In this document: piece by piece, positions 1-64,000 of the stretch
Numbering within the stretch: position 1 is the stretch's first letter
Layout: each line of letters begins with the position of its first letter
NCBI GenBank assembly: GCA_963761305.1
Contig: CAVXGK010000002.1
Coordinates: forward strand, 2,304,001-2,368,000
Source: an uncultured Gemmatimonadaceae bacterium
GTDB lineage: Bacteria; Gemmatimonadota; Gemmatimonadetes; Gemmatimonadales; Gemmatimonadaceae
DNA: 64,000 nucleotides
Direction: 5' to 3'
The notes under the pieces: model-generated
Database searches by the model: none
What the model was told of the DNA's origin: nothing
What the model saw: the letters and a program-made list of their open reading frames with translations, nothing else
Program-made: the position numbers and the translations under genes

Positions 1-221
1 AGGCGCAGGGCGTCGGCCGAGCTCGGCGTTCGGTCGACGGGACTCTGCGCGTCGCCGAACACCACCACGCCGTCCCGAATACGGTATTCCGCCGAGCATA
101 CCGGACAACCCAGCGTGCCCTCGAGCACGTCACGCTCCTCGGCGCGGTCGATCGATGCGACGAGCCACGTGTCTTCGTGGCCATTCAGGCAGCGGAGCCG
201 GTCGATGAGCGGGAGAAACAC
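1..221 (-). CDS. Trm112-like domain protein (partial, runs off the window's left edge)
   Basis: Manual translation from GTG at 221: MFLPLIDRLRCLNGHEDTWLVASIDRAEERDVLEGTLGCPVCSAEYRIRDG. The L-x-C...EGxLxCPxC...YxIxDG pattern is Trm112-like. Not in the ORF track. Confidence 0.65.
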   Translation of the reverse strand, partial: MFLPLIDRLRCLNGHEDTWLVASIDRAEERDVLEGTLGCPVCSAEYRIRDGVVVFGDAQSPVDRTPSSADALR

Positions 222-224
222 GAT

Positions 225-935
225 TCACGCCCCCGACAGCCGTAGCTCGTCCACGTTCACGTCCGCCGGTTGCGCGACGGCGAACATCACGGCGGATGCG
301 ACCGCATCGGCGCGCAGCATCTGGCGCCGCGCGGTGAATCCGGGTCGCTCGTCCGGGTTGACCGGATCCCAGAGCGAGGTGTCGACCGCGGACGGCGAGA
401 CGAGCGTCGCCCGCACGCCGCTTCCTTTGACCTCGGCGCGCACCACTTCGTGCAACGCGCGCACGCCGAACTTGCTCGCGGCGTATCCCGCGTTCTCGGG
501 AAACGCGACGTGGTCGGCGATCGAGCCGATCGTCACGATGAGTCCCGACCGACGCGCGCGCATCGCGGGCAGAAAGGCGCGCACGAGGCGAAACGGCGCG
601 ACGAGGTTGACGCCGATCGCCGCGCGAAAGTCGGCGACGGCGGTGTCCTCCACCGCGGCGAGCGAAAAGAACCCGGCGTTGTTGACGAGCACGTCGGGTG
701 CACCGCCGAACGCGTCGCTCACGCGCGAGATCGCCGCGTCGAGCGCGCGATCGTCGGTCACGTCACAGGCGAGCGCGAGCGCCCGGTCGCCGATCGAGCG
801 CGCCTGTTCGGCGAGGACGTCGGCGCTGCGCGCCAGCATGGCGACGCGAAACCCCGCGGCGGCGAGCGCTTTCGACGTCGCGAGACCAATGCCGCGCGAC
901 GCGCCGGACACGACCGCGGTTCCGACCGGCGTCAT
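225..935 (-). CDS. SDR family NAD(P)-dependent oxidoreductase
   Basis: SGASRGIG, VNNAG and YAASK motifs. ATG at 935 overlaps the upstream stop (ATGA). Confidence 0.9.
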   Translation of the reverse strand: MTPVGTAVVSGASRGIGLATSKALAAAGFRVAMLARSADVLAEQARSIGDRALALACDVTDDRALDAAISRVSDAFGGAPDVLVNNAGFFSLAAVEDTAVADFRAAIGVNLVAPFRLVRAFLPAMRARRSGLIVTIGSIADHVAFPENAGYAASKFGVRALHEVVRAEVKGSGVRATLVSPSAVDTSLWDPVNPDERPGFTARRQMLRADAVASAVMFAVAQPADVNVDELRLSGA

Positions 936-1345
936 CGACCGTCGTACTCGACGTAGTTGTTCGGCGTCTCCCACAGCACGAGCCGCGTGAGTCGCGCCGG
1001 AGCGAGCGCGGGCTCGAGCACGCGCCAGATCCCGACGACGAAGTTCTCCGTCGTGGGAATGACGTCGCGCAGAAAATCGACTTCGAGGTTGAGGTTCCGG
1101 TGGTCCACCTTGTCGATGACTTCCTGCGTCACGATCCGCTTGACGACGGCGAGGTCGATCACGTACCCGGTGCGCTCGTCGACCGGGCCGGTGACGGCAA
1201 CGTCGAGCGTGTAGTTGTGGCCGTGCCAGTTCGGGTTGTTGCATTTCCCGAACAGCGCCTTGTTCTCGGCGTCGGAAAGTGCGGGATTGTGGACGCGATG
1301 CGCCGCGTTGAACTGCAGCCTGCGAACCACGGTCACGTTGGGCAT
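932..1345 (-). CDS. 6-pyruvoyl-tetrahydropterin synthase family protein (PTPS-II-type signature)
   Basis: FNAAHR...CNNPNWHGHNY (C-X5-HGH), DHRNLN, PTTEN, LWETPNN. Confidence 0.9.
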   Translation of the reverse strand: MPNVTVVRRLQFNAAHRVHNPALSDAENKALFGKCNNPNWHGHNYTLDVAVTGPVDERTGYVIDLAVVKRIVTQEVIDKVDHRNLNLEVDFLRDVIPTTENFVVGIWRVLEPALAPARLTRLVLWETPNNYVEYDGR

Positions 1346-1370
1346 GCCAGAATCTCTCGCGTCGGGCGAC

Positions 1371-1406
1371 AAAGAACGAGCCCCGCGGGATGAACCGCGG
1401 GGCTCG
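1371..1406 (-). terminator. Intrinsic terminator downstream of the putative 6S RNA
   Basis: Perfect 12-bp stem CGAGCCCCGCGG/CCGCGGGGCTCG (1377-1406) with a 6-nt loop, followed on the minus strand by TTCTTT. Confidence 0.8.
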
Positions 1407-1411
1407 AAAGA

Positions 1412-1570
1412 ATTCGGTCCGGAGAGGGTTTTGTGAAGCCCAGTCGAATTATGAGGTCCTCACCACCAACCTTCCGCCTTCCCCCGCACTGGGGGCATGA
1501 CGTCGGTGATAGATTGTCGAACCCACTCGAAGGACTTGTTGGCTCAAAAACGGAGTTCTCCGTCCCGAAT
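1412..1570 (-). ncRNA. ssrS: Probable 6S RNA
   Basis: About 160-180 nt with no credible ORF, folding by eye into a rod. Ends pair (ATTCGG/CCGAAT, GGAGA/TCTCC, GTTTT/AAAAC, GAGCC/GGCTT); central bubble; inner 9-bp stem ATCACCGAC/GTTGGTGGT; apical CCCCC/GGGGG. TTTTGAGCCAACA and GGGCTTCACAAAA resemble 6S motifs. Flanked by a promoter and a terminator. Confidence 0.7.
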
Positions 1571-1596
1571 ATTTCCTTTCGTCGAGTGCCAGAAGC

Positions 1597-1625
1597 AATT
1601 TACAGGCGAGCACACACCCGGTCAA
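1597..1625 (-). promoter_or_regulatory. sigma70-type promoter for the putative 6S RNA
   Basis: Minus strand TTGACC-17 nt-TAAATT. Confidence 0.7.
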
Positions 1626-1638
1626 ACCTGGAACAACG

Positions 1639-1809
1639 ATGGATCTCGGAATTCTCGGCGGTATCGCGTTGGTCGTCGTGTGGGGCGTCGCGTTTTTCGC
1701 GTTCGAACCACCCGGTTGGGTACATCTCCTGCTATCAGTGGGCGTCTTCGTGATCATCGCACGCATCGTCGTGCGTGGAACTCCGAGCGCGAAGCACCCG
1801 CCCAAATAG
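1639..1809 (+). CDS. Small two-helix membrane protein (lmo0937/DUF5670-like), 56 aa
   Basis: MDLGILGGIALVVVWGVAFFAFEPPGWVHLLLSVGVFVIIARIVVRGTPSAKHPPK; W...G-x-x-H-LLL pattern. Missed by the ORF track. Confidence 0.7.
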   Translation: MDLGILGGIALVVVWGVAFFAFEPPGWVHLLLSVGVFVIIARIVVRGTPSAKHPPK

Positions 1810-1832
1810 GACGAGCAGAGCCATCAATCGTC

Positions 1833-2246
1833 TCACGGGGGCTCGTGCACGCTCACGGTGCTCTGGTTCAGCACGGGGGCGACCACGAAGTCGATCATTT
1901 GTCCGACCCCGATGCTCAGCGATCCCGTCGACGCCGAGCCGCGGCCGCCGATGGGAATGGCGCGCAGCGAGATCGACTGGCCGACGCTGATCCCCCAGTC
2001 GATCGAGAAGTCGCCCGAGCTGTTGCCGGTCACCGTGCCCAGCCGTCGGTTCAAGCCGCTGACGACGACGAACACGTTCATGTCGAGGAAGTTCTCGTTC
2101 CGCACGTGAACGGCGATCGGATCGGCCTTCTGCTGCGGCTCCTGGTCGTCTTCCGTTTCCGGGTGTCGCACGCAGGCTGACGCAAGCGTCGTCAACAGCA
2201 ACAGCGCGAAAGCGGTCGTGCGAGTCCGAAATTGATATGATGTCAC
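1833..2246 (-). CDS. Hypothetical lipoprotein
   Basis: Hydrophobic signal ending in lipobox LASAC; beta-rich mature region. Confidence 0.7.
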   Translation of the reverse strand: MTSYQFRTRTTAFALLLLTTLASACVRHPETEDDQEPQQKADPIAVHVRNENFLDMNVFVVVSGLNRRLGTVTGNSSGDFSIDWGISVGQSISLRAIPIGGRGSASTGSLSIGVGQMIDFVVAPVLNQSTVSVHEPP

Positions 2247-2289
2247 AGGTCATCCGGGTGGGTCGGAGACGAAGACGCCGAGCGGTAGG

Positions 2290-3261
2290 TCAGATCTCCC
2301 AGTTGGACAGCACGAGCCCCCGCTCGGGGCGTCGTTCCTCGAACGAATTGAGCGACATGCGCAGATCCGTCCAGCGCACGTGCGCGCCGAGCGCGATCAC
2401 GCGCCGGTACGCCGAACCGAACTCTCCCTGCACGCGAAGCGAAACCCGACGGGTGCCGCTGCGCCGTGCGAGATCGCTCACCGCGCGAAGCAGGTCCTCG
2501 AGCCGCGATTCATCGTCCAGCGCGAGCTTCAACACGCGCAACTCCTCTCGTGCGCGTCCCTCGACCAATGGAGCCGTATGCGCGAGCGCGAAGCCGACCA
2601 GCCGATCGCCGTCGTAGAGCAACACCGTGTCGCCCACCGACAAATCGCTGGTCAACGTGATCTCCCGTGAATAGTCGTACCCCGGAATCAGCCGTTGTAC
2701 CAGGTCCCGGCATTCGGTGAGCGCGTCGTCGCGGGCGCGGGTCGACAGCCGGCCGAACAGCCGCGCGCCGTCGATCGACTGCTGCGCGTCGAGCGTCATG
2801 GTGATGGTGAGACGTCCTGGCAAGAACCCGAGCCGCGAGTAGAAGCCGATGTTGTCCATCGTGCGCGGCATCGTCTCCAGCCCGATGACCGACGCGCGCT
2901 GCGTCTTGAGCCACTCGACGCCCCGCTGCACGATCTCTTTCCCCACTCCGCTGCCCTGATACTCCGTGCGCACGGCGAGCGGTCCCATCCAGCCTTCCGT
3001 CCCCGAACGGTGCACCATGTTGAAGGCGGCGATGTGATCACGCTCGTCGCGCCAGATCATCGCGCCTTCGTCCGCGTCCTCGAGCGCGTAGCGCCAGATG
3101 GACGGATTGAGGAACGGTACTCGCACGCCGACCATGCCGTCGCGCCGATATCGCTCGGTGAACGACTCGCTGAACACCTGATTCAGCTCGGCGACGTCGT
3201 CGAGCGTCGCACGGGTCGGGCCGTCGAACGCCTGCGGGCGCCACGCGCGTGAGGTCGCCAT
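2290..3261 (-). CDS. GNAT family N-acetyltransferase (probably tandem GNAT fold)
   Basis: GPLAVRTEYQGSGVG acetyl-CoA motif and FYSRLGF. Start overlaps the rad50 stop (TGATG). Confidence 0.8.
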   Translation of the reverse strand: MATSRAWRPQAFDGPTRATLDDVAELNQVFSESFTERYRRDGMVGVRVPFLNPSIWRYALEDADEGAMIWRDERDHIAAFNMVHRSGTEGWMGPLAVRTEYQGSGVGKEIVQRGVEWLKTQRASVIGLETMPRTMDNIGFYSRLGFLPGRLTITMTLDAQQSIDGARLFGRLSTRARDDALTECRDLVQRLIPGYDYSREITLTSDLSVGDTVLLYDGDRLVGFALAHTAPLVEGRAREELRVLKLALDDESRLEDLLRAVSDLARRSGTRRVSLRVQGEFGSAYRRVIALGAHVRWTDLRMSLNSFEERRPERGLVLSNWEI

Positions 3262-5711
3262 CAGTCGGCCGCTCCTGCGTGCAGGGCGAGTACCGGATCG
3301 CCTTCGTGCGGCGATTCCGCACCGATTCGCGACGTGCCGGCTTCGTCGTCGTAGCTCACCGTGATCACGCGATCGACCGGCGCCTCGCGAACCGATTCGA
3401 CGTGCGTGATGAGAATGATCTGCTCGAATCTGTCGTGCAGCCGTTGGAGCAGGCCCACGACGTTCTGGCGTCGCGTCTCGTCGAGCGAGCCGAAGACCTC
3501 GTCGAGGACGAGCAGTGAAAACGTCTGACCGGCGCGTTCGGCGATCATCTCTGAAATTGCCAGGCGGAGTACGAGATTGGCGAGGTCCTCTTCGCCACCG
3601 GAGATGACGGGTTTGGGGATTCCGTCCTCGAGCAGAACGATGCCGTACGCGTCGTCGAGCTCGAATTCAGTGTACCGACCGTCCGTCAACTCGCGAATGT
3701 AGCGGCTCGCGAGATCCGAGATCTCCGGACGCATCGCCACGTTGAGCTCGGTGCGGATGTCGGAGAACGCGCGATCGAGCTCCTCGTGCAATCGGCGGTC
3801 GCGTCCGAGCACGACGAGCCGCTCCTCGCTGCGCGCCAGCTCGGCGCGCGCGTGCTCCGCCGCCGTGAGGGCCGCGCTCGCCGCCGAAAACTCCGTCTCC
3901 GCCCCCACCGCGGCCAGCTCGGCCGCGCGAAGCTCGGCCTCGGCCGTCTCGAATCGCTCGCGAAGCGCGGCGAACGAATCCTCGGAGAATCCGAGCGTCG
4001 CGATCTGACGCGCGACTTCGGCGCGCCTCTTCTGCGCCTGATCCAGCCGCGTACGAACGGTCGTCCGCTCTTCGACGAGCAGCGGCTCGCGCTCGAGCTG
4101 CGCGGCCAGCTTGGCCGCGCGCGCCGCGAGCGGCGCGAGTCGTTCCGCCGTCGCGCGGACCTCGGTGTGACGCGCCTGGTCGTAGCTGACGGCCAATCCG
4201 GCGAGCTCGCGCGAGACGGCAACGTGTCGCTCCGCCTTCGCGGTCAGATCGACGCTGATCGTCGACAACACGCGCAGTCCGCCCTGAATTTCGGCGACGC
4301 GCCGCTCGAGCTTGCCCGCTTCTTCCATCAGCTCGCGCCGGCCCTCACCGAGCGCGGTGATCTCCGGCGGCGTCGTGGCGAGTTGGTCGATGCGCGCGCG
4401 AAAGTATTTGCCGTCGACGGTGATCGTCTCGATCTGGTTGTCGAGCACGTCGAGCACCGAACGGAAGTGCGTGCCGAGCGGCCGAGCACAGATTGGGCAG
4501 ATTCCGCCTTCGCCCAGCTCGACGATCTGGTCGCGCTGCGCGCGCACGTCCTTGATCTGTTCGATGAGCGCTTGCCGCTTCGTTTCCGCTTCCTGCTTGT
4601 CGCGGACCCAGTCGGTTTGCGCCGACTCGAGCGCGCGCTGAGTCGTTTCGAGCGTCTCGCGTGTCTGAGTGAGCAAGGCGGCGACTTCCGTCCCGAGCGC
4701 CGACGTGACGTCGATCTTCGCCGCGCGCTCGCGAAGCTGCGCGATGTCCTTCGCCAGCGTCGATTCCGTCTCGGTGAGCGTCCGCTTGCGACCCGCCTCG
4801 GCCGCGCTGCGGTCGAGCTCCTTTAGCTCGGCTTCCAACGCGGGCAACGGCGCGAGTTCTCGCTTCGCGCGATCCAACTCGGCGCGCGCGGTGGCCGCGT
4901 CGCCGAGTTCTTTATCGATCCGAGCGATGTCGCGCTCGGTCGACGAAAGCTCGCCGTCGGCGACGCGCGACTCGGCAGCGAGTGCCTGCGAGCGCTCGCG
5001 ATCGCGCTTCATCGCGTCCCAGCGCGGCGTCATTTCTTCCATGGTGCGACGCGCCGCGGTGCGCCGGAGTCCCGCCGCGTTCGCCTTGCGCTTGCTGTCG
5101 GCGATGCGCGTCTTGGCGTCGGCGAGCGAGCGCTGGACGACCTCGGGATCAGCCATTCCCGTTTTGAGACCGGTCGCTTCGGCGACGAGCGTCTTGCGTC
5201 GGTCACGCGCGAAGCCCTGCGCCGTGCGAAGCCGCTCGTAGCCGAGCACGCGCGAAAGGAATTGGCCGCGCTCGTTCGGGCCCATCGCGGCCATCACGCT
5301 CAGTTCCTTCTGCCCCGTGAAGTACGTGTGGAAGAACTCCTCGTGGCTCATACCGAGCCGGCGGCGGAGCACGTCCGTCACGGCGGAGATCGACGTCGCG
5401 ATCGGCGAGCTGGCGCCGTCGAGATACAACTCGGCGTTGGTCAGCCCGCGCGAAACGAGGTATCGATGTGCGCCGAGCTCGAATTCGAGGTCGACTTTGA
5501 CCACGGCGCGCGGTCCCGCGCGGTACGATCGGATGGAATCGCGCGTGCCGCGCGCCGCGGGCGTGCCGTAGAGCGCCCAGGCGATCGCCTCGAGGATCGT
5601 CGACTTGCCGGAGCCGTTCGGTCCGATGATCCCGGTGATTCCCGACGTGAAGTCGAGATGCGTGTCGATGTGCTGCCGGAAATTCGTGAGGTGCAGACTG
5701 TTCAGTCGCAT
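3261..5711 (-). CDS. sbcC: Rad50/SbcC SMC-family ATPase, 816 aa
   Basis: Walker A GPNGSGKST, coiled coils, central zinc hook CPIC, signature ISGGE, Walker B LLVLDE, D-loop GSLD, H-loop ITH. Confidence 0.92.
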   Translation of the reverse strand: MRLNSLHLTNFRQHIDTHLDFTSGITGIIGPNGSGKSTILEAIAWALYGTPAARGTRDSIRSYRAGPRAVVKVDLEFELGAHRYLVSRGLTNAELYLDGASSPIATSISAVTDVLRRRLGMSHEEFFHTYFTGQKELSVMAAMGPNERGQFLSRVLGYERLRTAQGFARDRRKTLVAEATGLKTGMADPEVVQRSLADAKTRIADSKRKANAAGLRRTAARRTMEEMTPRWDAMKRDRERSQALAAESRVADGELSSTERDIARIDKELGDAATARAELDRAKRELAPLPALEAELKELDRSAAEAGRKRTLTETESTLAKDIAQLRERAAKIDVTSALGTEVAALLTQTRETLETTQRALESAQTDWVRDKQEAETKRQALIEQIKDVRAQRDQIVELGEGGICPICARPLGTHFRSVLDVLDNQIETITVDGKYFRARIDQLATTPPEITALGEGRRELMEEAGKLERRVAEIQGGLRVLSTISVDLTAKAERHVAVSRELAGLAVSYDQARHTEVRATAERLAPLAARAAKLAAQLEREPLLVEERTTVRTRLDQAQKRRAEVARQIATLGFSEDSFAALRERFETAEAELRAAELAAVGAETEFSAASAALTAAEHARAELARSEERLVVLGRDRRLHEELDRAFSDIRTELNVAMRPEISDLASRYIRELTDGRYTEFELDDAYGIVLLEDGIPKPVISGGEEDLANLVLRLAISEMIAERAGQTFSLLVLDEVFGSLDETRRQNVVGLLQRLHDRFEQIILITHVESVREAPVDRVITVSYDDEAGTSRIGAESPHEGDPVLALHAGAAD

Positions 5712-5712
5712 C

Positions 5713-6903
5713 TCACGCCTCGATCGGTGCCGGCGGCGTCGACACGACGGCCGCGATCTGTGCTTCGTCGAGGTACGCGATCGCGCGCTCGATGAGCGCC
5801 TCGCGATCGATGTCGGCGTCGATCGGACGCGCCGAGAGTTGTTCGCGCACCAGCTCGTTGAGCGACGGACGACGAACCGGCGCACCCGACGCGGTCACGC
5901 GGCTCAACTCGGGGCGACGCAGGTCGAGCTGGAAGCTGAGCGCCCGGCGCTTGTACTCGCGGATTGCTTTGTGATCCAGCTCACGCGCGACGTGTCTCGG
6001 AATGTCCCACAACGTGAGCCGCACGATCTTGTCGTCGATCCCGCCCACGCACGCGTCGACGATCGCGCGAATACGGTGGTCGATGTCGGCGGCGACGAGA
6101 TTGCGCGCGTTGATCTGCGGCAAGTTGATCAGCGGCCGCGACGGCAGAAGCGGATGGAACGTCTGCTCGCCGGTGATGAGATTTCGCTCGACGAATCCCT
6201 TGCCGTGGACGCCGCCGTCGTGTTCCTCGCGTTGCTCGCCCCACGTGTCCAGGCTGGTGTAGTCGATCGAACCGCTGTAGAAGGCGTTCGGCAGGATTTC
6301 GCGGTAGACGTGACAGTCGCCAAGCGCGATATAGTCCCAACCGGGAACCGTCAGCTCGGAGCGTGACACTTCGACAGGCGGCCTGTTCCAGGCCATTTCG
6401 TCTGTCACGCCCTCGATCCCGCAATGCATCGCGAGAACGTTGAAACGGGCGTTCGCATCGGGCGTGAACGACGGCTTCACGAGTCCGGGAACGCCCGGCA
6501 CCGCCAGCACCGACAAGTCGTGAGTCGGAAACGACAGCCGCCTGGGCTCGCGATCCACGACGTCCAGACCGAGTTGCGCAAAGAGCTGGAGGATGCCGCC
6601 CGTCTCGCTCGTGCGAGGTGTGTCGTGGTTGCCGGCGACGAGGACGATCGCCGATTCGGGCAGCGCCGTGACGAGGCGGCTGAACTGGAGGAAGGCGTGG
6701 ACGATCGCCTGATTCGAGGGGCGGACGTTGTGAAAGACGTCGCCCGCTACCACCACCAGCTCGGGCCTCAGCTCGATGACATGGTCGACAGCCACGCGGA
6801 ACGTGGCGGCCACATCGGCTTCGCGCTGGTTGACCCCGGTTGGCGTCAGCCGCTGATACTGCCGGTAACCGAGGTGAAGATCGGAGAGGTGAACCAGGCG
6901 CAT
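5713..6903 (-). CDS. sbcD: Mre11/SbcD metallophosphoesterase nuclease, 396 aa
   Basis: SDLHLG, AGDVFH, AGNHD, ALGDCH, YSGS. Its stop lies 1 nt before the sbcC start. Confidence 0.9.
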   Translation of the reverse strand: MRLVHLSDLHLGYRQYQRLTPTGVNQREADVAATFRVAVDHVIELRPELVVVAGDVFHNVRPSNQAIVHAFLQFSRLVTALPESAIVLVAGNHDTPRTSETGGILQLFAQLGLDVVDREPRRLSFPTHDLSVLAVPGVPGLVKPSFTPDANARFNVLAMHCGIEGVTDEMAWNRPPVEVSRSELTVPGWDYIALGDCHVYREILPNAFYSGSIDYTSLDTWGEQREEHDGGVHGKGFVERNLITGEQTFHPLLPSRPLINLPQINARNLVAADIDHRIRAIVDACVGGIDDKIVRLTLWDIPRHVARELDHKAIREYKRRALSFQLDLRRPELSRVTASGAPVRRPSLNELVREQLSARPIDADIDREALIERAIAYLDEAQIAAVVSTPPAPIEA

Positions 6904-6926
6904 GCGGCGGGGAGCGTTGAGGGAAT

Positions 6927-7769
6927 CTAACGCTCCCGGCGATCCGCCGTGCGCATGTGTTGGGTGATCCGCATCTGCATTTGCTGCGCGGCAGCCGCCG
7001 GCGGCGTGCTCACCGACGTCATGACGACGACGTTGAACCAGGATTCGCTCAGCCAACCCCGCCGGCGGTCGAGCACCATGGTGCCGCGCACCGTTCCCTT
7101 TTCGAGAATTGCTTGCGACGCCGACCCCGGTCCGATGGCCGGCTGCATCTCGCCGCGCATCGAGACGTATGCGAGGTCGCCGCCGTGCGTGACCGAATCG
7201 AGTTTGAGCGTCACGTGCAACATGCCCGAGAGCTGCGCGCCCAACTGCGTACCCGCCGGCAGCGGCATCTCGCGCATCCAGCTATCGCCCACTTTGATGG
7301 GACCTTTGGGGAACGTCGCCGGCATCAACGACACGACGTGCGCGACCTCACGAGGCGCGCCCGACCCCGGCGCCATCGCCAGCAACCCCTCCGGCGTGAC
7401 GCGAAATCGTGCCCGCTGCCCGCGAAGCTGCGCCTCCATCTGGTGGGCCGCGCCGAGTCCGCGCTGATCCGTGGTCCACAGCCGCACCGAGTCGGTGACC
7501 GCGAGGATGGCCGTCTCTTCGTTCGACTCGCCCTCGATGATGGCGCGCGAGAACATGGCCATCGTCGTGACGAGGCTGCCCGGGCCGACGCCCGTTCGCG
7601 TCACCGCACCGCCGCTGTAGTCGGTCTCCTGGTCGAGACGCATGCGAAGCGTGTCGCCGGCGCGCGGCCGGATCTGGAGCAACAGATCCTGCGCCATCGC
7701 ACTGTGATGGACCGACGCGACCGCGAAGAGCCCGACGCTTGCGCCGATCCGGACCTGCCGCGGAAACAT
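6927..7769 (-). CDS. Hypothetical exported beta-rich protein, 280 aa
   Basis: ATG at 7769, 8 nt after the herA stop; signal-peptide-like N-terminus (..HSAMA-QD); FPKGPIKVGDSW motif reminiscent of DUF6263-like proteins. Confidence 0.65.
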   Translation of the reverse strand: MFPRQVRIGASVGLFAVASVHHSAMAQDLLLQIRPRAGDTLRMRLDQETDYSGGAVTRTGVGPGSLVTTMAMFSRAIIEGESNEETAILAVTDSVRLWTTDQRGLGAAHQMEAQLRGQRARFRVTPEGLLAMAPGSGAPREVAHVVSLMPATFPKGPIKVGDSWMREMPLPAGTQLGAQLSGMLHVTLKLDSVTHGGDLAYVSMRGEMQPAIGPGSASQAILEKGTVRGTMVLDRRRGWLSESWFNVVVMTSVSTPPAAAAQQMQMRITQHMRTADRRER

Positions 7770-7777
7770 TCGAAGAC

Positions 7778-9751
7778 TCAGAAGCCGTACGGGTCGTCGG
7801 CCGGCGCCGAGCGAATCGCCGCGGCCGGTTGTCGGTCCGGGGATGCGGGCTGTGCCGACACGATGGGCTTGAGCTGCGACTGGAAGAACTTCTTCACGTC
7901 GGCGGGCCGTTCGCGCATCGTGGCGTTCTTCGCCCGAATCACTTCCTCGTCGTCGCGAATGCCGATCGCGTCGCGGACCCAGTTCAGCGTGATCGACGGA
8001 TCGAGCGAACGCAGGTTGCGCAGCACGGCGGCGTCGAGATCCACGTCGACCGACTGGGGATACTTCTCGATTCCGTCGCGCCCGCGCATGATCGCCGGCC
8101 GCGGGAACCGCACGAAAATCGGCTGCGTGAAATGCGGATGCCGCACCATCAGCTGCCCCTTCTCCAACGTGGCGAGCTTCGTCTTCACGGCTTGACTCAG
8201 CACGGCGTAGCCAGGCGTCGCCAGCTCGTCGGCGTCCATGCGGCCGAACAGCGCCGTCCCGGAATTCCCCACGACGCGACGGTGCACTTGCGAACGGAAC
8301 TGTTGCGCGCCGAACAGCACGAGGCCGAGGTACCGGCCGCGTTCCGCGAGATCGAGCAGCATCTTCCGTACATAGGTGTCTTGTCCATCGTTCGGCGCGT
8401 ACTTGTTCAGCTCGTCGACGAACACGATGACGTGGTTCACGCCGAGGTCGCGCTTCTCGAGGTGCTCCCGAAGGCGAGTCACGACGCGCGCGAAGATCAA
8501 GTCCTGCGCGTCTTCCTCGAGGGAGGCGACGTCGATCACGTACACCGTGCGGTCCTGAAAGCTCCCGAACGGCAAGTCGCTGACCGTTCCGGCATCGGTG
8601 ACTAGTCCGGCGCACCGGGTCGAAATATTGGTAAGCCGGTTCCGAACCTTGCGAATCGTCGCCACATGGTGCGTTCGCCACCCCTCGTTGCCCTTGTTCT
8701 CCATCGCCGACAGCAGGTCGCGGAACCACATCTCGAGATCGGCGAACGAGCGGACGAGGTAGCGCTTGTTGCCGAGCAGCGGATCGGCGAAATCGCGATC
8801 GACGATCCGCTCGCGAATGAAATCGATCAGCGCGTCGGCCTTGGCGTCGACGTCGTCCTTGTTGAGCAGCACTTCGGCGTATTGCAGCACCTCGCGCAGT
8901 CCCCATGTGAGCGGCGTCACATTGTGCGTCAGCTCGTCGTTGGACCGCAGCGTGTTGAGCGAGAAGCCGTCGGACTTGAACGGCGCGAAATACTGGACGT
9001 TCTCGAACGGCGTCGCCGGCACGCCGCATTTCTCGTACAGGGCAGCGTCGCGCTCGTCGATCGGACCCGGCTGGTCGAGAAAGCACAGGTCCGGCCCTTT
9101 CACGTTGAAGCACACGGCCGCGATCGAGCCCTTCTGCTCGGGGAAATGCGTGAAGATCGAGCCCATGATCCACTCGATCGCGCTCGTCTTCGTCGCGAGA
9201 CCGGACACGCCGGTGATGTTGAGATGCGCCGCCTCCGGCCCGATCAGAAAATCGGCGTCGAGATAGATCGGTGCGTCCGTGCCGCCGGCGTGGTACACAC
9301 CGATCGGAATGCCGGTGCGCGCGCCGTCGCGGAGATACGCGTCCATGCGCAGCGCCACTTCGACATCGTCGTCGCCGGCGAGAAACACCTGCCCCATCCC
9401 CACCGGTTGCAACGGTTCTTCGGGGACCTGTCGGAGCACCGCCGCCGTGTACAACCGGATCTCCGCTCGGCGTGTGGCGGCGAGCGATGCCGACGTCGGC
9501 GCGCCGTCGTGGCCGAGGACGTCGTGCAGCGGCGTGGCGAGATCGGTGTAGCTCAGCCCTTCGACGACGACGCCGTAGATCTGCGGAATCTGGCCGTTCA
9601 CTGGCGCGTCGCCTTCGACGCGCACGATCGTCCCGATGCCGACCGGCGAATCGAGCGCCGTCCAGAAATGGAATTCGTGCGGCGTGTTCGGCTTGCGTTC
9701 AGTCGCGACCACGCGACCGAGTGGGGAAGACGTTGATTCGTTGGCCGTCAC
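7778..9751 (-). CDS. herA: HerA-like ATPase/translocase (N-terminal HAS-barrel-like region plus FtsK/HerA ATPase)
   Basis: Walker A variant HLNITGVSGLATKTS, FNVKGPD, Walker B IVFVDELNKYAP, ERGRYLG arginine-finger region, GAQQ. Confidence 0.85.
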   Translation of the reverse strand: MTANESTSSPLGRVVATERKPNTPHEFHFWTALDSPVGIGTIVRVEGDAPVNGQIPQIYGVVVEGLSYTDLATPLHDVLGHDGAPTSASLAATRRAEIRLYTAAVLRQVPEEPLQPVGMGQVFLAGDDDVEVALRMDAYLRDGARTGIPIGVYHAGGTDAPIYLDADFLIGPEAAHLNITGVSGLATKTSAIEWIMGSIFTHFPEQKGSIAAVCFNVKGPDLCFLDQPGPIDERDAALYEKCGVPATPFENVQYFAPFKSDGFSLNTLRSNDELTHNVTPLTWGLREVLQYAEVLLNKDDVDAKADALIDFIRERIVDRDFADPLLGNKRYLVRSFADLEMWFRDLLSAMENKGNEGWRTHHVATIRKVRNRLTNISTRCAGLVTDAGTVSDLPFGSFQDRTVYVIDVASLEEDAQDLIFARVVTRLREHLEKRDLGVNHVIVFVDELNKYAPNDGQDTYVRKMLLDLAERGRYLGLVLFGAQQFRSQVHRRVVGNSGTALFGRMDADELATPGYAVLSQAVKTKLATLEKGQLMVRHPHFTQPIFVRFPRPAIMRGRDGIEKYPQSVDVDLDAAVLRNLRSLDPSITLNWVRDAIGIRDDEEVIRAKNATMRERPADVKKFFQSQLKPIVSAQPASPDRQPAAAIRSAPADDPYGF

Positions 9752-10749
9752 GTCACCGCTCGCAGAAACTCTTCACAGTCGCGAACTCCGTAGACCATCT
9801 TGTCCCAGCGCGCGTCCGGCAGCGCGACCGGCGACGCCTCGGCGAGAATCCACCGGGAAACTTCGTCGGCGCGCGCACCGATGTCATCCTCACGCGCTTT
9901 GTCGCGCGGCGACACCTCCACGCGAACCAGACCCCACATCGGATCGTGGCCGGCGCGGTCCCGGAGCCGAAGATACCAGCTCGCCACGGGCGCGCGTTTC
10001 TCCGGCGAGATGGAAAAGACGCTCGTGCGCTCACCTGCCTCGAGGCCGAGCGCGACTCTGAGCGCGTCGCCCTGCACGTACAACGTGCGATGGCTCTTCA
10101 CGACGCCGATCGCGCAGGCCGACCGGGCGATCGGCTGCGCCGCGCTGATGCCGCCGTCGATCAGCAGCGGCCGCGTTTCAGACGCGCACCATTCCTTCGC
10201 CAGCGCATGCTCGAGCGACTCGCGGTCGTTTCGCACAAGGTTCCGCGCCAGCTCGCGCAGGGCGATGGGATGCTCGGTCGCGTCGGCCACGCCATCCGTC
10301 GTGTCGCGCGCGCGGACGCCGCTCGCGTCGAGCGCCCGCCGGTCCGATGCGCTCAGGAATCGCGTGGGAACGTAGATGCGCTGATCGACGGCGTGCTTCC
10401 ACGTGAACATCCGCCGATCTCGGCGCTCGCGAATGACTGCCCCGATGATCCCCGCCACGATCGGCACGCCGCCCGCACGGTACATCTTCACCGCGCTCTC
10501 TTGACGCCCGTCGAGAAACGCGGCAAACGCTACCTCCGGCGAGCCCGTTACCGCGATCGCGCGCACCTCGCGCCCCTCGATCACCGTCGCCTGCGCGAGC
10601 CTGGGCGGGTCCGACGCCTCGGCCGTGAACTCGAGCGGCGCTTCACCTTCGACGGGTTCGCCATCGGGAAAGATCGTCGCCAGCCACCGGCCGATCGTGT
10701 GGTCCGGACGCACGGAGGGCGGCTCCGTGGTCACGCCGGTGCTCGTCAC
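9748..10749 (-). CDS. nurA: NurA-like nuclease, 333 aa
   Basis: AFLDG, LLIDGG, IGVVKSH, SWYLRLR, GLVRVE motifs; GTGA overlaps with both neighbours; immediately upstream of herA. Confidence 0.75.
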   Translation of the reverse strand: MTSTGVTTEPPSVRPDHTIGRWLATIFPDGEPVEGEAPLEFTAEASDPPRLAQATVIEGREVRAIAVTGSPEVAFAAFLDGRQESAVKMYRAGGVPIVAGIIGAVIRERRDRRMFTWKHAVDQRIYVPTRFLSASDRRALDASGVRARDTTDGVADATEHPIALRELARNLVRNDRESLEHALAKEWCASETRPLLIDGGISAAQPIARSACAIGVVKSHRTLYVQGDALRVALGLEAGERTSVFSISPEKRAPVASWYLRLRDRAGHDPMWGLVRVEVSPRDKAREDDIGARADEVSRWILAEASPVALPDARWDKMVYGVRDCEEFLRAVT

Positions 10750-11507
10750 GAACCCACCCGACCCGCGAGCACGATCACCGGCCACACGATCCGCCGCGGC
10801 GTCTCCTCGGGCCACAGCGCGCGCAGCTCCGCTTCGGCACCGAGCACCGGATCGGTTCCAACTGCTTTGATGTAACGCGCGGTCGCCGACATGCTCCGCA
10901 TGTAGCCCACGATCTGCGGCAGCGTCCAGTCGTTCTCCAACGAAAACGGCGGCGCGGCGATTCGCTCGAAGGGAAACGGAATGGTGCGGTACTCGGTGTC
11001 GACGTACTTCCGCTCCGGCGGCCAGTATGGACCCACGTCGCCGTACATGTACCTGTGCAGCACCGCGCCGACGTCGCCGTCCATGCTCGGCGCCGCGTAC
11101 GTCCACGCGACGATCGGCGCGTCCGGTCCGCTTGCGACGCGCCGGACCTCCGAGAAAAAGGCGTCGTTCGCGAACCAGTGCAGCGCTTGCGCGACGGCCA
11201 CCGCGTCGATCGACCTCGAGCGGATCGCCGTTCGCTCGGCGGAGCAGGCAGCCCAACCGGTTCGCGACTCCTTCGGCGCCCGGGCAATCTGTTCGGCGCT
11301 GAGATCGGTGCCGACCACGAACTCGAAATGGCGCGCGATGTCGCTCGTCGCCTGGCCGGATCCGGCGCCGCAGTCCCACGCCACTCGCCGACGCGGCGCG
11401 ACGGACGCGAAGAACTCCACGAGCGCGGCCGGGTAGCGCGGGCGAAACGCGGAGTACGCTGCGGAAACTGACGAGAAGTGGTCGGCCGGAGGGCTCGCGC
11501 CGCTCAC
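10746..11507 (-). CDS. Class I SAM-dependent methyltransferase
   Basis: DHFS..Y..FRPRYP, AWDCGAGSGQ, AQALHWF. GTG at 11507 overlaps the upstream stop. Confidence 0.9.
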   Translation of the reverse strand: MSGASPPADHFSSVSAAYSAFRPRYPAALVEFFASVAPRRRVAWDCGAGSGQATSDIARHFEFVVGTDLSAEQIARAPKESRTGWAACSAERTAIRSRSIDAVAVAQALHWFANDAFFSEVRRVASGPDAPIVAWTYAAPSMDGDVGAVLHRYMYGDVGPYWPPERKYVDTEYRTIPFPFERIAAPPFSLENDWTLPQIVGYMRSMSATARYIKAVGTDPVLGAEAELRALWPEETPRRIVWPVIVLAGRVGS

Positions 11508-12133
11508 CGCACGACCGCGACCGCGACGCCGTCGTGCGTCGGGACGATGATGCCGAGCACGCGCGGATCGCTCGCCAGGCGGCGATTGAACTCGCGCACG
11601 GCACGCGTCCGGTCGTCGGTCTCGTCCTGCTCGTACACGCGACCGCCCCACAGGGCGTTGTCGGCGATGATCAACCCGCCCGGCCGCACGAGTCGCAGCG
11701 CCCAGTCGAGATACGTCGGCAGCGGCTCCTTGTCGGCGTCGAGGAAAATCGCGTCGTACCGCTCGCCGTCGAGCGACGGCAGCACGTCGAGCGCGCGGCC
11801 GACCTTCACTTCGATGCGATCCGACATTCCCGCGCGTTCGATGTATCGGCGCGCGAACTCGGCGTGCTTGCTCTCGATCTCGATCGTGAGCAAACGTCCC
11901 CCCGGTGGCAGCGACCGCGCCATGCAGATGGCCGAGTAGCCGCCGAGCGTTCCGACCTCGAGTACACGTCGCGCGCCGATCGACGTCAGCAGAACTTGCA
12001 GCAGACGTCCTTCGTCGGCCGAGATCGCGATCGGTGGAAGGCCGGTGCGGTCGGCCTCCTCACGCAGCGCGGCGAGAAGCTCGTCCTCGGCGCTGAACAA
12101 CCCAGCGATGTAGTCTCCGGCGCGATCTGACAT
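11504..12133 (-). CDS. O-methyltransferase (caffeoyl-CoA OMT-like family)
   Basis: VLEVGTLGGYS, FLDADK, IADNALWGG. Confidence 0.92.
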   Translation of the reverse strand: MSDRAGDYIAGLFSAEDELLAALREEADRTGLPPIAISADEGRLLQVLLTSIGARRVLEVGTLGGYSAICMARSLPPGGRLLTIEIESKHAEFARRYIERAGMSDRIEVKVGRALDVLPSLDGERYDAIFLDADKEPLPTYLDWALRLVRPGGLIIADNALWGGRVYEQDETDDRTRAVREFNRRLASDPRVLGIIVPTHDGVAVAVVR

Positions 12134-12155
12134 CGTAGCGATAGTGAGTCGTCGT

Positions 12156-12434
12156 CTATTCGACGCCGATATCCCAGGCTTGCTGCAAATCCTTTCGCGA
12201 GTACGCGCGAAACGCCGTGAGCGTCTGCGTGCGTTGAATTCCCGGGACGGTTGGGAACACCTCCGTCACGACGTGCGCGATCTGGTCGTATTGCGGCACG
12301 CGCACGATCGCCACGAGATCCCAGTCGCCCGACACCGAGTACACCTCGGTCACACCGTCGACGCCGGCGAGCATGTTCGCCGCCGTCGGAATGAGCGTCG
12401 GGTCGACGCGAATCAGGACGATCGTTGTGATCAC
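12156..12434 (-). CDS. Stand-alone Lrp/AsnC ligand-binding (RAM) domain protein
   Basis: 92 aa from GTG 12434: GVTEVYSVSGDWDL..., GIQRTQTL; no HTH. Confidence 0.85.
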   Translation of the reverse strand: MITTIVLIRVDPTLIPTAANMLAGVDGVTEVYSVSGDWDLVAIVRVPQYDQIAHVVTEVFPTVPGIQRTQTLTAFRAYSRKDLQQAWDIGVE

Positions 12435-12943
12435 GGTTCGACGGCCGGCGGAGGACAGGGAGGTACGTTGAGCAGCCAGAGACCGGAGATGCGATTCTTG
12501 TCGTCCACGTCGAACAAGAGATCTCGCGCGACGCGAACCGTGCGCGCGCCACGCGGCGCGCCGAGCCGGAAGTGGAAATTCGTCTGACTGGGGTCGGCTT
12601 CCGCGATCAGGTGCGTATCGACTTCCACCGACGCGACGTCGGCCTTCGTCTTGCTCACCGGCACCATGACCTGCACGTCCTCGATGTGCGACGGCAACGC
12701 CAGCGCCGGCAGCCTTCGCACGTCCGGCCACACGGCCACCTCGACACCCGCAATGCGACCCGCGGCGACGTCGAGGATGACCCACGAGCCGTCGGTTCCT
12801 TCGAGCCCTACCGATCCGGACAACCCGTCGCCCGACGCGCGCGGCGTCAACTGCGCCGACAGAATGTCGGTGTCGGGATCCCAGGTGTATTCCACGTCCG
12901 CCGGCAACGCGTCGGCAGGCTGAATGTGTACGTCAACCTTCAC
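12431..12943 (-). CDS. Hypothetical protein with two DUF2283-like halves
   Basis: GGAGG 8 nt before GTG 12943; YTWDPDTDILSAQL...LDVAAGRIAGVEV and ...LFDVDDKNRISGLWL. Confidence 0.6.
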   Translation of the reverse strand: MKVDVHIQPADALPADVEYTWDPDTDILSAQLTPRASGDGLSGSVGLEGTDGSWVILDVAAGRIAGVEVAVWPDVRRLPALALPSHIEDVQVMVPVSKTKADVASVEVDTHLIAEADPSQTNFHFRLGAPRGARTVRVARDLLFDVDDKNRISGLWLLNVPPCPPPAVEP

Positions 12944-13087
12944 GTCCTTCTCCTCCATGTGGGTCGAGTGCGAATCTCGCATCCCGCGCGGCGTAGAGCA
13001 GGTCCGAATTCGCGCGCACGCGATCACGGCCTTGCAGCGTCTCCCGCCCTGCCCCGCCCGGTGTCTCGGACGGCCCGTCCCTCGCGG

Positions 13088-14272
13088 CTAAGATATACCC
13101 GCGGCAACGATTCGACGAACCCCCTCGAGCACGTCAGCGGCCGGAGCCGCGAACGAAACACGAATCCATTCCGGCGCGCGGAACGCCGCTCCTGCAACGA
13201 CCGCTACGTCGTGCGCGTCGAGCAACCGCTCAGCCGCGCGCGTTCCCGGTTCGGGATTGTCGGGTGAAGCCTGACCCGCCCGGACGAACAGATAGAACGC
13301 CCCCTCCGGTTCGAGCACTTCGAGGCCACCCTTCCGAAGGATATTGAGTGCACCATCGCGGCGGCGTCTCAACTCGGCAACCATCTCGCTCAAAGCGGAG
13401 CGATATGCGTCGACATTCGAGAGTGCCGAGAGCGCGGCGTGTTGCGAGATCGTCGTCGCGTTCGACGTCGTGTGCGATTGCAGTGCCGCCACCGAACGCG
13501 CGAGCTCTGCCGGACCGATCGACCATCCGATGCGCCAGCCCGGCATCGCCATCGACTTCGCTAACCCGTCCACCACGACGAGCCGTCCCGACGCCGGCGC
13601 GGCTGACAACAACGACGCCGCCTCGCCGTCGTAGCAGATGCCACGGTAGATCTCGTCGCTCAGAATCCACCACCCGGCCTCGCTCGCGAACGCCGAGATC
13701 TCTTCCAGCTCAGCGCGCGAGTAGACCGCGCCCGTGGGATTGCTCGGCGAGTTCAGCACGAGGCCGCGCGTCTTCGCCGTTCCGGCGCGCGCCAGGTCCG
13801 ACGCCGAGATCTTGAAGCTCCGCTCGCGCGAGCCGCTCAGCGGCACCGCCTTGGCGCGCGCGATCGTGAGCATTTCGTAATAGCTGGTCCAGCCCGGCGT
13901 CGGCACCAGCACTTCGTCGCCTTCGCCGAACAGCGCAAAACAGGTGTTGAACAGCGCCTGCTTCGTTCCCGCCGAAACGACGACATTGCTCGAATCCCAC
14001 GGCGTGGCGCCGTGCTCGCGGCACGCCTGCTCCGCGATGACCGCCCGCAGCGGCTCGATCCCGGCCACGGGCGTGTACCGCGTCGCGCCCTCGTCGAGCG
14101 CCCGGTGCGCCGCCTCGATCACGAACGCGGGCGTCGGGAAGTCCGGCTCTCCGGCGCCGAGGTCGATGATCGGCCGGCCCTCCGCCCGAAGTCGCTTGGC
14201 GCGCGCCGACGCCGCGATCGTGGCGGACTCGCGAAGCCGGTCGATGTTGGACGACGGGGTGTAGTTCGTCAC
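13088..14272 (-). CDS. PLP-dependent class I/II aminotransferase (aspartate aminotransferase-like)
   Basis: LGAGEPDF, NSPSNPTG, SDEIY, GLAKSMAMPGWRIG. Confidence 0.92.
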   Translation of the reverse strand: MTNYTPSSNIDRLRESATIAASARAKRLRAEGRPIIDLGAGEPDFPTPAFVIEAAHRALDEGATRYTPVAGIEPLRAVIAEQACREHGATPWDSSNVVVSAGTKQALFNTCFALFGEGDEVLVPTPGWTSYYEMLTIARAKAVPLSGSRERSFKISASDLARAGTAKTRGLVLNSPSNPTGAVYSRAELEEISAFASEAGWWILSDEIYRGICYDGEAASLLSAAPASGRLVVVDGLAKSMAMPGWRIGWSIGPAELARSVAALQSHTTSNATTISQHAALSALSNVDAYRSALSEMVAELRRRRDGALNILRKGGLEVLEPEGAFYLFVRAGQASPDNPEPGTRAAERLLDAHDVAVVAGAAFRAPEWIRVSFAAPAADVLEGVRRIVAAGIS

Positions 14273-14344
14273 GCGTCAGCCCATTGAGCTATCATTCTTC
14301 CCCCCTGCACGTTCCGCCGCCGGCCGTCCCCAACTCGAGTCGAA

Positions 14345-16012
14345 ATGTCGTCCGACGAACACGAGCTTCCACCAGTTTCCCGCGGCCAAAACGCGCTCCT
14401 CGTCCTGCCCCACGACTGGGCGTCGATCGCCGAGTTTCTGGCGCCATTGATCGAACGCGTCGATCCCGAATCTCCGGACGTCCAGGTCGTCATCGCAACC
14501 GCCGACGCCGAGGTCGCCGCAGCGGTCATCGCGGCAAGCGCCCGGCTCGTCGGCGATCGTCCGATCGGCGTGCTGGCTGCGACGTCGTCCGCACGCGCGG
14601 CGCGACTCGTCAAAATCCGGCCGCCGCACATCGTAGCCGGCACACCGAGCACGCTCGTTGGTCTCCTGCGCGCCAGCGCGATCAAGCTCGACGCTGTCCG
14701 CGCGATGTGCATCGCGTGGGCCGACGAGCTCCTCGCGCGCGATGAATCCGCGTCGTTGGAAACGCTGATGGCCGAGGTCCCGAAGGACGCGCCGCGCATG
14801 ATCGTGACATCCGTCGCCACTCCCGCCGTGGATGAGTTGGTCGAACGATACGCGCGGCGCGCGCGTCGGGAAGTCGCGCGCGCGCTGGAGGGGCGCGAAC
14901 CCATCGGTCTGGAGTACGTGCTCTCGTCGATGACCGCTCGCCCCACCACGCTGCGGCGCCTGCTGGACGAAATCGACCCGTCGTCAGCGCTGGTCTTCGC
15001 GCGCGAGGCCGATAGCCGGGTGAGTGTGCGCGATCAGCTCCGCGTGCTCGGCTACGGCGACGAGGGCGACGTGCGTTGCGGCGTGGCCGCGCCGCCCGAG
15101 ACGGCCCTCACCGTCTTGTACGACCTACCAGCGACCCACGAGGAGTTGCGCGAGGCGGTGTCCGGTGCACGCCGAGCGATCGCGCTCGTTCGCCCGCGCC
15201 AACTCGAGAGCCTTCGTGCGCTGGCACTCGGCGGCGCGCTCAAACCGCACGTCTTGCCTGAAGCGGTTGCGGCGTCGCGCGCTCGCGACGCGAGCATTCT
15301 CGCTCAACTGCGTCGGATCCTCGATAGCGGGGCCGCGTCGCGCGAGCTGCTGTCGATCGAGCCTCTGCTCGAGGATTTCGATGGTGCCGAAGTGGCGGCG
15401 GCGGCGCTCAAGCTGCTCGAGCAGGAGCGAGCCGCACAACAGGCGCGCGCTGTGGAACAGGAGAAGGTCGCGAGCCGCGAGGGCACATACGCCGAGCGAT
15501 CGCCCGCCGCGCCGCGCGAGTCCTCCGGGCCCATGGTCAGCCTGTTCGCGAGCGTCGGCGCGCGCGAGGGCGTGCGGCCGGCGGATCTCGTCGGCATGAT
15601 CACGAGCAAGGCGGGCGTGGCCGGCAGCGACGTGGGTCGCGTCGACATCCGCGAGTCGCACTCCACGATCGAGGTCGCGAGCGGGCTCGCCGATCAGATC
15701 ATCGACCGCGCGTCGGGCACGATCGTGAAAGGACGCCGCGCGCTGCTCAAGCGCGACGAAAAACCCGCGCGGCGCGATTCGCGCGACGAGAGACCTGGCC
15801 ATCGCGGACCACGAGAGGAGCGCCCGTTCAGGCGCGGATCGGGAGACGACCGCCCGTTCGGGCGCGGGTCACGGGACGACCGTCCGCCTCGGCGCGATGG
15901 AGCCCGCCGAGAAGGCCGGCCAGCCGGGCCGCCGCGCCATCGGTCGGGCGACCGACCGGCTGACGATCGCCCCCGCGGCCCGCGCGGCCCGCGCTCCTCA
16001 CCTCGCGCGTGA
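14345..16012 (+). CDS. Degenerate DEAD-box (DeaD/CsdA-like) protein with DbpA RNA-binding domain and R/D/G-rich tail
   Basis: Helicase-like layout with catalytic motifs replaced; [18 protein letters not shown]...[15 protein letters not shown]bpA-RBD pattern. Confidence 0.75.
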
Positions 16013-16629
16013 TCTCCGACGGGTCGTTCGCCAGCGGCCGCGCCGGATGGATCGAAGTAATCTGCGGCGTCATGTTCAGCGGCAAGAGCGAGGAGCTCAT
16101 CCGCCGCGTGCGGCGCGCGATCATCGCCAGGAAGAGAATCCAGGTCTTCAAGTCGCACCTCGACGAGCGATACTCCGGCATCTATCAGGTGTCGAGCCAC
16201 GATGGCCGCACCGTGAACGCCGAGCCGGTGGACACCACCGAGCAGATCGCACGCATGGTGCTGCCGGACACGCAGGTCGTGGCGATCGACGAGGCGCAGT
16301 TTCTCGATGCCGGGATCGTCGACCTCGTGACTTCGCTCGCCAATCGCGGAATACGCGTGATCGTCGCCGGCACGGACACTGACTTCCGGGGCGAGCCGTT
16401 CGGCGCCATGCCGCAGCTGCTCTCCGTCGCCGAGGTGGTGGACAAGCTGCACGCGATCTGCGTGGTGTGCGGCAATCCCGCGAGCCGCAATCAACGCCTC
16501 ATCGCCGGGACGCCCGCGCGCTACGATTCGCCGACCATCATGGTCGGTAGCACGGAGTCGTACGAGGCGCGCTGCCGCGCGTGTCATTCGGTGCCGCGAC
16601 GCGACGAAGATCAGGGGCGGCTGCTATAA
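16009..16629 (+). CDS. tdk: Thymidine kinase
   Basis: [21 protein letters not shown] and YEARCRAC zinc motifs. Confidence 0.95.
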
Positions 16630-16644
16630 CAGCCGCCCCTGATC
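16609..16644. terminator. 15-bp perfect hairpin at the tdk / pilX convergence
   Basis: GATCAGGGGCGGCTG-ctataa-CAGCCGCCCCTGATC; the loop contains the tdk stop; no U-tract. Confidence 0.55.
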
Positions 16645-16682
16645 ACCATCGTCCTGCATGCTACGCTCGTCGCGGTCGGTGC

Positions 16683-18686
16683 TTACGGCCCACCCGGCGT
16701 CAGGCTCCTGTACAGGGCGCCGATCGTCGACGACTTGACGCGCACCGGATCGAGCTCGTAGTAGCGATTGTCGAGGAACCGGCCTGTCGTCGGGAAGTAC
16801 GGCGGCGGATTGACCACCGCGCACCGGTCGTAGCTGTATCGCTTGACGTAGCCTTGACCGCTCGTGAGGCCAACCGGTCCGCGATTGTTCTGAATCAGGC
16901 CACCGGTGAGGTAAAGGCACCCGTGCCCGTCCGTCGACGTCCCACAGGTTAGCGCGTTGGTCGGACCGCTATTGTAGTTCTCCACGGTGAACGACGTTCC
17001 GAGCGCCATGATCACCGCGTCCAAGTTGAGGTCTGGGGTATCGTCAAGGCTGCGATAGACCGTAGGGCTCCCCGTGTTGATGACCTGGGGCGTGTTGATG
17101 CTGTTGTCGGCCACGTACGTGTCCTGCCCCGAGATCGTGCCCAGAATGTCGATGCACAGGCCTTTGGCGGGATCGTTTGCATACCGCACGTCGTCGAGAA
17201 TGACCAGCGTGTTGGGCGTGTACAGGGTCACGTCGCCGCCGACCACGCCGCTGATGCCGATCGTGCCGCCGGCGTAGATCACGCCCTTGGTGTTCGTGTT
17301 GTATCCGCGATATAACGGGAAAAGGTATTTCGCGTCCCACGTGCGAACGGCGGAGACCGCGGCAGGGGGCGTGTTCGAGTACAGCGTCCACGCGCCGTAT
17401 TGATCACTTGGCGTGAATGTCGAGTCCTCACCACCCTTGTGAATCGCGGCATTCGAGTAACCCAGCGCCGTCGTGCGCGCTACCGCGACGAGGTGCGGAT
17501 CGCCGCCCAGGTAACACCGGACGTTGGGGTGCTGGAGCACGCCACTGAACGTCGCGTTGTTCGTCTTCACCGAGTCCGCTTCCGCTCGCGACGCCGCGAC
17601 GTTCGCCGCCGTCACTCCGCCCGGCCGCCCGCCGGCGGTCACCGTGTCGAACCAGGTGTTGCTCGAGCTCGAATGGTAGTGCACGGCGAACGGGAAGAAC
17701 TTGAGGGTCGTGTCGCCACTCGTCTTGACCTTGTGCCAGTCCCCGCAGTTCGTGAGCGACGTCGCTGACGGCAGTGAGCCGCTCGGCCAATCGGCGCGCA
17801 GCCACGCGCTGTTTCCCGCCTTCGCCGTGTAGACCCGGAAGAAGCCGTCGTTGGCGGCCGTCGAGTCACCGGCGCCGTTGAGATCCGTCGCAAGGAACTC
17901 GAGCCGCATCAGCACACCGGTGGAGGCACCGGTGTTCGGCGGCGAGAAATTGAACCCGCTCACTGTGGCGAGGCCGCTGAGCGACGCAAGCGTCGTCAGC
18001 GTCGGAAGTGGGATCGGCTTCTGGCTCACCTCATACCCGTTGGCAAACGTCGCCGCGGTCGCATTCACGATGAGCGGCGCGGCCGTGCCGACGTCGTTGT
18101 GGAAGTTGGCGCCGCCGGTTCCGATGGTGATCGTGTCATTCGACCAGACGGGGCCCCACAGCGCGTCGCCGTTGGCGAATACGATTGCGCCGCCGGACGC
18201 GCTGTTTTCGCTATTGGTCCAGTAGGCGAACTTCGCGAAGCTCTCCTGCGACAGCTCGAGGCGGCGCACGAAGCCCGTGCCATTCCGAAGGTCGCGCGCT
18301 TCGGCAACGACGCTCGCGAAGCGCCCGAACTGCCCGCTCGTCGAACCGGTCGGCCCGGCGTAGAGGTTCACCACGAGGCCGGGGACCGTCTGGCCATCGG
18401 CTGTGGCGATCGGAGCCTTGTTCATCATGGTCACGTAGCTGCTGCTCGGCAGTGCCGCGGGATTGAAGTTGAGCTCCGCTTTGCCGATCTGGAGCGCGGC
18501 CTCCGAGGTGTACTTGAGGTCGTCTTCCTTCTCATACGCCTTGCCGAGCAGCGTGGCATTGGTGGAGAGATAGATCGACGACAGCGCGAGCGCGCCGACC
18601 GCGATGACGAAGAAAATCGACACGAAGAGCGCCGCGCCGCGGCGCGCTCGGGGGGATTTGCGCTGTGAACGAGAGAAGAGCCTCAT
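16683..18686 (-). CDS. PilX/GspK-like minor pilin with large C-terminal domain, 667 aa
   Basis: RRG-AALFVSIFFV prepilin-like N-terminus lacking Glu5; last gene of the pilin cluster; C-terminal GYVKRYSYD...PPYFP. Confidence 0.75.
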   Translation of the reverse strand: MRLFSRSQRKSPRARRGAALFVSIFFVIAVGALALSSIYLSTNATLLGKAYEKEDDLKYTSEAALQIGKAELNFNPAALPSSSYVTMMNKAPIATADGQTVPGLVVNLYAGPTGSTSGQFGRFASVVAEARDLRNGTGFVRRLELSQESFAKFAYWTNSENSASGGAIVFANGDALWGPVWSNDTITIGTGGANFHNDVGTAAPLIVNATAATFANGYEVSQKPIPLPTLTTLASLSGLATVSGFNFSPPNTGASTGVLMRLEFLATDLNGAGDSTAANDGFFRVYTAKAGNSAWLRADWPSGSLPSATSLTNCGDWHKVKTSGDTTLKFFPFAVHYHSSSSNTWFDTVTAGGRPGGVTAANVAASRAEADSVKTNNATFSGVLQHPNVRCYLGGDPHLVAVARTTALGYSNAAIHKGGEDSTFTPSDQYGAWTLYSNTPPAAVSAVRTWDAKYLFPLYRGYNTNTKGVIYAGGTIGISGVVGGDVTLYTPNTLVILDDVRYANDPAKGLCIDILGTISGQDTYVADNSINTPQVINTGSPTVYRSLDDTPDLNLDAVIMALGTSFTVENYNSGPTNALTCGTSTDGHGCLYLTGGLIQNNRGPVGLTSGQGYVKRYSYDRCAVVNPPPYFPTTGRFLDNRYYELDPVRVKSSTIGALYRSLTPGGP

Positions 18687-18696
18687 AAATGAACCT

Positions 18697-19869
18697 CTAC
18701 GGGATGACGACGGACGACGACTGCGCGGTCGGCGACGTCGCCGGGCTGCAATCCACGGCGGCGACTGCGTACACCCAGGTCTGGCCGCTCTGCACATCGA
18801 TGTCGTTGAAGCTGTAGCTGCCGGCCCCTGCGGGGACGCCCGCGAACGGTTCGTCGAACGTGGCGACGCTCGACAGGCGACGGTACACGGCGTAGCGGAT
18901 GACATCCTTCTCACCCGCGCCGTCATCGACCGACTTGGTCCACGCGACCGTGACGTAGGTCTGCGGCACGGTGGTGCCGTTCGCCGCGGTCACCGAGGCC
19001 GTCACGGACCCCGGCGCCAGCGGCGGGTTGCCACACGTGAAGTGGTGCAAGAGGCCGGCATTCATCAGGTGGATTATCGCGCGCTGCTGGCGGAGCTTCG
19101 CTTGGCCGGAGCGCGGATCATGGAAAACGGTGGTGAACTGCAGGCGCACTTCGCGGATGCTGTCGGTCAGCGCAGAGTGCGCGGTGTCGGCCGTCGAGCC
19201 GTGGATCGCCGCCGTGTGGATGATCGGGAGCGCTGACGGGGGAATCTCGGTGAGATTCCCGAGCGTGTCGCTCTTGAAGTAATGGAAGATCGTGTCGCCC
19301 GGATTGTAGACGATGCCACGAGCGACGACGCGAGCCGGTTTCGCGTTCACACGACGGAACAGGACGTAGTCGTAGCTGTACGAGCTCGTCGAGTCGTGCG
19401 ACAACCAATACGAAATCGTCTCCGCGTTGCTGGGTACGCCCGGGCTCGACGTGTACGTCGTTTCGGGATAGGTCGTCGACGTCCTGGGCAACGTGATCGC
19501 TTCATTCGTTCGGAGCACGTCGACGCTCGCGGAATCCGTATTGGGGTTGATGTACACGGACCCCATGTCGCCCGTGTCGAGCGCGACCAAGTCGGCATTG
19601 AACGTCAAGCTCAGCGTGTCGGCCATGACGAGGAGCGGCTGCTGGTCGACGACGCCGACGCCCGCCACCCGAAGCTCGCGCTCGAGCATTGAGACGGCGA
19701 ACCGCGAGTTCTGCTGGGCGTCGAGGTAGCCCGACTCCGTCGAGACCGACGCCGATTGTTTGCGGAAGAGCTGAGCGGTCATGCCGATCATCGCCAACAT
19801 CAGCGACATTGCCAGGATCATTTCGAGCAGCGTGAAGCCGCGACGGCTTCTGAGTATTGGAGCGTTCAT
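18697..19869 (-). CDS. PilW-like prepilin with C-terminal fibronectin-III-like domain
   Basis: RRG-FTLLEM, ERELRVAG; C-terminal VTVAW...YAVYRR...YAVAAVD. Confidence 0.8.
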   Translation of the reverse strand: MNAPILRSRRGFTLLEMILAMSLMLAMIGMTAQLFRKQSASVSTESGYLDAQQNSRFAVSMLERELRVAGVGVVDQQPLLVMADTLSLTFNADLVALDTGDMGSVYINPNTDSASVDVLRTNEAITLPRTSTTYPETTYTSSPGVPSNAETISYWLSHDSTSSYSYDYVLFRRVNAKPARVVARGIVYNPGDTIFHYFKSDTLGNLTEIPPSALPIIHTAAIHGSTADTAHSALTDSIREVRLQFTTVFHDPRSGQAKLRQQRAIIHLMNAGLLHHFTCGNPPLAPGSVTASVTAANGTTVPQTYVTVAWTKSVDDGAGEKDVIRYAVYRRLSSVATFDEPFAGVPAGAGSYSFNDIDVQSGQTWVYAVAAVDCSPATSPTAQSSSVVIP

Positions 19870-19883
19870 CGTGGCCTCCTGCC

Positions 19884-20309
19884 TTAGTAGGGGGCGATGG
19901 TGGTCGTCTTGCGAACCGACCCGGTGATCTGGCGGTGCGTGACCTGCACCGTCACGATCTTGTAGTCGATCGTGTCGGCGAATGACCCGCCGACGCGATG
20001 AACCCACGTTTGCCGGGTGTACTGCGGATAGCCCGGGATCGCGTTCTCGGTTGCCACGTACAGGCTCTCGATCGCCGTGTAGCGCGGCGCACCCTTGATC
20101 GTTTCGAGGCGGTCCGCGGCGAGCTGCGCGGCGGTGATGCGAAGGCGCGACGTCGACGTCGCCTGCGCGAGTCGGACGGAGAACATCGCCAGCCCGAGGA
20201 TCACGCCGGCCAGAATCACGAGCGCGACGATGACCTCGACCAGCGACAGACCTCGTCGCGGCCGGCGAGCACCGCGCACGGGACTCGAACAATGTGCGTG
20301 GCGGCTCAT
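19884..20309 (-). CDS. PilV-like minor pilin
   Basis: RRG-LSLVEVIVAL; ATGA overlap with the upstream gene. Confidence 0.8.
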   Translation of the reverse strand: MSRHAHCSSPVRGARRPRRGLSLVEVIVALVILAGVILGLAMFSVRLAQATSTSRLRITAAQLAADRLETIKGAPRYTAIESLYVATENAIPGYPQYTRQTWVHRVGGSFADTIDYKIVTVQVTHRQITGSVRKTTTIAPY

Positions 20310-20899
20310 TGACTGACCTGAACCCATTTCAAGGCCTCGGCATTCAGTCGGTACCACGAGACGCGGCCGGTGGCCTGCGTCACAGTGACTGCTCGGTACC
20401 ACGGGGGACCGTGGGCAGCCACCTTGATGTAGATCTCCGCGTCGCTGCTGGCGGAGCCGTCCCGGTGGAACGTGATCGTCGGGTAGCCGTTGAGGAGCGA
20501 CATCGTCGGCCCGCTCACGGCCTGGTGAATGACGTCCCCGGAGACCCCCAGGGTCCCCACGTCGGTGAAGAGCACGCCGTTGTCGAGGCCACGCCAGAAG
20601 ACGTGTTCCGAACTGTCGGCGACTCCATCGCCATTCGCGTCCCAGATTGTGCGAATGCGCTCGCCCGTCGTGTCGAAGCTGACCAAGATGTCGTGCTGCC
20701 GCGTGATGGCCTGACGTTGCGCGTACTGCAGCGTGGTTCGGACGATGCCCGCCACGGCGTCGGCCTTGATCTTCGTCGTGTCGATCCGCGGCAGGGCGAG
20801 CGTCATCGTGATTCCAGACACGACGACGACCAACATCAGCTCGGCGAGCGTGAAAGCCGGGCGGAGAAACCTTGGAGCCTCTCGTGCGGGCTCGTACAT
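20306..20899 (-). CDS. FimT/GspH-like minor pilin
   Basis: PA-FTLAELMLV, LQYAQRQAI, ITFHRDG, TGRV; AAGGGGG upstream of ATG 20899. Confidence 0.8.
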   Translation of the reverse strand: MYEPAREAPRFLRPAFTLAELMLVVVVSGITMTLALPRIDTTKIKADAVAGIVRTTLQYAQRQAITRQHDILVSFDTTGERIRTIWDANGDGVADSSEHVFWRGLDNGVLFTDVGTLGVSGDVIHQAVSGPTMSLLNGYPTITFHRDGSASSDAEIYIKVAAHGPPWYRAVTVTQATGRVSWYRLNAEALKWVQVSQ

Positions 20900-21096
20900 A
20901 TTGGCCCCCTTCTGAGTTCCTGCCCACCCCCAAAGGCGTCGGGGGAGTGCACAGACGCTAACGAAGACGCGGCCGAGGGTAGTCATCTGGGCGGCAAGAA
21001 CAGTCACATTGGGGCGTTATTGGCCTCCCGCGTGACTGCCGAAATGCCCGATCGTCGTTGCAGTAAGCGAGTCGCCCGTCGACCGCCAATCCAACC

Positions 21097-21931
21097 ATGG
21101 GCGTCATTGCCACCTTCCTCCCGACCGCCGCCCACTTGCTGCGCGTGCGCACGGCCATCCGCGACCGCCATGAGATCATCGCCTGCGAGGACTGGCCCTC
21201 GCTGATCCACGCGTGCGAACGCCAAGCGGCGAGGGTTGCGCTGGTGGACCTGTTCGCCGGCGGAACGACTAACCTCGCCGCGATCCGACAGATGAAGCGC
21301 CGGATTCCGAGGCTTACCCTGATCGCCTACGTGGACGTCGTCGCGTCGCGGGCGCACGACCTCTTCGATGCCGGCCGGCTGGGCATGGACGCACTGGTCA
21401 TCGCCGACAAGGACGATGCGCCTCGCACGCTGCTCGCCACGATCGAACAGGCTGAGTCACGGAGCCTCGGTTCGCTCGTTCGTCTGGCGCTTGACGGCAT
21501 CGACCCGACAGCGCGGGACGCGCTACTGATGTCGGTGACCCGCGCACACCAACGCCTCTCGCCTGAAGGGCTGGCCCGACTGCTCTCGCTGCCGAAGCGC
21601 ACGGTGTCCCAACGGCTCGCGCGGGCCGGGTTTCCGTCCCCGCAGCGATTGCTATCGTGGGGTCGGTTGATCGTCGCCGCCCACCTCCTCGAGGACCGGC
21701 AGCGCAGCGCTGGCCAGGTCGCCACCGCACTCGACTTTCCGTCGGCGAGCGCGTTTCGCAACCTCTGCCAGCGCTATCTCGGCGCGACGCCCACTGAGAT
21801 TCGGGAACGGGGCGGCGCGGGCTACGCGCTCGAGACCGTGCTGCTCGAGATCGGCGCTCCGATCAAGGTGCTCGAACTATTCGCCGACCCTCGGCCGGTT
21901 CCGGCACCGGAGGTCGGCAAGGTCGACGCGG

Positions 21932-21939
<8 letters not shown>
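21097..21939 (+). CDS. AraC-like HTH transcriptional regulator with receiver-like N-terminus
   Basis: [16 protein letters not shown] and [25 protein letters not shown] double-HTH pattern. Confidence 0.75.
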
Positions 21940-22579
<640 letters not shown>

Positions 22580-22605
22580 ATCGACTCCAGATAGCAGGTT
22601 TTTCG

Positions 22606-22634
22606 TTGACGGGTTCCCGGCCCGTACATACCTT
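22606..22634 (+). promoter_or_regulatory. sigma70-type promoter for coaE
   Basis: TTGACG-17 nt-TACCTT. Confidence 0.6.
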
Positions 22635-22676
22635 GGCGTCCGGGCGTAACCCTCAAAAGCTGCCCGAGCACCTTAC

Positions 22677-23303
22677 ATGCTACTCGTTGGTCTCACCGGT
22701 AACATCGGCAGCGGCAAGTCCACGGTCGCCCGCATGCTCTCCGAGCGCGGGGCGACGGTCATCGACGCGGACGTTCTGGCCCGCCGCGCCGTCGAACTCG
22801 GAACGCCTGCCTACGACAGAATCGTGTCGCGGTGGGGAAGCTCCGTGCTGTCGCCCGACGGGCACCTCGACCGCGCGGCACTGCGTCGGGTCGTCTTCGC
22901 GGACCACGCGCAACTCGAAGAACTTAACGAGATCGTCCATCCCGAAGTCGAGCGGCTGCGCGAGCGCCTCGTCGAACAGGCCCGCGCGCGCGGCGAGCGC
23001 GTGGTCATCTGCGACATCCCGCTGCTGCTCGAGAAGGGAATGGCCGATCTGTTCGACCGCATCGTTCTCGTCGACGCGCCGCGACCGGTGCGACTCGAGC
23101 GCTTGCTCCAGGACCGCGGGCTTCAGACGACCGAAGCGATGGAGATGATCGCCGCCCAGATGCCCGCTGAGCTCAAGCGCGCCCGCGCCGATTTCATCAT
23201 CGAGAACAACGGCACGCTGACCCAACTCGAGCGTCGCGTACAGGATCTCTGGGTCTCGCTCTCGCGCGAGCCCACGTCGGCGCGTTCGGCCGCGCGCTCG
23301 TAG
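22677..23303 (+). CDS. coaE: Dephospho-CoA kinase
   Basis: VGLTGNIGSGKSTV, IDAD, IVHP, DIPLLLE, AQMP. Confidence 0.96.
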   Translation: MLLVGLTGNIGSGKSTVARMLSERGATVIDADVLARRAVELGTPAYDRIVSRWGSSVLSPDGHLDRAALRRVVFADHAQLEELNEIVHPEVERLRERLVEQARARGERVVICDIPLLLEKGMADLFDRIVLVDAPRPVRLERLLQDRGLQTTEAMEMIAAQMPAELKRARADFIIENNGTLTQLERRVQDLWVSLSREPTSARSAARS

Positions 23304-23342
23304 CGCCACTGCCCGATCGGCCGGTCCTCCGGTCCCCCGCAA

Positions 23343-23371
23343 TTGACGCCCCTTCCCACGGCCGATAGACT
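23343..23371 (+). promoter_or_regulatory. sigma70-type promoter for gcvH
   Basis: TTGACG-17 nt-TAGACT. Confidence 0.65.
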
Positions 23372-23409
23372 CCGCGCGCGTTCGCCATCACCGCCGACTG
23401 GAGCACTAC

Positions 23410-23796
23410 GTGTCCGATATCCCGAAGGACCTGCTGTACACCGAAGACCACGAATACCTGAAGCCCACCGACGACGCGAACGTCGTCGCGATCGGCATCA
23501 CCGACTACGCGCAGGGTGAGCTCGGCGACGTCGTCTTCATCGAGCTCCCGAAGGTCGGCGCCTCGTTCTCGAAACACGACGTGTTCGGAACGGTGGAAGC
23601 GGTGAAGGCGGTGTCCGAGCTCTACTCGCCGGTCTCCGGCGACGTCGTCGCCGTCAACGACCGCCTGGACAAAGAGCCGGCGCTCGTCAACAGCTCGCCC
23701 TACGGCGACGGCTGGATGATCAAGGTCCGGCTCAAAGATCCGAACGAGCGCAAAGCGCTCCTCGACGCCGGCGCCTACTCGGCACACCTCGGATAG
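23410..23796 (+). CDS. gcvH: Glycine cleavage system H protein
   Basis: GITDYAQGELGD, lipoyl-Lys motif VEAVKAVSE, PYGDGW. Confidence 0.96.
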   Translation: MSDIPKDLLYTEDHEYLKPTDDANVVAIGITDYAQGELGDVVFIELPKVGASFSKHDVFGTVEAVKAVSELYSPVSGDVVAVNDRLDKEPALVNSSPYGDGWMIKVRLKDPNERKALLDAGAYSAHLG

Positions 23797-23865
23797 CGAA
23801 ACGACCGCTCCGCCCGACGGACGGTGGCGGCAGGTCGCCGCACCCCGCCACCGCCCACCGCACCT

Positions 23866-26768
<2,903 letters not shown>

Positions 26769-26886
26769 GCAAATCCTCGATCGCGGGCGGGGACAGGCCC
26801 GATGAGTTCTGGAGGGAGCGACAACAGCGCCTTGAATTTATGTTAGGATCAAACCCTCCGCCCCGACTTCCTTTTCGCTACGCCTG

Positions 26887-27666
26887 ATGCCCGGCCAGCG
26901 CTGGCGTCTTCTGGTCACCCCCGCCGCACCGGGAGCCGAGAACATGGCGCTCGACGAGGCCCTCATGACGCGCGCGCGCCAGTCCGGCGAGTGGGCCCTG
27001 CGCGTCTACGCCTGGTCGGCGCCGACGATATCGCTCGGTCGAAATCAGTCCGCAATGCGACACTATGACCGAGAGCGCATCCGGCGACAGGGGCTCGCCG
27101 TAGTCCGGCGCCCCACCGGCGGTCGCGCCATCCTCCACCATCGCGAGATCACCTACAGCGTGACCGGACCGGCGTTGCACGCCGGGTCGGAGCGAGAGTC
27201 GTACGGGCGAATCACACGTTTGCTCGTCCGGGCATTGGAGAGCCTCGGTGTTCGGGCAGCCGTGGCGCCGCGCAAGGAGCGGGCGCGCGCCCCCGACGCG
27301 ACTCCATGCTTCGAGCGGCCGGGCGAAGGTGAGTTGACCTTCGAGGGGCGGAAGCTGGCCGGAAGCGCACAATGGCGCTCCGACGGTGCACTCCTCCAGC
27401 ATGGCTCGATTCTCGTCGGCGACGACCAGGGGCGGCTCTCCGAGTTCGCGTTGGCGGCACAGCCCGACCTCCCCGAGCCCGCGACGTTGGCTCAGGCGAT
27501 GGGGCGGACGCCGTCGCTGGACGAAGCGGCAGCAAGCTTCGCCGCCGCCGTGAGGGAGCTCGAGGATCCGCACGTGGCCCCCCTGGAAGTCGACGATGAT
27601 TTGCGTGCCCGCGTGACGTCACTCATCGTCCAGTATTCGGATGATTCATGGACGTGGAGGCGATGA
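26887..27666 (+). CDS. Lipoate-protein ligase A family catalytic domain (LipM/LplA-like)
   Basis: NMALDEAL, RRPTGGRAILH, KLAGSAQ, LQHGS; 259 aa, no LplA C-terminal domain. Confidence 0.88.
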   Translation: MPGQRWRLLVTPAAPGAENMALDEALMTRARQSGEWALRVYAWSAPTISLGRNQSAMRHYDRERIRRQGLAVVRRPTGGRAILHHREITYSVTGPALHAGSERESYGRITRLLVRALESLGVRAAVAPRKERARAPDATPCFERPGEGELTFEGRKLAGSAQWRSDGALLQHGSILVGDDQGRLSEFALAAQPDLPEPATLAQAMGRTPSLDEAAASFAAAVRELEDPHVAPLEVDDDLRARVTSLIVQYSDDSWTWRR

Positions 27667-27740
27667 GCGAATGCCCCCTCCATCGTGCTCCGCGAAGTGA
27701 TGCTCTTCGGGCTGTCCCACCCTCCGTCACCCGATTGAAC

Positions 27741-29429
27741 ATGCGCATACCGATCCTGGCGTTTGTGTCACTGGCGCTACTCGCCGCGTGTTCGGGCGAA
27801 GGTACGAAACCGGCCGCGGGGCCAACCGGGGGCACGTTCATCTTCGTAGCACCTGGCGACGCCGCGGCCGTATTTCCTCCGTTTGTCGGAGAGGAGAATG
27901 GCGCGATGGTGGTCGGCTTGGTCTTCGACCGTTTGGCAGATATCTCGGACAAACTCGAGACGGCGGGAGACAAGACGTTCACTCCGCGCCTCGCCAAGAG
28001 TTGGGCGTGGGCACCTGACTCACTCTCGATCGCGTTCTCAATCGATCCGCGCGCGCGATGGCACGACGGCAAGCCGGTCACCGCGGCGGATGTTCGCTAC
28101 AGCTTCAAAGTCTTCACCGATTCGGCCGTGGCGGCTCCCGCAGGGCCGCTGCTCGCGAACGTCGACTCCGTTTCGGTGCGCGACCCGTCGACCCCGGTCT
28201 TTTGGTTCAAAAAGCACACGCCCGAGCAGTTCTACGACGTCGCCTATCAACTGTGGATTCTTCCAGAGCACGTGTACGGATCGATTCCGATGGCCAAGCT
28301 CCGGACGTCCGCCGCGATCCGGTCGCCGATCGGCAGCGGCCCGTTCCGCTTCGTGCGTTGGGAACCGGGCGTGCGCATCGAGCTCGACGCCGACACGGCG
28401 AACTATCACGGCCGGCCACCGCTCGATCGCGTGATCATAAACCCTGTCATCAATCAGGCTGTTCGACAAACGCAGGTGCTCACGGGTCAGGCGGACTACA
28501 TGCACGCCTTCCCGCCCGATCAATCCGGAAAGCTGGACAGCAGCTCGGTCGCGCGGCCCATCGCTGTGCCCCTTTTGACGACCGTGTTCATGGTGATGAA
28601 CCGGTACGTACCGAAGTCCAAGCGCGTCCCTCACCCGGTGTTCGGCGACATCCGGGTTCGGCGCGCGATCTCGATGGCGCTCAACCGCGCGGCCATGCTC
28701 CAGAACGTGTTCGGCGCCGCGGGGCGAATCGCTTACGGCCCGGCTCCCATGAGACTCGCTGCCGCCGACAGCACGCTCAAGCTTCCTCCGTACGACACGA
28801 CAGCCGCGAACGCGCTGCTCGATTCGGCGGGGTGGCGCCGCGGATCGAATGGAATGCGCGCGAAGGCGGGCAAGCCGTTGCGCTTCGAGCTGCTCATCCC
28901 GGCGACGAGCGGCGCCCGCAACCGCTATGGCATCCTGATCCAGGATGCGCTCCAGCACATCGGCGCGGAGGTGGTCATCGTCCCGGTCGATAACAACACC
29001 TACCAAGACAGAACGGTTGCCGGCGACCACGCCGGCAATTTCGAAGCGGCGATTCACGCCTTCAACGGAGATCCAAGCCCGAGCGGGCTGCGACAGATCT
29101 GGGGGACCGCTGGCATCAGCCCCCAGGGGCTGAACCTCCTGCTCTACTCGAATCCCAAGGTCGACGCTCTGCTCGACAGTCTCTCTACGTCGTTCGACCC
29201 CGCCCAGGTAAAGGCGTACACGTCGCGTGCGCTCCAGTTGGTCGTCGACGACGTGCCCGCCGTTTGGCTGTACGACCAGAACTACGTGGACGCGGTGAAT
29301 CGGCGACTCACGGTTGGGCCGATACGGGCCGACGGATGGTGGTACACGCTGCCGACTTGGTCGATCGCCCCGAACAAGCGTATCGATCGCGACCGGTTCG
29401 GATTGACACCTCCCCCGACCGCGCGCTAG
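27741..29429 (+). CDS. Peptide ABC transporter substrate-binding lipoprotein (family 5)
   Basis: Lipobox LLAAC; WHDGKPVTAADV, IGSGPF, DIRVRRAI. Confidence 0.9.
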   Translation: MRIPILAFVSLALLAACSGEGTKPAAGPTGGTFIFVAPGDAAAVFPPFVGEENGAMVVGLVFDRLADISDKLETAGDKTFTPRLAKSWAWAPDSLSIAFSIDPRARWHDGKPVTAADVRYSFKVFTDSAVAAPAGPLLANVDSVSVRDPSTPVFWFKKHTPEQFYDVAYQLWILPEHVYGSIPMAKLRTSAAIRSPIGSGPFRFVRWEPGVRIELDADTANYHGRPPLDRVIINPVINQAVRQTQVLTGQADYMHAFPPDQSGKLDSSSVARPIAVPLLTTVFMVMNRYVPKSKRVPHPVFGDIRVRRAISMALNRAAMLQNVFGAAGRIAYGPAPMRLAAADSTLKLPPYDTTAANALLDSAGWRRGSNGMRAKAGKPLRFELLIPATSGARNRYGILIQDALQHIGAEVVIVPVDNNTYQDRTVAGDHAGNFEAAIHAFNGDPSPSGLRQIWGTAGISPQGLNLLLYSNPKVDALLDSLSTSFDPAQVKAYTSRALQLVVDDVPAVWLYDQNYVDAVNRRLTVGPIRADGWWYTLPTWSIAPNKRIDRDRFGLTPPPTAR

Positions 29430-29431
29430 TC

Positions 29432-30391
29432 GTGCGACGGCGCCTGCTGGCGCGCCTCGGACAGTCGGTCATCGTCGTCTTCATCGTCACGACGATCGCG
29501 TTTTTCTTGATCCACTCCGCGCCCGGCGATCCGTTTTCGTACGATTCGGGGCGCCTCACGCCGGCGATTCGAGCCCGCTGGCGCGCGGAGTTCGGTTACG
29601 ACCGGCCGCTCGCCGTTCAGTACGGGAAGTATCTCTGGAGCGTCGCGCACGGGCAGCTCGGCTATTCCACGTTCCGAAGCGAACCGGTCTCCGTCGTTAT
29701 CGCTGAAGCATTGCCGCGTACACTCGCCTTGGCGGGACTGGGACTGTTGCTCAGCCTCGCCTTGGGCGTGGTGATCGGCACGCTGCAAGCAGCGCGTCGT
29801 GGTGGTTGGTTCGATCGCATCAGCTCCGCCGTGCTGCTCTTCATCTACTCGCTTCCCGATTTCTGGGGAGCGCTCATGGTCCTCCTGCTGTTCGCGTACT
29901 GGTGGCAGATCCTCCCGGCCGGCGGCATGTACGACCCGATGCACGACTACATGAGCCCGCGGCAGGCGATCGTCGATCGGTTGAAGCATTTCATTCTCCC
30001 GCTGTCGTGTCTCGTCGTCCTCACGATGGCGGGCATTACGCGCTATCAACGGGCCGCGATACTCGAGGCGCTTCCGGCGGACCACGTGCGATCCGCGCGG
30101 GCGAAGGGCGTCTCCGAGCACGGCGTCGTGTGGCGGCACGCCTTCCGAACCGCGCTCGCTCCCATGATCACGTTGCTCGGCGTCATGTTTCCGGCGTTGA
30201 TCGGCGGAAGTTTGTTCATCGAGCGCGTCTTCTCGTGGCCGGGCATGGGGATGATGGCCGCCGATGCCGTCGTGTTTCGCGACTACGATCTCGTAACCGC
30301 CACCGTCATCGTCGGCGCCGTGCTCGTCGTCGTCGGCAATTTGGTCGCCGACGTGCTGCAAGTGGCTCTCGATCCACGCGTCCGTGAATAG
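29432..30391 (+). CDS. Peptide ABC transporter permease (OppB/DppB-like)
   Basis: APGDP, ARAKG, FSWPGMG, LDPRV. Confidence 0.92.
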   Translation: MRRRLLARLGQSVIVVFIVTTIAFFLIHSAPGDPFSYDSGRLTPAIRARWRAEFGYDRPLAVQYGKYLWSVAHGQLGYSTFRSEPVSVVIAEALPRTLALAGLGLLLSLALGVVIGTLQAARRGGWFDRISSAVLLFIYSLPDFWGALMVLLLFAYWWQILPAGGMYDPMHDYMSPRQAIVDRLKHFILPLSCLVVLTMAGITRYQRAAILEALPADHVRSARAKGVSEHGVVWRHAFRTALAPMITLLGVMFPALIGGSLFIERVFSWPGMGMMAADAVVFRDYDLVTATVIVGAVLVVVGNLVADVLQVALDPRVRE

Positions 30392-31319
30392 CGCAGGCTC
30401 CCTGTGGGCGAGGCTGTTCGCCAATCGCTCGGCGCGTTGGGCGCTCATCGTGATCGGCGCGCTCGTGGTCGCGGCCATTGTCGGTCCGTTGCTCAGGTCG
30501 CAGAGTTGCATCGCCCAACCCGACATCGAGCACCTCAAGAACGCCCGGCCGTCCTTCGCCCACCCGTTCGGAACCGACGCGTACAGCCGCGACGTGCTCG
30601 CGCGTGTGCTCTGCGGCGCCCGCATCTCACTCGCCATCGGCGTGCTCGCCGTTGTCGTCTCGACGACGCTCGGCGCCGCGTACGGTCTCGTCGCCGGCTA
30701 CGCGGGCGGCCGCGTGGACGACGTGATGATGCGTTTGCTCGACGCATTCATGTCCATCCCGCGCGTGCTGATCCTCATCGCCGTGCTCACGATCTGGCGC
30801 GCCCCGGTACCGCTCGCGGGATTGATCCTCGTCATCGGCCTCACCGGCTGGTTCACCGTCTCTCGCCTCGTTCGCGCGGAGACGCGGCTGGCGAAGACCG
30901 CCGACTACGTCGCGTCGGCGCGCGCCCTGGGCGCGTCCGACGTACGAATCGTGTTGCGACATCTCCTGCCGAACGTTGCCGCGCCAATCATCGTCAGCTC
31001 CACGCTCGCCGTGGGCAACGTCATCGCTCTCGAGGCCGGCCTCTCGTACCTTGGCATCGGCGCACAACCGCCGACGGCAAGCTGGGGGTCGATCTTCCTC
31101 GACGGCATCGACACGTTCACCACCGCGTGGTGGGTCGTGCTGTTCCCCGGACTCGCCATCGTCATCACCGTGCTCGCGTTCAACATGCTCGGCGACGCCT
31201 TGCGCGACGTGCTCGATCCCCGGCAGCTTCACCTCGATCGTCCGTTCGCGACCGACCCGGCGATCGGACTCTCGCCGGTCTCACCGGCGTCCATGGACCA
31301 ACTCGCGCAGAATGGCTGA
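30384..31319 (+). CDS. Peptide ABC transporter permease (OppC/DppC-like)
   Basis: HPFGTD, ARALGA, HLLPN, GDALRD. Confidence 0.92.
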   Translation: MNSAGSLWARLFANRSARWALIVIGALVVAAIVGPLLRSQSCIAQPDIEHLKNARPSFAHPFGTDAYSRDVLARVLCGARISLAIGVLAVVVSTTLGAAYGLVAGYAGGRVDDVMMRLLDAFMSIPRVLILIAVLTIWRAPVPLAGLILVIGLTGWFTVSRLVRAETRLAKTADYVASARALGASDVRIVLRHLLPNVAAPIIVSSTLAVGNVIALEAGLSYLGIGAQPPTASWGSIFLDGIDTFTTAWWVVLFPGLAIVITVLAFNMLGDALRDVLDPRQLHLDRPFATDPAIGLSPVSPASMDQLAQNG

Positions 31320-32337
31320 TTCGTCTCCGCTCCTCCGGATCGAGAACCTGCGCACGTTTTTCTACGCCGACGGCGGCGTCGCACGGGCCGTCGACGGAAT
31401 CACGTTCGAGATCGGAGCGGGCGAGACGGTCGGGCTCGTCGGCGAATCCGGGTGCGGCAAGTCGGTCACCGCGCTGTCGATCCTTCGCCTGGTCCGGCCT
31501 CCGGGGCGCATCGAGCCGGGCAGCGTGATCCGATTCGACGACAAGGACCTCGTCACGCTCGACGAGAAGTCGATGCGCGCGATCCGCGGCGCCCGCATCG
31601 CCATGGTCTTTCAGGAGCCGATGACCGCGCTCAATCCGGTCTTTTCCGTCGGCGATCAGATCGCCGAGGTCGTGCGCATTCATCACGCCGGAACCAAGCG
31701 GGAAGCGTGGGACCGCGCCGTGAAGATGCTCGAGACGGTCGGCATTCCCGACGCCGCGATGCGCGCGCGCGACTATCCGCACCAGCTCTCCGGCGGAATG
31801 CGCCAACGCGTCGTCATCGCCATGGCGCTCGTGATGAATCCGGCGCTCGTCGTCGCCGACGAGCCCACCACCGCGCTCGACGTCACCATCCAGGCGCAGA
31901 TTCTCGAGCTGCTCGGCGACCTGCAACGGAAGTTCGGCACGTCGATCCTGCTCATCACGCACGACCTGGGGGTCGTCGCCGAAACGGCGTCGCGCGTGAT
32001 CGTGATGTACGCCGGCGAGATCGTCGAGGAATCGCCGGTCGGCGAGCTGTTCGCCCACGCTCACCATCCGTACACCGAAGGCTTGTTGGCCGCGATGCCG
32101 CGCGTCGGACAGGAGCGCGAGCGATTGGCGACGATCCCGGGCACTGTTCCACCGCCGAGCGCGTGGCCGACGGGATGTCGCTTCCACGATCGCTGCGCAT
32201 ATGCCTGGGAGAGATGCTCCACCGAGCATCCGCCGCTCTATCAGATAAGCGAGCATCACGTTTCTCGCTGTCACCTCGCGGAAGAACCCGCCCGTCGCTC
32301 ACAGCGCCACGAACCCGCCGCGGCGATCAAGTCGTGA
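31312..32337 (+). CDS. Peptide ABC transporter ATP-binding protein (OppD/DppD-like)
   Basis: [33 protein letters not shown]. Confidence 0.93.
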
Positions 32338-33440
32338 CCGCCTCGCCCGCTGTCCACCCGTCCACCCGTCCACCTGTCCACCCGCTGTTGTCCGTCCGCA
32401 ACCTCGTCAAGAATTTCCCCATCAAGAAAGGCGCATTCGGCAAGGCTGCCGGCGTCGTTCGCGCGGTGAACGACGTCTCGTTCGACGTGATGCCCGGCGA
32501 AACGCTCGGGCTCGTCGGCGAATCGGGATGCGGAAAGTCGACCACGGGACGCATGATTCTTCGTCTCATCGAACCCACCGCCGGCCGCGTGGAGTTCGAC
32601 GGCATCGACCTCACCGCGCTCGACGCGCGCGCGATGCGAACGATCCGGCGACGAATTCAGGTCATCTTCCAGGATCCCTTTTCGTCCCTCAATCCGCGCA
32701 TGACCGTCGGCGCGATCGTGCGCGAGGGGCTCACGATCCACAAGATCGCCGAGGGCGCCGCGGCCGACACGCGCGTGCGGCAACTGCTCGACGAAGTCGG
32801 GCTTCGTCCCGAGTACGTGTCGCGCTATCCGCATGAGTTTTCCGGCGGCCAGCGACAGCGCATCGGCATTGCCCGCGCGCTCGCCGTCGAGCCGAACTTC
32901 ATCGTCTGCGACGAACCGGTCTCGGCGCTGGACGTATCGGTGCAGGCGCAGGTCATCAACCTGATGCAGGACCTGCAGCGCGATCGCGGCCTCGCCTACC
33001 TGTTCATCGCCCACGATCTGTCGGTCGTCGAACACATCGCCGACCGCGTCGCCGTGATGTACCTCGGCAAGATCGTCGAGCTGGCGAGCGCGGCCGATCT
33101 CTATCGCGACCCGGTGATGCCGTACACCCAGGCGCTGCTCTCGGCCGTTCCGGTTCCCGACCCCAGCGCCAAGAAGTCGCGCGTCGTGCTGACCGGCGAT
33201 GTCCCGTCGCCCGCGAACCCGCCAACCGGATGCGTGTTCCATCCTCGCTGCCAGCATCCGGCCAAGGATGCCGCGTGCAGCGAGATCGTTCCGCCCCTCG
33301 AGGAAAAGGCGCCGCAGCACTGGGCGGCGTGCATCAAACAGCCTCCCACCGGGGTAGACTGGCGAGTGCAACAGGCGGCGGGAGGAACGAAGCAGCCTTT
33401 CCGGTGGACCGGTGGACCGGTGGACCGGTCGACCGCGTAG
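32334..33440 (+). CDS. Peptide ABC transporter ATP-binding protein (OppF/DppF-like); both termini contain octamer-repeat sequence
   Basis: [26 protein letters not shown]. Start is GTG 32334 (GTGA overlap) or TTG 32388. Confidence 0.92.
32351..32382 (+). repeat. Octamer array (YGTCCACC)x4
   Basis: TGTCCACC CGTCCACC CGTCCACC TGTCCACC. Confidence 0.9.
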
Positions 33441-33493
33441 CCCGTCGCCTTTCGCCGTTCCGGTCTACCGGTCTACCGGTCCACCTGTCAACC
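33403..33493. repeat. Inverted pair of 4-unit octamer arrays
   Basis: (GGTGGACC)3 GGTCGACC at 33403-33434; GGTCTACC GGTCTACC GGTCCACC TGTCAACC at 33462-33493. Confidence 0.9.
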
Positions 33494-33500
33494 TCTCCCA

Positions 33501-35063
33501 ATGACAATCATCGACGTCCGCGAACCAGACGTACCTGCGGCGCTGGGCGCGCGCCCGTCCGCGCTCGACGATCGCGCGCTCTTCGGGCATCCGCGCGGCC
33601 TCGGTCTCCTGTTTTTCACGGAGATGTGGGAGCGGTTCTCGTACTACGGCATGCGCGCGATCCTCGTGCTCTACCTGGTCAACGCGCTCAAGTGGGACAC
33701 GCCGCGCGCGGCGAATCTGTACGGCACGTACACGATGCTCGTGTACCTCACGCCGGTCATCGGCGGATTTCTCGCCGATCGGCTCATCGGCACACGACGC
33801 TCGCTCGTCATCGGCAGCCTGGTCATCGCGCTCGGCCACTTCACGCTGGCCTTCCCCGGGATGACCACGTTCTACGTCGGGCTCGGGCTCATCATCGTCG
33901 GCACCGGCTTCTTCAAGTCGAACGTGTCGACGATGGTCGGACAGATCTATCCCGAGGGCGATCGGCGTCGCGATTCCGGTTTCACGATCTTCTATGTCGG
34001 CATCAATGTCGGCGCGGCGCTCGGCCCGCTCTTCTGCGGAGGCTTCGCGCAGAACCCGCGCTTTGGCTGGCATTGGGGGTTCGCCTGCTCCGGCGTCGGC
34101 ATGCTGCTCGGACTCGTCACCTACCTGTGGGGCCGCGACAAGTACTTGCCCGGCATCGGCACGTCGCCGACGCGTACCAGGGTCACGGCTGTCTCGGCGG
34201 ACGCGGGCCCAAAAGCGAACACGACTCTCCACGGCGCGATCGGCGTCGTCCTCGGCGGCGTGCTCGGTTGGTTCCTCGGCGACGCGAGCGTGCTCGGCAT
34301 TCTGATGGGCGTCGTGATCGGCCCCGCGCTCACGATCAGCTTGCTCGGCTCGCACGGCGAAGAACGAAAACGCGTCGTCGCACTTTTCATCGTCGTGTTT
34401 TTCGTGATCTTCTTCTGGGCGGCCTACGAGCAGACCGGCAGCTCGATGAATCTCTTCGCCGACAAGAACACCAACCTCAAGGCCGGCTCATTCAACATTC
34501 CGTCGAGCTGGTTTCAGTCGGTGAATCCGTTCGACATCATCATCTTCGCGCCGCTGTTCGCGTGGATGTGGACGGTGCTCGGCAAGCGCCGCCGCGAACC
34601 GTCGACGGCGCTCAAGATGGTGCTCGGCCTCGCGCTGCTGGCAACGGGATTCCTCTTCATGGTCATCGGCGGCGAGCGCGCCGACACCGGCATTCTCGTC
34701 AGCCCGTTCTGGCTCGTCGCCGCATACACGTTCCACACGTGGGGCGAGCTCTGTCTCTCACCGGTCGGCCTGTCGTACGTGACGAAGGTCGCGCCCGTGC
34801 GATTCGCATCGCTCCTCATGGGCGTGTGGTTCCTGGCCAATGCCGCCGCGAACAAGATCGCCGGCGCCGTCGCCGCGTTCACCCCGACGCCCGGCGAGAA
34901 GCCGCAAGCGATCGCCGGTGGACTGGCGGGATTCATCCAGTCGGTGAGCGCGACGAATCACGGTTTCTACATGATCTTCGTCGTCGCGGGGTTCGCGGCC
35001 GCCGCGCTGATGCTGCTGTTCGTACCGCTCCTCAAACGCCTGACGAGCAGCGTGGCTGCGTGA
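33501..35063 (+). CDS. POT/PTR family di/tripeptide:H+ symporter
   Basis: FGHPRG, ExxERFxYY (EMWERFSYYG), GTGFFKSN, FYVGINVG, GELCLSP. Confidence 0.95.
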   Translation: MTIIDVREPDVPAALGARPSALDDRALFGHPRGLGLLFFTEMWERFSYYGMRAILVLYLVNALKWDTPRAANLYGTYTMLVYLTPVIGGFLADRLIGTRRSLVIGSLVIALGHFTLAFPGMTTFYVGLGLIIVGTGFFKSNVSTMVGQIYPEGDRRRDSGFTIFYVGINVGAALGPLFCGGFAQNPRFGWHWGFACSGVGMLLGLVTYLWGRDKYLPGIGTSPTRTRVTAVSADAGPKANTTLHGAIGVVLGGVLGWFLGDASVLGILMGVVIGPALTISLLGSHGEERKRVVALFIVVFFVIFFWAAYEQTGSSMNLFADKNTNLKAGSFNIPSSWFQSVNPFDIIIFAPLFAWMWTVLGKRRREPSTALKMVLGLALLATGFLFMVIGGERADTGILVSPFWLVAAYTFHTWGELCLSPVGLSYVTKVAPVRFASLLMGVWFLANAAANKIAGAVAAFTPTPGEKPQAIAGGLAGFIQSVSATNHGFYMIFVVAGFAAAALMLLFVPLLKRLTSSVAA

Positions 35064-35069
35064 TCGGTC

Positions 35070-36809
35070 TCACGGCCATCTGAACACGCTCGACGGGACG
35101 GTCTGTTCTCGCGTCGCTTGGACGTCGAACGGCTCGGGCAGAAAGAACGTCGTGAAATCCGAGCTTGAAACACGAACCTCGAATCGGTGTCCGCCGATCT
35201 CGGGGTTCAGCACATATGCGAGGTCGAGTCGCCAGATCCGCGGCGAGCGGGGCGGCGCGGAACCGAGCAGACTCACGCCGACCGACCCACGCGTTGGCGT
35301 GTTCACGCCGTAGGGAATGTCACCGGCCCACAGCCGGCCGGCGTCGGCGAAAGCGCCGACGCCGAAGTCGAACAATCCGTTCGGCCGTCCGAGAAACGAT
35401 CGCGTGTCGAGCCGCGCGACGAATCGCCGGGCGCCGGGTGTGCTCGACCCCGAAAACCCGCGCACTCCACCCACGGGATCGCTCAGCGTGAAGTTGTACG
35501 GGATGCGCTGCTGCCAGCCGCCGCTGAAGCCGAGCGAGAGCGTCGTCGTGTTGTTCACCGTGGGCTTGAAATACTGAATGGCGAGCGCGTCGGCGAGCAG
35601 GCCGTCCCACACGTTCGCCGAATTGTCGTGGCGGCCTTCGCCCTCCGCCTGGAGACGGAGCGCGTTGTTGCGCCCGATCGCGCCCACGTACAGATCGCTC
35701 GACGCGAAGATGTCGTCGTCGCGCGCGCCGAGCGCCGTGACGCTTCGGCCGAAGAGCGTACCAACCTGAAATCCGACCGGAAAGTCTTCCGTCGCCGTCA
35801 ACGCGTCGAGCCCTCTCACCTGGGTGAAGCCGATGTCGCGCACACCCCACAGCATGTTGACGCGAGCGATGCGATGGTCGACGTATCGATTGAGCAGCGC
35901 CGTGCTCGTGTCGGGCGCGAACCCGTGGTTGGTCACGAGCACCTGCGTATCGCCGGGGCGCTCGTCGTCGCCCGACAGCGAGATGCCGAAGAGACTGAGC
36001 CGTCCCGGCGGCCCGATGCGCATCACGCCACCCACCTCGAAGAAGCTCCGCACCAGCCGAATCGCGTGGTTCGAGTTGATGTCGTTCTCGAACTGCACGT
36101 AGTCGTCGAGCGTTCCGAGCTGAACGATCCACGCGAAACGTTGGATGTCGGTGTAGAACGGGTGAAATCCGCGCCCGACCCAATCGGTCCCGAGCGGGTT
36201 GCGAAACGCCTGCACGCTGAGCGTGTAGGGCCGTCCGAACATCTGGTTGTCGATGAGTCGCCCTCCGAACGCGTCGCGGAACGCGCCGCCGTCCCGCCAA
36301 TCGCCCGCGAGGTAGATGCCTTCACCATCGAGATTGGCGTCGCCGAATCGAAAGAAACGGACGAACGGGTGTCCTGGCCCGATCGCCGCATCCAGCACGA
36401 GCGAGATTTCGTCGCTCGTCTCGACGAGCAGCGTGACGCCGCCCTGATCGTCCGAGATCGCGCGCACCGAGGCATCGGCGATGAACGGCTGCGCACGCAG
36501 GATGCGCTCCGAGTCGGCGCGACGCAGTTCGTCGCATGCATCACCGCGCGAGAGGAGCAGAAATCGCGCGATGACCTCCGGGTTCGTCGTGACATGAATT
36601 GCCGAGAGGAAGCTGTGGATCAGCGGCACGTGCCGGAGAACCGCGGCCGTCGGCGCCGAGCTTCGAACCACGATGCCGTCGATGCGCTGGCCGAAACAGT
36701 GCACGAACACCGTGTCCGTCGTGGGCGTTTGCGCCCCCGCACTCGCGGCACTGCTGAGCAGCGCGACGCCGACGCAGCCGAGCAGGTGCCGAACGCTCAG
36801 GAGTCGAAT
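35070..36809 (-). CDS. Omp85/BamA-like outer-membrane protein with POTRA-like N-terminus; start codon uncertain
   Basis: SERILR..FI POTRA-like segment, GGVRGF barrel motif, FADAGRLW. The signal peptide lies upstream of the first GTG (36710). Confidence 0.7.
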   Translation of the reverse strand: MRLLSVRHLLGCVGVALLSSAASAGAQTPTTDTVFVHCFGQRIDGIVVRSSAPTAAVLRHVPLIHSFLSAIHVTTNPEVIARFLLLSRGDACDELRRADSERILRAQPFIADASVRAISDDQGGVTLLVETSDEISLVLDAAIGPGHPFVRFFRFGDANLDGEGIYLAGDWRDGGAFRDAFGGRLIDNQMFGRPYTLSVQAFRNPLGTDWVGRGFHPFYTDIQRFAWIVQLGTLDDYVQFENDINSNHAIRLVRSFFEVGGVMRIGPPGRLSLFGISLSGDDERPGDTQVLVTNHGFAPDTSTALLNRYVDHRIARVNMLWGVRDIGFTQVRGLDALTATEDFPVGFQVGTLFGRSVTALGARDDDIFASSDLYVGAIGRNNALRLQAEGEGRHDNSANVWDGLLADALAIQYFKPTVNNTTTLSLGFSGGWQQRIPYNFTLSDPVGGVRGFSGSSTPGARRFVARLDTRSFLGRPNGLFDFGVGAFADAGRLWAGDIPYGVNTPTRGSVGVSLLGSAPPRSPRIWRLDLAYVLNPEIGGHRFEVRVSSSDFTTFFLPEPFDVQATREQTVPSSVFRWP

Positions 36810-36812
36810 TGC

Positions 36813-37388
36813 CTACTTCCCCATTTTTCGCTTGAGCTCATCCAGCCGGCGCGCGGCATCCGCTTCGCGGTCGGCGCGGTCGCGGTCGCGTCCGAGCGCG
36901 TCGATCTCCGAGCGAACCGACGCACCCGCGGTGTCATCGAGGCCCAGCTCAGCGTCGCTGATCGGACCGCCGGCAACTCCATCAGGGGCGCCCGCGGGGC
37001 CGCCGGCCAGAATCGACTTCAGCTCGGCGGACATCTCCGAAACCTCTCGCTCGGCCAGCGCCACCTCTGATTCCTGCGCCGCGACTTTGCGCCGAAGCAT
37101 GTCCACTCGCTGGCTGTGCATTTGTTCGTATTTCGCGCCGAGCTCCGACGTCTCGCGGTCGCCGATGCCCTCGGCCAGCTGCTTGCGCCGACGCACCGTC
37201 TCGAGCTCTCGCTCTTCGCGCGACAAACGCTCGCGCGCCTTGGCGAGCCCGTCGCGCAAATCGTCGAGGCCGACCCGCGCCTGCACGAGGGTCTCTTTCA
37301 TGCGCGACGCAACGGCGCGCCGCTCCTCGGGACGCGTCGCGCGTGCGAGCAGCTCGTCGAACGAACGCCGAAAACCGTCAAATACCAT
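36813..37388 (-). CDS. PspA/IM30-like coiled-coil protein
   Basis: GAGGAG RBS, long helical heptads, C-terminal RLDELKRKMGK. Confidence 0.65.
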   Translation of the reverse strand: MVFDGFRRSFDELLARATRPEERRAVASRMKETLVQARVGLDDLRDGLAKARERLSREERELETVRRRKQLAEGIGDRETSELGAKYEQMHSQRVDMLRRKVAAQESEVALAEREVSEMSAELKSILAGGPAGAPDGVAGGPISDAELGLDDTAGASVRSEIDALGRDRDRADREADAARRLDELKRKMGK

Positions 37389-37438
37389 CGCGGTGTTGCT
37401 CCTCGGGCCGGTTCGTGTACGATACTGGACGGGTTCAT

Positions 37439-38158
37439 ATGCCGCCATTCGTCATCGTTACCGCCACCACGGAATCTCTACGTGGACGCGCCCGCGTTCG
37501 CGTCAATGAGGCGTACACCGACGCGCTCACGTCGGTTGGACTGATTCCGCTCATCCTGCCGCCGGTCGACGCGGCGATGGCCGTCGCCGCGCTCGACGGC
37601 GTCGCCGGTCTGGTCCTGACCGGCGGCGAGGACGTGGGCGCCGAGCACTTCGGCCAGACGCCACATCCGGCGATGGGCACGCCTCATCCGGCGCGCGACG
37701 AATACGAGCTCGCTCTCGCCCACGGCGCACGCGACCACCGTTTGCCCACGCTGGCGATCTGCCGCGGCGCTCAGGTGATGAACGTCGCGCTCGGCGGCAC
37801 GCTGCTTCAGGACATTCCATCGCTGCGCCCGGCGGCCGCCAATCACGATCTCTCGACTCGCCGATCCGAGCGAGTCCACGAAGCGGCGATCGAACCCGGC
37901 ACGTCGCTCGCCAAGGTCGTGGGCGACACGACGATCACCGTGAATTCGTCGCACCATCAGGCCGTCGACAAAATCGCGCCGTCGCTCCGCGTATCCGCAA
38001 CCAGTCCCGACGGCGTGATCGAAGCGATCGAGCCGGCGAGCGGCGATTGGTGGATGATCGCCGTGCAGTGGCACCCCGAAGAGTTGACCGCGACGCCCGA
38101 GCCGTGGGACCGTCGCCTTTTCTCGGCGTTCGCCGAGGCGGTTCGAGCCGGGGACTGA
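37439..38158 (+). CDS. Peptidase C26 / gamma-glutamyl-GABA hydrolase family
   Basis: LTGGEDV, RDEYE, AICRG, VNSSHHQ, VQWHPE. Confidence 0.92.
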   Translation: MPPFVIVTATTESLRGRARVRVNEAYTDALTSVGLIPLILPPVDAAMAVAALDGVAGLVLTGGEDVGAEHFGQTPHPAMGTPHPARDEYELALAHGARDHRLPTLAICRGAQVMNVALGGTLLQDIPSLRPAAANHDLSTRRSERVHEAAIEPGTSLAKVVGDTTITVNSSHHQAVDKIAPSLRVSATSPDGVIEAIEPASGDWWMIAVQWHPEELTATPEPWDRRLFSAFAEAVRAGD

Positions 38159-38179
38159 GAGCGAGACTGACGAAGCGCG

Positions 38180-38911
38180 CTACGCCAGTCGCTTCCAGCG
38201 GAACTCGTCTCTCACCTGCCGCATCAACCGCTCGGGCGAATGCACGGCGGGAAAGAAGAGCGTGTCGCTCACCGAGTTGAGCGCCGTCCGCAGCAGACCG
38301 AACCGCGCCGCCGCATTGGCAAAGAGCGCGGAGAGTCCGTGTTCTTCAGCCAACCGATGGTCGGCAGCGAGCTCGAACCCGCGGCGCCCCATCGCCTCGT
38401 AGTAATCGAGATCGGGGCCGCCGCGCGTCGAGTGGCGCTGCTCGATGAAGTCGGGGAAGATTCCGCTCAACCAGAGCGCGTAGTTGCCGAGGTGCGTTCG
38501 CACGAGGAAGCTGCGGCGCGTGTCCGGATCATTCAGATCTTCCCAGAGCGCGACGATCGCGTCGTACACCTCGTCATCCGACTCCGAGATCCGGTGCGCG
38601 CGGTCGCGCACGCCGAAACTGAGCACGACGGCGGTGACGTAGTCGGCGAGCGCGCGGTCCGATTCTCCAGCCTGCCGCAGCGATGCGCGGATCATCACGT
38701 AGGCGAAGAGCGTGAGGGACGCGTGCGCGCCGCGGGGATCACGCCTCAGCGCGGCCGACAGGCGGGGATCGTCGAGGATCACGTCGATTCCCTCGTCCGC
38801 CAGGCGCGCCTCGAGCGTCGCGAGGTCCTGTCCGGACTCGCTGGCCAGGAGCCGCGCCGCGAGCTGAGCGTCGTCGCGGGTGAGTCGGTGTCGTGTGTCG
38901 GCGAGAATCAT
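38180..38911 (-). CDS. Hypothetical helical protein, 243 aa
   Basis: Fills the gap with GC3-rich codons; HLGNYALWLSGIFPD, YYEAMGRRGF. Confidence 0.75.
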   Translation of the reverse strand: MILADTRHRLTRDDAQLAARLLASESGQDLATLEARLADEGIDVILDDPRLSAALRRDPRGAHASLTLFAYVMIRASLRQAGESDRALADYVTAVVLSFGVRDRAHRISESDDEVYDAIVALWEDLNDPDTRRSFLVRTHLGNYALWLSGIFPDFIEQRHSTRGGPDLDYYEAMGRRGFELAADHRLAEEHGLSALFANAAARFGLLRTALNSVSDTLFFPAVHSPERLMRQVRDEFRWKRLA

Positions 38912-38919
38912 TGATGCCT

Positions 38920-38951
38920 GGTGGACAGGTGGACAGGTGGACGGGTGGACA
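38920..38951 (-). repeat. Octamer array x4
   Basis: Plus strand GGTGGACA GGTGGACA GGTGGACG GGTGGACA. Confidence 0.9.
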
Positions 38952-39136
38952 GGAACAGCCGAGCCCCCTCTAGCCCTTCTACCCCTCTAATCCCTCAAAC
39001 CGTTCAACTAGCCAGTCTCGTTCCATCCCCCTTTCAAGGACGCGCGGGTCGGACACCGGTTACCCCCTGAAACGCCTGCGCCCCGCGCGTGTATTGCACT
39101 TGGTAGATTGGATTAAGTCCTTGGGCTCGTGGTTCC

Positions 39137-39168
39137 CGTCCACCTGTCCACCCGTCCACCTGTCCACC
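39137..39168 (+). repeat. Octamer array x4
   Basis: CGTCCACC TGTCCACC CGTCCACC TGTCCACC. Confidence 0.9.
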
Positions 39169-39175
39169 TGCCCTC

Positions 39176-39916
39176 GTGCTGTACATCTGCATTCCCGCGT
39201 ACGACGAAGCGCAAACGGTCGGTGTGCTCCTCTGGCGCATCCGTAAGGTGTTCCAGGAGTACCCGCGCGACTACGAGATCCTCGTCTTCGACGACGGCAG
39301 CACGGATTCGACGGCCGAAGTCCTCCGTGGCTATGCCGACGTGCTCCCGCTCACGGTGCTGGGCGGATCCGAGCACCTCGGGTATGACCGCGCGCTCGAC
39401 GCGCTGTGTCGGGCCGCGGCCAACCGCACGCGCTATCCGCGGCGTGACGGACTGATCACCATGCAGGCCGATTTCACCGACCAACCCGAGCATCTCCCGG
39501 AGCTGATCAAACGGTTCGAGGGCGGCGCCGACCTCGTCGTGGCCGAACGGAAGCTACCCGGGACGGCGCCCAAAGCCGTGCGCCGTCTCGGCTGGATCGC
39601 GTCGTGGGCCGCGCGGCGCGCCGGCAAGGTGGCCGGCGTCAACGATCCGTTCGGAGCCCTGCGACTCTATCGAATCTCGCTCATTCGAGATCTGTTGAAG
39701 GACGCCGGCGACGCACCGCTCGTCCAGGGGCAAGGGTGGGCCGCCAACTTGTCCCTGCTGCATCAGGCCGCGCCACGAGCGCGGCGTGTCGAGACGGTCG
39801 AGGTGGAACCGCGCTACGACGTTCGCGCGCGCGAGACCCGCGTTCGTCCCTGGACCGACGGGCTCGCCCTGTTGCGCGCCGGACGCGGCATGCGCGTGGA
39901 GCGGCCGGCCTCGTGA
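39176..39916 (+). CDS. Glycosyltransferase family 2
   Basis: ICIPAYDE, VFDDGSTDST, TMQAD. Confidence 0.85.
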   Translation: MLYICIPAYDEAQTVGVLLWRIRKVFQEYPRDYEILVFDDGSTDSTAEVLRGYADVLPLTVLGGSEHLGYDRALDALCRAAANRTRYPRRDGLITMQADFTDQPEHLPELIKRFEGGADLVVAERKLPGTAPKAVRRLGWIASWAARRAGKVAGVNDPFGALRLYRISLIRDLLKDAGDAPLVQGQGWAANLSLLHQAAPRARRVETVEVEPRYDVRARETRVRPWTDGLALLRAGRGMRVERPAS

Positions 39917-40770
39917 TTCGCCTGCCGCACGGCCCCGCGCTCCGCTCGCTGCTCATCAGCGCGGTGCTGGCCGTGCTCCCGGCGAGCGCGCAGGAATCCG
40001 GTGCGCCGCTCGTCGCGGCGCGTCCCGCCGAGGCGGCGCACGTGCCGTTCGGCGTTGGCGAGCGCATGGAGTACGACATCAGGTACAAGGGCATCCACGT
40101 CGGCACCGGCGACATGGAAGTGCTGCCGATGGACACGGTGCGCGGTCTCGACGTGTGGCATACGATCTTTCGAATGAGCGGCGGCTTTCTCTTCTACAAG
40201 GTCAACGACAAGTACGATTCGTGGCTCGACGCCCGTACGCTGGCGTCGCTTCGCTACTGGCAGGATATCGATGAGGGCTCGTACGAGCCGAAGCGGCACT
40301 ACGAGATTTTCCCGGAAAGGCGGCAGTACGTCGAGAACAACAAGGAGCCCGCGGCGAGCGTGGAGCACCCGCTCGACGACGGATCGTTCCTCTACTATCT
40401 CCGCACGGTTCCACTCCGCGTGGGGATGGACACGACGCTCAACGACTACTTCAAGGCCGAGAAGAATCCGATCCGCTTCAAGGTGCTGCGCAGGGACACG
40501 ATCGACGTGCCGGCCGGCCGATTCCCGGCGCTCGTCGTGCAGCCGATCTTCCAATCGAAGAACCTCTTCTCCGACGGCGGTCACGCCGAGGTCTGGCTTT
40601 CCGACGACACGAACCACATCATGCTGCAGATGAAGTCGAACGTGCGATTCGGTTCCCTCAGCCTCTACCTCAAATCGTACCGCCCGTCTCAGACGACGCC
40701 GGCGCCTCAGCCCGCCGCGAACAAGCCGCCGGACAACCCGCCACTACCGGCGCCCCCCGCGCAGGACTGA
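39913..40770 (+). CDS. DUF3108-like exported protein
   Basis: Signal peptide (..PASA-QE), PFGVGERMEY, IDVPAGRF, VWLSDD. Confidence 0.8.
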   Translation: MIRLPHGPALRSLLISAVLAVLPASAQESGAPLVAARPAEAAHVPFGVGERMEYDIRYKGIHVGTGDMEVLPMDTVRGLDVWHTIFRMSGGFLFYKVNDKYDSWLDARTLASLRYWQDIDEGSYEPKRHYEIFPERRQYVENNKEPAASVEHPLDDGSFLYYLRTVPLRVGMDTTLNDYFKAEKNPIRFKVLRRDTIDVPAGRFPALVVQPIFQSKNLFSDGGHAEVWLSDDTNHIMLQMKSNVRFGSLSLYLKSYRPSQTTPAPQPAANKPPDNPPLPAPPAQD

Positions 40771-41714
40771 CGCGCGAGGCGGATCTCTCCGCCATCCGCA
40801 CCATCCCGGTCGCGCGGCGTGCGAACAAGGTGAACGCCGACGAGTTCGCGCAGATCCCGCGCGACGATCGGTCGTTCAACGCCTTCCTCGCTTCGCTGCC
40901 CGACGTGCTCGTCGCGCGCGATTTCATCGCCGTCGTCGACGCGATCGTCGAGGCCGCGTGCCGCCAGCGCGGCGTCGTCGCCATGCTCGGCGGCCACATC
41001 GTGAAGACCGGCATCTCGCCGCTCCTCATCGACCTGATGCGACGACGCGTCATCACACACATCGCGATGAACGGCTCGGCGGCGATTCACGACTACGAGG
41101 TCGCGCGATTCGGCGCCACGTCGGAAGACGTCGCCGCCGGATTGCGCGACGGCACGTTCGGCATGGCCGAAGAAACCGGGCGCGAGATGAACGGCGCTTT
41201 CGTCGACGGCATGCGCGCGCAGCAGGGGATGGGCGAAGCGCTCGGCCGCGCCCTCGTCGCGCGAACGGATCTCGCGCACCCGGAGATGTCGATACTGCGC
41301 GCCGCGACCGAGCTCGGTGTTCCCGCGACGGTGCACGCCGCGCTCGGCGCCGAGATCATCCATCAACACCCGGCCGCGAGTGGCGCCGCGATCGGCGACA
41401 CGAGCCACCGCGACTTTCGCCGTCTTGCCGCGTCGCTCATCGACATCGACGACGGCGGCGTGGTGCTCAACCTCGGCAGCGCGGTGATCATGCCCGAGGT
41501 GTTTCTCAAGGCGCTCACCATCGCACGCAACCTGAACGATGGCCGCCCGCGCAGCTTCGTGTCCGCGGACTTCGACATGCAGCGCCATTATCGTCCCCGC
41601 GTAAACGTCGTACAGCGCCCGACGCTGGACAGCGGGAAAGGCTACGAGATTACCGGCCACCACGAGATCATGATTCCGCTGTTGGTGTGGGCCGTGGTAG
41701 GTCGCCTGGGGTAA
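40767..41714 (+). CDS. Deoxyhypusine-synthase-like fold protein of unknown function; start uncertain (CTG 40767 or GTG 40830)
   Basis: GGHIVKTG, AMNGSAAIHD, FGMAEETG, NLGSAVIMPEVFLK, GHHEIM. Confidence 0.7.
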   Translation: MTREADLSAIRTIPVARRANKVNADEFAQIPRDDRSFNAFLASLPDVLVARDFIAVVDAIVEAACRQRGVVAMLGGHIVKTGISPLLIDLMRRRVITHIAMNGSAAIHDYEVARFGATSEDVAAGLRDGTFGMAEETGREMNGAFVDGMRAQQGMGEALGRALVARTDLAHPEMSILRAATELGVPATVHAALGAEIIHQHPAASGAAIGDTSHRDFRRLAASLIDIDDGGVVLNLGSAVIMPEVFLKALTIARNLNDGRPRSFVSADFDMQRHYRPRVNVVQRPTLDSGKGYEITGHHEIMIPLLVWAVVGRLG

Positions 41715-41718
41715 GGCG

Positions 41719-41774
41719 GGTGGACCGGTGGACCGGTGGACCGGTGGACCGGTGGACCGGTGGACCGGTGGACC
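41719..41774 (+). repeat. (GGTGGACC)x7 perfect tandem array
   Basis: Read directly; starts 4 nt after the stop at 41714. Confidence 0.95.
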
Positions 41775-41816
41775 CGATAAGACCAACGGAGTCCACGCGA
41801 GTAAGTCAGCCGGAAG

Positions 41817-41884
41817 GCTCAAGCTGAAAGCTCAAGCTGAAAGCTCAAGCTGAAAGCTCAAGCTGAAAGCTCCCAGCTTTCAGC
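41817..41884 (+). repeat. (GCTCAAGCTGAAA)x4 plus an inverted partial copy
   Basis: Four perfect 13-mers at 41817-41868; GCTGAAAGCT-ccc-AGCTTTCAGC hairpin. Confidence 0.92.
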
Positions 41885-41974
41885 CTCTGAGCCGCCGTTC
41901 GCGTTGCTCGAGGCGAGCGCTGGGAGCTTCAATCACTTTCGACGGTCGCAGTCCGCGGCGCGGTCCACCGCCCC

Positions 41975-42196
41975 TTACGGTCGACCCGACCACCGTTCTC
42001 TGAGATTTCTCGCCGTGTCCGGACTGACGATACGGATCACGAAGTAGATCGCTAAGAGAACCAAACCCACCTTGAGCGCTATGAACAACAGCGCTACGAA
42101 CAGGCCTACGGCGAGGCCGAAAATCCCGAGGATGAATCTGAGGGCGATCAGGCCCAGTACGGCGAACAGCCCGATCGAAAAGATTGTGCGGAGCAT
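41975..42196 (-). CDS. Small membrane protein, 73 aa
   Basis: GGAG upstream; MLRTIFSIGLFAVLGLIALRFILGIFG...ISPDTARNLRERW. Confidence 0.75.
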   Translation of the reverse strand: MLRTIFSIGLFAVLGLIALRFILGIFGLAVGLFVALLFIALKVGLVLLAIYFVIRIVSPDTARNLRERWSGRP

Positions 42197-42287
42197 TGCG
42201 GAATCTCCAGAAGAACGAAGAACCAACAGGTCCTGCTCTCTACCGTACGATCTTCCTCGCCTAACTGTTTCAGACCGAGTTTTTCTA

Positions 42288-42314
42288 CCCGTCCACCCGT
42301 CCACCCGTCCACCC
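42288..42314 (+). repeat. Octamer array (CGTCCACC)x3 with four CCC tracts
   Basis: CCCGTCCACCCGTCCACCCGTCCACCC immediately before GTG 42315. Confidence 0.9.
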
Positions 42315-43391
42315 GTGTTTGACGTCGCCATCGTCGGAAACGGCGTCATCGGCCTCTCCACCGCGCTCGAGCTCGCGCACGGCGGAGCCTCCTGCGCGCT
42401 GATCGGCCGTTCAGAACAGGGCGCGGGATCGGGCGCGGCCGCAGGTATTCTGGCACCATCGGCCGGCCAGCGCGATGCCGGGACGCGTGCTTTTTTCCGC
42501 CACAGCCTCGACCTCTTCCCCGCGTTCCTCGCGCCTCTGCGCGAGATCGACCCGGGCCTCGCAATTCTGGAGGGCTTGCTCGAGGTCGTCTCGTCTCGCT
42601 GGCAGCACCCAGATCTGGGCGACGGGTCGCGCCTCCTGAGTGAGGCCGATGTCCGTCGCAGCGAACCCGCGTTGAACGCACCGTTCGGCGCGATGCTACA
42701 TCCCCGCGACGGCGCCGTCGACAGCACGCGCCTCATGACGGCTCTGCGACAGGCGGCGGTGCGACACCCGCGGATCACGCTCGTCGCGGGCATCGGCGCA
42801 GCCGGCATCGACGTCGAGCGTTCCCCCGCGCGCGTTCTCCTGCGCGACGGCGCCCCGATTTCCGCCAACGCCGTCGTGCTCGCCGCCGGCGCATGGTCGC
42901 CCCAGATCGGCGGGTTGCCGCGGGCCGTGCCCGTCTTTCCGGTCAAAGGCCAGATGATCGCCCTCGACGCTCGCGATGTCATTTACCATCCGGTGATGAG
43001 CGATCACGTCTATCTCGTGCCGCGCGGAAGTGAGCTCGTCGTCGGCGCGACGAGCGAAGACGCGGGATTCGACACCAGCACCACCGACGAGGCCGCGCAC
43101 TCGCTGTACGCCGCGGCGATCGCGATCTGCCCTTCACTCGCAGACGCTCGCATCGCGCGCCGCTGGTCCGGCCTCCGCCCGGCGACGGCGGATCTACTCC
43201 CCATCCTCGGCCGCGACCCCGAGTACCCGTCGCTGATTTACGCGTGCGGACACTCCAGAAACGGAATCCTTCTCGCCCCCGCGACAGCCGAAGCGGTGCG
43301 CTCGATCTGCGAGGAGTCGGGGACGCTGCATCCGACGGTGGCCGGCCTCTCCATCACACGCTTCGTCGGCGCTAAACAGAGCGCCGGGTAG
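42315..43391 (+). CDS. FAD-dependent oxidoreductase, glycine oxidase (ThiO/DadA) family
   Basis: VGNGVIG, SGAAAGIL, AAGAWS, PVKGQ, WSGLRP, GHSRNGILLAP. Confidence 0.88.
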   Translation: MFDVAIVGNGVIGLSTALELAHGGASCALIGRSEQGAGSGAAAGILAPSAGQRDAGTRAFFRHSLDLFPAFLAPLREIDPGLAILEGLLEVVSSRWQHPDLGDGSRLLSEADVRRSEPALNAPFGAMLHPRDGAVDSTRLMTALRQAAVRHPRITLVAGIGAAGIDVERSPARVLLRDGAPISANAVVLAAGAWSPQIGGLPRAVPVFPVKGQMIALDARDVIYHPVMSDHVYLVPRGSELVVGATSEDAGFDTSTTDEAAHSLYAAAIAICPSLADARIARRWSGLRPATADLLPILGRDPEYPSLIYACGHSRNGILLAPATAEAVRSICEESGTLHPTVAGLSITRFVGAKQSAG

Positions 43392-43846
43392 GCAAAGAGA
43401 CTCGGATCGCTCACGCTTTAGCGGCGAGCACCACCCGGTGCGTCAGCCGCCACTCCCCGATCCATCGCTCTGCACGCCGTCACGATCGCCCTGCTCGTCA
43501 TTTCCTTCGTCGCCGACGCCGGTCCGGTCGCGACATCGGTCACTCCAACGCGAAGTGACCGCCACCCACCGACAACACCGTCGCGCGCCAGGAACTCGGC
43601 GCCCCGTCGGTCGGCCGCGCCTCGTTCCAAGACCGTCGGCCCGGGGTCTGACGACGACGATCCACCGCGCCGAACTCTCGATCATCGAGGTCGCGTGCGC
43701 TCGGCGCCCACGTCCGTTCCAAATCGCGAGTGTTCGTCCGACGTCGCCACGCGTCGAGAGCGCTCCGCAGCGCGCACGCATCGCCGCGGATCGCGTTCCG
43801 GTCGCAACGCACTGACGCCACACGACACCGCGCCTCAGCACGATCG

Positions 43847-44014
43847 CCACGGATCGAAGAACGCCCGCACGGGATCGACGTTCGCCGGCACCGGATCGAA
43901 GTCCGCCGGCACCGGATCGAAGTCCGCCGGCACCGGATCGAAGTCCGCCAGCACCGGATCGAAGTCTGACAGCAACGGATCAAAGTCCGACAGCACCGGA
44001 TGGAAGTCCGACTC
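43847..44014. repeat. 21-bp tandem repeat x8 (consensus CACCGGATCGAAGTCCGCCGG)
   Basis: Eight contiguous units, most conserved in the middle and more divergent at both ends; no spacers. Confidence 0.92.
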
Positions 44015-44791
44015 CGACCGACCGCAATACGCGCGCGAACCCCACGCGTCCCGTCCTCTTCTCGCGCACCGACTCCACGACGCGCTTCGCCACTGACGCT
44101 CGAGCCACTCGCACACCGACCCGCGCCTTTGCTCGGCGAACGACGCCCCGCGCGTCCATCACCGCGTCTCCCGCTCCGCGGACAGGCGCTCGAGCAAACC
44201 TTCGCATTCCCCGGTGCTCGGCCCCATCAGCCAAGGGCAACGCGTCCTCGACCGGAACGGCGATCCATGGGGCGCCCTCAACCGGTCGCCATACCGCGCC
44301 ATTCTCGACAACGTCGCGTCGATGTTCAGCTGCGGCGCCATCAGCCAGACCACGTCCAAGCGCGTCGCGCCCTCGCGCCGGCCGAGAATCGCGTCCTCCG
44401 CAAAGTGCTCGAGCTCGACCACGTGCGACCGACCGCGCGGTCCTCGCAGCGCAGCTCCGTCAGGGCCCGGATTTCTTCGCGCGCACAGGGGCACCAAGAC
44501 GAGCAACCCGCGCGCACTCGTCGCGCGGGGCGGCGGAACGGGCGGCGACGCGTGATCGCACGTCTCGACGTTCGTCGCCGCCGACCTGTCGCCGGATTCT
44601 CTCACCATGCGTCGCGACTCAGCCGCCTTACCGGCCGCCGCCGTCGCCCCCCGCGGCGGCACGAAGCCCATTGCCCATCCCGTCCACCGTCCACCGTCGT
44701 CCACATAACTTTCAATACCATCTTGACCAGTTACCTCATTCTTCCAGACCCTAACCTGAACCCATAGATTATTCCCGCCCAACTGTTTCCG

Positions 44792-44877
44792 GGCTCCAGC
44801 TCAAGGCTCCAGCTCAAGGCTCCAGCTCAAGGCTCCAGCTCAAGGCTCCAGCTCAAGGCTCCAGCTCAAGGCTCCAG
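44792..44877 (+). repeat. (GGCTCCAGCTCAA)x6 plus a partial unit
   Basis: Perfect 13-mers read directly, upstream of lipA. Confidence 0.95.
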
Positions 44878-44898
44878 ACCTAGCTCGACCTCCGCTAC

Positions 44899-44930
44899 CG
44901 TCCACCCGTCCACCCGCCAACCAGGCCACC
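44899..44930 (+). repeat. Octamer array x4 (degenerate)
   Basis: CGTCCACC CGTCCACC CGCCAACC AGGCCACC; 7 nt before the lipA TTG. Confidence 0.8.
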
Positions 44931-44937
44931 CGCTCTC

Positions 44938-45846
44938 TTGTCCGAACCACTGTACCAGATCATTGGCCGCCACCGCGCCGAACCGCTCCCCGAGCGTAAG
45001 CCCGGTTGGCTGAAGGTTCGCGCCCCGGGCGGTCCGCAGTATCTCCGCCTCAAGCACCTGATGCGCGAGCTGAACCTGCACACGGTCTGCGAAGAGGCGC
45101 ATTGCCCGAACGTCGGCGAGTGCTGGGAGCACGGCACCGCGACGTTCATGATCCTCGGCGACGTCTGCACGCGGAACTGCGCCTATTGCGCCGTCGCCCA
45201 CGGCCGGCCGCCCAAGTACGACATCGACGAGCCCGCGCGCGTCGCCGACGCTATCGGCGAGATGCAGCTGCGACACGCCGTCATCACCTCGGTCGATCGC
45301 GACGACCTTCCCGATTTCGGCGCGTACATCTTCGCCGAGACGATTCGGCAGATCAAACGGCGGCTCCCCGACTGCTCGGTCGAAGTGCTCGTGCCTGATT
45401 TTCAAGGCAACGAGGACTCGATTCGCACCGTGCTCGAGGCGGGTCCCGACATCTACAATCACAACACCGAGACGGTGCCGCGTCTCTACAAGAAGTGCCG
45501 GCCCGGCGGACGCTACGAACGCGTGATGCAGATCTTTCGCACCTCCAAGCGTCTCGCGCCCGACATCCCGACCAAGACCGGAATCATCCTCGGCATGGGT
45601 GAGGCGCTCGAGGAAGTCGAAGTCGTGATGCGCGACCTGCGCGCCGTCGACGTCGACATTCTGACACTAGGCCAGTATCTCCGCCCATCAGCCTCGCACA
45701 TTCCGATCGACCGCTACGTGACGCCGGACGAGTTCCGCCACCTACGGGAGATCGGCATGGGCATGGGATTCAAGCACGTCGAGTCCGGCCCGCTCGTTCG
45801 ATCCAGCTATCACGCCTGGGAGCAGGTACAGGCGGCAGGAGTGTGA
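44938..45846 (+). CDS. lipA: Lipoyl synthase
   Basis: CEEAHCPNVGEC, CTRNCAYC, VRSSYHA. Confidence 0.97.
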   Translation: MSEPLYQIIGRHRAEPLPERKPGWLKVRAPGGPQYLRLKHLMRELNLHTVCEEAHCPNVGECWEHGTATFMILGDVCTRNCAYCAVAHGRPPKYDIDEPARVADAIGEMQLRHAVITSVDRDDLPDFGAYIFAETIRQIKRRLPDCSVEVLVPDFQGNEDSIRTVLEAGPDIYNHNTETVPRLYKKCRPGGRYERVMQIFRTSKRLAPDIPTKTGIILGMGEALEEVEVVMRDLRAVDVDILTLGQYLRPSASHIPIDRYVTPDEFRHLREIGMGMGFKHVESGPLVRSSYHAWEQVQAAGV

Positions 45847-45894
45847 GGTCCCGTCATGCCCGGCAGCGACGTTTCCGACTTTGAGTCTTCCACA

Positions 45895-46962
45895 ATGCCC
45901 AAGAAGAAGTCTCCCCCCGAACCTTCCACGAACGGCAACGCACCGGCCTCGAGCGCCGAGCTGAACCACGAGCTTCTGCACTCGATGCTGCTTCAACGCC
46001 GCTTCGAGGAGCGCTGCGCCGAGGCGTACGCACTCGGCAAGATCGGTGGGTTCTGTCACCTGTACATCGGGCAAGAGGCGGTGAGCACCGGCGTGCTCTC
46101 GTCGCTGCGACCCGACGACTACGTGATCACGACGTACCGCGACCACGGCCAGGCGCTCGCGCGCGGGATGGCTCCGCGCACCGTGATGTCGGAGTTGTTC
46201 GGCCGCATCGACGGATGCGCGCGCGGGAAGGGCGGCTCGATGCACATGTTCGACAAGAGCCTCAACTTCCTTGGCGGGCACGGCATCGTCGGCGCGAACG
46301 TGCCGTTGGCGACCGGCGTCGCGTTCGCGATCAAGTATCGCGGCGGCGACCAGGTGTGCGCCTGCTTCATCGGCGAGTCGGTGGTGAACACCGGCGCGTT
46401 TCACGAGGCGCTCAACATGGCGGGGCTGTGGAAGCTGCCCGTCGTATACATCATCGAGAACAACCGCTACGGCATGGGCACGGCGTTGGAGCGCGCGTCG
46501 GCAATTCATGACATCTATGAACGTGGTGCCTCGTACAACATGTCCAGAGCAGTGTGCGACGGGCAGGACGTGTTCGAGGTGCGGGCCGCCGTGCAGAAGG
46601 CGATCGATCGCGCGCGCACGGAGTCCACGCCGACGCTGCTCGAGGTGCGCACCTATCGGTTCATGGGCCACTCGATGTCCGACGCCGTGAGCGGTACGTA
46701 CCGCACCAAGGCCGAGCTCGAGGAGCACATGAAGCGCGATCCGATCGTGCTGCTCCGCTCGTACATGATGGACAACGGCGAGCTGACCGACGAGGACCTT
46801 CACAAGTTGGACGACGAGCTCAAGGCTGTCGTGCAGGACGCGTGGGATTTCGCCGACAAGAGTCCCGAGCCGCCGCTCGAGGCGCTCTACGAAGACGTCT
46901 ACGTCGACACGACGAGCGACACGACCAGCGACTCCAACGCCAACGCCGACGCCGTCGCCTGA
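45895..46962 (+). CDS. pdhA: Pyruvate dehydrogenase E1 alpha
   Basis: GFCHLYIGQEA, YRDHG, GGSMH, TYRFMGHSMSD. Confidence 0.95.
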   Translation: MPKKKSPPEPSTNGNAPASSAELNHELLHSMLLQRRFEERCAEAYALGKIGGFCHLYIGQEAVSTGVLSSLRPDDYVITTYRDHGQALARGMAPRTVMSELFGRIDGCARGKGGSMHMFDKSLNFLGGHGIVGANVPLATGVAFAIKYRGGDQVCACFIGESVVNTGAFHEALNMAGLWKLPVVYIIENNRYGMGTALERASAIHDIYERGASYNMSRAVCDGQDVFEVRAAVQKAIDRARTESTPTLLEVRTYRFMGHSMSDAVSGTYRTKAELEEHMKRDPIVLLRSYMMDNGELTDEDLHKLDDELKAVVQDAWDFADKSPEPPLEALYEDVYVDTTSDTTSDSNANADAVA

Positions 46963-46972
46963 GTCTCACACA

Positions 46973-47953
46973 ATGCCAGTCATCACATACAGAGACGCAC
47001 TGAACGCGGCGCTTCGTGAAGAGATGCAGCGCGACGACCGGGTCTTCCTCATGGGAGAGGAAGTCGCCGTCTACCAGGGCGCGTACAAGGTCTCGAAGGG
47101 ATTGCTCCAGGAATTCGGTGAGATGCGCGTCGTCGACACGCCGATCACCGAGCTCGGATTCGCCGGCGTGGGCGTCGGCGCGGCGATGGTCGGCCTGCGT
47201 CCGATCATCGAGTTCATGACGTGGAACTTCGCCGTGCTCGCGCTCGACCAGGTGCTCAATTCCGCGGCGAAGATGCTCTATATGTCGGGCGGCCAGTTCA
47301 ACATCCCGATCGTCTTCCGCGGTCCCAACGGCGCCGCGCTGCAACTGTCGGCGCAGCACTCGCAGGCGTTCGAGTCCTGGCTCTCGCACATCCCGGGCAT
47401 CAAGGTCATCTCGCCCAGCACGCCCTACGATGCCAAGGGGTTGCTCAAGTCGGCGATTCGGGACGACAACCCGGTGTGCTTTCTCGAAGGCGAGATGCTC
47501 TACAACATCAAGGGCGAAGTGCCCGACGAGGAGTATCTGATTCCGATCGGCAAAGCGGATCTCAAGCGCGAAGGCGACCACGCGACGATCGTCGCGGCCG
47601 GCAAGATGGCGCTCGTCGCGATGCAGGCCGCCGACCAGTTGGCGAAGGACGGCATCAACGTGGACGTCCTCGATCTGCGCACCGTGCGTCCGATGGACGT
47701 CGAGGCGATCAAGGCGTCGGTGCAAAAAACCAATCGCGCCGTCGTGCTCGAGGAAGGGTGGGAGATCGCCGGCATCGGCGCGCAGGTCGTGGACTACATC
47801 CAGCGCGACTGTTTCGATTCGCTCGATGCGCCGGTGCTCCGCGTGCACCAGGCCGACGTGCCGATGCCCTACGCCAAGAATCTCGAACGCGCCGCCAAAC
47901 CCGACGCCGCCAAGACGGTCGCGGCGGTTCGCAAAGTCATGTACCTGGAGTAG
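46973..47953 (+). CDS. pdhB: Pyruvate dehydrogenase E1 beta
   Basis: DTPITE, EFMTWNF, FRGPNG, AQHSQ. Confidence 0.95.
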   Translation: MPVITYRDALNAALREEMQRDDRVFLMGEEVAVYQGAYKVSKGLLQEFGEMRVVDTPITELGFAGVGVGAAMVGLRPIIEFMTWNFAVLALDQVLNSAAKMLYMSGGQFNIPIVFRGPNGAALQLSAQHSQAFESWLSHIPGIKVISPSTPYDAKGLLKSAIRDDNPVCFLEGEMLYNIKGEVPDEEYLIPIGKADLKREGDHATIVAAGKMALVAMQAADQLAKDGINVDVLDLRTVRPMDVEAIKASVQKTNRAVVLEEGWEIAGIGAQVVDYIQRDCFDSLDAPVLRVHQADVPMPYAKNLERAAKPDAAKTVAAVRKVMYLE

Positions 47954-47965
47954 GCACATGCATCC

Positions 47966-47997
47966 CGTCCACCCGTCCACCCGTCCACCGGTCCACC
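47966..47997 (+). repeat. Octamer array x4
   Basis: (CGTCCACC)3 GGTCCACC; 6 nt before the pdhC ATG. Confidence 0.9.
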
Positions 47998-48003
47998 CGT
48001 AAG

Positions 48004-49341
48004 ATGGCCACCAAAGTCTTCATGGAGGCGCTCTCGCCCACGATGGAAGAAGGGCGCCTCGTCAAATGGATGAAGAACGAAGGCGACGCCGTGAAGAGCG
48101 GCGACGTGCTCGCCGAAGTGGAGACGGATAAGGCGGTCATGGAACTGGTCGCGCGCGGCGACGGCGTGCTCCGTAAGCGTCTCGTGAACGAGGGCGACGC
48201 CAGGCCGGTCGGGCAGATGGTGGCGGTTATCGCGGCTCCCGACGAAAACATCGACGCGGTGGTCGCGGAGGCCGGTTCCCAACCGGCGCCCGCCACGGCG
48301 GCTGCGCCGGCCGCCACGGCCCCACAGCAAGCGCCAGCTCCTGCAGCTCCTGCCCCGCCCCCCGCCCCCGCTCCGCCTCCGGCTGCCCCTCCGCCGCCAC
48401 TGCCCCCCGTTAGTTCCGGTCCACCGGTCAACCGCTCCACCGGTCAACCGCCGCAGCCTACCAATGGTGGGCAAGTCAGGTCCTCGCCCCTCGCTCGACG
48501 TCTCGCGTCTGACCGCGGCCTCGACATCTCCGCCGTCCAGGGCTCGGGCCCCGGCGGCCGCATCATCAAGCGCGACATCGAAGCCGCCGCCGCAGCGCCG
48601 TCAGCCGGCCGTCCACCCGTCCACCCGTCCACCCGTCCACCCGAATCGGACTTCGAGGACATTGGGCTGACGCAGATCCGAAAGACGATCGCCAAGCGTC
48701 TCGCGGAATCGATCGGGCCGATCCCGACGTTCTATCTCACCGCCGACATCGACCTCACGCGCGTCACCGAGCTGCGCGCCGCGATGCTCGAGATGGGCGA
48801 CGAGTTCAAGGTCTCGGTCAACGACGTCCTCATGAAGGCCGTCGCCACCGCCCTCGCGCAGCATCCGGAAGTGAACGCGCACTGGCTCGGCGACCGCATC
48901 CGGTATCATCACCGCGTCCACCTCGGCATGGCCGTCGCCACGAACGACGGGCTGATCGTGCCGGTGATCTTCGACGCCGACCGCAAGCGCATGAGCGAGA
49001 TCTCCGCCGAAGCACGCGAGCTCGCCAAGCGCGCGCGCGAACGGAAGCTCAAGCCCGAGGAGTACACGGGCTCCACCTTCTCGATCTCGAACCTCGGCAT
49101 GTTCGGCATCGACCAGTTCACGGCGATCATCAATCCGCCGGAGGTCGGCATTCTCGCGATCGGCACCGCGCACGACGTTGTCGTCCCGACGACGGGTGGA
49201 CGGGACAGCGCGTTCGCCGTTCAGAAACGCCTGCGTCTTACGATGAGCTGCGACCACCGCGCCGTCGACGGCGCCGTCGGCGCCACGTTCCTGCAGACGC
49301 TGAGGCGGCTGATCGAGAACCCGTTGATGCTGGTGTTCTGA
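48004..49341 (+). CDS. pdhC: Pyruvate dehydrogenase E2 dihydrolipoamide acetyltransferase
   Basis: Lipoyl domain VETDKA, PSBD SPLARR...GSGPGGRI, catalytic DHRAVDG. Confidence 0.95.
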   Translation: MATKVFMEALSPTMEEGRLVKWMKNEGDAVKSGDVLAEVETDKAVMELVARGDGVLRKRLVNEGDARPVGQMVAVIAAPDENIDAVVAEAGSQPAPATAAAPAATAPQQAPAPAAPAPPPAPAPPPAAPPPPLPPVSSGPPVNRSTGQPPQPTNGGQVRSSPLARRLASDRGLDISAVQGSGPGGRIIKRDIEAAAAAPSAGRPPVHPSTRPPESDFEDIGLTQIRKTIAKRLAESIGPIPTFYLTADIDLTRVTELRAAMLEMGDEFKVSVNDVLMKAVATALAQHPEVNAHWLGDRIRYHHRVHLGMAVATNDGLIVPVIFDADRKRMSEISAEARELAKRARERKLKPEEYTGSTFSISNLGMFGIDQFTAIINPPEVGILAIGTAHDVVVPTTGGRDSAFAVQKRLRLTMSCDHRAVDGAVGATFLQTLRRLIENPLMLVF

Positions 49342-49355
49342 ACGCTGACGAGAAG

Positions 49356-49393
49356 TCTGACGTCTGATGTCAGAAATCTGACGTCAGATTTCT
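49356..49393. repeat. Heptamer array (TCWGAHN)x5 containing a 22-bp perfect palindrome
   Basis: TCTGACG TCTGATG TCAGAAA TCTGACG TCAGATT; AGAAATCTGACGTCAGATTTCT at 49372-49393; lies between convergent genes. Confidence 0.75.
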
Positions 49394-49415
49394 CCGCTGA
49401 TCCTACCCTTCACGC

Positions 49416-50225
49416 TCATTCGGGGGGCTTCCTCGGATCCCTCGTCCACACGACGATCGCCCCGCACACGCCCTTGCCGTTCTTGTCCAGCTCCGCCGGC
49501 ACTTCCGACGTGCCCACGTAGACCTCGACCGCCTCGATGTCCTCGGCGGAGAAGTCGTCGAGCGTGCCGCTGTAGGCCATGTTGTGCACGAACATCTGGG
49601 GCACGCACGGGCGCGCTCCGTCGCCGCGCGTCATCAAAACCTGATTGCCGATCCCGCCGCGGCGCGGTACGAGTCGAACCCCGGGGACCTGACGAACGAT
49701 ATCCGTGCCCGAGCGGGCGCCCCGTCGCTCGATCTCGGCGCGGCTGATGAACGTCCCGCGATTCACTCCTTGGCGGCGCGCAAAGTCGTCGAGCCAGTGC
49801 GTCTTGTTCATCGTGTCCGACACGGCCACCGTCGGCAACGATTGCGCGGTCGGTGTGAGCGCGAACTTCGCGCGCTGCACCTTGCCCGGCTTGAGCACGG
49901 CGGTGAAGCTCGCCGACTCGAAGCCGATGCGACGCACGTTGAAGACCGACGTGCCCGGCGGGAGTCCCGCGATGCGGAACTCACCGCTGTCGCCGGTGAT
50001 CGCGTGCACCTTGTCGGATTTGTTGAGCGTGATCTCGGCGCCGGCTACGCCGGTGCCGGTGCTGTCGATGACGTGCCCGATCAACGTCGCCGGAACGGAA
50101 TCACGCCTCGTCGAATCGGCGAGCGGCGTCTGCGCAAGCACCGGCGCGCCCGCCATGATGACGGTCGCGACGAGAGCGTTGACGATGCTCCATCCGCTGC
50201 CCAAACCCAGCTTTGGGATCGCCAT
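49416..50225 (-). CDS. Exported carboxypeptidase-regulatory-like domain plus TonB-receptor plug-like domain protein (no barrel)
   Basis: Signal (..PVLA-QT), GHVIDSTG..AGAEI, RRIGF, DIVRQVPGV, DIEAVEVY, CGAIVVWTR. Confidence 0.7.
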   Translation of the reverse strand: MAIPKLGLGSGWSIVNALVATVIMAGAPVLAQTPLADSTRRDSVPATLIGHVIDSTGTGVAGAEITLNKSDKVHAITGDSGEFRIAGLPPGTSVFNVRRIGFESASFTAVLKPGKVQRAKFALTPTAQSLPTVAVSDTMNKTHWLDDFARRQGVNRGTFISRAEIERRGARSGTDIVRQVPGVRLVPRRGGIGNQVLMTRGDGARPCVPQMFVHNMAYSGTLDDFSAEDIEAVEVYVGTSEVPAELDKNGKGVCGAIVVWTRDPRKPPE

Positions 50226-50369
50226 GGTCGTACACCTTACGCCTCGGTGAGACTGCAGGCAAGCATCACGTATCGTACCGCTGCCCCCGCGCGGCGCTGG
50301 TAGCGCCACCTTTTAGAACCCCGGTATCTTTGGTCGGCGTCACGGTTCTACCTGTCTACCTCCCCAACA

Positions 50370-51773
50370 ATGTCCACTTTTGACGTCATTTTCATCGGCG
50401 GCGGCCCGGCCGGATACACCGGCGCCATCCGATGCGCCCAACTGGGACTCTCCACCGCCGTCGTCGAGCGGGAGGCGCTTGGCGGCACCTGCGTGATCTG
50501 GGGGTGCATTCCGGCCAAAGCGCTTCTCGAGTCGGCCTCCCTCGCCAACCACGTGAAAAAGGGCGCCGAGTTCGGTGTCTCTCCCGGCGAGATCAAGCTG
50601 GACTTCGGCGTCGCCATGAAGCGGTCGCGCGCCGTGAGCCTCCAGAACTCCAAGGGCGTCGAGTTCCTCTTCAAGAAGAACAAAATCACGTGGATCAAAG
50701 GGACGGGCACATTGACGGGCAAGAACGTCGTCGCGGTCAAGACGGCCGACGGCAAGGATGAAAAGCACGACGCAAAAAAAGCCGTCATCCTCTCGACCGG
50801 TTCCCGCGTGCGCGGACTGGCCCAAATCGGGCTCGAGGTCAACAAGACGACCGTCATCTCGTCCGACGAAGCGCTCATTCTCGAGAAGGCGCCCAAGTCC
50901 ATTCTGATCGTCGGGGCCGGCGCCGTGGGCTGCGAGTTCGCCGACGTGTTCAACGCCTTCGGATCTGAAGTGACCCTATTGGACGTCATGCCGGCCATCC
51001 TCCCGCTCGAGGACGCCGATTCGTCCAAGGAAGTCGAGCGCGCCTTCAAGAAGCGCGGCATCGCCGTGCTCACCGGTGCCAAGATCTCGAATGTGAAGGC
51101 CAATAAGACGTCCGTCTCGATGACAGTTGAGTCGGGCGGCGAGAAGAAAGAGATCACGACCGACGTCGTGCTCGTCGCCGCCGGCCGCGCGCCGGTCGTC
51201 GATGGACTCGGGCTCAAGGAGGCCGGCGTCCAGCTCACCGACCGCGGCTTCATCAAGATCAACGACAAGATGGAGACGACGGCCAAGGGCATCTACGCCG
51301 TCGGCGACGTCGCCGGTCCGCCGATGCTCGCCCACAAGGGCGAGCGCGAGGGCATCGTGCTGGCTGAGCTGCTCGCCGGCAAGGGCACGCACGGCATGGA
51401 CTACGGCAACATCCCCAACGCGACCTATTGCCACCCCGAAGTCGCGTCGGTCGGGCTCACCGAGCAGCAGTGCAAGGACAAGAAGCTCGATTACAAAGTG
51501 GGCAAGTTCCCCTTCATGGCCAGCGGCCGCGCGCGCACATCGGGCGACACGGAAGGCTTCGTGAAGGTCATTCGCGACGCCAAGTACGGCGAGATCCTCG
51601 GCGCGCACATCGTCGGCGCGCACGCCACCGAATTGATCCACGAGCTCGTCGTCGCCCGCGCGAACGAGTTCACCGTCGAAGAAGTGGACCTCGCGATCCA
51701 CGCGCATCCCACGCTGTCAGAGGCGGTCGCCGAGGCGTGTTTGGATTCGCTGGGGAAGATGATTCAGGCGTGA
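50370..51773 (+). CDS. lpdA: Dihydrolipoyl dehydrogenase
   Basis: GGGPAG, GGTCVIWGCIP, GAGAVG, HPTLSE. Confidence 0.96.
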   Translation: MSTFDVIFIGGGPAGYTGAIRCAQLGLSTAVVEREALGGTCVIWGCIPAKALLESASLANHVKKGAEFGVSPGEIKLDFGVAMKRSRAVSLQNSKGVEFLFKKNKITWIKGTGTLTGKNVVAVKTADGKDEKHDAKKAVILSTGSRVRGLAQIGLEVNKTTVISSDEALILEKAPKSILIVGAGAVGCEFADVFNAFGSEVTLLDVMPAILPLEDADSSKEVERAFKKRGIAVLTGAKISNVKANKTSVSMTVESGGEKKEITTDVVLVAAGRAPVVDGLGLKEAGVQLTDRGFIKINDKMETTAKGIYAVGDVAGPPMLAHKGEREGIVLAELLAGKGTHGMDYGNIPNATYCHPEVASVGLTEQQCKDKKLDYKVGKFPFMASGRARTSGDTEGFVKVIRDAKYGEILGAHIVGAHATELIHELVVARANEFTVEEVDLAIHAHPTLSEAVAEACLDSLGKMIQA

Positions 51774-52627
51774 CTACCGGTGGACCGGTGGACCGGTGGA
51801 CCGGTGGACCGCTAGAGCCTGAGAGCGTCGGGGTTCCAACCCCGGCCGCGCAATTCTCGGCCTTCGGCTTGGAGCCGGAAGCCGGGAGCCAGGAGCCTGG
51901 AGCTGCGTTTCCGCCCGCGGTCCCGGTCCACCGGTCAACCGGTCAACCGGTCCACCGCCTCTTAGTCGAGCATCTCGGCCTCACCCCCTACGCCGATGCG
52001 CTCGAGTATCAGCGCGCCGTCGCCAAGGCGCGCATCAGCGGCGAGATCCCGGACGACGTCCTGCTCCTCGTCGAGCATCCGCCGGTCGTGACGCTTGGCC
52101 GCACGTCGAAGGAGCGGCATCTGCTCGCGTCGCCCGCGCAGCTGGCGGCGCGCGGCATCGAGCTGTTCGAGGTGGAGCGCGGCGGCGACGTGACGTTTCA
52201 CGGGCCGGGGCAGCTTGTCGGCTACCCGATCATCGATCTCAAGCAGCATCGCCGCGACCTGCACTGGTATCTGCGCACGCTCGAGTCGGCGCTCATCGAG
52301 GCGCTCGGCGAGTTCGGGATCCCGGCCGAGCGAAACGTCGGATTCACCGGCGTCTGGACCCAGGGGCGCAAAATCGCCTCGATCGGCGTGCACGCGCGCG
52401 ACTGGGTGACATGGCACGGCTTCGCCCTCAACGTGTCGACTGACCTCACCTACTTCGACACGATCGTCCCCTGTGGCATCGACGCCGTGACCATGACGTC
52501 GATCGCCCGGGAAACGGCGGGAAACACGGTGGACATGACGCGTGTAGAATCCGCGGTCGTCACCGCGCTCGCCGCGGCCTTTGGCCTGACTCCGCGCGCC
52601 GTCGCTCGGGTCGCGGACGTCCGCTAG
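51770..52627 (+). CDS. lipB: Octanoyltransferase LipB with a 60-aa repeat-derived N-terminal insert
   Basis: LVEHPPVVTLG, RGGDVTFHGPGQ, KIASIG, HGFALN, IVPCG; GTG overlaps the lpdA stop. Confidence 0.93.
   Translation: MTTGGPVDRWTGGPLEPESVGVPTPAAQFSAFGLEPEAGSQEPGAAFPPAVPVHRSTGQPVHRLLVEHLGLTPYADALEYQRAVAKARISGEIPDDVLLLVEHPPVVTLGRTSKERHLLASPAQLAARGIELFEVERGGDVTFHGPGQLVGYPIIDLKQHRRDLHWYLRTLESALIEALGEFGIPAERNVGFTGVWTQGRKIASIGVHARDWVTWHGFALNVSTDLTYFDTIVPCGIDAVTMTSIARETAGNTVDMTRVESAVVTALAAAFGLTPRAVARVADVR
51778..51957. mobile_element. Putative non-autonomous palindromic element (180 bp) with octamer-array arms
   Basis: (GGTGGACC)4 at 51779-51810; GGTCCACC GGTCAACC GGTCAACC GGTCCACC at 51925-51956; internal heptamers (GRAGCYN)x5 at 51871-51905. 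Mobility is inferred. Confidence 0.55.
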
Positions 52628-52641
52628 GTTTTTGGGAAGGC

Positions 52642-52679
52642 CGTCCACCCGTCCACCCGTCCACCCGTCCACCCGTCCA
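52642..52679 (+). repeat. Octamer array (CGTCCACC)x4 plus a partial unit
   Basis: Directly abuts ATG 52680. Confidence 0.92.
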
Positions 52680-53105
52680 ATGATCCATTCTTCCGTCAGC
52701 CGCAGGACCGTTTTCGTCGGCGCGGCGTTGGCTTCGGCCGCGCTCATCGCCGCGTGCGAGGACAAGCGAGTCAAGGAGCTCAACGCCGGCATCACCCGCG
52801 ACTCGGCCGTCACCGTGATGGCGCACGACCTCAAGCCCGGCGCGACGTCGGACTCGTTCCCGAACGTGTACACGCGTGAGCGGTTTCTCCTCGGCGGAAA
52901 GAGCGTGGAAGTGCTCTACTTCACCCCGGAGAACGACAAGGCCCGCGTGGCCGCCACCGGTCAGGAAGCGCTGAAGGTCAGGGACTCCATCCCATACAAC
53001 AGACTCACGCCGATCGTGTTCATCGACAATCGGCTGGCTGGCCGAGGATGGGCGTACTGGGACAGCATGTCGACCGCCAACAAGATCCCGGTGAAGAAGC
53101 ACTAG
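52680..53105 (+). CDS. Hypothetical lipoprotein
   Basis: SRRTVF plus hydrophobic stretch plus lipobox LIAAC; C-terminal TPIVFIDNRLAGRGW. Confidence 0.75.
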   Translation: MIHSSVSRRTVFVGAALASAALIAACEDKRVKELNAGITRDSAVTVMAHDLKPGATSDSFPNVYTRERFLLGGKSVEVLYFTPENDKARVAATGQEALKVRDSIPYNRLTPIVFIDNRLAGRGWAYWDSMSTANKIPVKKH

Positions 53106-53125
53106 CGCGAAGTCCTGCAGAGCAC

Positions 53126-53160
53126 ACGGCGCCGAGGCATTTGCCTCGGCGCCGTTTTTT
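53126..53160 (+). terminator. Intrinsic terminator
   Basis: ACGGCGCCGAGGC-attt-GCCTCGGCGCCGT followed by a T-run. Confidence 0.9.
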
Positions 53161-53181
53161 GCGTCCACCGGTCCACTAAAT

Positions 53182-53215
53182 CGAAAGGGCCCCGTCTTTC
53201 GACGGAGCCCTTTCG
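53182..53215 (-). terminator. Terminator hairpin for the large surface-protein gene
   Basis: Minus strand CGAAAGGGCTCCGTC-GAAA-GACGGGGCCCTTTCG, 19 nt after the stop. Confidence 0.8.
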
Positions 53216-53234
53216 TACTGCTTGCACCCCAGAA

Positions 53235-56200
53235 TTACGGGGTGGTGAGGGTGATGGTCTGGATCGGCGTCTGGATCGCGTCGCCGTTCGCGTTGATGCC
53301 AATGATCACGACATCAAGCACGATCGTACCCGGGTTCGGCGGCGTCAGGTTCTGCGGACCACCGAGGTGGCTCGCAGGTGTCGCAGCCGGCGGGTTCCAG
53401 GTGAAGGCAAAGTTCCACGTGCGGTTGATACCGTTGTCCGACGTGCTCGGAGCGGATGCGACTGCATCCGTCGACGGGGCAAGGAACCACACCGCCGTCG
53501 TCGTCGGGCGATACCAGAGCTGCGTGGCGACGAACGGGTTCGTGAAGATGCCCGTTGCACCAGTCGCAACCGCCGTGAGTACCGTCGACGTCGGGTTGGC
53601 CGCCGTCACCGACGACGGGCCGTTCGAGACGTTCGCGGCGCTGGCGCTGATGGCGAAGCCGCCAGAGAAGTTCGTCCAAGCCGTAGCGCCGCCAACGAAG
53701 TTGGTGGGCTGGCTCGCAAGGACGATGTCCTTGAAGCCGACGTTGGCCGACGGATCCTGAGCGCTGACGAAGAAGTCCGTCGCGTTCGTGGTGTTGGCAA
53801 CCGTCGCCGTCGGAGCCGCCACGCCGTTGTTCACCTGGAGGTTCTTGATGAAGTTCGGCAGTGTCGGGCTGATCGGGGTCGAGTTCGTCAGAACGTTGTC
53901 GAACGCAACGCCCGGTCCCGTGGTGATGGCGTACTGATAGATACCGCTCGGGTAGGCAACTGCCGGCCACGAGGCGACGAAGTCACCCACGCCCGTAGCC
54001 GCGTTGTCCGTCACGTTCGCCGGGAGGGCGGTCGTGGCGTTACCCGTGATCGTCGGCGGAACGTCAACGTTGACGACGGTCGGGATCGAGTTGTCGCCAA
54101 GGATGGTGGCCTTGAACGCGGACGACACGTTGTTGGCCTGGTCAGAGGCGATGATCTCGGTCGTGAAGTAACCGTTCACCTGCGGAACGTTGCCGCTCGA
54201 GGGGAACGTCGAAGCGGTTGGCACACCGCCCGGCGTGTAAGGAACCGGCGAGCAGAAGCCGACCTGCGTGCCGTTGGCCGCGAAAACCGGCAATGCGTTC
54301 GTGGCAGCCTTAGCCGACGTGGCGTTGAAGCGGCCGATGACGCACGGGTTGAGCGTGCTGTTCGGCGTGGCGCTGAAGATTTCGCCCAAGCCGGCGCGAG
54401 CCGCAGCGGCAATGTTGCTCGAAACGACGTTCTCGAAGCCCGTCACGCTCGTGCTCGTGGTGAAGCCGTTCCACTCACGAACCTGGGCGACGAGGACCGT
54501 ACCCGGACCAGCGTACGTGCCGATGCCCGAGGAACCGATCGTGCCGTTGTCGATCACGTTGAAGACGTAGTTGCCCGGGGTCGCCGGGTTGTTGTACACG
54601 TTGCCCTGGGCTTCGCCGCTCACGAACGTGAGTGTCGGCGGCGTCAGGTCGACGCCGAACTTCGCCGAAGCCGGAGCCGCACCAGCCGACCACTGCGGGC
54701 AAGCACCGGTCGGGCAGACCCACGACGTATCCGCGTTGCCGAGCCGGTCGGTCGTGATCTGGCGGAGCAGGTTCGCGGTACCCGTCGCCGTCTCGGCCAG
54801 GTTCGCCGGGTTGGCAACGGTCGTGAACGTGCCGGTGTTGGACGTGCCGGTCTGGAAGAACACCGTGACCGAGTCGACGCCCGAGAAATCGCAGTTGCTC
54901 GTCGTCGTCACACCACCAACCGGAACGCAGCTCATGAACGGCGGCACGCCAGCCGCATCAAAGCCCAGACGGTCGGCGCCGCGATAGCCGGCGGCCGAGT
55001 CGCCCGCGAAGCGGAACGAAGCGTTGAGGAAGCCGTTCGGGCCGGTGTTCTGATCCGTGTTGCTCGCCAGCGTGAGCCCACCGGAGGTTGGCTTCTGCGT
55101 GTCGAGCCGGAACGGATTCGTGCCACCGCAGAAGGCTCCGCAGAACTGCGGAACGCCACCGGCGCCGGGGTTCGCCAAGTACGACGAAGCCGTCACGATG
55201 CCGAACCCGTTCGGATTCTGGAACGTGTTGCCGGAGTTGTCGACCGCGACGACGCCCACCGTGGCGTCGGAGTTCGCGTCGGTCTTGCTGTCGATGTTCA
55301 GCGGGTTCGTCGACGCCGGGTTGTTGGTGTCGAGGAAGGTCAACGACTGCGCCGCGGAGCCCACCGAGCCGTTCTTCCCCTCATACGAAATCGTCGCCGA
55401 AACCGACGAGCGATTCGGGGTGAAGAAAACAGGCAATTCGGAGATCGTCACGTCGCCGCCGTGCCAGGCGAGGCCCGTCAGCGGGTTGGTCGCTTGCTTC
55501 GTCGACGCCATGGTCCCGACGATCACGTCAGGGTTCACGAGGACCAAGGTCTCCGTGTTCGAACCAGCCGGCGTACCCTGCGCCGTGCGAGCGCGACCCT
55601 TGATCGTGCAGTTGCCGTTCTTGAACGACGGCACGCCCGTGGTCGAATTGAAGTTCGCCGTGTTGTAGCTGAGCTGAACCGGCGCGGCGGCCGCCTCGGC
55701 GGCCAGCGGGACCTTGTCGGACGAACCGAGGTTCTGGCTCGCGACGACCGTGTCCGTGCCCGAGTTGCCCGGGCCCGTGCAATTCAGGATCAGGTCGATG
55801 CCCGTGAGCGTCTGCGTGCCGGGATCAACGTTCATCGTCACGTCGATCTGGCCCATGATCGCGGCAAGGTTCGCCGGCACCGAATTACAGTTGCCGAGGA
55901 CCGAGCACGTGGTCTGGTTGACGCTCGCGACGGTAACCGTCGCATTGACCGTCGCGCCGACCGTAACGACTGCGGCGCCCGTCACCGACGGATTCGCCTT
56001 CGAGGCGGCGATGATCGTCGCCGTACCACCGGCAACTGCGGTCACGACGCCGGTCTGGTCGACGGTCGCAATCGTGGAGGACGAGGACGTCCACGTCACG
56101 GTGCGATCGGTCACGCCCGCGCCGGCATCAACCGACGCCGCAAGCGTAACCTTGTCCCCGATCTTCATCGGGATCGGGCCAGCGGGTGACACCGTAACCG

Positions 56201-56318
56201 AGTGCACCGTGCTGTCAATCGGGTTCGGCGGGACCGTCACTTTGTCGCCGCAAGCCACTGTCAGGCCCGCGTACGCAAAGACGCCCGCCACTAAAAGAGA
56301 ACGAACTACGGATGGCAT
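53235..56318 (-). CDS. Large surface lipoprotein with N-terminal bacterial Ig-like (Big_2) domain, 1027 aa
   Basis: AAGGGGG RBS, lipobox LTVAC, SVTVSP...VTWTSSSSTIATVDQTGVVTAV Big_2 pattern; T/A/N/G/S/V-rich. Confidence 0.85.
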   Translation of the reverse strand: MPSVVRSLLVAGVFAYAGLTVACGDKVTVPPNPIDSTVHSVTVSPAGPIPMKIGDKVTLAASVDAGAGVTDRTVTWTSSSSTIATVDQTGVVTAVAGGTATIIAASKANPSVTGAAVVTVGATVNATVTVASVNQTTCSVLGNCNSVPANLAAIMGQIDVTMNVDPGTQTLTGIDLILNCTGPGNSGTDTVVASQNLGSSDKVPLAAEAAAAPVQLSYNTANFNSTTGVPSFKNGNCTIKGRARTAQGTPAGSNTETLVLVNPDVIVGTMASTKQATNPLTGLAWHGGDVTISELPVFFTPNRSSVSATISYEGKNGSVGSAAQSLTFLDTNNPASTNPLNIDSKTDANSDATVGVVAVDNSGNTFQNPNGFGIVTASSYLANPGAGGVPQFCGAFCGGTNPFRLDTQKPTSGGLTLASNTDQNTGPNGFLNASFRFAGDSAAGYRGADRLGFDAAGVPPFMSCVPVGGVTTTSNCDFSGVDSVTVFFQTGTSNTGTFTTVANPANLAETATGTANLLRQITTDRLGNADTSWVCPTGACPQWSAGAAPASAKFGVDLTPPTLTFVSGEAQGNVYNNPATPGNYVFNVIDNGTIGSSGIGTYAGPGTVLVAQVREWNGFTTSTSVTGFENVVSSNIAAAARAGLGEIFSATPNSTLNPCVIGRFNATSAKAATNALPVFAANGTQVGFCSPVPYTPGGVPTASTFPSSGNVPQVNGYFTTEIIASDQANNVSSAFKATILGDNSIPTVVNVDVPPTITGNATTALPANVTDNAATGVGDFVASWPAVAYPSGIYQYAITTGPGVAFDNVLTNSTPISPTLPNFIKNLQVNNGVAAPTATVANTTNATDFFVSAQDPSANVGFKDIVLASQPTNFVGGATAWTNFSGGFAISASAANVSNGPSSVTAANPTSTVLTAVATGATGIFTNPFVATQLWYRPTTTAVWFLAPSTDAVASAPSTSDNGINRTWNFAFTWNPPAATPASHLGGPQNLTPPNPGTIVLDVVIIGINANGDAIQTPIQTITLTTP

Positions 56319-56833
56319 CTTACCCCCTTGGTAAGTGATGCGATGTGAAAACCAAGAACTTCGACTTCGCTACCCTTCGACTTCTTACATCCTCACAGCG
56401 CGCCACGCCTTCGGTGAGACGACCGCGTTCGTCCGCGACACGTCGGGGAATCGTGGCTCTTCCCCCTGGAAAATTCGCAAAACACAACACTGGCACAAAA
56501 AGAGTCAGTTCGCCAAACGACCCAAGATATGGGCGACCGTCAAGTCGGTCAAGAACGCGGTTCTCGACGACTTACCCGGCTTACCGCTCTGTTTTCTCGA
56601 ACTGTCGCCTGCACAGCCTTGCGCGCGGCCCAGAAACCAGCCAACAAAATTGACACAAAGCCACGCGAACCCCGAGGCCGAAATTGGCCCTGGTGTCGGA
56701 TTAGGACGCGGACCCTCGCCGCAGGTAACGCCGACCGTCACGCATTCCGGACTTCGCAACCAATTATTTGCTACAGCGTGACTTCCCGCACGGCGCCGCT
56801 ACCGAAACCAACCCGAAGCGATAACTTGCCGCC

Positions 56834-58951
56834 ATGCAGCCGAGCGACGTCGCCCCCACCCCCAGTCCACTCGTCTATCCCTCTCGAGAACGAAGCGTCG
56901 ACGCAACCCCACGGGACTTTACCGCGGAGCTGAACCGCGAACAGGCCGCTGCGGCCACTCATGGCTCGGGGCCCCTCCTCATCATCGCCGGGGCCGGGAC
57001 CGGAAAAACCAGGACCCTGGTGTACCGGGTCGCACACCTTATAGAACGGGGGGTTGCTCCCGAGAGGATTCTCCTCCTCACCTTCACCCGTCGCGCCGCG
57101 CACGAGATGCTCTCCCGCGCCGAGCGGCTGGTCGGGTCGGCATCAACCCGGGTGCAAGGCGGAACGTTCCACGCCACGGGGCATCGGTTGCTCCGCAAGT
57201 TCGGTCCCGAGGCGGGACTCGCCCGCGACTTCTCGATCATGGACCAGGGCGACGCCGAAGACCTCATGCAGCTCGCCCGCGGCAGCCTCGGATTCGGCAA
57301 ATCCGAAAAGCGATTCCCCAAGAAGGAAACGCTGCACTACGTCTACTCTCGGCACATCAACGCCGAGATCCCGATCGAGGCGCTGATCGAGCGCGAGTTC
57401 CCGCAGTTCCTCGAGCAGATGCCCGACATGGTGCGCGTCTACGCCGAGTACGTGAGCCGGAAATCTGAGCGCAACCTGGTCGACTACGACGACCTGCTGC
57501 TCTTCTGGGCCTTGATGCTCGAGCAGTCGCCGGCGCTCGCCGACCGCATCGCGGGGCAATACGATCACATTCTCGTCGACGAGTATCAGGACACGAACCT
57601 GCTCCAGGCGCGCATCCTCCGCGGGATGTGCCGTACTCATACGAATATCTCCGTCGTCGGCGACGACGCGCAGAGCATCTACTCGTTCCGCGGCGCCAAC
57701 TTCCGGAACATCCTGGATTTTCCGAAGCAGTTCGCGGGCACGGAGGTCGTGGCGCTCGAGCAGAACTATCGCTCGACGCAGCCGATCCTCGATACGACGA
57801 ACACGTTGATCTCACGCGCGCTCGAGCGATTCACCAAGGCGCTGTGGACGACGCGCGCCGGTTCGGAGCCGGCGTGGCTCGTCACCGCGCGCGACGAACA
57901 GCTGCAAACGCGCTTCGTCGTCGATCGGATTCTCGAATTGCACGAGGAAGGCACGCCGCTCCACGAGATGGCGGTGCTCGTGCGCGCAGCGTACATGTCG
58001 GCCGACCTCGAGATCGAGCTCACCAACCGGAACATCCCGTTCGAGAAGTGGGGCGGTCTCAAGTTCCTCGAGGCCGCGCACGTGAAGGACGTCCTCGCGT
58101 TCCTGCGCGTGCTAGACAATCCGCGCGACGAGGTGAGTTGGTACCGCATTCTCATGCTGATGCCCGGCATCGGCGACGCCACGGCCCGCGCGATCATGCA
58201 AACACTGGCCGAGCGGTCGTGGGACCCGGATGCCTTCGGGCGGTTCGACCCGCCGCCGCGCGCGCGCGACGCACATCGCGATCTCGCGGCGCTGCTCCGC
58301 ACGCTGCGTGGGGCGAAGCGCGGCGAAGGCGGGGTCGGCGAAGACATTGACGAGATCCGACAACTATATGATGGGGTTCTGGCGGAGCGTTATGATCGCT
58401 CGGAACCTCGACTGGCTGATCTCGACCAACTGCGCGTAATCGCCGCCGGCTACCCGAGCCGCGCCGCATTCCTGGCCGCGCTCGCCCTCGAGCCGCCGCA
58501 GAGCACGCAGGATCTACCGACGGGCAGCCAATCCGAGGACGACGCGCTCGTCATCAGCACCGTCCACAGCGCCAAGGGCAAAGAGTGGGACGCGGTGTTC
58601 GTGATCTGGGCGGTGGACGGCTGGTTCCCGTCGTCGCGCTCGCTCGACGACGAAGACCAGCTGGAGGAGGAACGCCGATTGATGTACGTCGCGATGACGC
58701 GCGCCAAGAATCACCTCGCGGTGACGTACCCACTCCACGTTTACGCCACGCGCCGCGGGTCCGACTATTCGATCGACCAACTCTCCCGCTTCATCGACCG
58801 CGGCGTCCGCGACAAGATGCGCCGCGTCGTGCCGCAAGATTCGTCGCCCGCCGCCGAGATGCCGCCCGAACGCACCGCCGCGCCGCCGATCGATCTCCGT
58901 GCGCTGCTCCGTGGACGCTTCGAACCGCCGAGCGGTCGGGCGCCAGCCTAG
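56834..58951 (+). CDS. UvrD/PcrA/Rep family ATP-dependent DNA helicase
   Basis: AGAGTGKT, LTFT, TFH, VDEYQDTN, VGDDAQSIYSFRGA, QNYRS, TVHSAKGKE, EEERRLMYVAMTRA. Confidence 0.95.
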   Translation: MQPSDVAPTPSPLVYPSRERSVDATPRDFTAELNREQAAAATHGSGPLLIIAGAGTGKTRTLVYRVAHLIERGVAPERILLLTFTRRAAHEMLSRAERLVGSASTRVQGGTFHATGHRLLRKFGPEAGLARDFSIMDQGDAEDLMQLARGSLGFGKSEKRFPKKETLHYVYSRHINAEIPIEALIEREFPQFLEQMPDMVRVYAEYVSRKSERNLVDYDDLLLFWALMLEQSPALADRIAGQYDHILVDEYQDTNLLQARILRGMCRTHTNISVVGDDAQSIYSFRGANFRNILDFPKQFAGTEVVALEQNYRSTQPILDTTNTLISRALERFTKALWTTRAGSEPAWLVTARDEQLQTRFVVDRILELHEEGTPLHEMAVLVRAAYMSADLEIELTNRNIPFEKWGGLKFLEAAHVKDVLAFLRVLDNPRDEVSWYRILMLMPGIGDATARAIMQTLAERSWDPDAFGRFDPPPRARDAHRDLAALLRTLRGAKRGEGGVGEDIDEIRQLYDGVLAERYDRSEPRLADLDQLRVIAAGYPSRAAFLAALALEPPQSTQDLPTGSQSEDDALVISTVHSAKGKEWDAVFVIWAVDGWFPSSRSLDDEDQLEEERRLMYVAMTRAKNHLAVTYPLHVYATRRGSDYSIDQLSRFIDRGVRDKMRRVVPQDSSPAAEMPPERTAAPPIDLRALLRGRFEPPSGRAPA

Positions 58952-59314
58952 CCACTACCTCCGTTAGAGAGATTTCAACACAGATGCCGCAGATTTGAAC
59001 TGCAATTGCCGCAGATCTGCGGCATTGTCTTTGAAATCTGCGGCATCTGTGTTCAATTCTCTTGGCGAACGCGGTGGCTGGATCGTCGCGTCGACAATTT
59101 TCCAAGTCTGTTAGTTCAGATGTTGCCCGGACGCTTCGAACCGCCGAGGCGTCAGGCGCCGATCTAGCCACGGACTGTGTTCAAGAAAATGCAACGCAGA
59201 TGCCGCAGATCTGAACAGCGATTCCGCAGATCTGCGGCAATTGCAGTTCACATCTGCGGCATCTGCGTTTCAATTTTCTTGACTTAAGTAGTGGCTGGAT
59301 CGCCGCGCAGACAA
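58913..59314. repeat. Tandem duplication (about 216-bp period) carrying a 130-bp palindromic core
   Basis: GGACGCTTCGAACCGCCGAG at 58913 and 59129; cores 58950-59079 and 59166-59296 are built on CAGATGCCGCAGAT...CCGCAGATCTGCGG...ATCTGCGGCATCTG. Confidence 0.9.
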
Positions 59315-59321
59315 ACCTGTT

Positions 59322-60407
59322 TCATCGAACCGGCAGATTGCCTGGCTCGGGGCCGAGCCAGGTTCGAATGGAACCGAAGGGGTCGTCGGGCTTGGATTTG
59401 GCGAGGTCGATGATGCGGGAAATCGCGCGACGGAGGTCGCCGTCTTCGTGCACCCAGATGCGATCGAACAGGTCCAGATCCGTGTTGTAGATTCGGTGCG
59501 CGAGGAGTGCGGCGTTGTCGAGCCGCACGCGAGGCAGGGCCGCCGCGGGAATGGTGCGGAGCTGCGGGCCGAGCGTCGTCACCAGATCGTGTCGCGCGCG
59601 CGCATAGAGTGAGTCGCGCGCCGCAATGCGGGCCAGCGAGTCGGACGGGTGCGCGCGGAACGCCGAGTCGACGCGCGCGTAGAGCGTCGCCCAGAACTGC
59701 GCCAGCAGCTTGTCGTCCGCCCACCGCGCGTCGGCTTGATCGGCCGCCGCCGGTTCGCCGCGCGAGCGGAAGAACCACGCCGACCCGCGCGCACCGACGA
59801 AGCTGGCGAACGATTCGTTGAACACCGCTTGCCCCGACGCGTAAAACGTGTTGTGCGTCAGCTCGTGAATGACCGTGTTCGCGAGGTCGATGGTGTCGGC
59901 GCGCAACGACGTGGACAACAGTGGATCGTTGAACCAGCCGAGCGTGCTGAACGCCGGCGAGGGACGCAGGTAGACGTCGAAACCCTTGCTCGCCAAGTCG
60001 TGTTCCGCCGACTGCGCCGCGCCAAAATCGAAGAACCCCTTGTACGGCACGCGTCCGACGATCGGAAACCACCACGTGTACGGCGTGAGCCGGTCGGGGT
60101 ACGCGCCCGACAGCACGAGGACGAGCGTGTCTCGGTCGAGATGGCTATAGGTCGTGAAACTCTGGCGCGTGCGGAGATGGATCGAGTCGGCCGCAAACGC
60201 GCGCGCCGCCAGCACGAGGCGCAGCTTGGCTGCCGTTTCCGCCGGCGTCGCCGCATCGGCCACGATGGCCTCGATCGAGCGGCGCCGAGCCAGAATCCCG
60301 CCCTCCGCCCACGCCGCGCGGACGAGATACCGCCCGGTCGGCGAAAGGGCGAGCCAAGCAATCAACAGGAGAACGAGAACCGCAAGTACGCGACGGATTC
60401 GACGCAT
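59322..60407 (-). CDS. Putative zinc aminopeptidase (DUF2265-like)
   Basis: N-terminal anchor, WWFPIVGRVPYKGFF, AFSTLGWFNDP, HELTH, FNESFA. Confidence 0.88.
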   Translation of the reverse strand: MRRIRRVLAVLVLLLIAWLALSPTGRYLVRAAWAEGGILARRRSIEAIVADAATPAETAAKLRLVLAARAFAADSIHLRTRQSFTTYSHLDRDTLVLVLSGAYPDRLTPYTWWFPIVGRVPYKGFFDFGAAQSAEHDLASKGFDVYLRPSPAFSTLGWFNDPLLSTSLRADTIDLANTVIHELTHNTFYASGQAVFNESFASFVGARGSAWFFRSRGEPAAADQADARWADDKLLAQFWATLYARVDSAFRAHPSDSLARIAARDSLYARARHDLVTTLGPQLRTIPAAALPRVRLDNAALLAHRIYNTDLDLFDRIWVHEDGDLRRAISRIIDLAKSKPDDPFGSIRTWLGPEPGNLPVR

Positions 60408-60419
60408 TGATGAACTTTA

Positions 60420-60521
60420 GGTGGACCGGTGGACCGGTGGACCGGTAGACCGGGACTGCAAACGGCGATGAACGCGGTTTCGACGCCGTTCGCGGGCGAT
60501 CCACCGGTCCACCCGTCCACC
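60420..60521. repeat. Inverted pair of octamer arrays between divergent genes
   Basis: (GGTGGACC)3 GGTAGACC at 60420-60451; GATCCACC GGTCCACC CGTCCACC at 60498-60521. Confidence 0.88.
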
Positions 60522-60534
60522 GCTATTTTTCGCT

Positions 60535-63500
60535 ATGTCATTCGTCCACCTGCACTGCCACTCCGAATTCTCCCTCCTCGACGGCGCCAATCGGATCGAT
60601 GACCTGATCCGTCGGGCTCAGGAGTTCGAGCAGCCGGCGGTCGCCATCACCGATCACGGCAACCTCCACGCGGCCTGGGAGTTCCAGGAGCACGCCCGCG
60701 CCGCGGGAATCAAGCCGATCATCGGGATGGAGGCCTACGTCGCGCCCGGAGACCGGCGCACCCGCGGCCGGACGACCCCGACAGCCAAGCCCTACTACCA
60801 TTTGATCCTGCTCGCGCGGGACGCCGTCGGCTACAAGAACCTCGTCAAGCTCTCGTCGCTCGCGTACACGGAAGGCTTCTACTCCCGACCGCGCGTCGAC
60901 CGCGAGCTGCTGGCCAAATACAGCGAGGGGTTGATCGTCTCGTCGGCCTGTCTGGCCGGTGAGGTCGCCCAGCATCTCATGGCCGAGGACTACGGCGCGG
61001 CCCGCGAGGCGGCGAGCTGGTACGCCGAGCTGTTCAAGGATCGCTACTACCTCGAGGTGCAGGCGCACGACAGCGAGGGGCAGGCGATCCTCAACCCACG
61101 CGTTTTCGCGCTGGCCACGGAGCTCGGCCTGCCCGTCGTCGCCACCAACGACGCGCACTTCCTCAAGAGCGACGACCACGACGCGCACGACGTCCTGCTC
61201 TGCATCGGGCTCGGCAAGGATCGCAGCGATCCCGACCGGATGCGCTACGATCGCGGGCTCTACTTCAAGAGCGGGCCCGAGATGGCGAAGCAGTTCGCCG
61301 ATCGGCCCGACGTCATCGAGAACACGCTGCGCATCGCCGATCAGATCAACGTCGAGTTCGGGAAGAAGTACCACCTGCCCGCCTTCCCGCTGCCGGCCGG
61401 CGTCGCGACTGAGAACGACCTGCTGATGACGCTCGCCGTCGACGGCGCGAAGGAGCGCTACGGCGACCCGCTCCCCGCCAACGTAAGCGAACGCCTCGAC
61501 TACGAGCTAGGCGTCATTACCAAGACCGGCTACGCCGGCTACTTCCTCATCGTCGCCGACTTCATCAAGGCGGCGCGCGATCGCGGAATTCCCGTCGGAC
61601 CGGGCCGCGGTTCGGCCGCCGGGTCGCTCGTCGCCTACTCGCTGCGCATCACCGACGTCGATCCGCTCTTCTACGATCTGCTGTTCGAGCGTTTTCTCAA
61701 TCCCGAACGCATCTCGATGCCCGACGTCGACGTCGACTTCTGCTTCGAGCGCCGCGGCGAGGTGATCGAGTACGTCCGCCAGAAGTACGGCCGGGAGTCG
61801 GTCTGCCAGATCGTGACGTTCGGGACGATGAAGTCGCGCGCCGCGATCAAGGACGTCGGCCGCACGCTCGGCTTCACGCCCGCGGAAACCGATTCGCTCG
61901 CCAAGCTGATTCCCAACCAGCCGAACTTCTCGCTCACCGTCAAAGAAGCGATCGAGAAGCTCGACGACGTCGGCCGCCTCTACCGCACCGACGAGCGCTA
62001 CCGCCAGCTCCTCGACTACGCCTCGGCGCTGGAAGGACTGTCGCGACATACGGGCGTCCACGCCGCGGGCGTCGTCATCGCGCCGGGACCGGTGGACGAC
62101 TACGTGCCGATCTGCACGCAGTCCACCAAGGGCTCCGGTTCGATCGACGAAGAGCAAGTCATCGTGAGCCAGTACGACATGAACTGTCTCGAGCATGCCG
62201 GAATGCTCAAGATGGATTTCCTCGGGCTCACCACGCTCACCGTCTTGCACGATGCGCTCGTCGCGATCGAACAGCGCCACGGCTCGGCGCCCGACTTGAA
62301 CACGATTCCGATGGACGACCCGCCGGTTTATCAGATGTTGCGCGCAGGACGCACAGTCGGCGTGTTTCAATTCGAATCCCCACTCGCAACCGACCTCCTC
62401 CGAGGAATGCGCTGCGACCGGTTCGACGATCTCGTCGCGTCGAACGCGCTCATGCGACCCGGCCCGCTCGACGCCGGGATGCACCGCGTCTATCAGCGGC
62501 GCAAGCGCGGCGAGGAGCCGGTGACCTACGCGCTCCCGGAGCTCCAGCAGATCCTCGAGCCGACGTACGGCGTCATCACCTATCAGGAGCAGGTGATGCG
62601 AATCGCGCAGTTGTTGGCCGGCATCTCGCTCGCCGAAGCCGACGTGCTGCGCAAAGCGGTCGGCAAGAAGGACGCGGAGCTCATCCGCGTGGAGCTCGGC
62701 AAGTTCGTCGAGAAGTCGGTCGCGCGCGGCTACGACCGGCGGATCATCGAAGAGCTGGCGGGACAGATCGAGACGTTCGGCCGCTACGGCTTCAACAAGT
62801 CGCACTCGGTCGCGTATTCGGTGATCTCCTACCAAACCGCATGGCTCAAGGCGCACTACCCGGCCGAGTTCATGGCGGCGCTACTGTCGTCGTCGATCGG
62901 CGACACGGACAGCGTCGTGAAGTTCATCAACGAGGCGCGCGAGCTGGGAATCGAGGTGCTCGCGCCGGACGTGAACGAGTCGGGCTACAAGTTCACGGTC
63001 ATCGGCGACAAGCGAATCCGTTTCGGGCTGGGCGCCATTCGAAACGTGGGACGATCGGCGATCGATTCGATGCTCGCCGCGCGGGCCGAGAAACCTTTCA
63101 GCTCGTTCTACGACTTCTGCGAGCGTGTGGACCTCCGCCTCTGCAACAAGCGCGTGATCGAAGCGATGATCGCCTCGGGCGCGCTCGACAATCTCGGTGG
63201 CCACCGCGCGCAGTTCGCGGCGGTGCTCGACAGCGCGCTGGCCGAGGCGTCGCTCAAGCAGCAGGAAGCGGCGGTGGGACAGTTCTCGCTGCTCGGCGGC
63301 GTCGACGAGTCGGCCGGGACAGCGGCCAAGCCTCGCGTGTTGCCCAACATCGCGCCCACTCAGCGAATCCGAGCGCCTCACGAAAGAGAAGGAGATCCTC
63401 GGTTTCTATATCTCGGGGCATCCGTTGGAGCCGTTCCGCGTCGAGTGCGAGCTGTTCGCCACGCACACGGTCTCGGAGCTCGGCAAGTGGACGGACCAGC

Positions 63501-64000
63501 CGTTGGCGCTGGGCGTGGTTGTGACCGCTGTCAAGAGGCAAATCAGCAGAAAATCGGGATCTGAGTTTGCGCGGTTGACAGTCGAGGATTTTTCGGGATC
63601 TTCGGAAGTTCTGGTCTTTCCGGAAGCGTGGAGTCTTCTGGCCGACCGGGTGAAGACCGACATACCTGTTCTGCTCAAAGGCAGTTACTCGCGGCGCGAC
63701 CAGGACGCGGACAACCCGACGTTCATCGTCGAATCGCTCACGCCTTTGGTGGAGAAGCGGCTGAATGGCGAGGTGGCGGTGGCGATCGATCTCCAGCTGG
63801 GGGACACACTGACGCCGGACGTGATGCGAGACGTGCGGGTGGTGGTCGAGACGCACGCGACGGCGAACGCCTCATCGCCGCCGCTCGAAGTGCAATGGGT
63901 TGACGGAAGCGGTTCACGCGCGCGGCTCAAGTCGCGCTCGTTGAAGTTGGCGGCGTCGCAAGCCGCGTTGCGCGATCTGCGTCAGTTGCTCGGCGAAGAT
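60535..64000 (+). CDS. dnaE: DNA polymerase III alpha subunit (partial at the window end; frameshift at about 63355-63358)
   Basis: FVHLHCHSEFSLLDGA, GRGSAAGS, PDVDVDF, KMDFLGL, YGFNKSH. The +1 frame continues EKEILGFYISGHPL into the OB-fold and is open to 64000. Confidence 0.96.

Follow-up and report, generated by a model that had tools for sequence, protein, structure and literature searches.

Several kinds of bacterial repeat, including REP/RAYT elements, MITEs and the STRR heptamers of cyanobacteria, have many non-coding copies at gene ends and one rare copy that bears a gene. To our knowledge reports of polar arrays of 7-8 base units at gene borders go back to at least 2015 and give no cause for them, and the very common protein family PF05635 has not been assigned a function. 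The closest arrays are those of Rehm et al. 2015 (PMC4692102), with GGGAATC repeats in Xanthomonas and GGGGA(C/T)T repeats in Nostoc, found as about 185 dispersed arrays, most often of four units (range 2-26), some of them in inverted pairs. In these the G-rich sequence is on the sense strand after stops and on the antisense strand before starts, and the four units were ascribed to quadruplexes. MacGregor 2015 (PMC4679880) described TAACTGA repeats in marine Beggiatoaceae, proposed a translational role for them and raised a mobile repeat-binding protein as possible. The main text of PMC4692102 has no occurrence of 'helix bundle', 'S23' or 'intervening', and PMC4679880 names no partner gene and has no occurrence of 'helix bundle'; we found no tie between such arrays and four-helix-bundle genes in the literature covered, which was main texts, few of them from subscription journals. 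PF05635 ORFs (S23p/IVP) are carried by the 23S rRNA IVS of Coxiella and Leptospira (Warrier et al. 2016, PMC4990558). The Avd protein of diversity-generating retroelements (DGRs) is a pentamer, an RNA-binding barrel that resembles S23 proteins (PMC10053308), in which all five protomers contact RNA (10.1101/2023.10.23.563531).

The array pattern that we discuss is thus already published for the heptamers of Xanthomonas, Nostoc and Beggiatoa. In the Gemmatimonadaceae genome under study (G000; relatives are labelled G005, G015, G017, G018, G019, G022 and G024) the arrays are dispersed, with a mode of four units (90 of 254 by a tolerant count, 78 of 254 by a strict one), and the polarity rule, C-rich strand before starts and G-rich strand after stops, holds for 145 of the 175 intergenic ones, all as for the Rehm repeats. 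Close inverted pairs have the G-rich arm first in 24 cases and the C-rich arm first in none, which is also the order in the cassette described below. However the Rehm units are heptamers with a GGG tract that could give a three-tetrad quadruplex, whereas the unit here, NGTCCACC, is of 8 nt with GG tracts only. The TAACTGA arrays are similar in being intergenic and a few bases upstream of starts with no SD, but they are of an AT-rich heptamer, mostly of 2-3 units and mostly start-facing. Here 74 of the 210 arrays of at least 3 units face a stop and 46 a start within 20 nt, with no called gene boundary at that distance for 90; a second count of boundaries gave 89 stops and 56 starts.

The original prediction took the copy number to be fixed, which has to be rejected, as arrays range from 2 to 24 units genome-wide. 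However its argument that copy number and strand are non-random holds for the genome, and therefore neutral slippage alone fails. It had also proposed a comparison with shuffled controls: there are no chance arrays of at least 3 units in a 2 Mb order-4 Markov control, and the arrays are thus far beyond chance. The linker base of the arrays varies in runs. Polarity is also present in the CTCTGCG family (64/69) and a 16-mer family (20/22) and is weak in a 7-mer family (16/27), while three further pattern families have too few arrays for a polarity count. Four other ideas were tried and rejected: frame preservation as the source of the modal length (no peaks at 7, 10 and 13 units), A-specific mutagenesis of DGR type (the bases that vary are those at positions 0 and 4 of the unit, with no clear A-to-N pattern), arms placed around host genes with pairing mRNA ends (within 2 kb there are just three pairs of this kind) and a link to highly typical genes (coding score no different for 235 against 3218 genes, p 0.22).

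The window, by which we mean the whole 64-kb stretch of DNA analysed, is the densest of 82 genome bins, with 16 arrays against 2.6 expected. All 16 of the predicted arrays of at least 3 units are where they were reported, and 13 have four units, as claimed, once degenerate units are allowed (array 42283 then having four units and array 52643 five), but only 8 do if units must be exact GTC[A/C]ACC. The first 32 kb is indeed empty, with no array of at least two units before 32351, although this is a local effect given the 210 arrays in the genome. An Rfam search of the window gave no matches.

The distances to ATG, GTG and TTG codons had been correctly calculated, but the placement at gene starts applies to only part of the set. 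The TTG at 32388 proposed for oppF is very unlikely to be the start, as it is present in none of 8 aligned relatives, all 8 of which keep an upstream in-frame ATG or GTG, and in G000 there is an in-frame GTG, at 32334, overlapping the stop of oppD. For this reason the four-unit C-rich array at 32352..32382 (+), which is in frame, is very unlikely to be anything other than coding sequence within the oppF N-terminus, with GTG 32334 the likely start. Three more of the window's arrays are coding, giving four in all: 33403..33433 (-), four units, G-rich on the plus strand, lies within the last oppF codons, and 48419..48449 (+) and 48611..48641 (+), four units each and in frame, lie in PdhC linkers 1 and 2. 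Arrays 41719, 51779 and 51926 adjoin stop codons and not starts. The first, 41719..41773 (-), has seven units, G-rich on the sense strand, and lies 4 nt past the stop at 41714; 51779..51809 (-), four units, also G-rich on the sense strand, lies 5 nt past the lpd stop and is the left arm of a pair with the four units of 51926..51956 (+), 5 nt from the stop of a minus-strand ORF ending at 51962.

The remaining arrays do precede starts. The four units of 33463..33493 (+), C-rich, end 7 nt before ATG 33501 of a POT-family transporter gene and are the right arm to 33403, the two being predicted to form a hairpin of -68.4 kcal/mol (z -8.4). Array 38920..38950 (-), four units, ends 8 nt before ATG 38911 of a minus-strand gene, and in four relatives it is about 46 nt upstream of the start with an SD in between. 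Array 39138..39168 (+), four units, ends 7 nt before GTG 39176 of a GT2 glycosyltransferase gene, and the spacer from 38950 to 39138 is native DNA that is common to array-free relatives. Array 42283..42313 (+), with three exact units and one worn, ends 1 nt before GTG 42315 of a DAO-family oxidoreductase gene, and the array predicted at 44899 (44900..44930, +), with two exact and two worn units by the exact-unit count, ends 7 nt before lipA TTG 44938 and stands outside a 13-mer array. Arrays 41719, 42283 and 44900 are each missing in 10 of 10 relatives and so are private to G000. Array 47967..47997 (+), four units, ends 6 nt before pdhC ATG 48004, a junction at which relatives have repeats of other families or a gap of 5 nt. 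Array 52643..52681 (+) has four units and a worn fifth that reaches into ATG 52680. Finally 60420..60450 (-), four units, ends 12 nt before ATG 60407 of an aminopeptidase gene and is the left arm of a pair, and 60499..60521 (+), three units, ends 13 nt before dnaE ATG 60535, with a conserved -10-like box downstream of it.

The original prediction offered a mobile repeat that targets gene boundaries as one option and found no mobilising gene in the window. The option is supported, and there is a candidate gene elsewhere. On another contig a gene for a four-helix-bundle protein (PF05635/TIGR02436, E 7.5e-27; 2.2e-30 for the G019 gene) is located at C1:1510581, between (GGTGGACC)24 and (GTCCACCG)4. 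The cassette spans C1:1510307-1510991 and comprises a G-rich arm, a leader of about 80 nt, an ORF of about 120 codons and a C-rich arm, with arms ending 1-10 nt from the stops of neighbouring genes. The arrays of the genome-wide family have the same sequence and polarity as its arms. Cassette copies are at three different sites across five genomes, between protein genes at all three and in no case within a 23S rRNA gene. Orthologues of 119 aa, intact and between arms of the same kind, are at one site in G005, G017 and G019 and at another in G022. The former site is empty in G000 with one G-rich unit left, and the G000 site is empty in G005 and G017, with 3-4 G-rich units past the stop, and has another family in G019. 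The G000 gene has a frameshift near codon 100, which may be an assembly error, since dnaE is also frameshifted.

The cassette contains no nuclease, recombinase or reverse transcriptase (RT). It resembles REP/RAYT elements, MITEs and STRR in its many gene-less copies at gene ends and rare gene-bearing copy, but differs from them in that its repeats are tandem octamers and there is no HUH or DDE transposase, the gene enclosed by the repeats being for the four-helix bundle. The paired arms also lack the shared internal sequence of a MITE: of the 24 spacers compared 4 resemble one another, through a 7-mer array, and none matches the cassette interior. The idea that pairs are internally deleted cassettes was rejected on this ground and because the 38950-39138 spacer is native. 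In the pair spacers the relatives are too diverged to give the clean junctions at which a target-site duplication of MITE type would show. With the ORF-bearing 23S rRNA IVS the cassette shares a PF05635 ORF within stem-forming terminal inverted repeats (the stem here is predicted, z -7.1 for the G017 copy), tandem heptamers upstream of the ORF in variable number, and a patchy distribution with horizontal movement; it differs in its site between protein genes, which changes, and in its approximately 200 gene-less arm copies. The similarity to Avd (4DWL, 8UB7) is a weak fold match (E 0.21, TM 0.55), from a single-sequence model with pLDDT 63 that had no Foldseek match at E <=0.001, and there is no RT or template repeat next to the cassette gene, the single RT of the genome being about 690 kb away. 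The solved relatives 2GSC and 2RLD each have five chains.

The correspondence of protein and repeat extends to other genomes. A homologue of at least 74% identity is present in 6 of 25 genomes, exactly the six with at least 78 pattern matches, but these form one clade (86-90% identity) and the co-occurrence may therefore be by shared descent. Sister proteins carry sister repeats, which occupy the same junctions. The sister family GCCGTC(A/C/G)A has 41, 94 and 94 matches in its three known carriers and 0-1 in 20 of 22 others, and a third family has most matches (48) in G018, its known carrier, and none in G000. None of 24 arm units taken from genomes beyond the clade has an exact array in G000. 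Inverted arrays are present at 8 of the 9 TIGR02436 loci of G000, as judged by eye, mostly with unlike units. In many phyla inverted shared 7-mers flank homologue loci more often than ordinary genes (30/76 against 18/600), and in Xanthomonas the Rehm-type repeats were found to bracket a four-helix-bundle gene as well, with GGGA(A/T)TC-type arms, the C-arm adjoining the accC ATG. On a quick protein tree arm period 8 needs 6 changes against a shuffled mean of 14.6, and in the branch holding the query (SH-aLRT 95) 9 of 9 rows have period 8.

We think it probable, and rather better than an even chance, that the arrays are gene-less copies of the arms of a likely selfish cassette, seeded and turned over under its action. 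The protein would form a pentamer, like its solved relatives, and would bind RNA or single-stranded DNA of its own repeat, with a ring of five sites over about four periods setting the modal length of 33-38 nt. Arms would be placed singly, each facing the nearest gene, with seeding in trans, and slippage would give the tail up to 24 units. The enzyme that writes the DNA would be outside the cassette, and could be a reverse transcriptase acting in trans or belong to the repair or recombination machinery of the host. Placement at the SD position would be a by-product of facing start codons, and would be tolerated since an SD is dispensable for most genes here. More tentatively, and with rather less than even confidence, we suggest a transposase-free selfish element, in which a pentameric four-helix-bundle protein recognises its own short repeat, a different one for each protein subfamily, and together with a host enzyme writes ring-sized arrays of about four units at gene ends.

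An alternative that we consider unlikely is that the arrays came first, made at gene ends by slippage or repair in the host, and that the four-helix-bundle gene is a passenger that recombines into them and adopts the repeat of the lineage. The solo arrays at G000's cassette site in relatives could equally be landing pads or scars, the runs of linker base changes are as slippage gives, and there are arrays that outlast or lack a cognate gene: the sister family has 43 matches in G019 and 19 in G005, but its cognate gene was found in neither, the G015 homologue has GGTAGGCC arms yet there are 176 GTCCACC matches in that genome, and G024 (61% complete) has 16 matches with no close homologue found. 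However there are several cassette subfamilies within one genome, each with its own repeat, the mode at four is not geometric, and arm period tracks the protein tree, though linked inheritance would give this too.

The headline of the original prediction, initiation at the C-rich array without an SD, is not supported. In this reading S1 or some other RNA-binding protein would bind the array, which would serve for initiation or for regulation, and we regard it as very unlikely. The C-rich strand does precede starts (56 times, against 12 for the G-rich strand), MacGregor put forward the same role for TAACTGA (PMC4679880), and at the starts 38911, 39176 and 52680 there are relatives with no abutting array but with an SD-like motif, which is missing from G000. 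But stops outnumber starts in both counts, four window arrays are coding and three sites are private to G000. The starts do lack an evident SD, as stated, but this is unremarkable, for 74% of genes here have none (a 4-base match is present in 26% of 2046 ATG genes and in 8% for a control window). The proposed comparison of orthologues found starts that are array-free or have a different repeat: pdhC in G019 has an array-free 5-nt gap, and the 39176 start has neither array nor SD in G015 and G024. The 16S 3' end, also proposed as a check, pairs no better with the C-rich mRNA strand than with control (-2.9 and -2.7 kcal/mol), and the G-rich strand gives -8.9.

Retention as G-quadruplexes or i-motifs at gene borders, four units supplying four G-tracts, seems to us highly improbable. 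The mode of four and the polarity are as in Rehm et al. (PMC4692102), and the G-rich strand has GG tracts, but GGTGGACN has two of these per unit and no GGG, so that four units is not the quadruplex minimum; moreover in sister families that have one GG per unit the arrays at these same junctions are also of about four units, and the CTCTGCG family and the 16-mer family have polarity of the same kind. Least probable of all are host-domesticated signals for RNA processing or stability, with paired arms as RNase III or 3'-protective hairpins like the rRNA IVS: pairs and whole cassettes are indeed predicted to fold into long stems and RNase III excision of the IVS is shown in Coxiella (PMC4990558), but only 24 close pairs exist among 210 arrays, occupancy differs between genomes 86-90% identical, and some pairs are between divergent genes, where no single transcript has both arms.

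If such a transposase-free element is indeed the source, it would account together for the repeats of 7-8 bases in Xanthomonas, Nostoc, Beggiatoa and Gemmatimonadaceae, explain the four-unit bias without quadruplexes and give the S23p/IVP family a function, and Avd may derive from that family. With one small protein and one short family-specific site, the cause of the arrays and the function of the family are both open to gel shift. Through the arrays, core genes (pdh, lipA, dnaE, opp) come to differ between close relatives in the 5' leader, the 3' end and protein linkers, and the source of the arrays would therefore be a notable driver of turnover in regulatory regions.

All 16 arrays of the octamer (N)GTC(A/C)ACC in the original prediction for the window were found where and as described. 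The source genome (G000; 5.2 Mb, 66% GC, 2 contigs, C1 and C2) has 254 arrays of at least 2 units, 210 of them with at least 3, and an order-4 Markov control of 2 Mb gave none of 3 or more. The window ranks first in array density among 82 genome bins. Copy number had been thought fixed at four; it ranges from 2 to 24 (2 units in 44 arrays, 3 in 40, 4 in 90, 5 in 37, 6 in 12, 7 in 9, 8 in 8, more in 14), but four is the mode genome-wide and survives a strict unit count (78/254).

Positions were scored against 4161 genes called with an in-house hexamer model; their stops can be relied on, whereas their starts are approximate. The C-rich (GTCCACC) strand has its 3' end within 20 nt of an opposite-strand stop in 74 of the 210 longer arrays, of a same-strand start in 46 and of neither in 90; the other array end gave 27, 10 and 173 in the same test. 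For the 175 intergenic arrays the observed 73 (stops) and 43 (starts) compare with 31 and 26 under random placement within the same gaps. On the strand of the nearest gene, arrays at stops read G-rich in 89 cases and C-rich in 18, and those at starts C-rich in 56 and G-rich in 12, so that arrays point outward to that gene, start or end alike. The predicted C-rich strand before starts thus stands, but a link to starts in particular does not, as more arrays are at stops.

The proposal that the array is an SD-independent initiation element is not supported, because most genes have no SD anyway (a 4-base match in 26% of 2046 ATG genes against 8% in the control), orthologous junctions carry other repeats or nothing, and the oppF array is in-frame coding sequence. 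The 16S 3' end is GGATCACCTCCTT, and the C-rich strand is unable to pair with the anti-SD. When the window region was aligned with 10 relatives, three array sites were private to G000, and the four more distant genomes had no array of at least 2 units at scored sites; the scoring tolerates one mismatch, so that the sister unit GTCCAGC in G022, G024 and G019 was counted too. Repeat families turn over at these junctions, which in relatives hold other families of the same polarity or are empty, the pdhB-pdhC junction of G019 being a 5-nt gap without an array. At three starts alleles that have no adjoining array bear an SD-like motif missing from G000, which would speak in favour of some translational role; the arrays are not an SD substitute.

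No candidate mobilising gene had been seen in the window, and a candidate partner is indeed elsewhere, at C1:1510581. It belongs to a cassette of G-rich arm, leader, four-helix-bundle ORF (PF05635/TIGR02436) and C-rich arm, in which the upstream arm is (GGTGGACC)24 and the downstream arm consists of four GTC(C/T)ACC units. A profile search gave 10 TIGR02436 matches at 9 loci in G000, 8 of them bracketed, as judged by eye, by inverted arrays whose units mostly differ between loci. The C1:1510581 gene is frameshifted near codon 100, possibly an assembly error since dnaE is frameshifted in the same assembly. Intact orthologues with the same arms occupy a second site in G005, G017 and G019 and a third in G022, the arms ending 1-10 nt from neighbouring stops. 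Comparison of orthologous loci, as originally suggested, revealed reciprocal empty sites where solo arms or one unit remain: at the second site G000 has a 46-nt gap holding one G-rich unit, and the G000 site has a solo G-rich arm of 3-4 units after the stop in G005 and G017 and a different repeat family in G019. The cassette is thus gained and lost as one unit. Solo arrays are identical to arms and mark spots where the cassette lands or once was.

A divergent four-helix-bundle gene of G000 (L008, C2:2381423-2381743) has no arms of its own, is apparently syntenic in relatives and is preceded by an octamer array, as host genes are; it is possibly domesticated. In two Gemmatimonadaceae cassettes (L116, L136) the arms flip strand inside the array, giving head-to-head runs in place of the simple order of G-rich then C-rich arm.

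The octamer pattern is present in 8/24 same-genus genomes and 0/16 of other families. A homologue of at least 74% identity occurs in 6/25 genomes, those with 78-372 octamer matches, although these carriers form one clade, so that the co-occurrence is not independent evidence. Sister proteins carry sister arms; one sister family (GCCGTC(A/C/G)A) is abundant not only in 3/3 known carriers but in 2 further genomes that gave no cognate gene, and a third family peaks in its known carrier and is present in 4 genomes with cassettes only partly retrieved. G015 is an exception, with variant arms yet many GTCCACC arrays. Of the arm units taken at 70 of 186 relatives' loci, the 24 that come from genomes beyond the clade never make up an exact array in G000, a weak test as only 39 units form any. 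Inverted shared 7-mers flank 30/76 homologue loci (direct: 4) against 18/600 control genes (80 loci, 4 dropped for short flanks), and arm period clusters with the protein on a quick tree (168 rows, 80 without a called period; 4 duplicate loci excluded). In Xanthomonas and Rhodanobacteraceae the gene lies between accB-like and accC-like genes (named from reading translations), with GGGA(A/T)TC-type arms. There the C-rich arm runs up to the accC-like ATG that follows, so the array-before-start geometry originally described recurs with the gene present.

In G004 all 21 octamer matches are on contig C161, possibly mis-binned or transferred. In G000, GxxExxY (TIGR04256) genes at C2:2302109-2302444 and five other loci, one copy 1.6 kb before the window, are flanked by CGCAGAG/CGCGGAG-type repeats with the octamer's polarity (64/69); they form a parallel system based on another protein.

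Within the window, in-frame coding arrays lie in PdhC linkers (48419-48449, 48611-48641) and at both ends of OppF (32352-32382, 33403-33433); relatives have a sister family instead, with the frame kept. Arrays of a 13-mer (41813-41872, 4.6 copies; 44792-44877, 6.6 copies) sit inward of octamer arrays, the two families being nested with the octamer outermost, and resemble the arms of another four-helix-bundle gene, C1:796607. About 1.3 kb of extra DNA (43392-44790), absent from 10/10 relatives, contains a 21-mer repeat (43850-44010, 7.7 copies) and no convincing gene; the genome has 43 intergenic period-21 arrays. A TAT(C/T)TT box (60522-60537) precedes the dnaE ATG by 5-8 nt in G000 and 8/9 aligned relatives, with TAGAAT in G013. 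TANNNT peaks genome-wide 6-9 nt before ATG, making a leaderless gene class likely; if dnaE is leaderless, the 60499 array would lie outside its mRNA. The dnaE frame (60535-63564) stops at 1009 codons with the C-terminus in another frame, against 1162-1172 aa in 4 relatives, probably an assembly indel.

We suggest that the four-helix-bundle protein binds its own repeat. Its closest solved relatives comprise five chains; Xcc0516 is a homopentameric toroid (PMC4990558), PF05635 has been linked to Avd of diversity-generating retroelements (PMC10053308), and the Avd pentamer holds flipped-out RNA bases between protomers (10.1101/2023.10.23.563531). Five sites spanning four periods would match the modal array of 33-38 nt (90/254), a fit rather than a test. 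Arms seem to be placed one at a time, since the DNA between paired arms bears no relation to the cassette and can be native promoter sequence. G000 has one reverse transcriptase, group II-like and far from the cassette.

Rehm et al. 2015 (PMC4692102) describe heptamer arrays, explained by quadruplexes, that share mode, polarity and pairing with our octamers and differ in unit length, and the arrays of MacGregor 2015 (PMC4679880) are at the SD position, like the start-side arrays here. Our literature search, at the level of abstracts and main texts, turned up no publication on a gene-array link. The arrays are real, and the octamer is a new unit within a known repeat type, with a concrete, testable partner gene.
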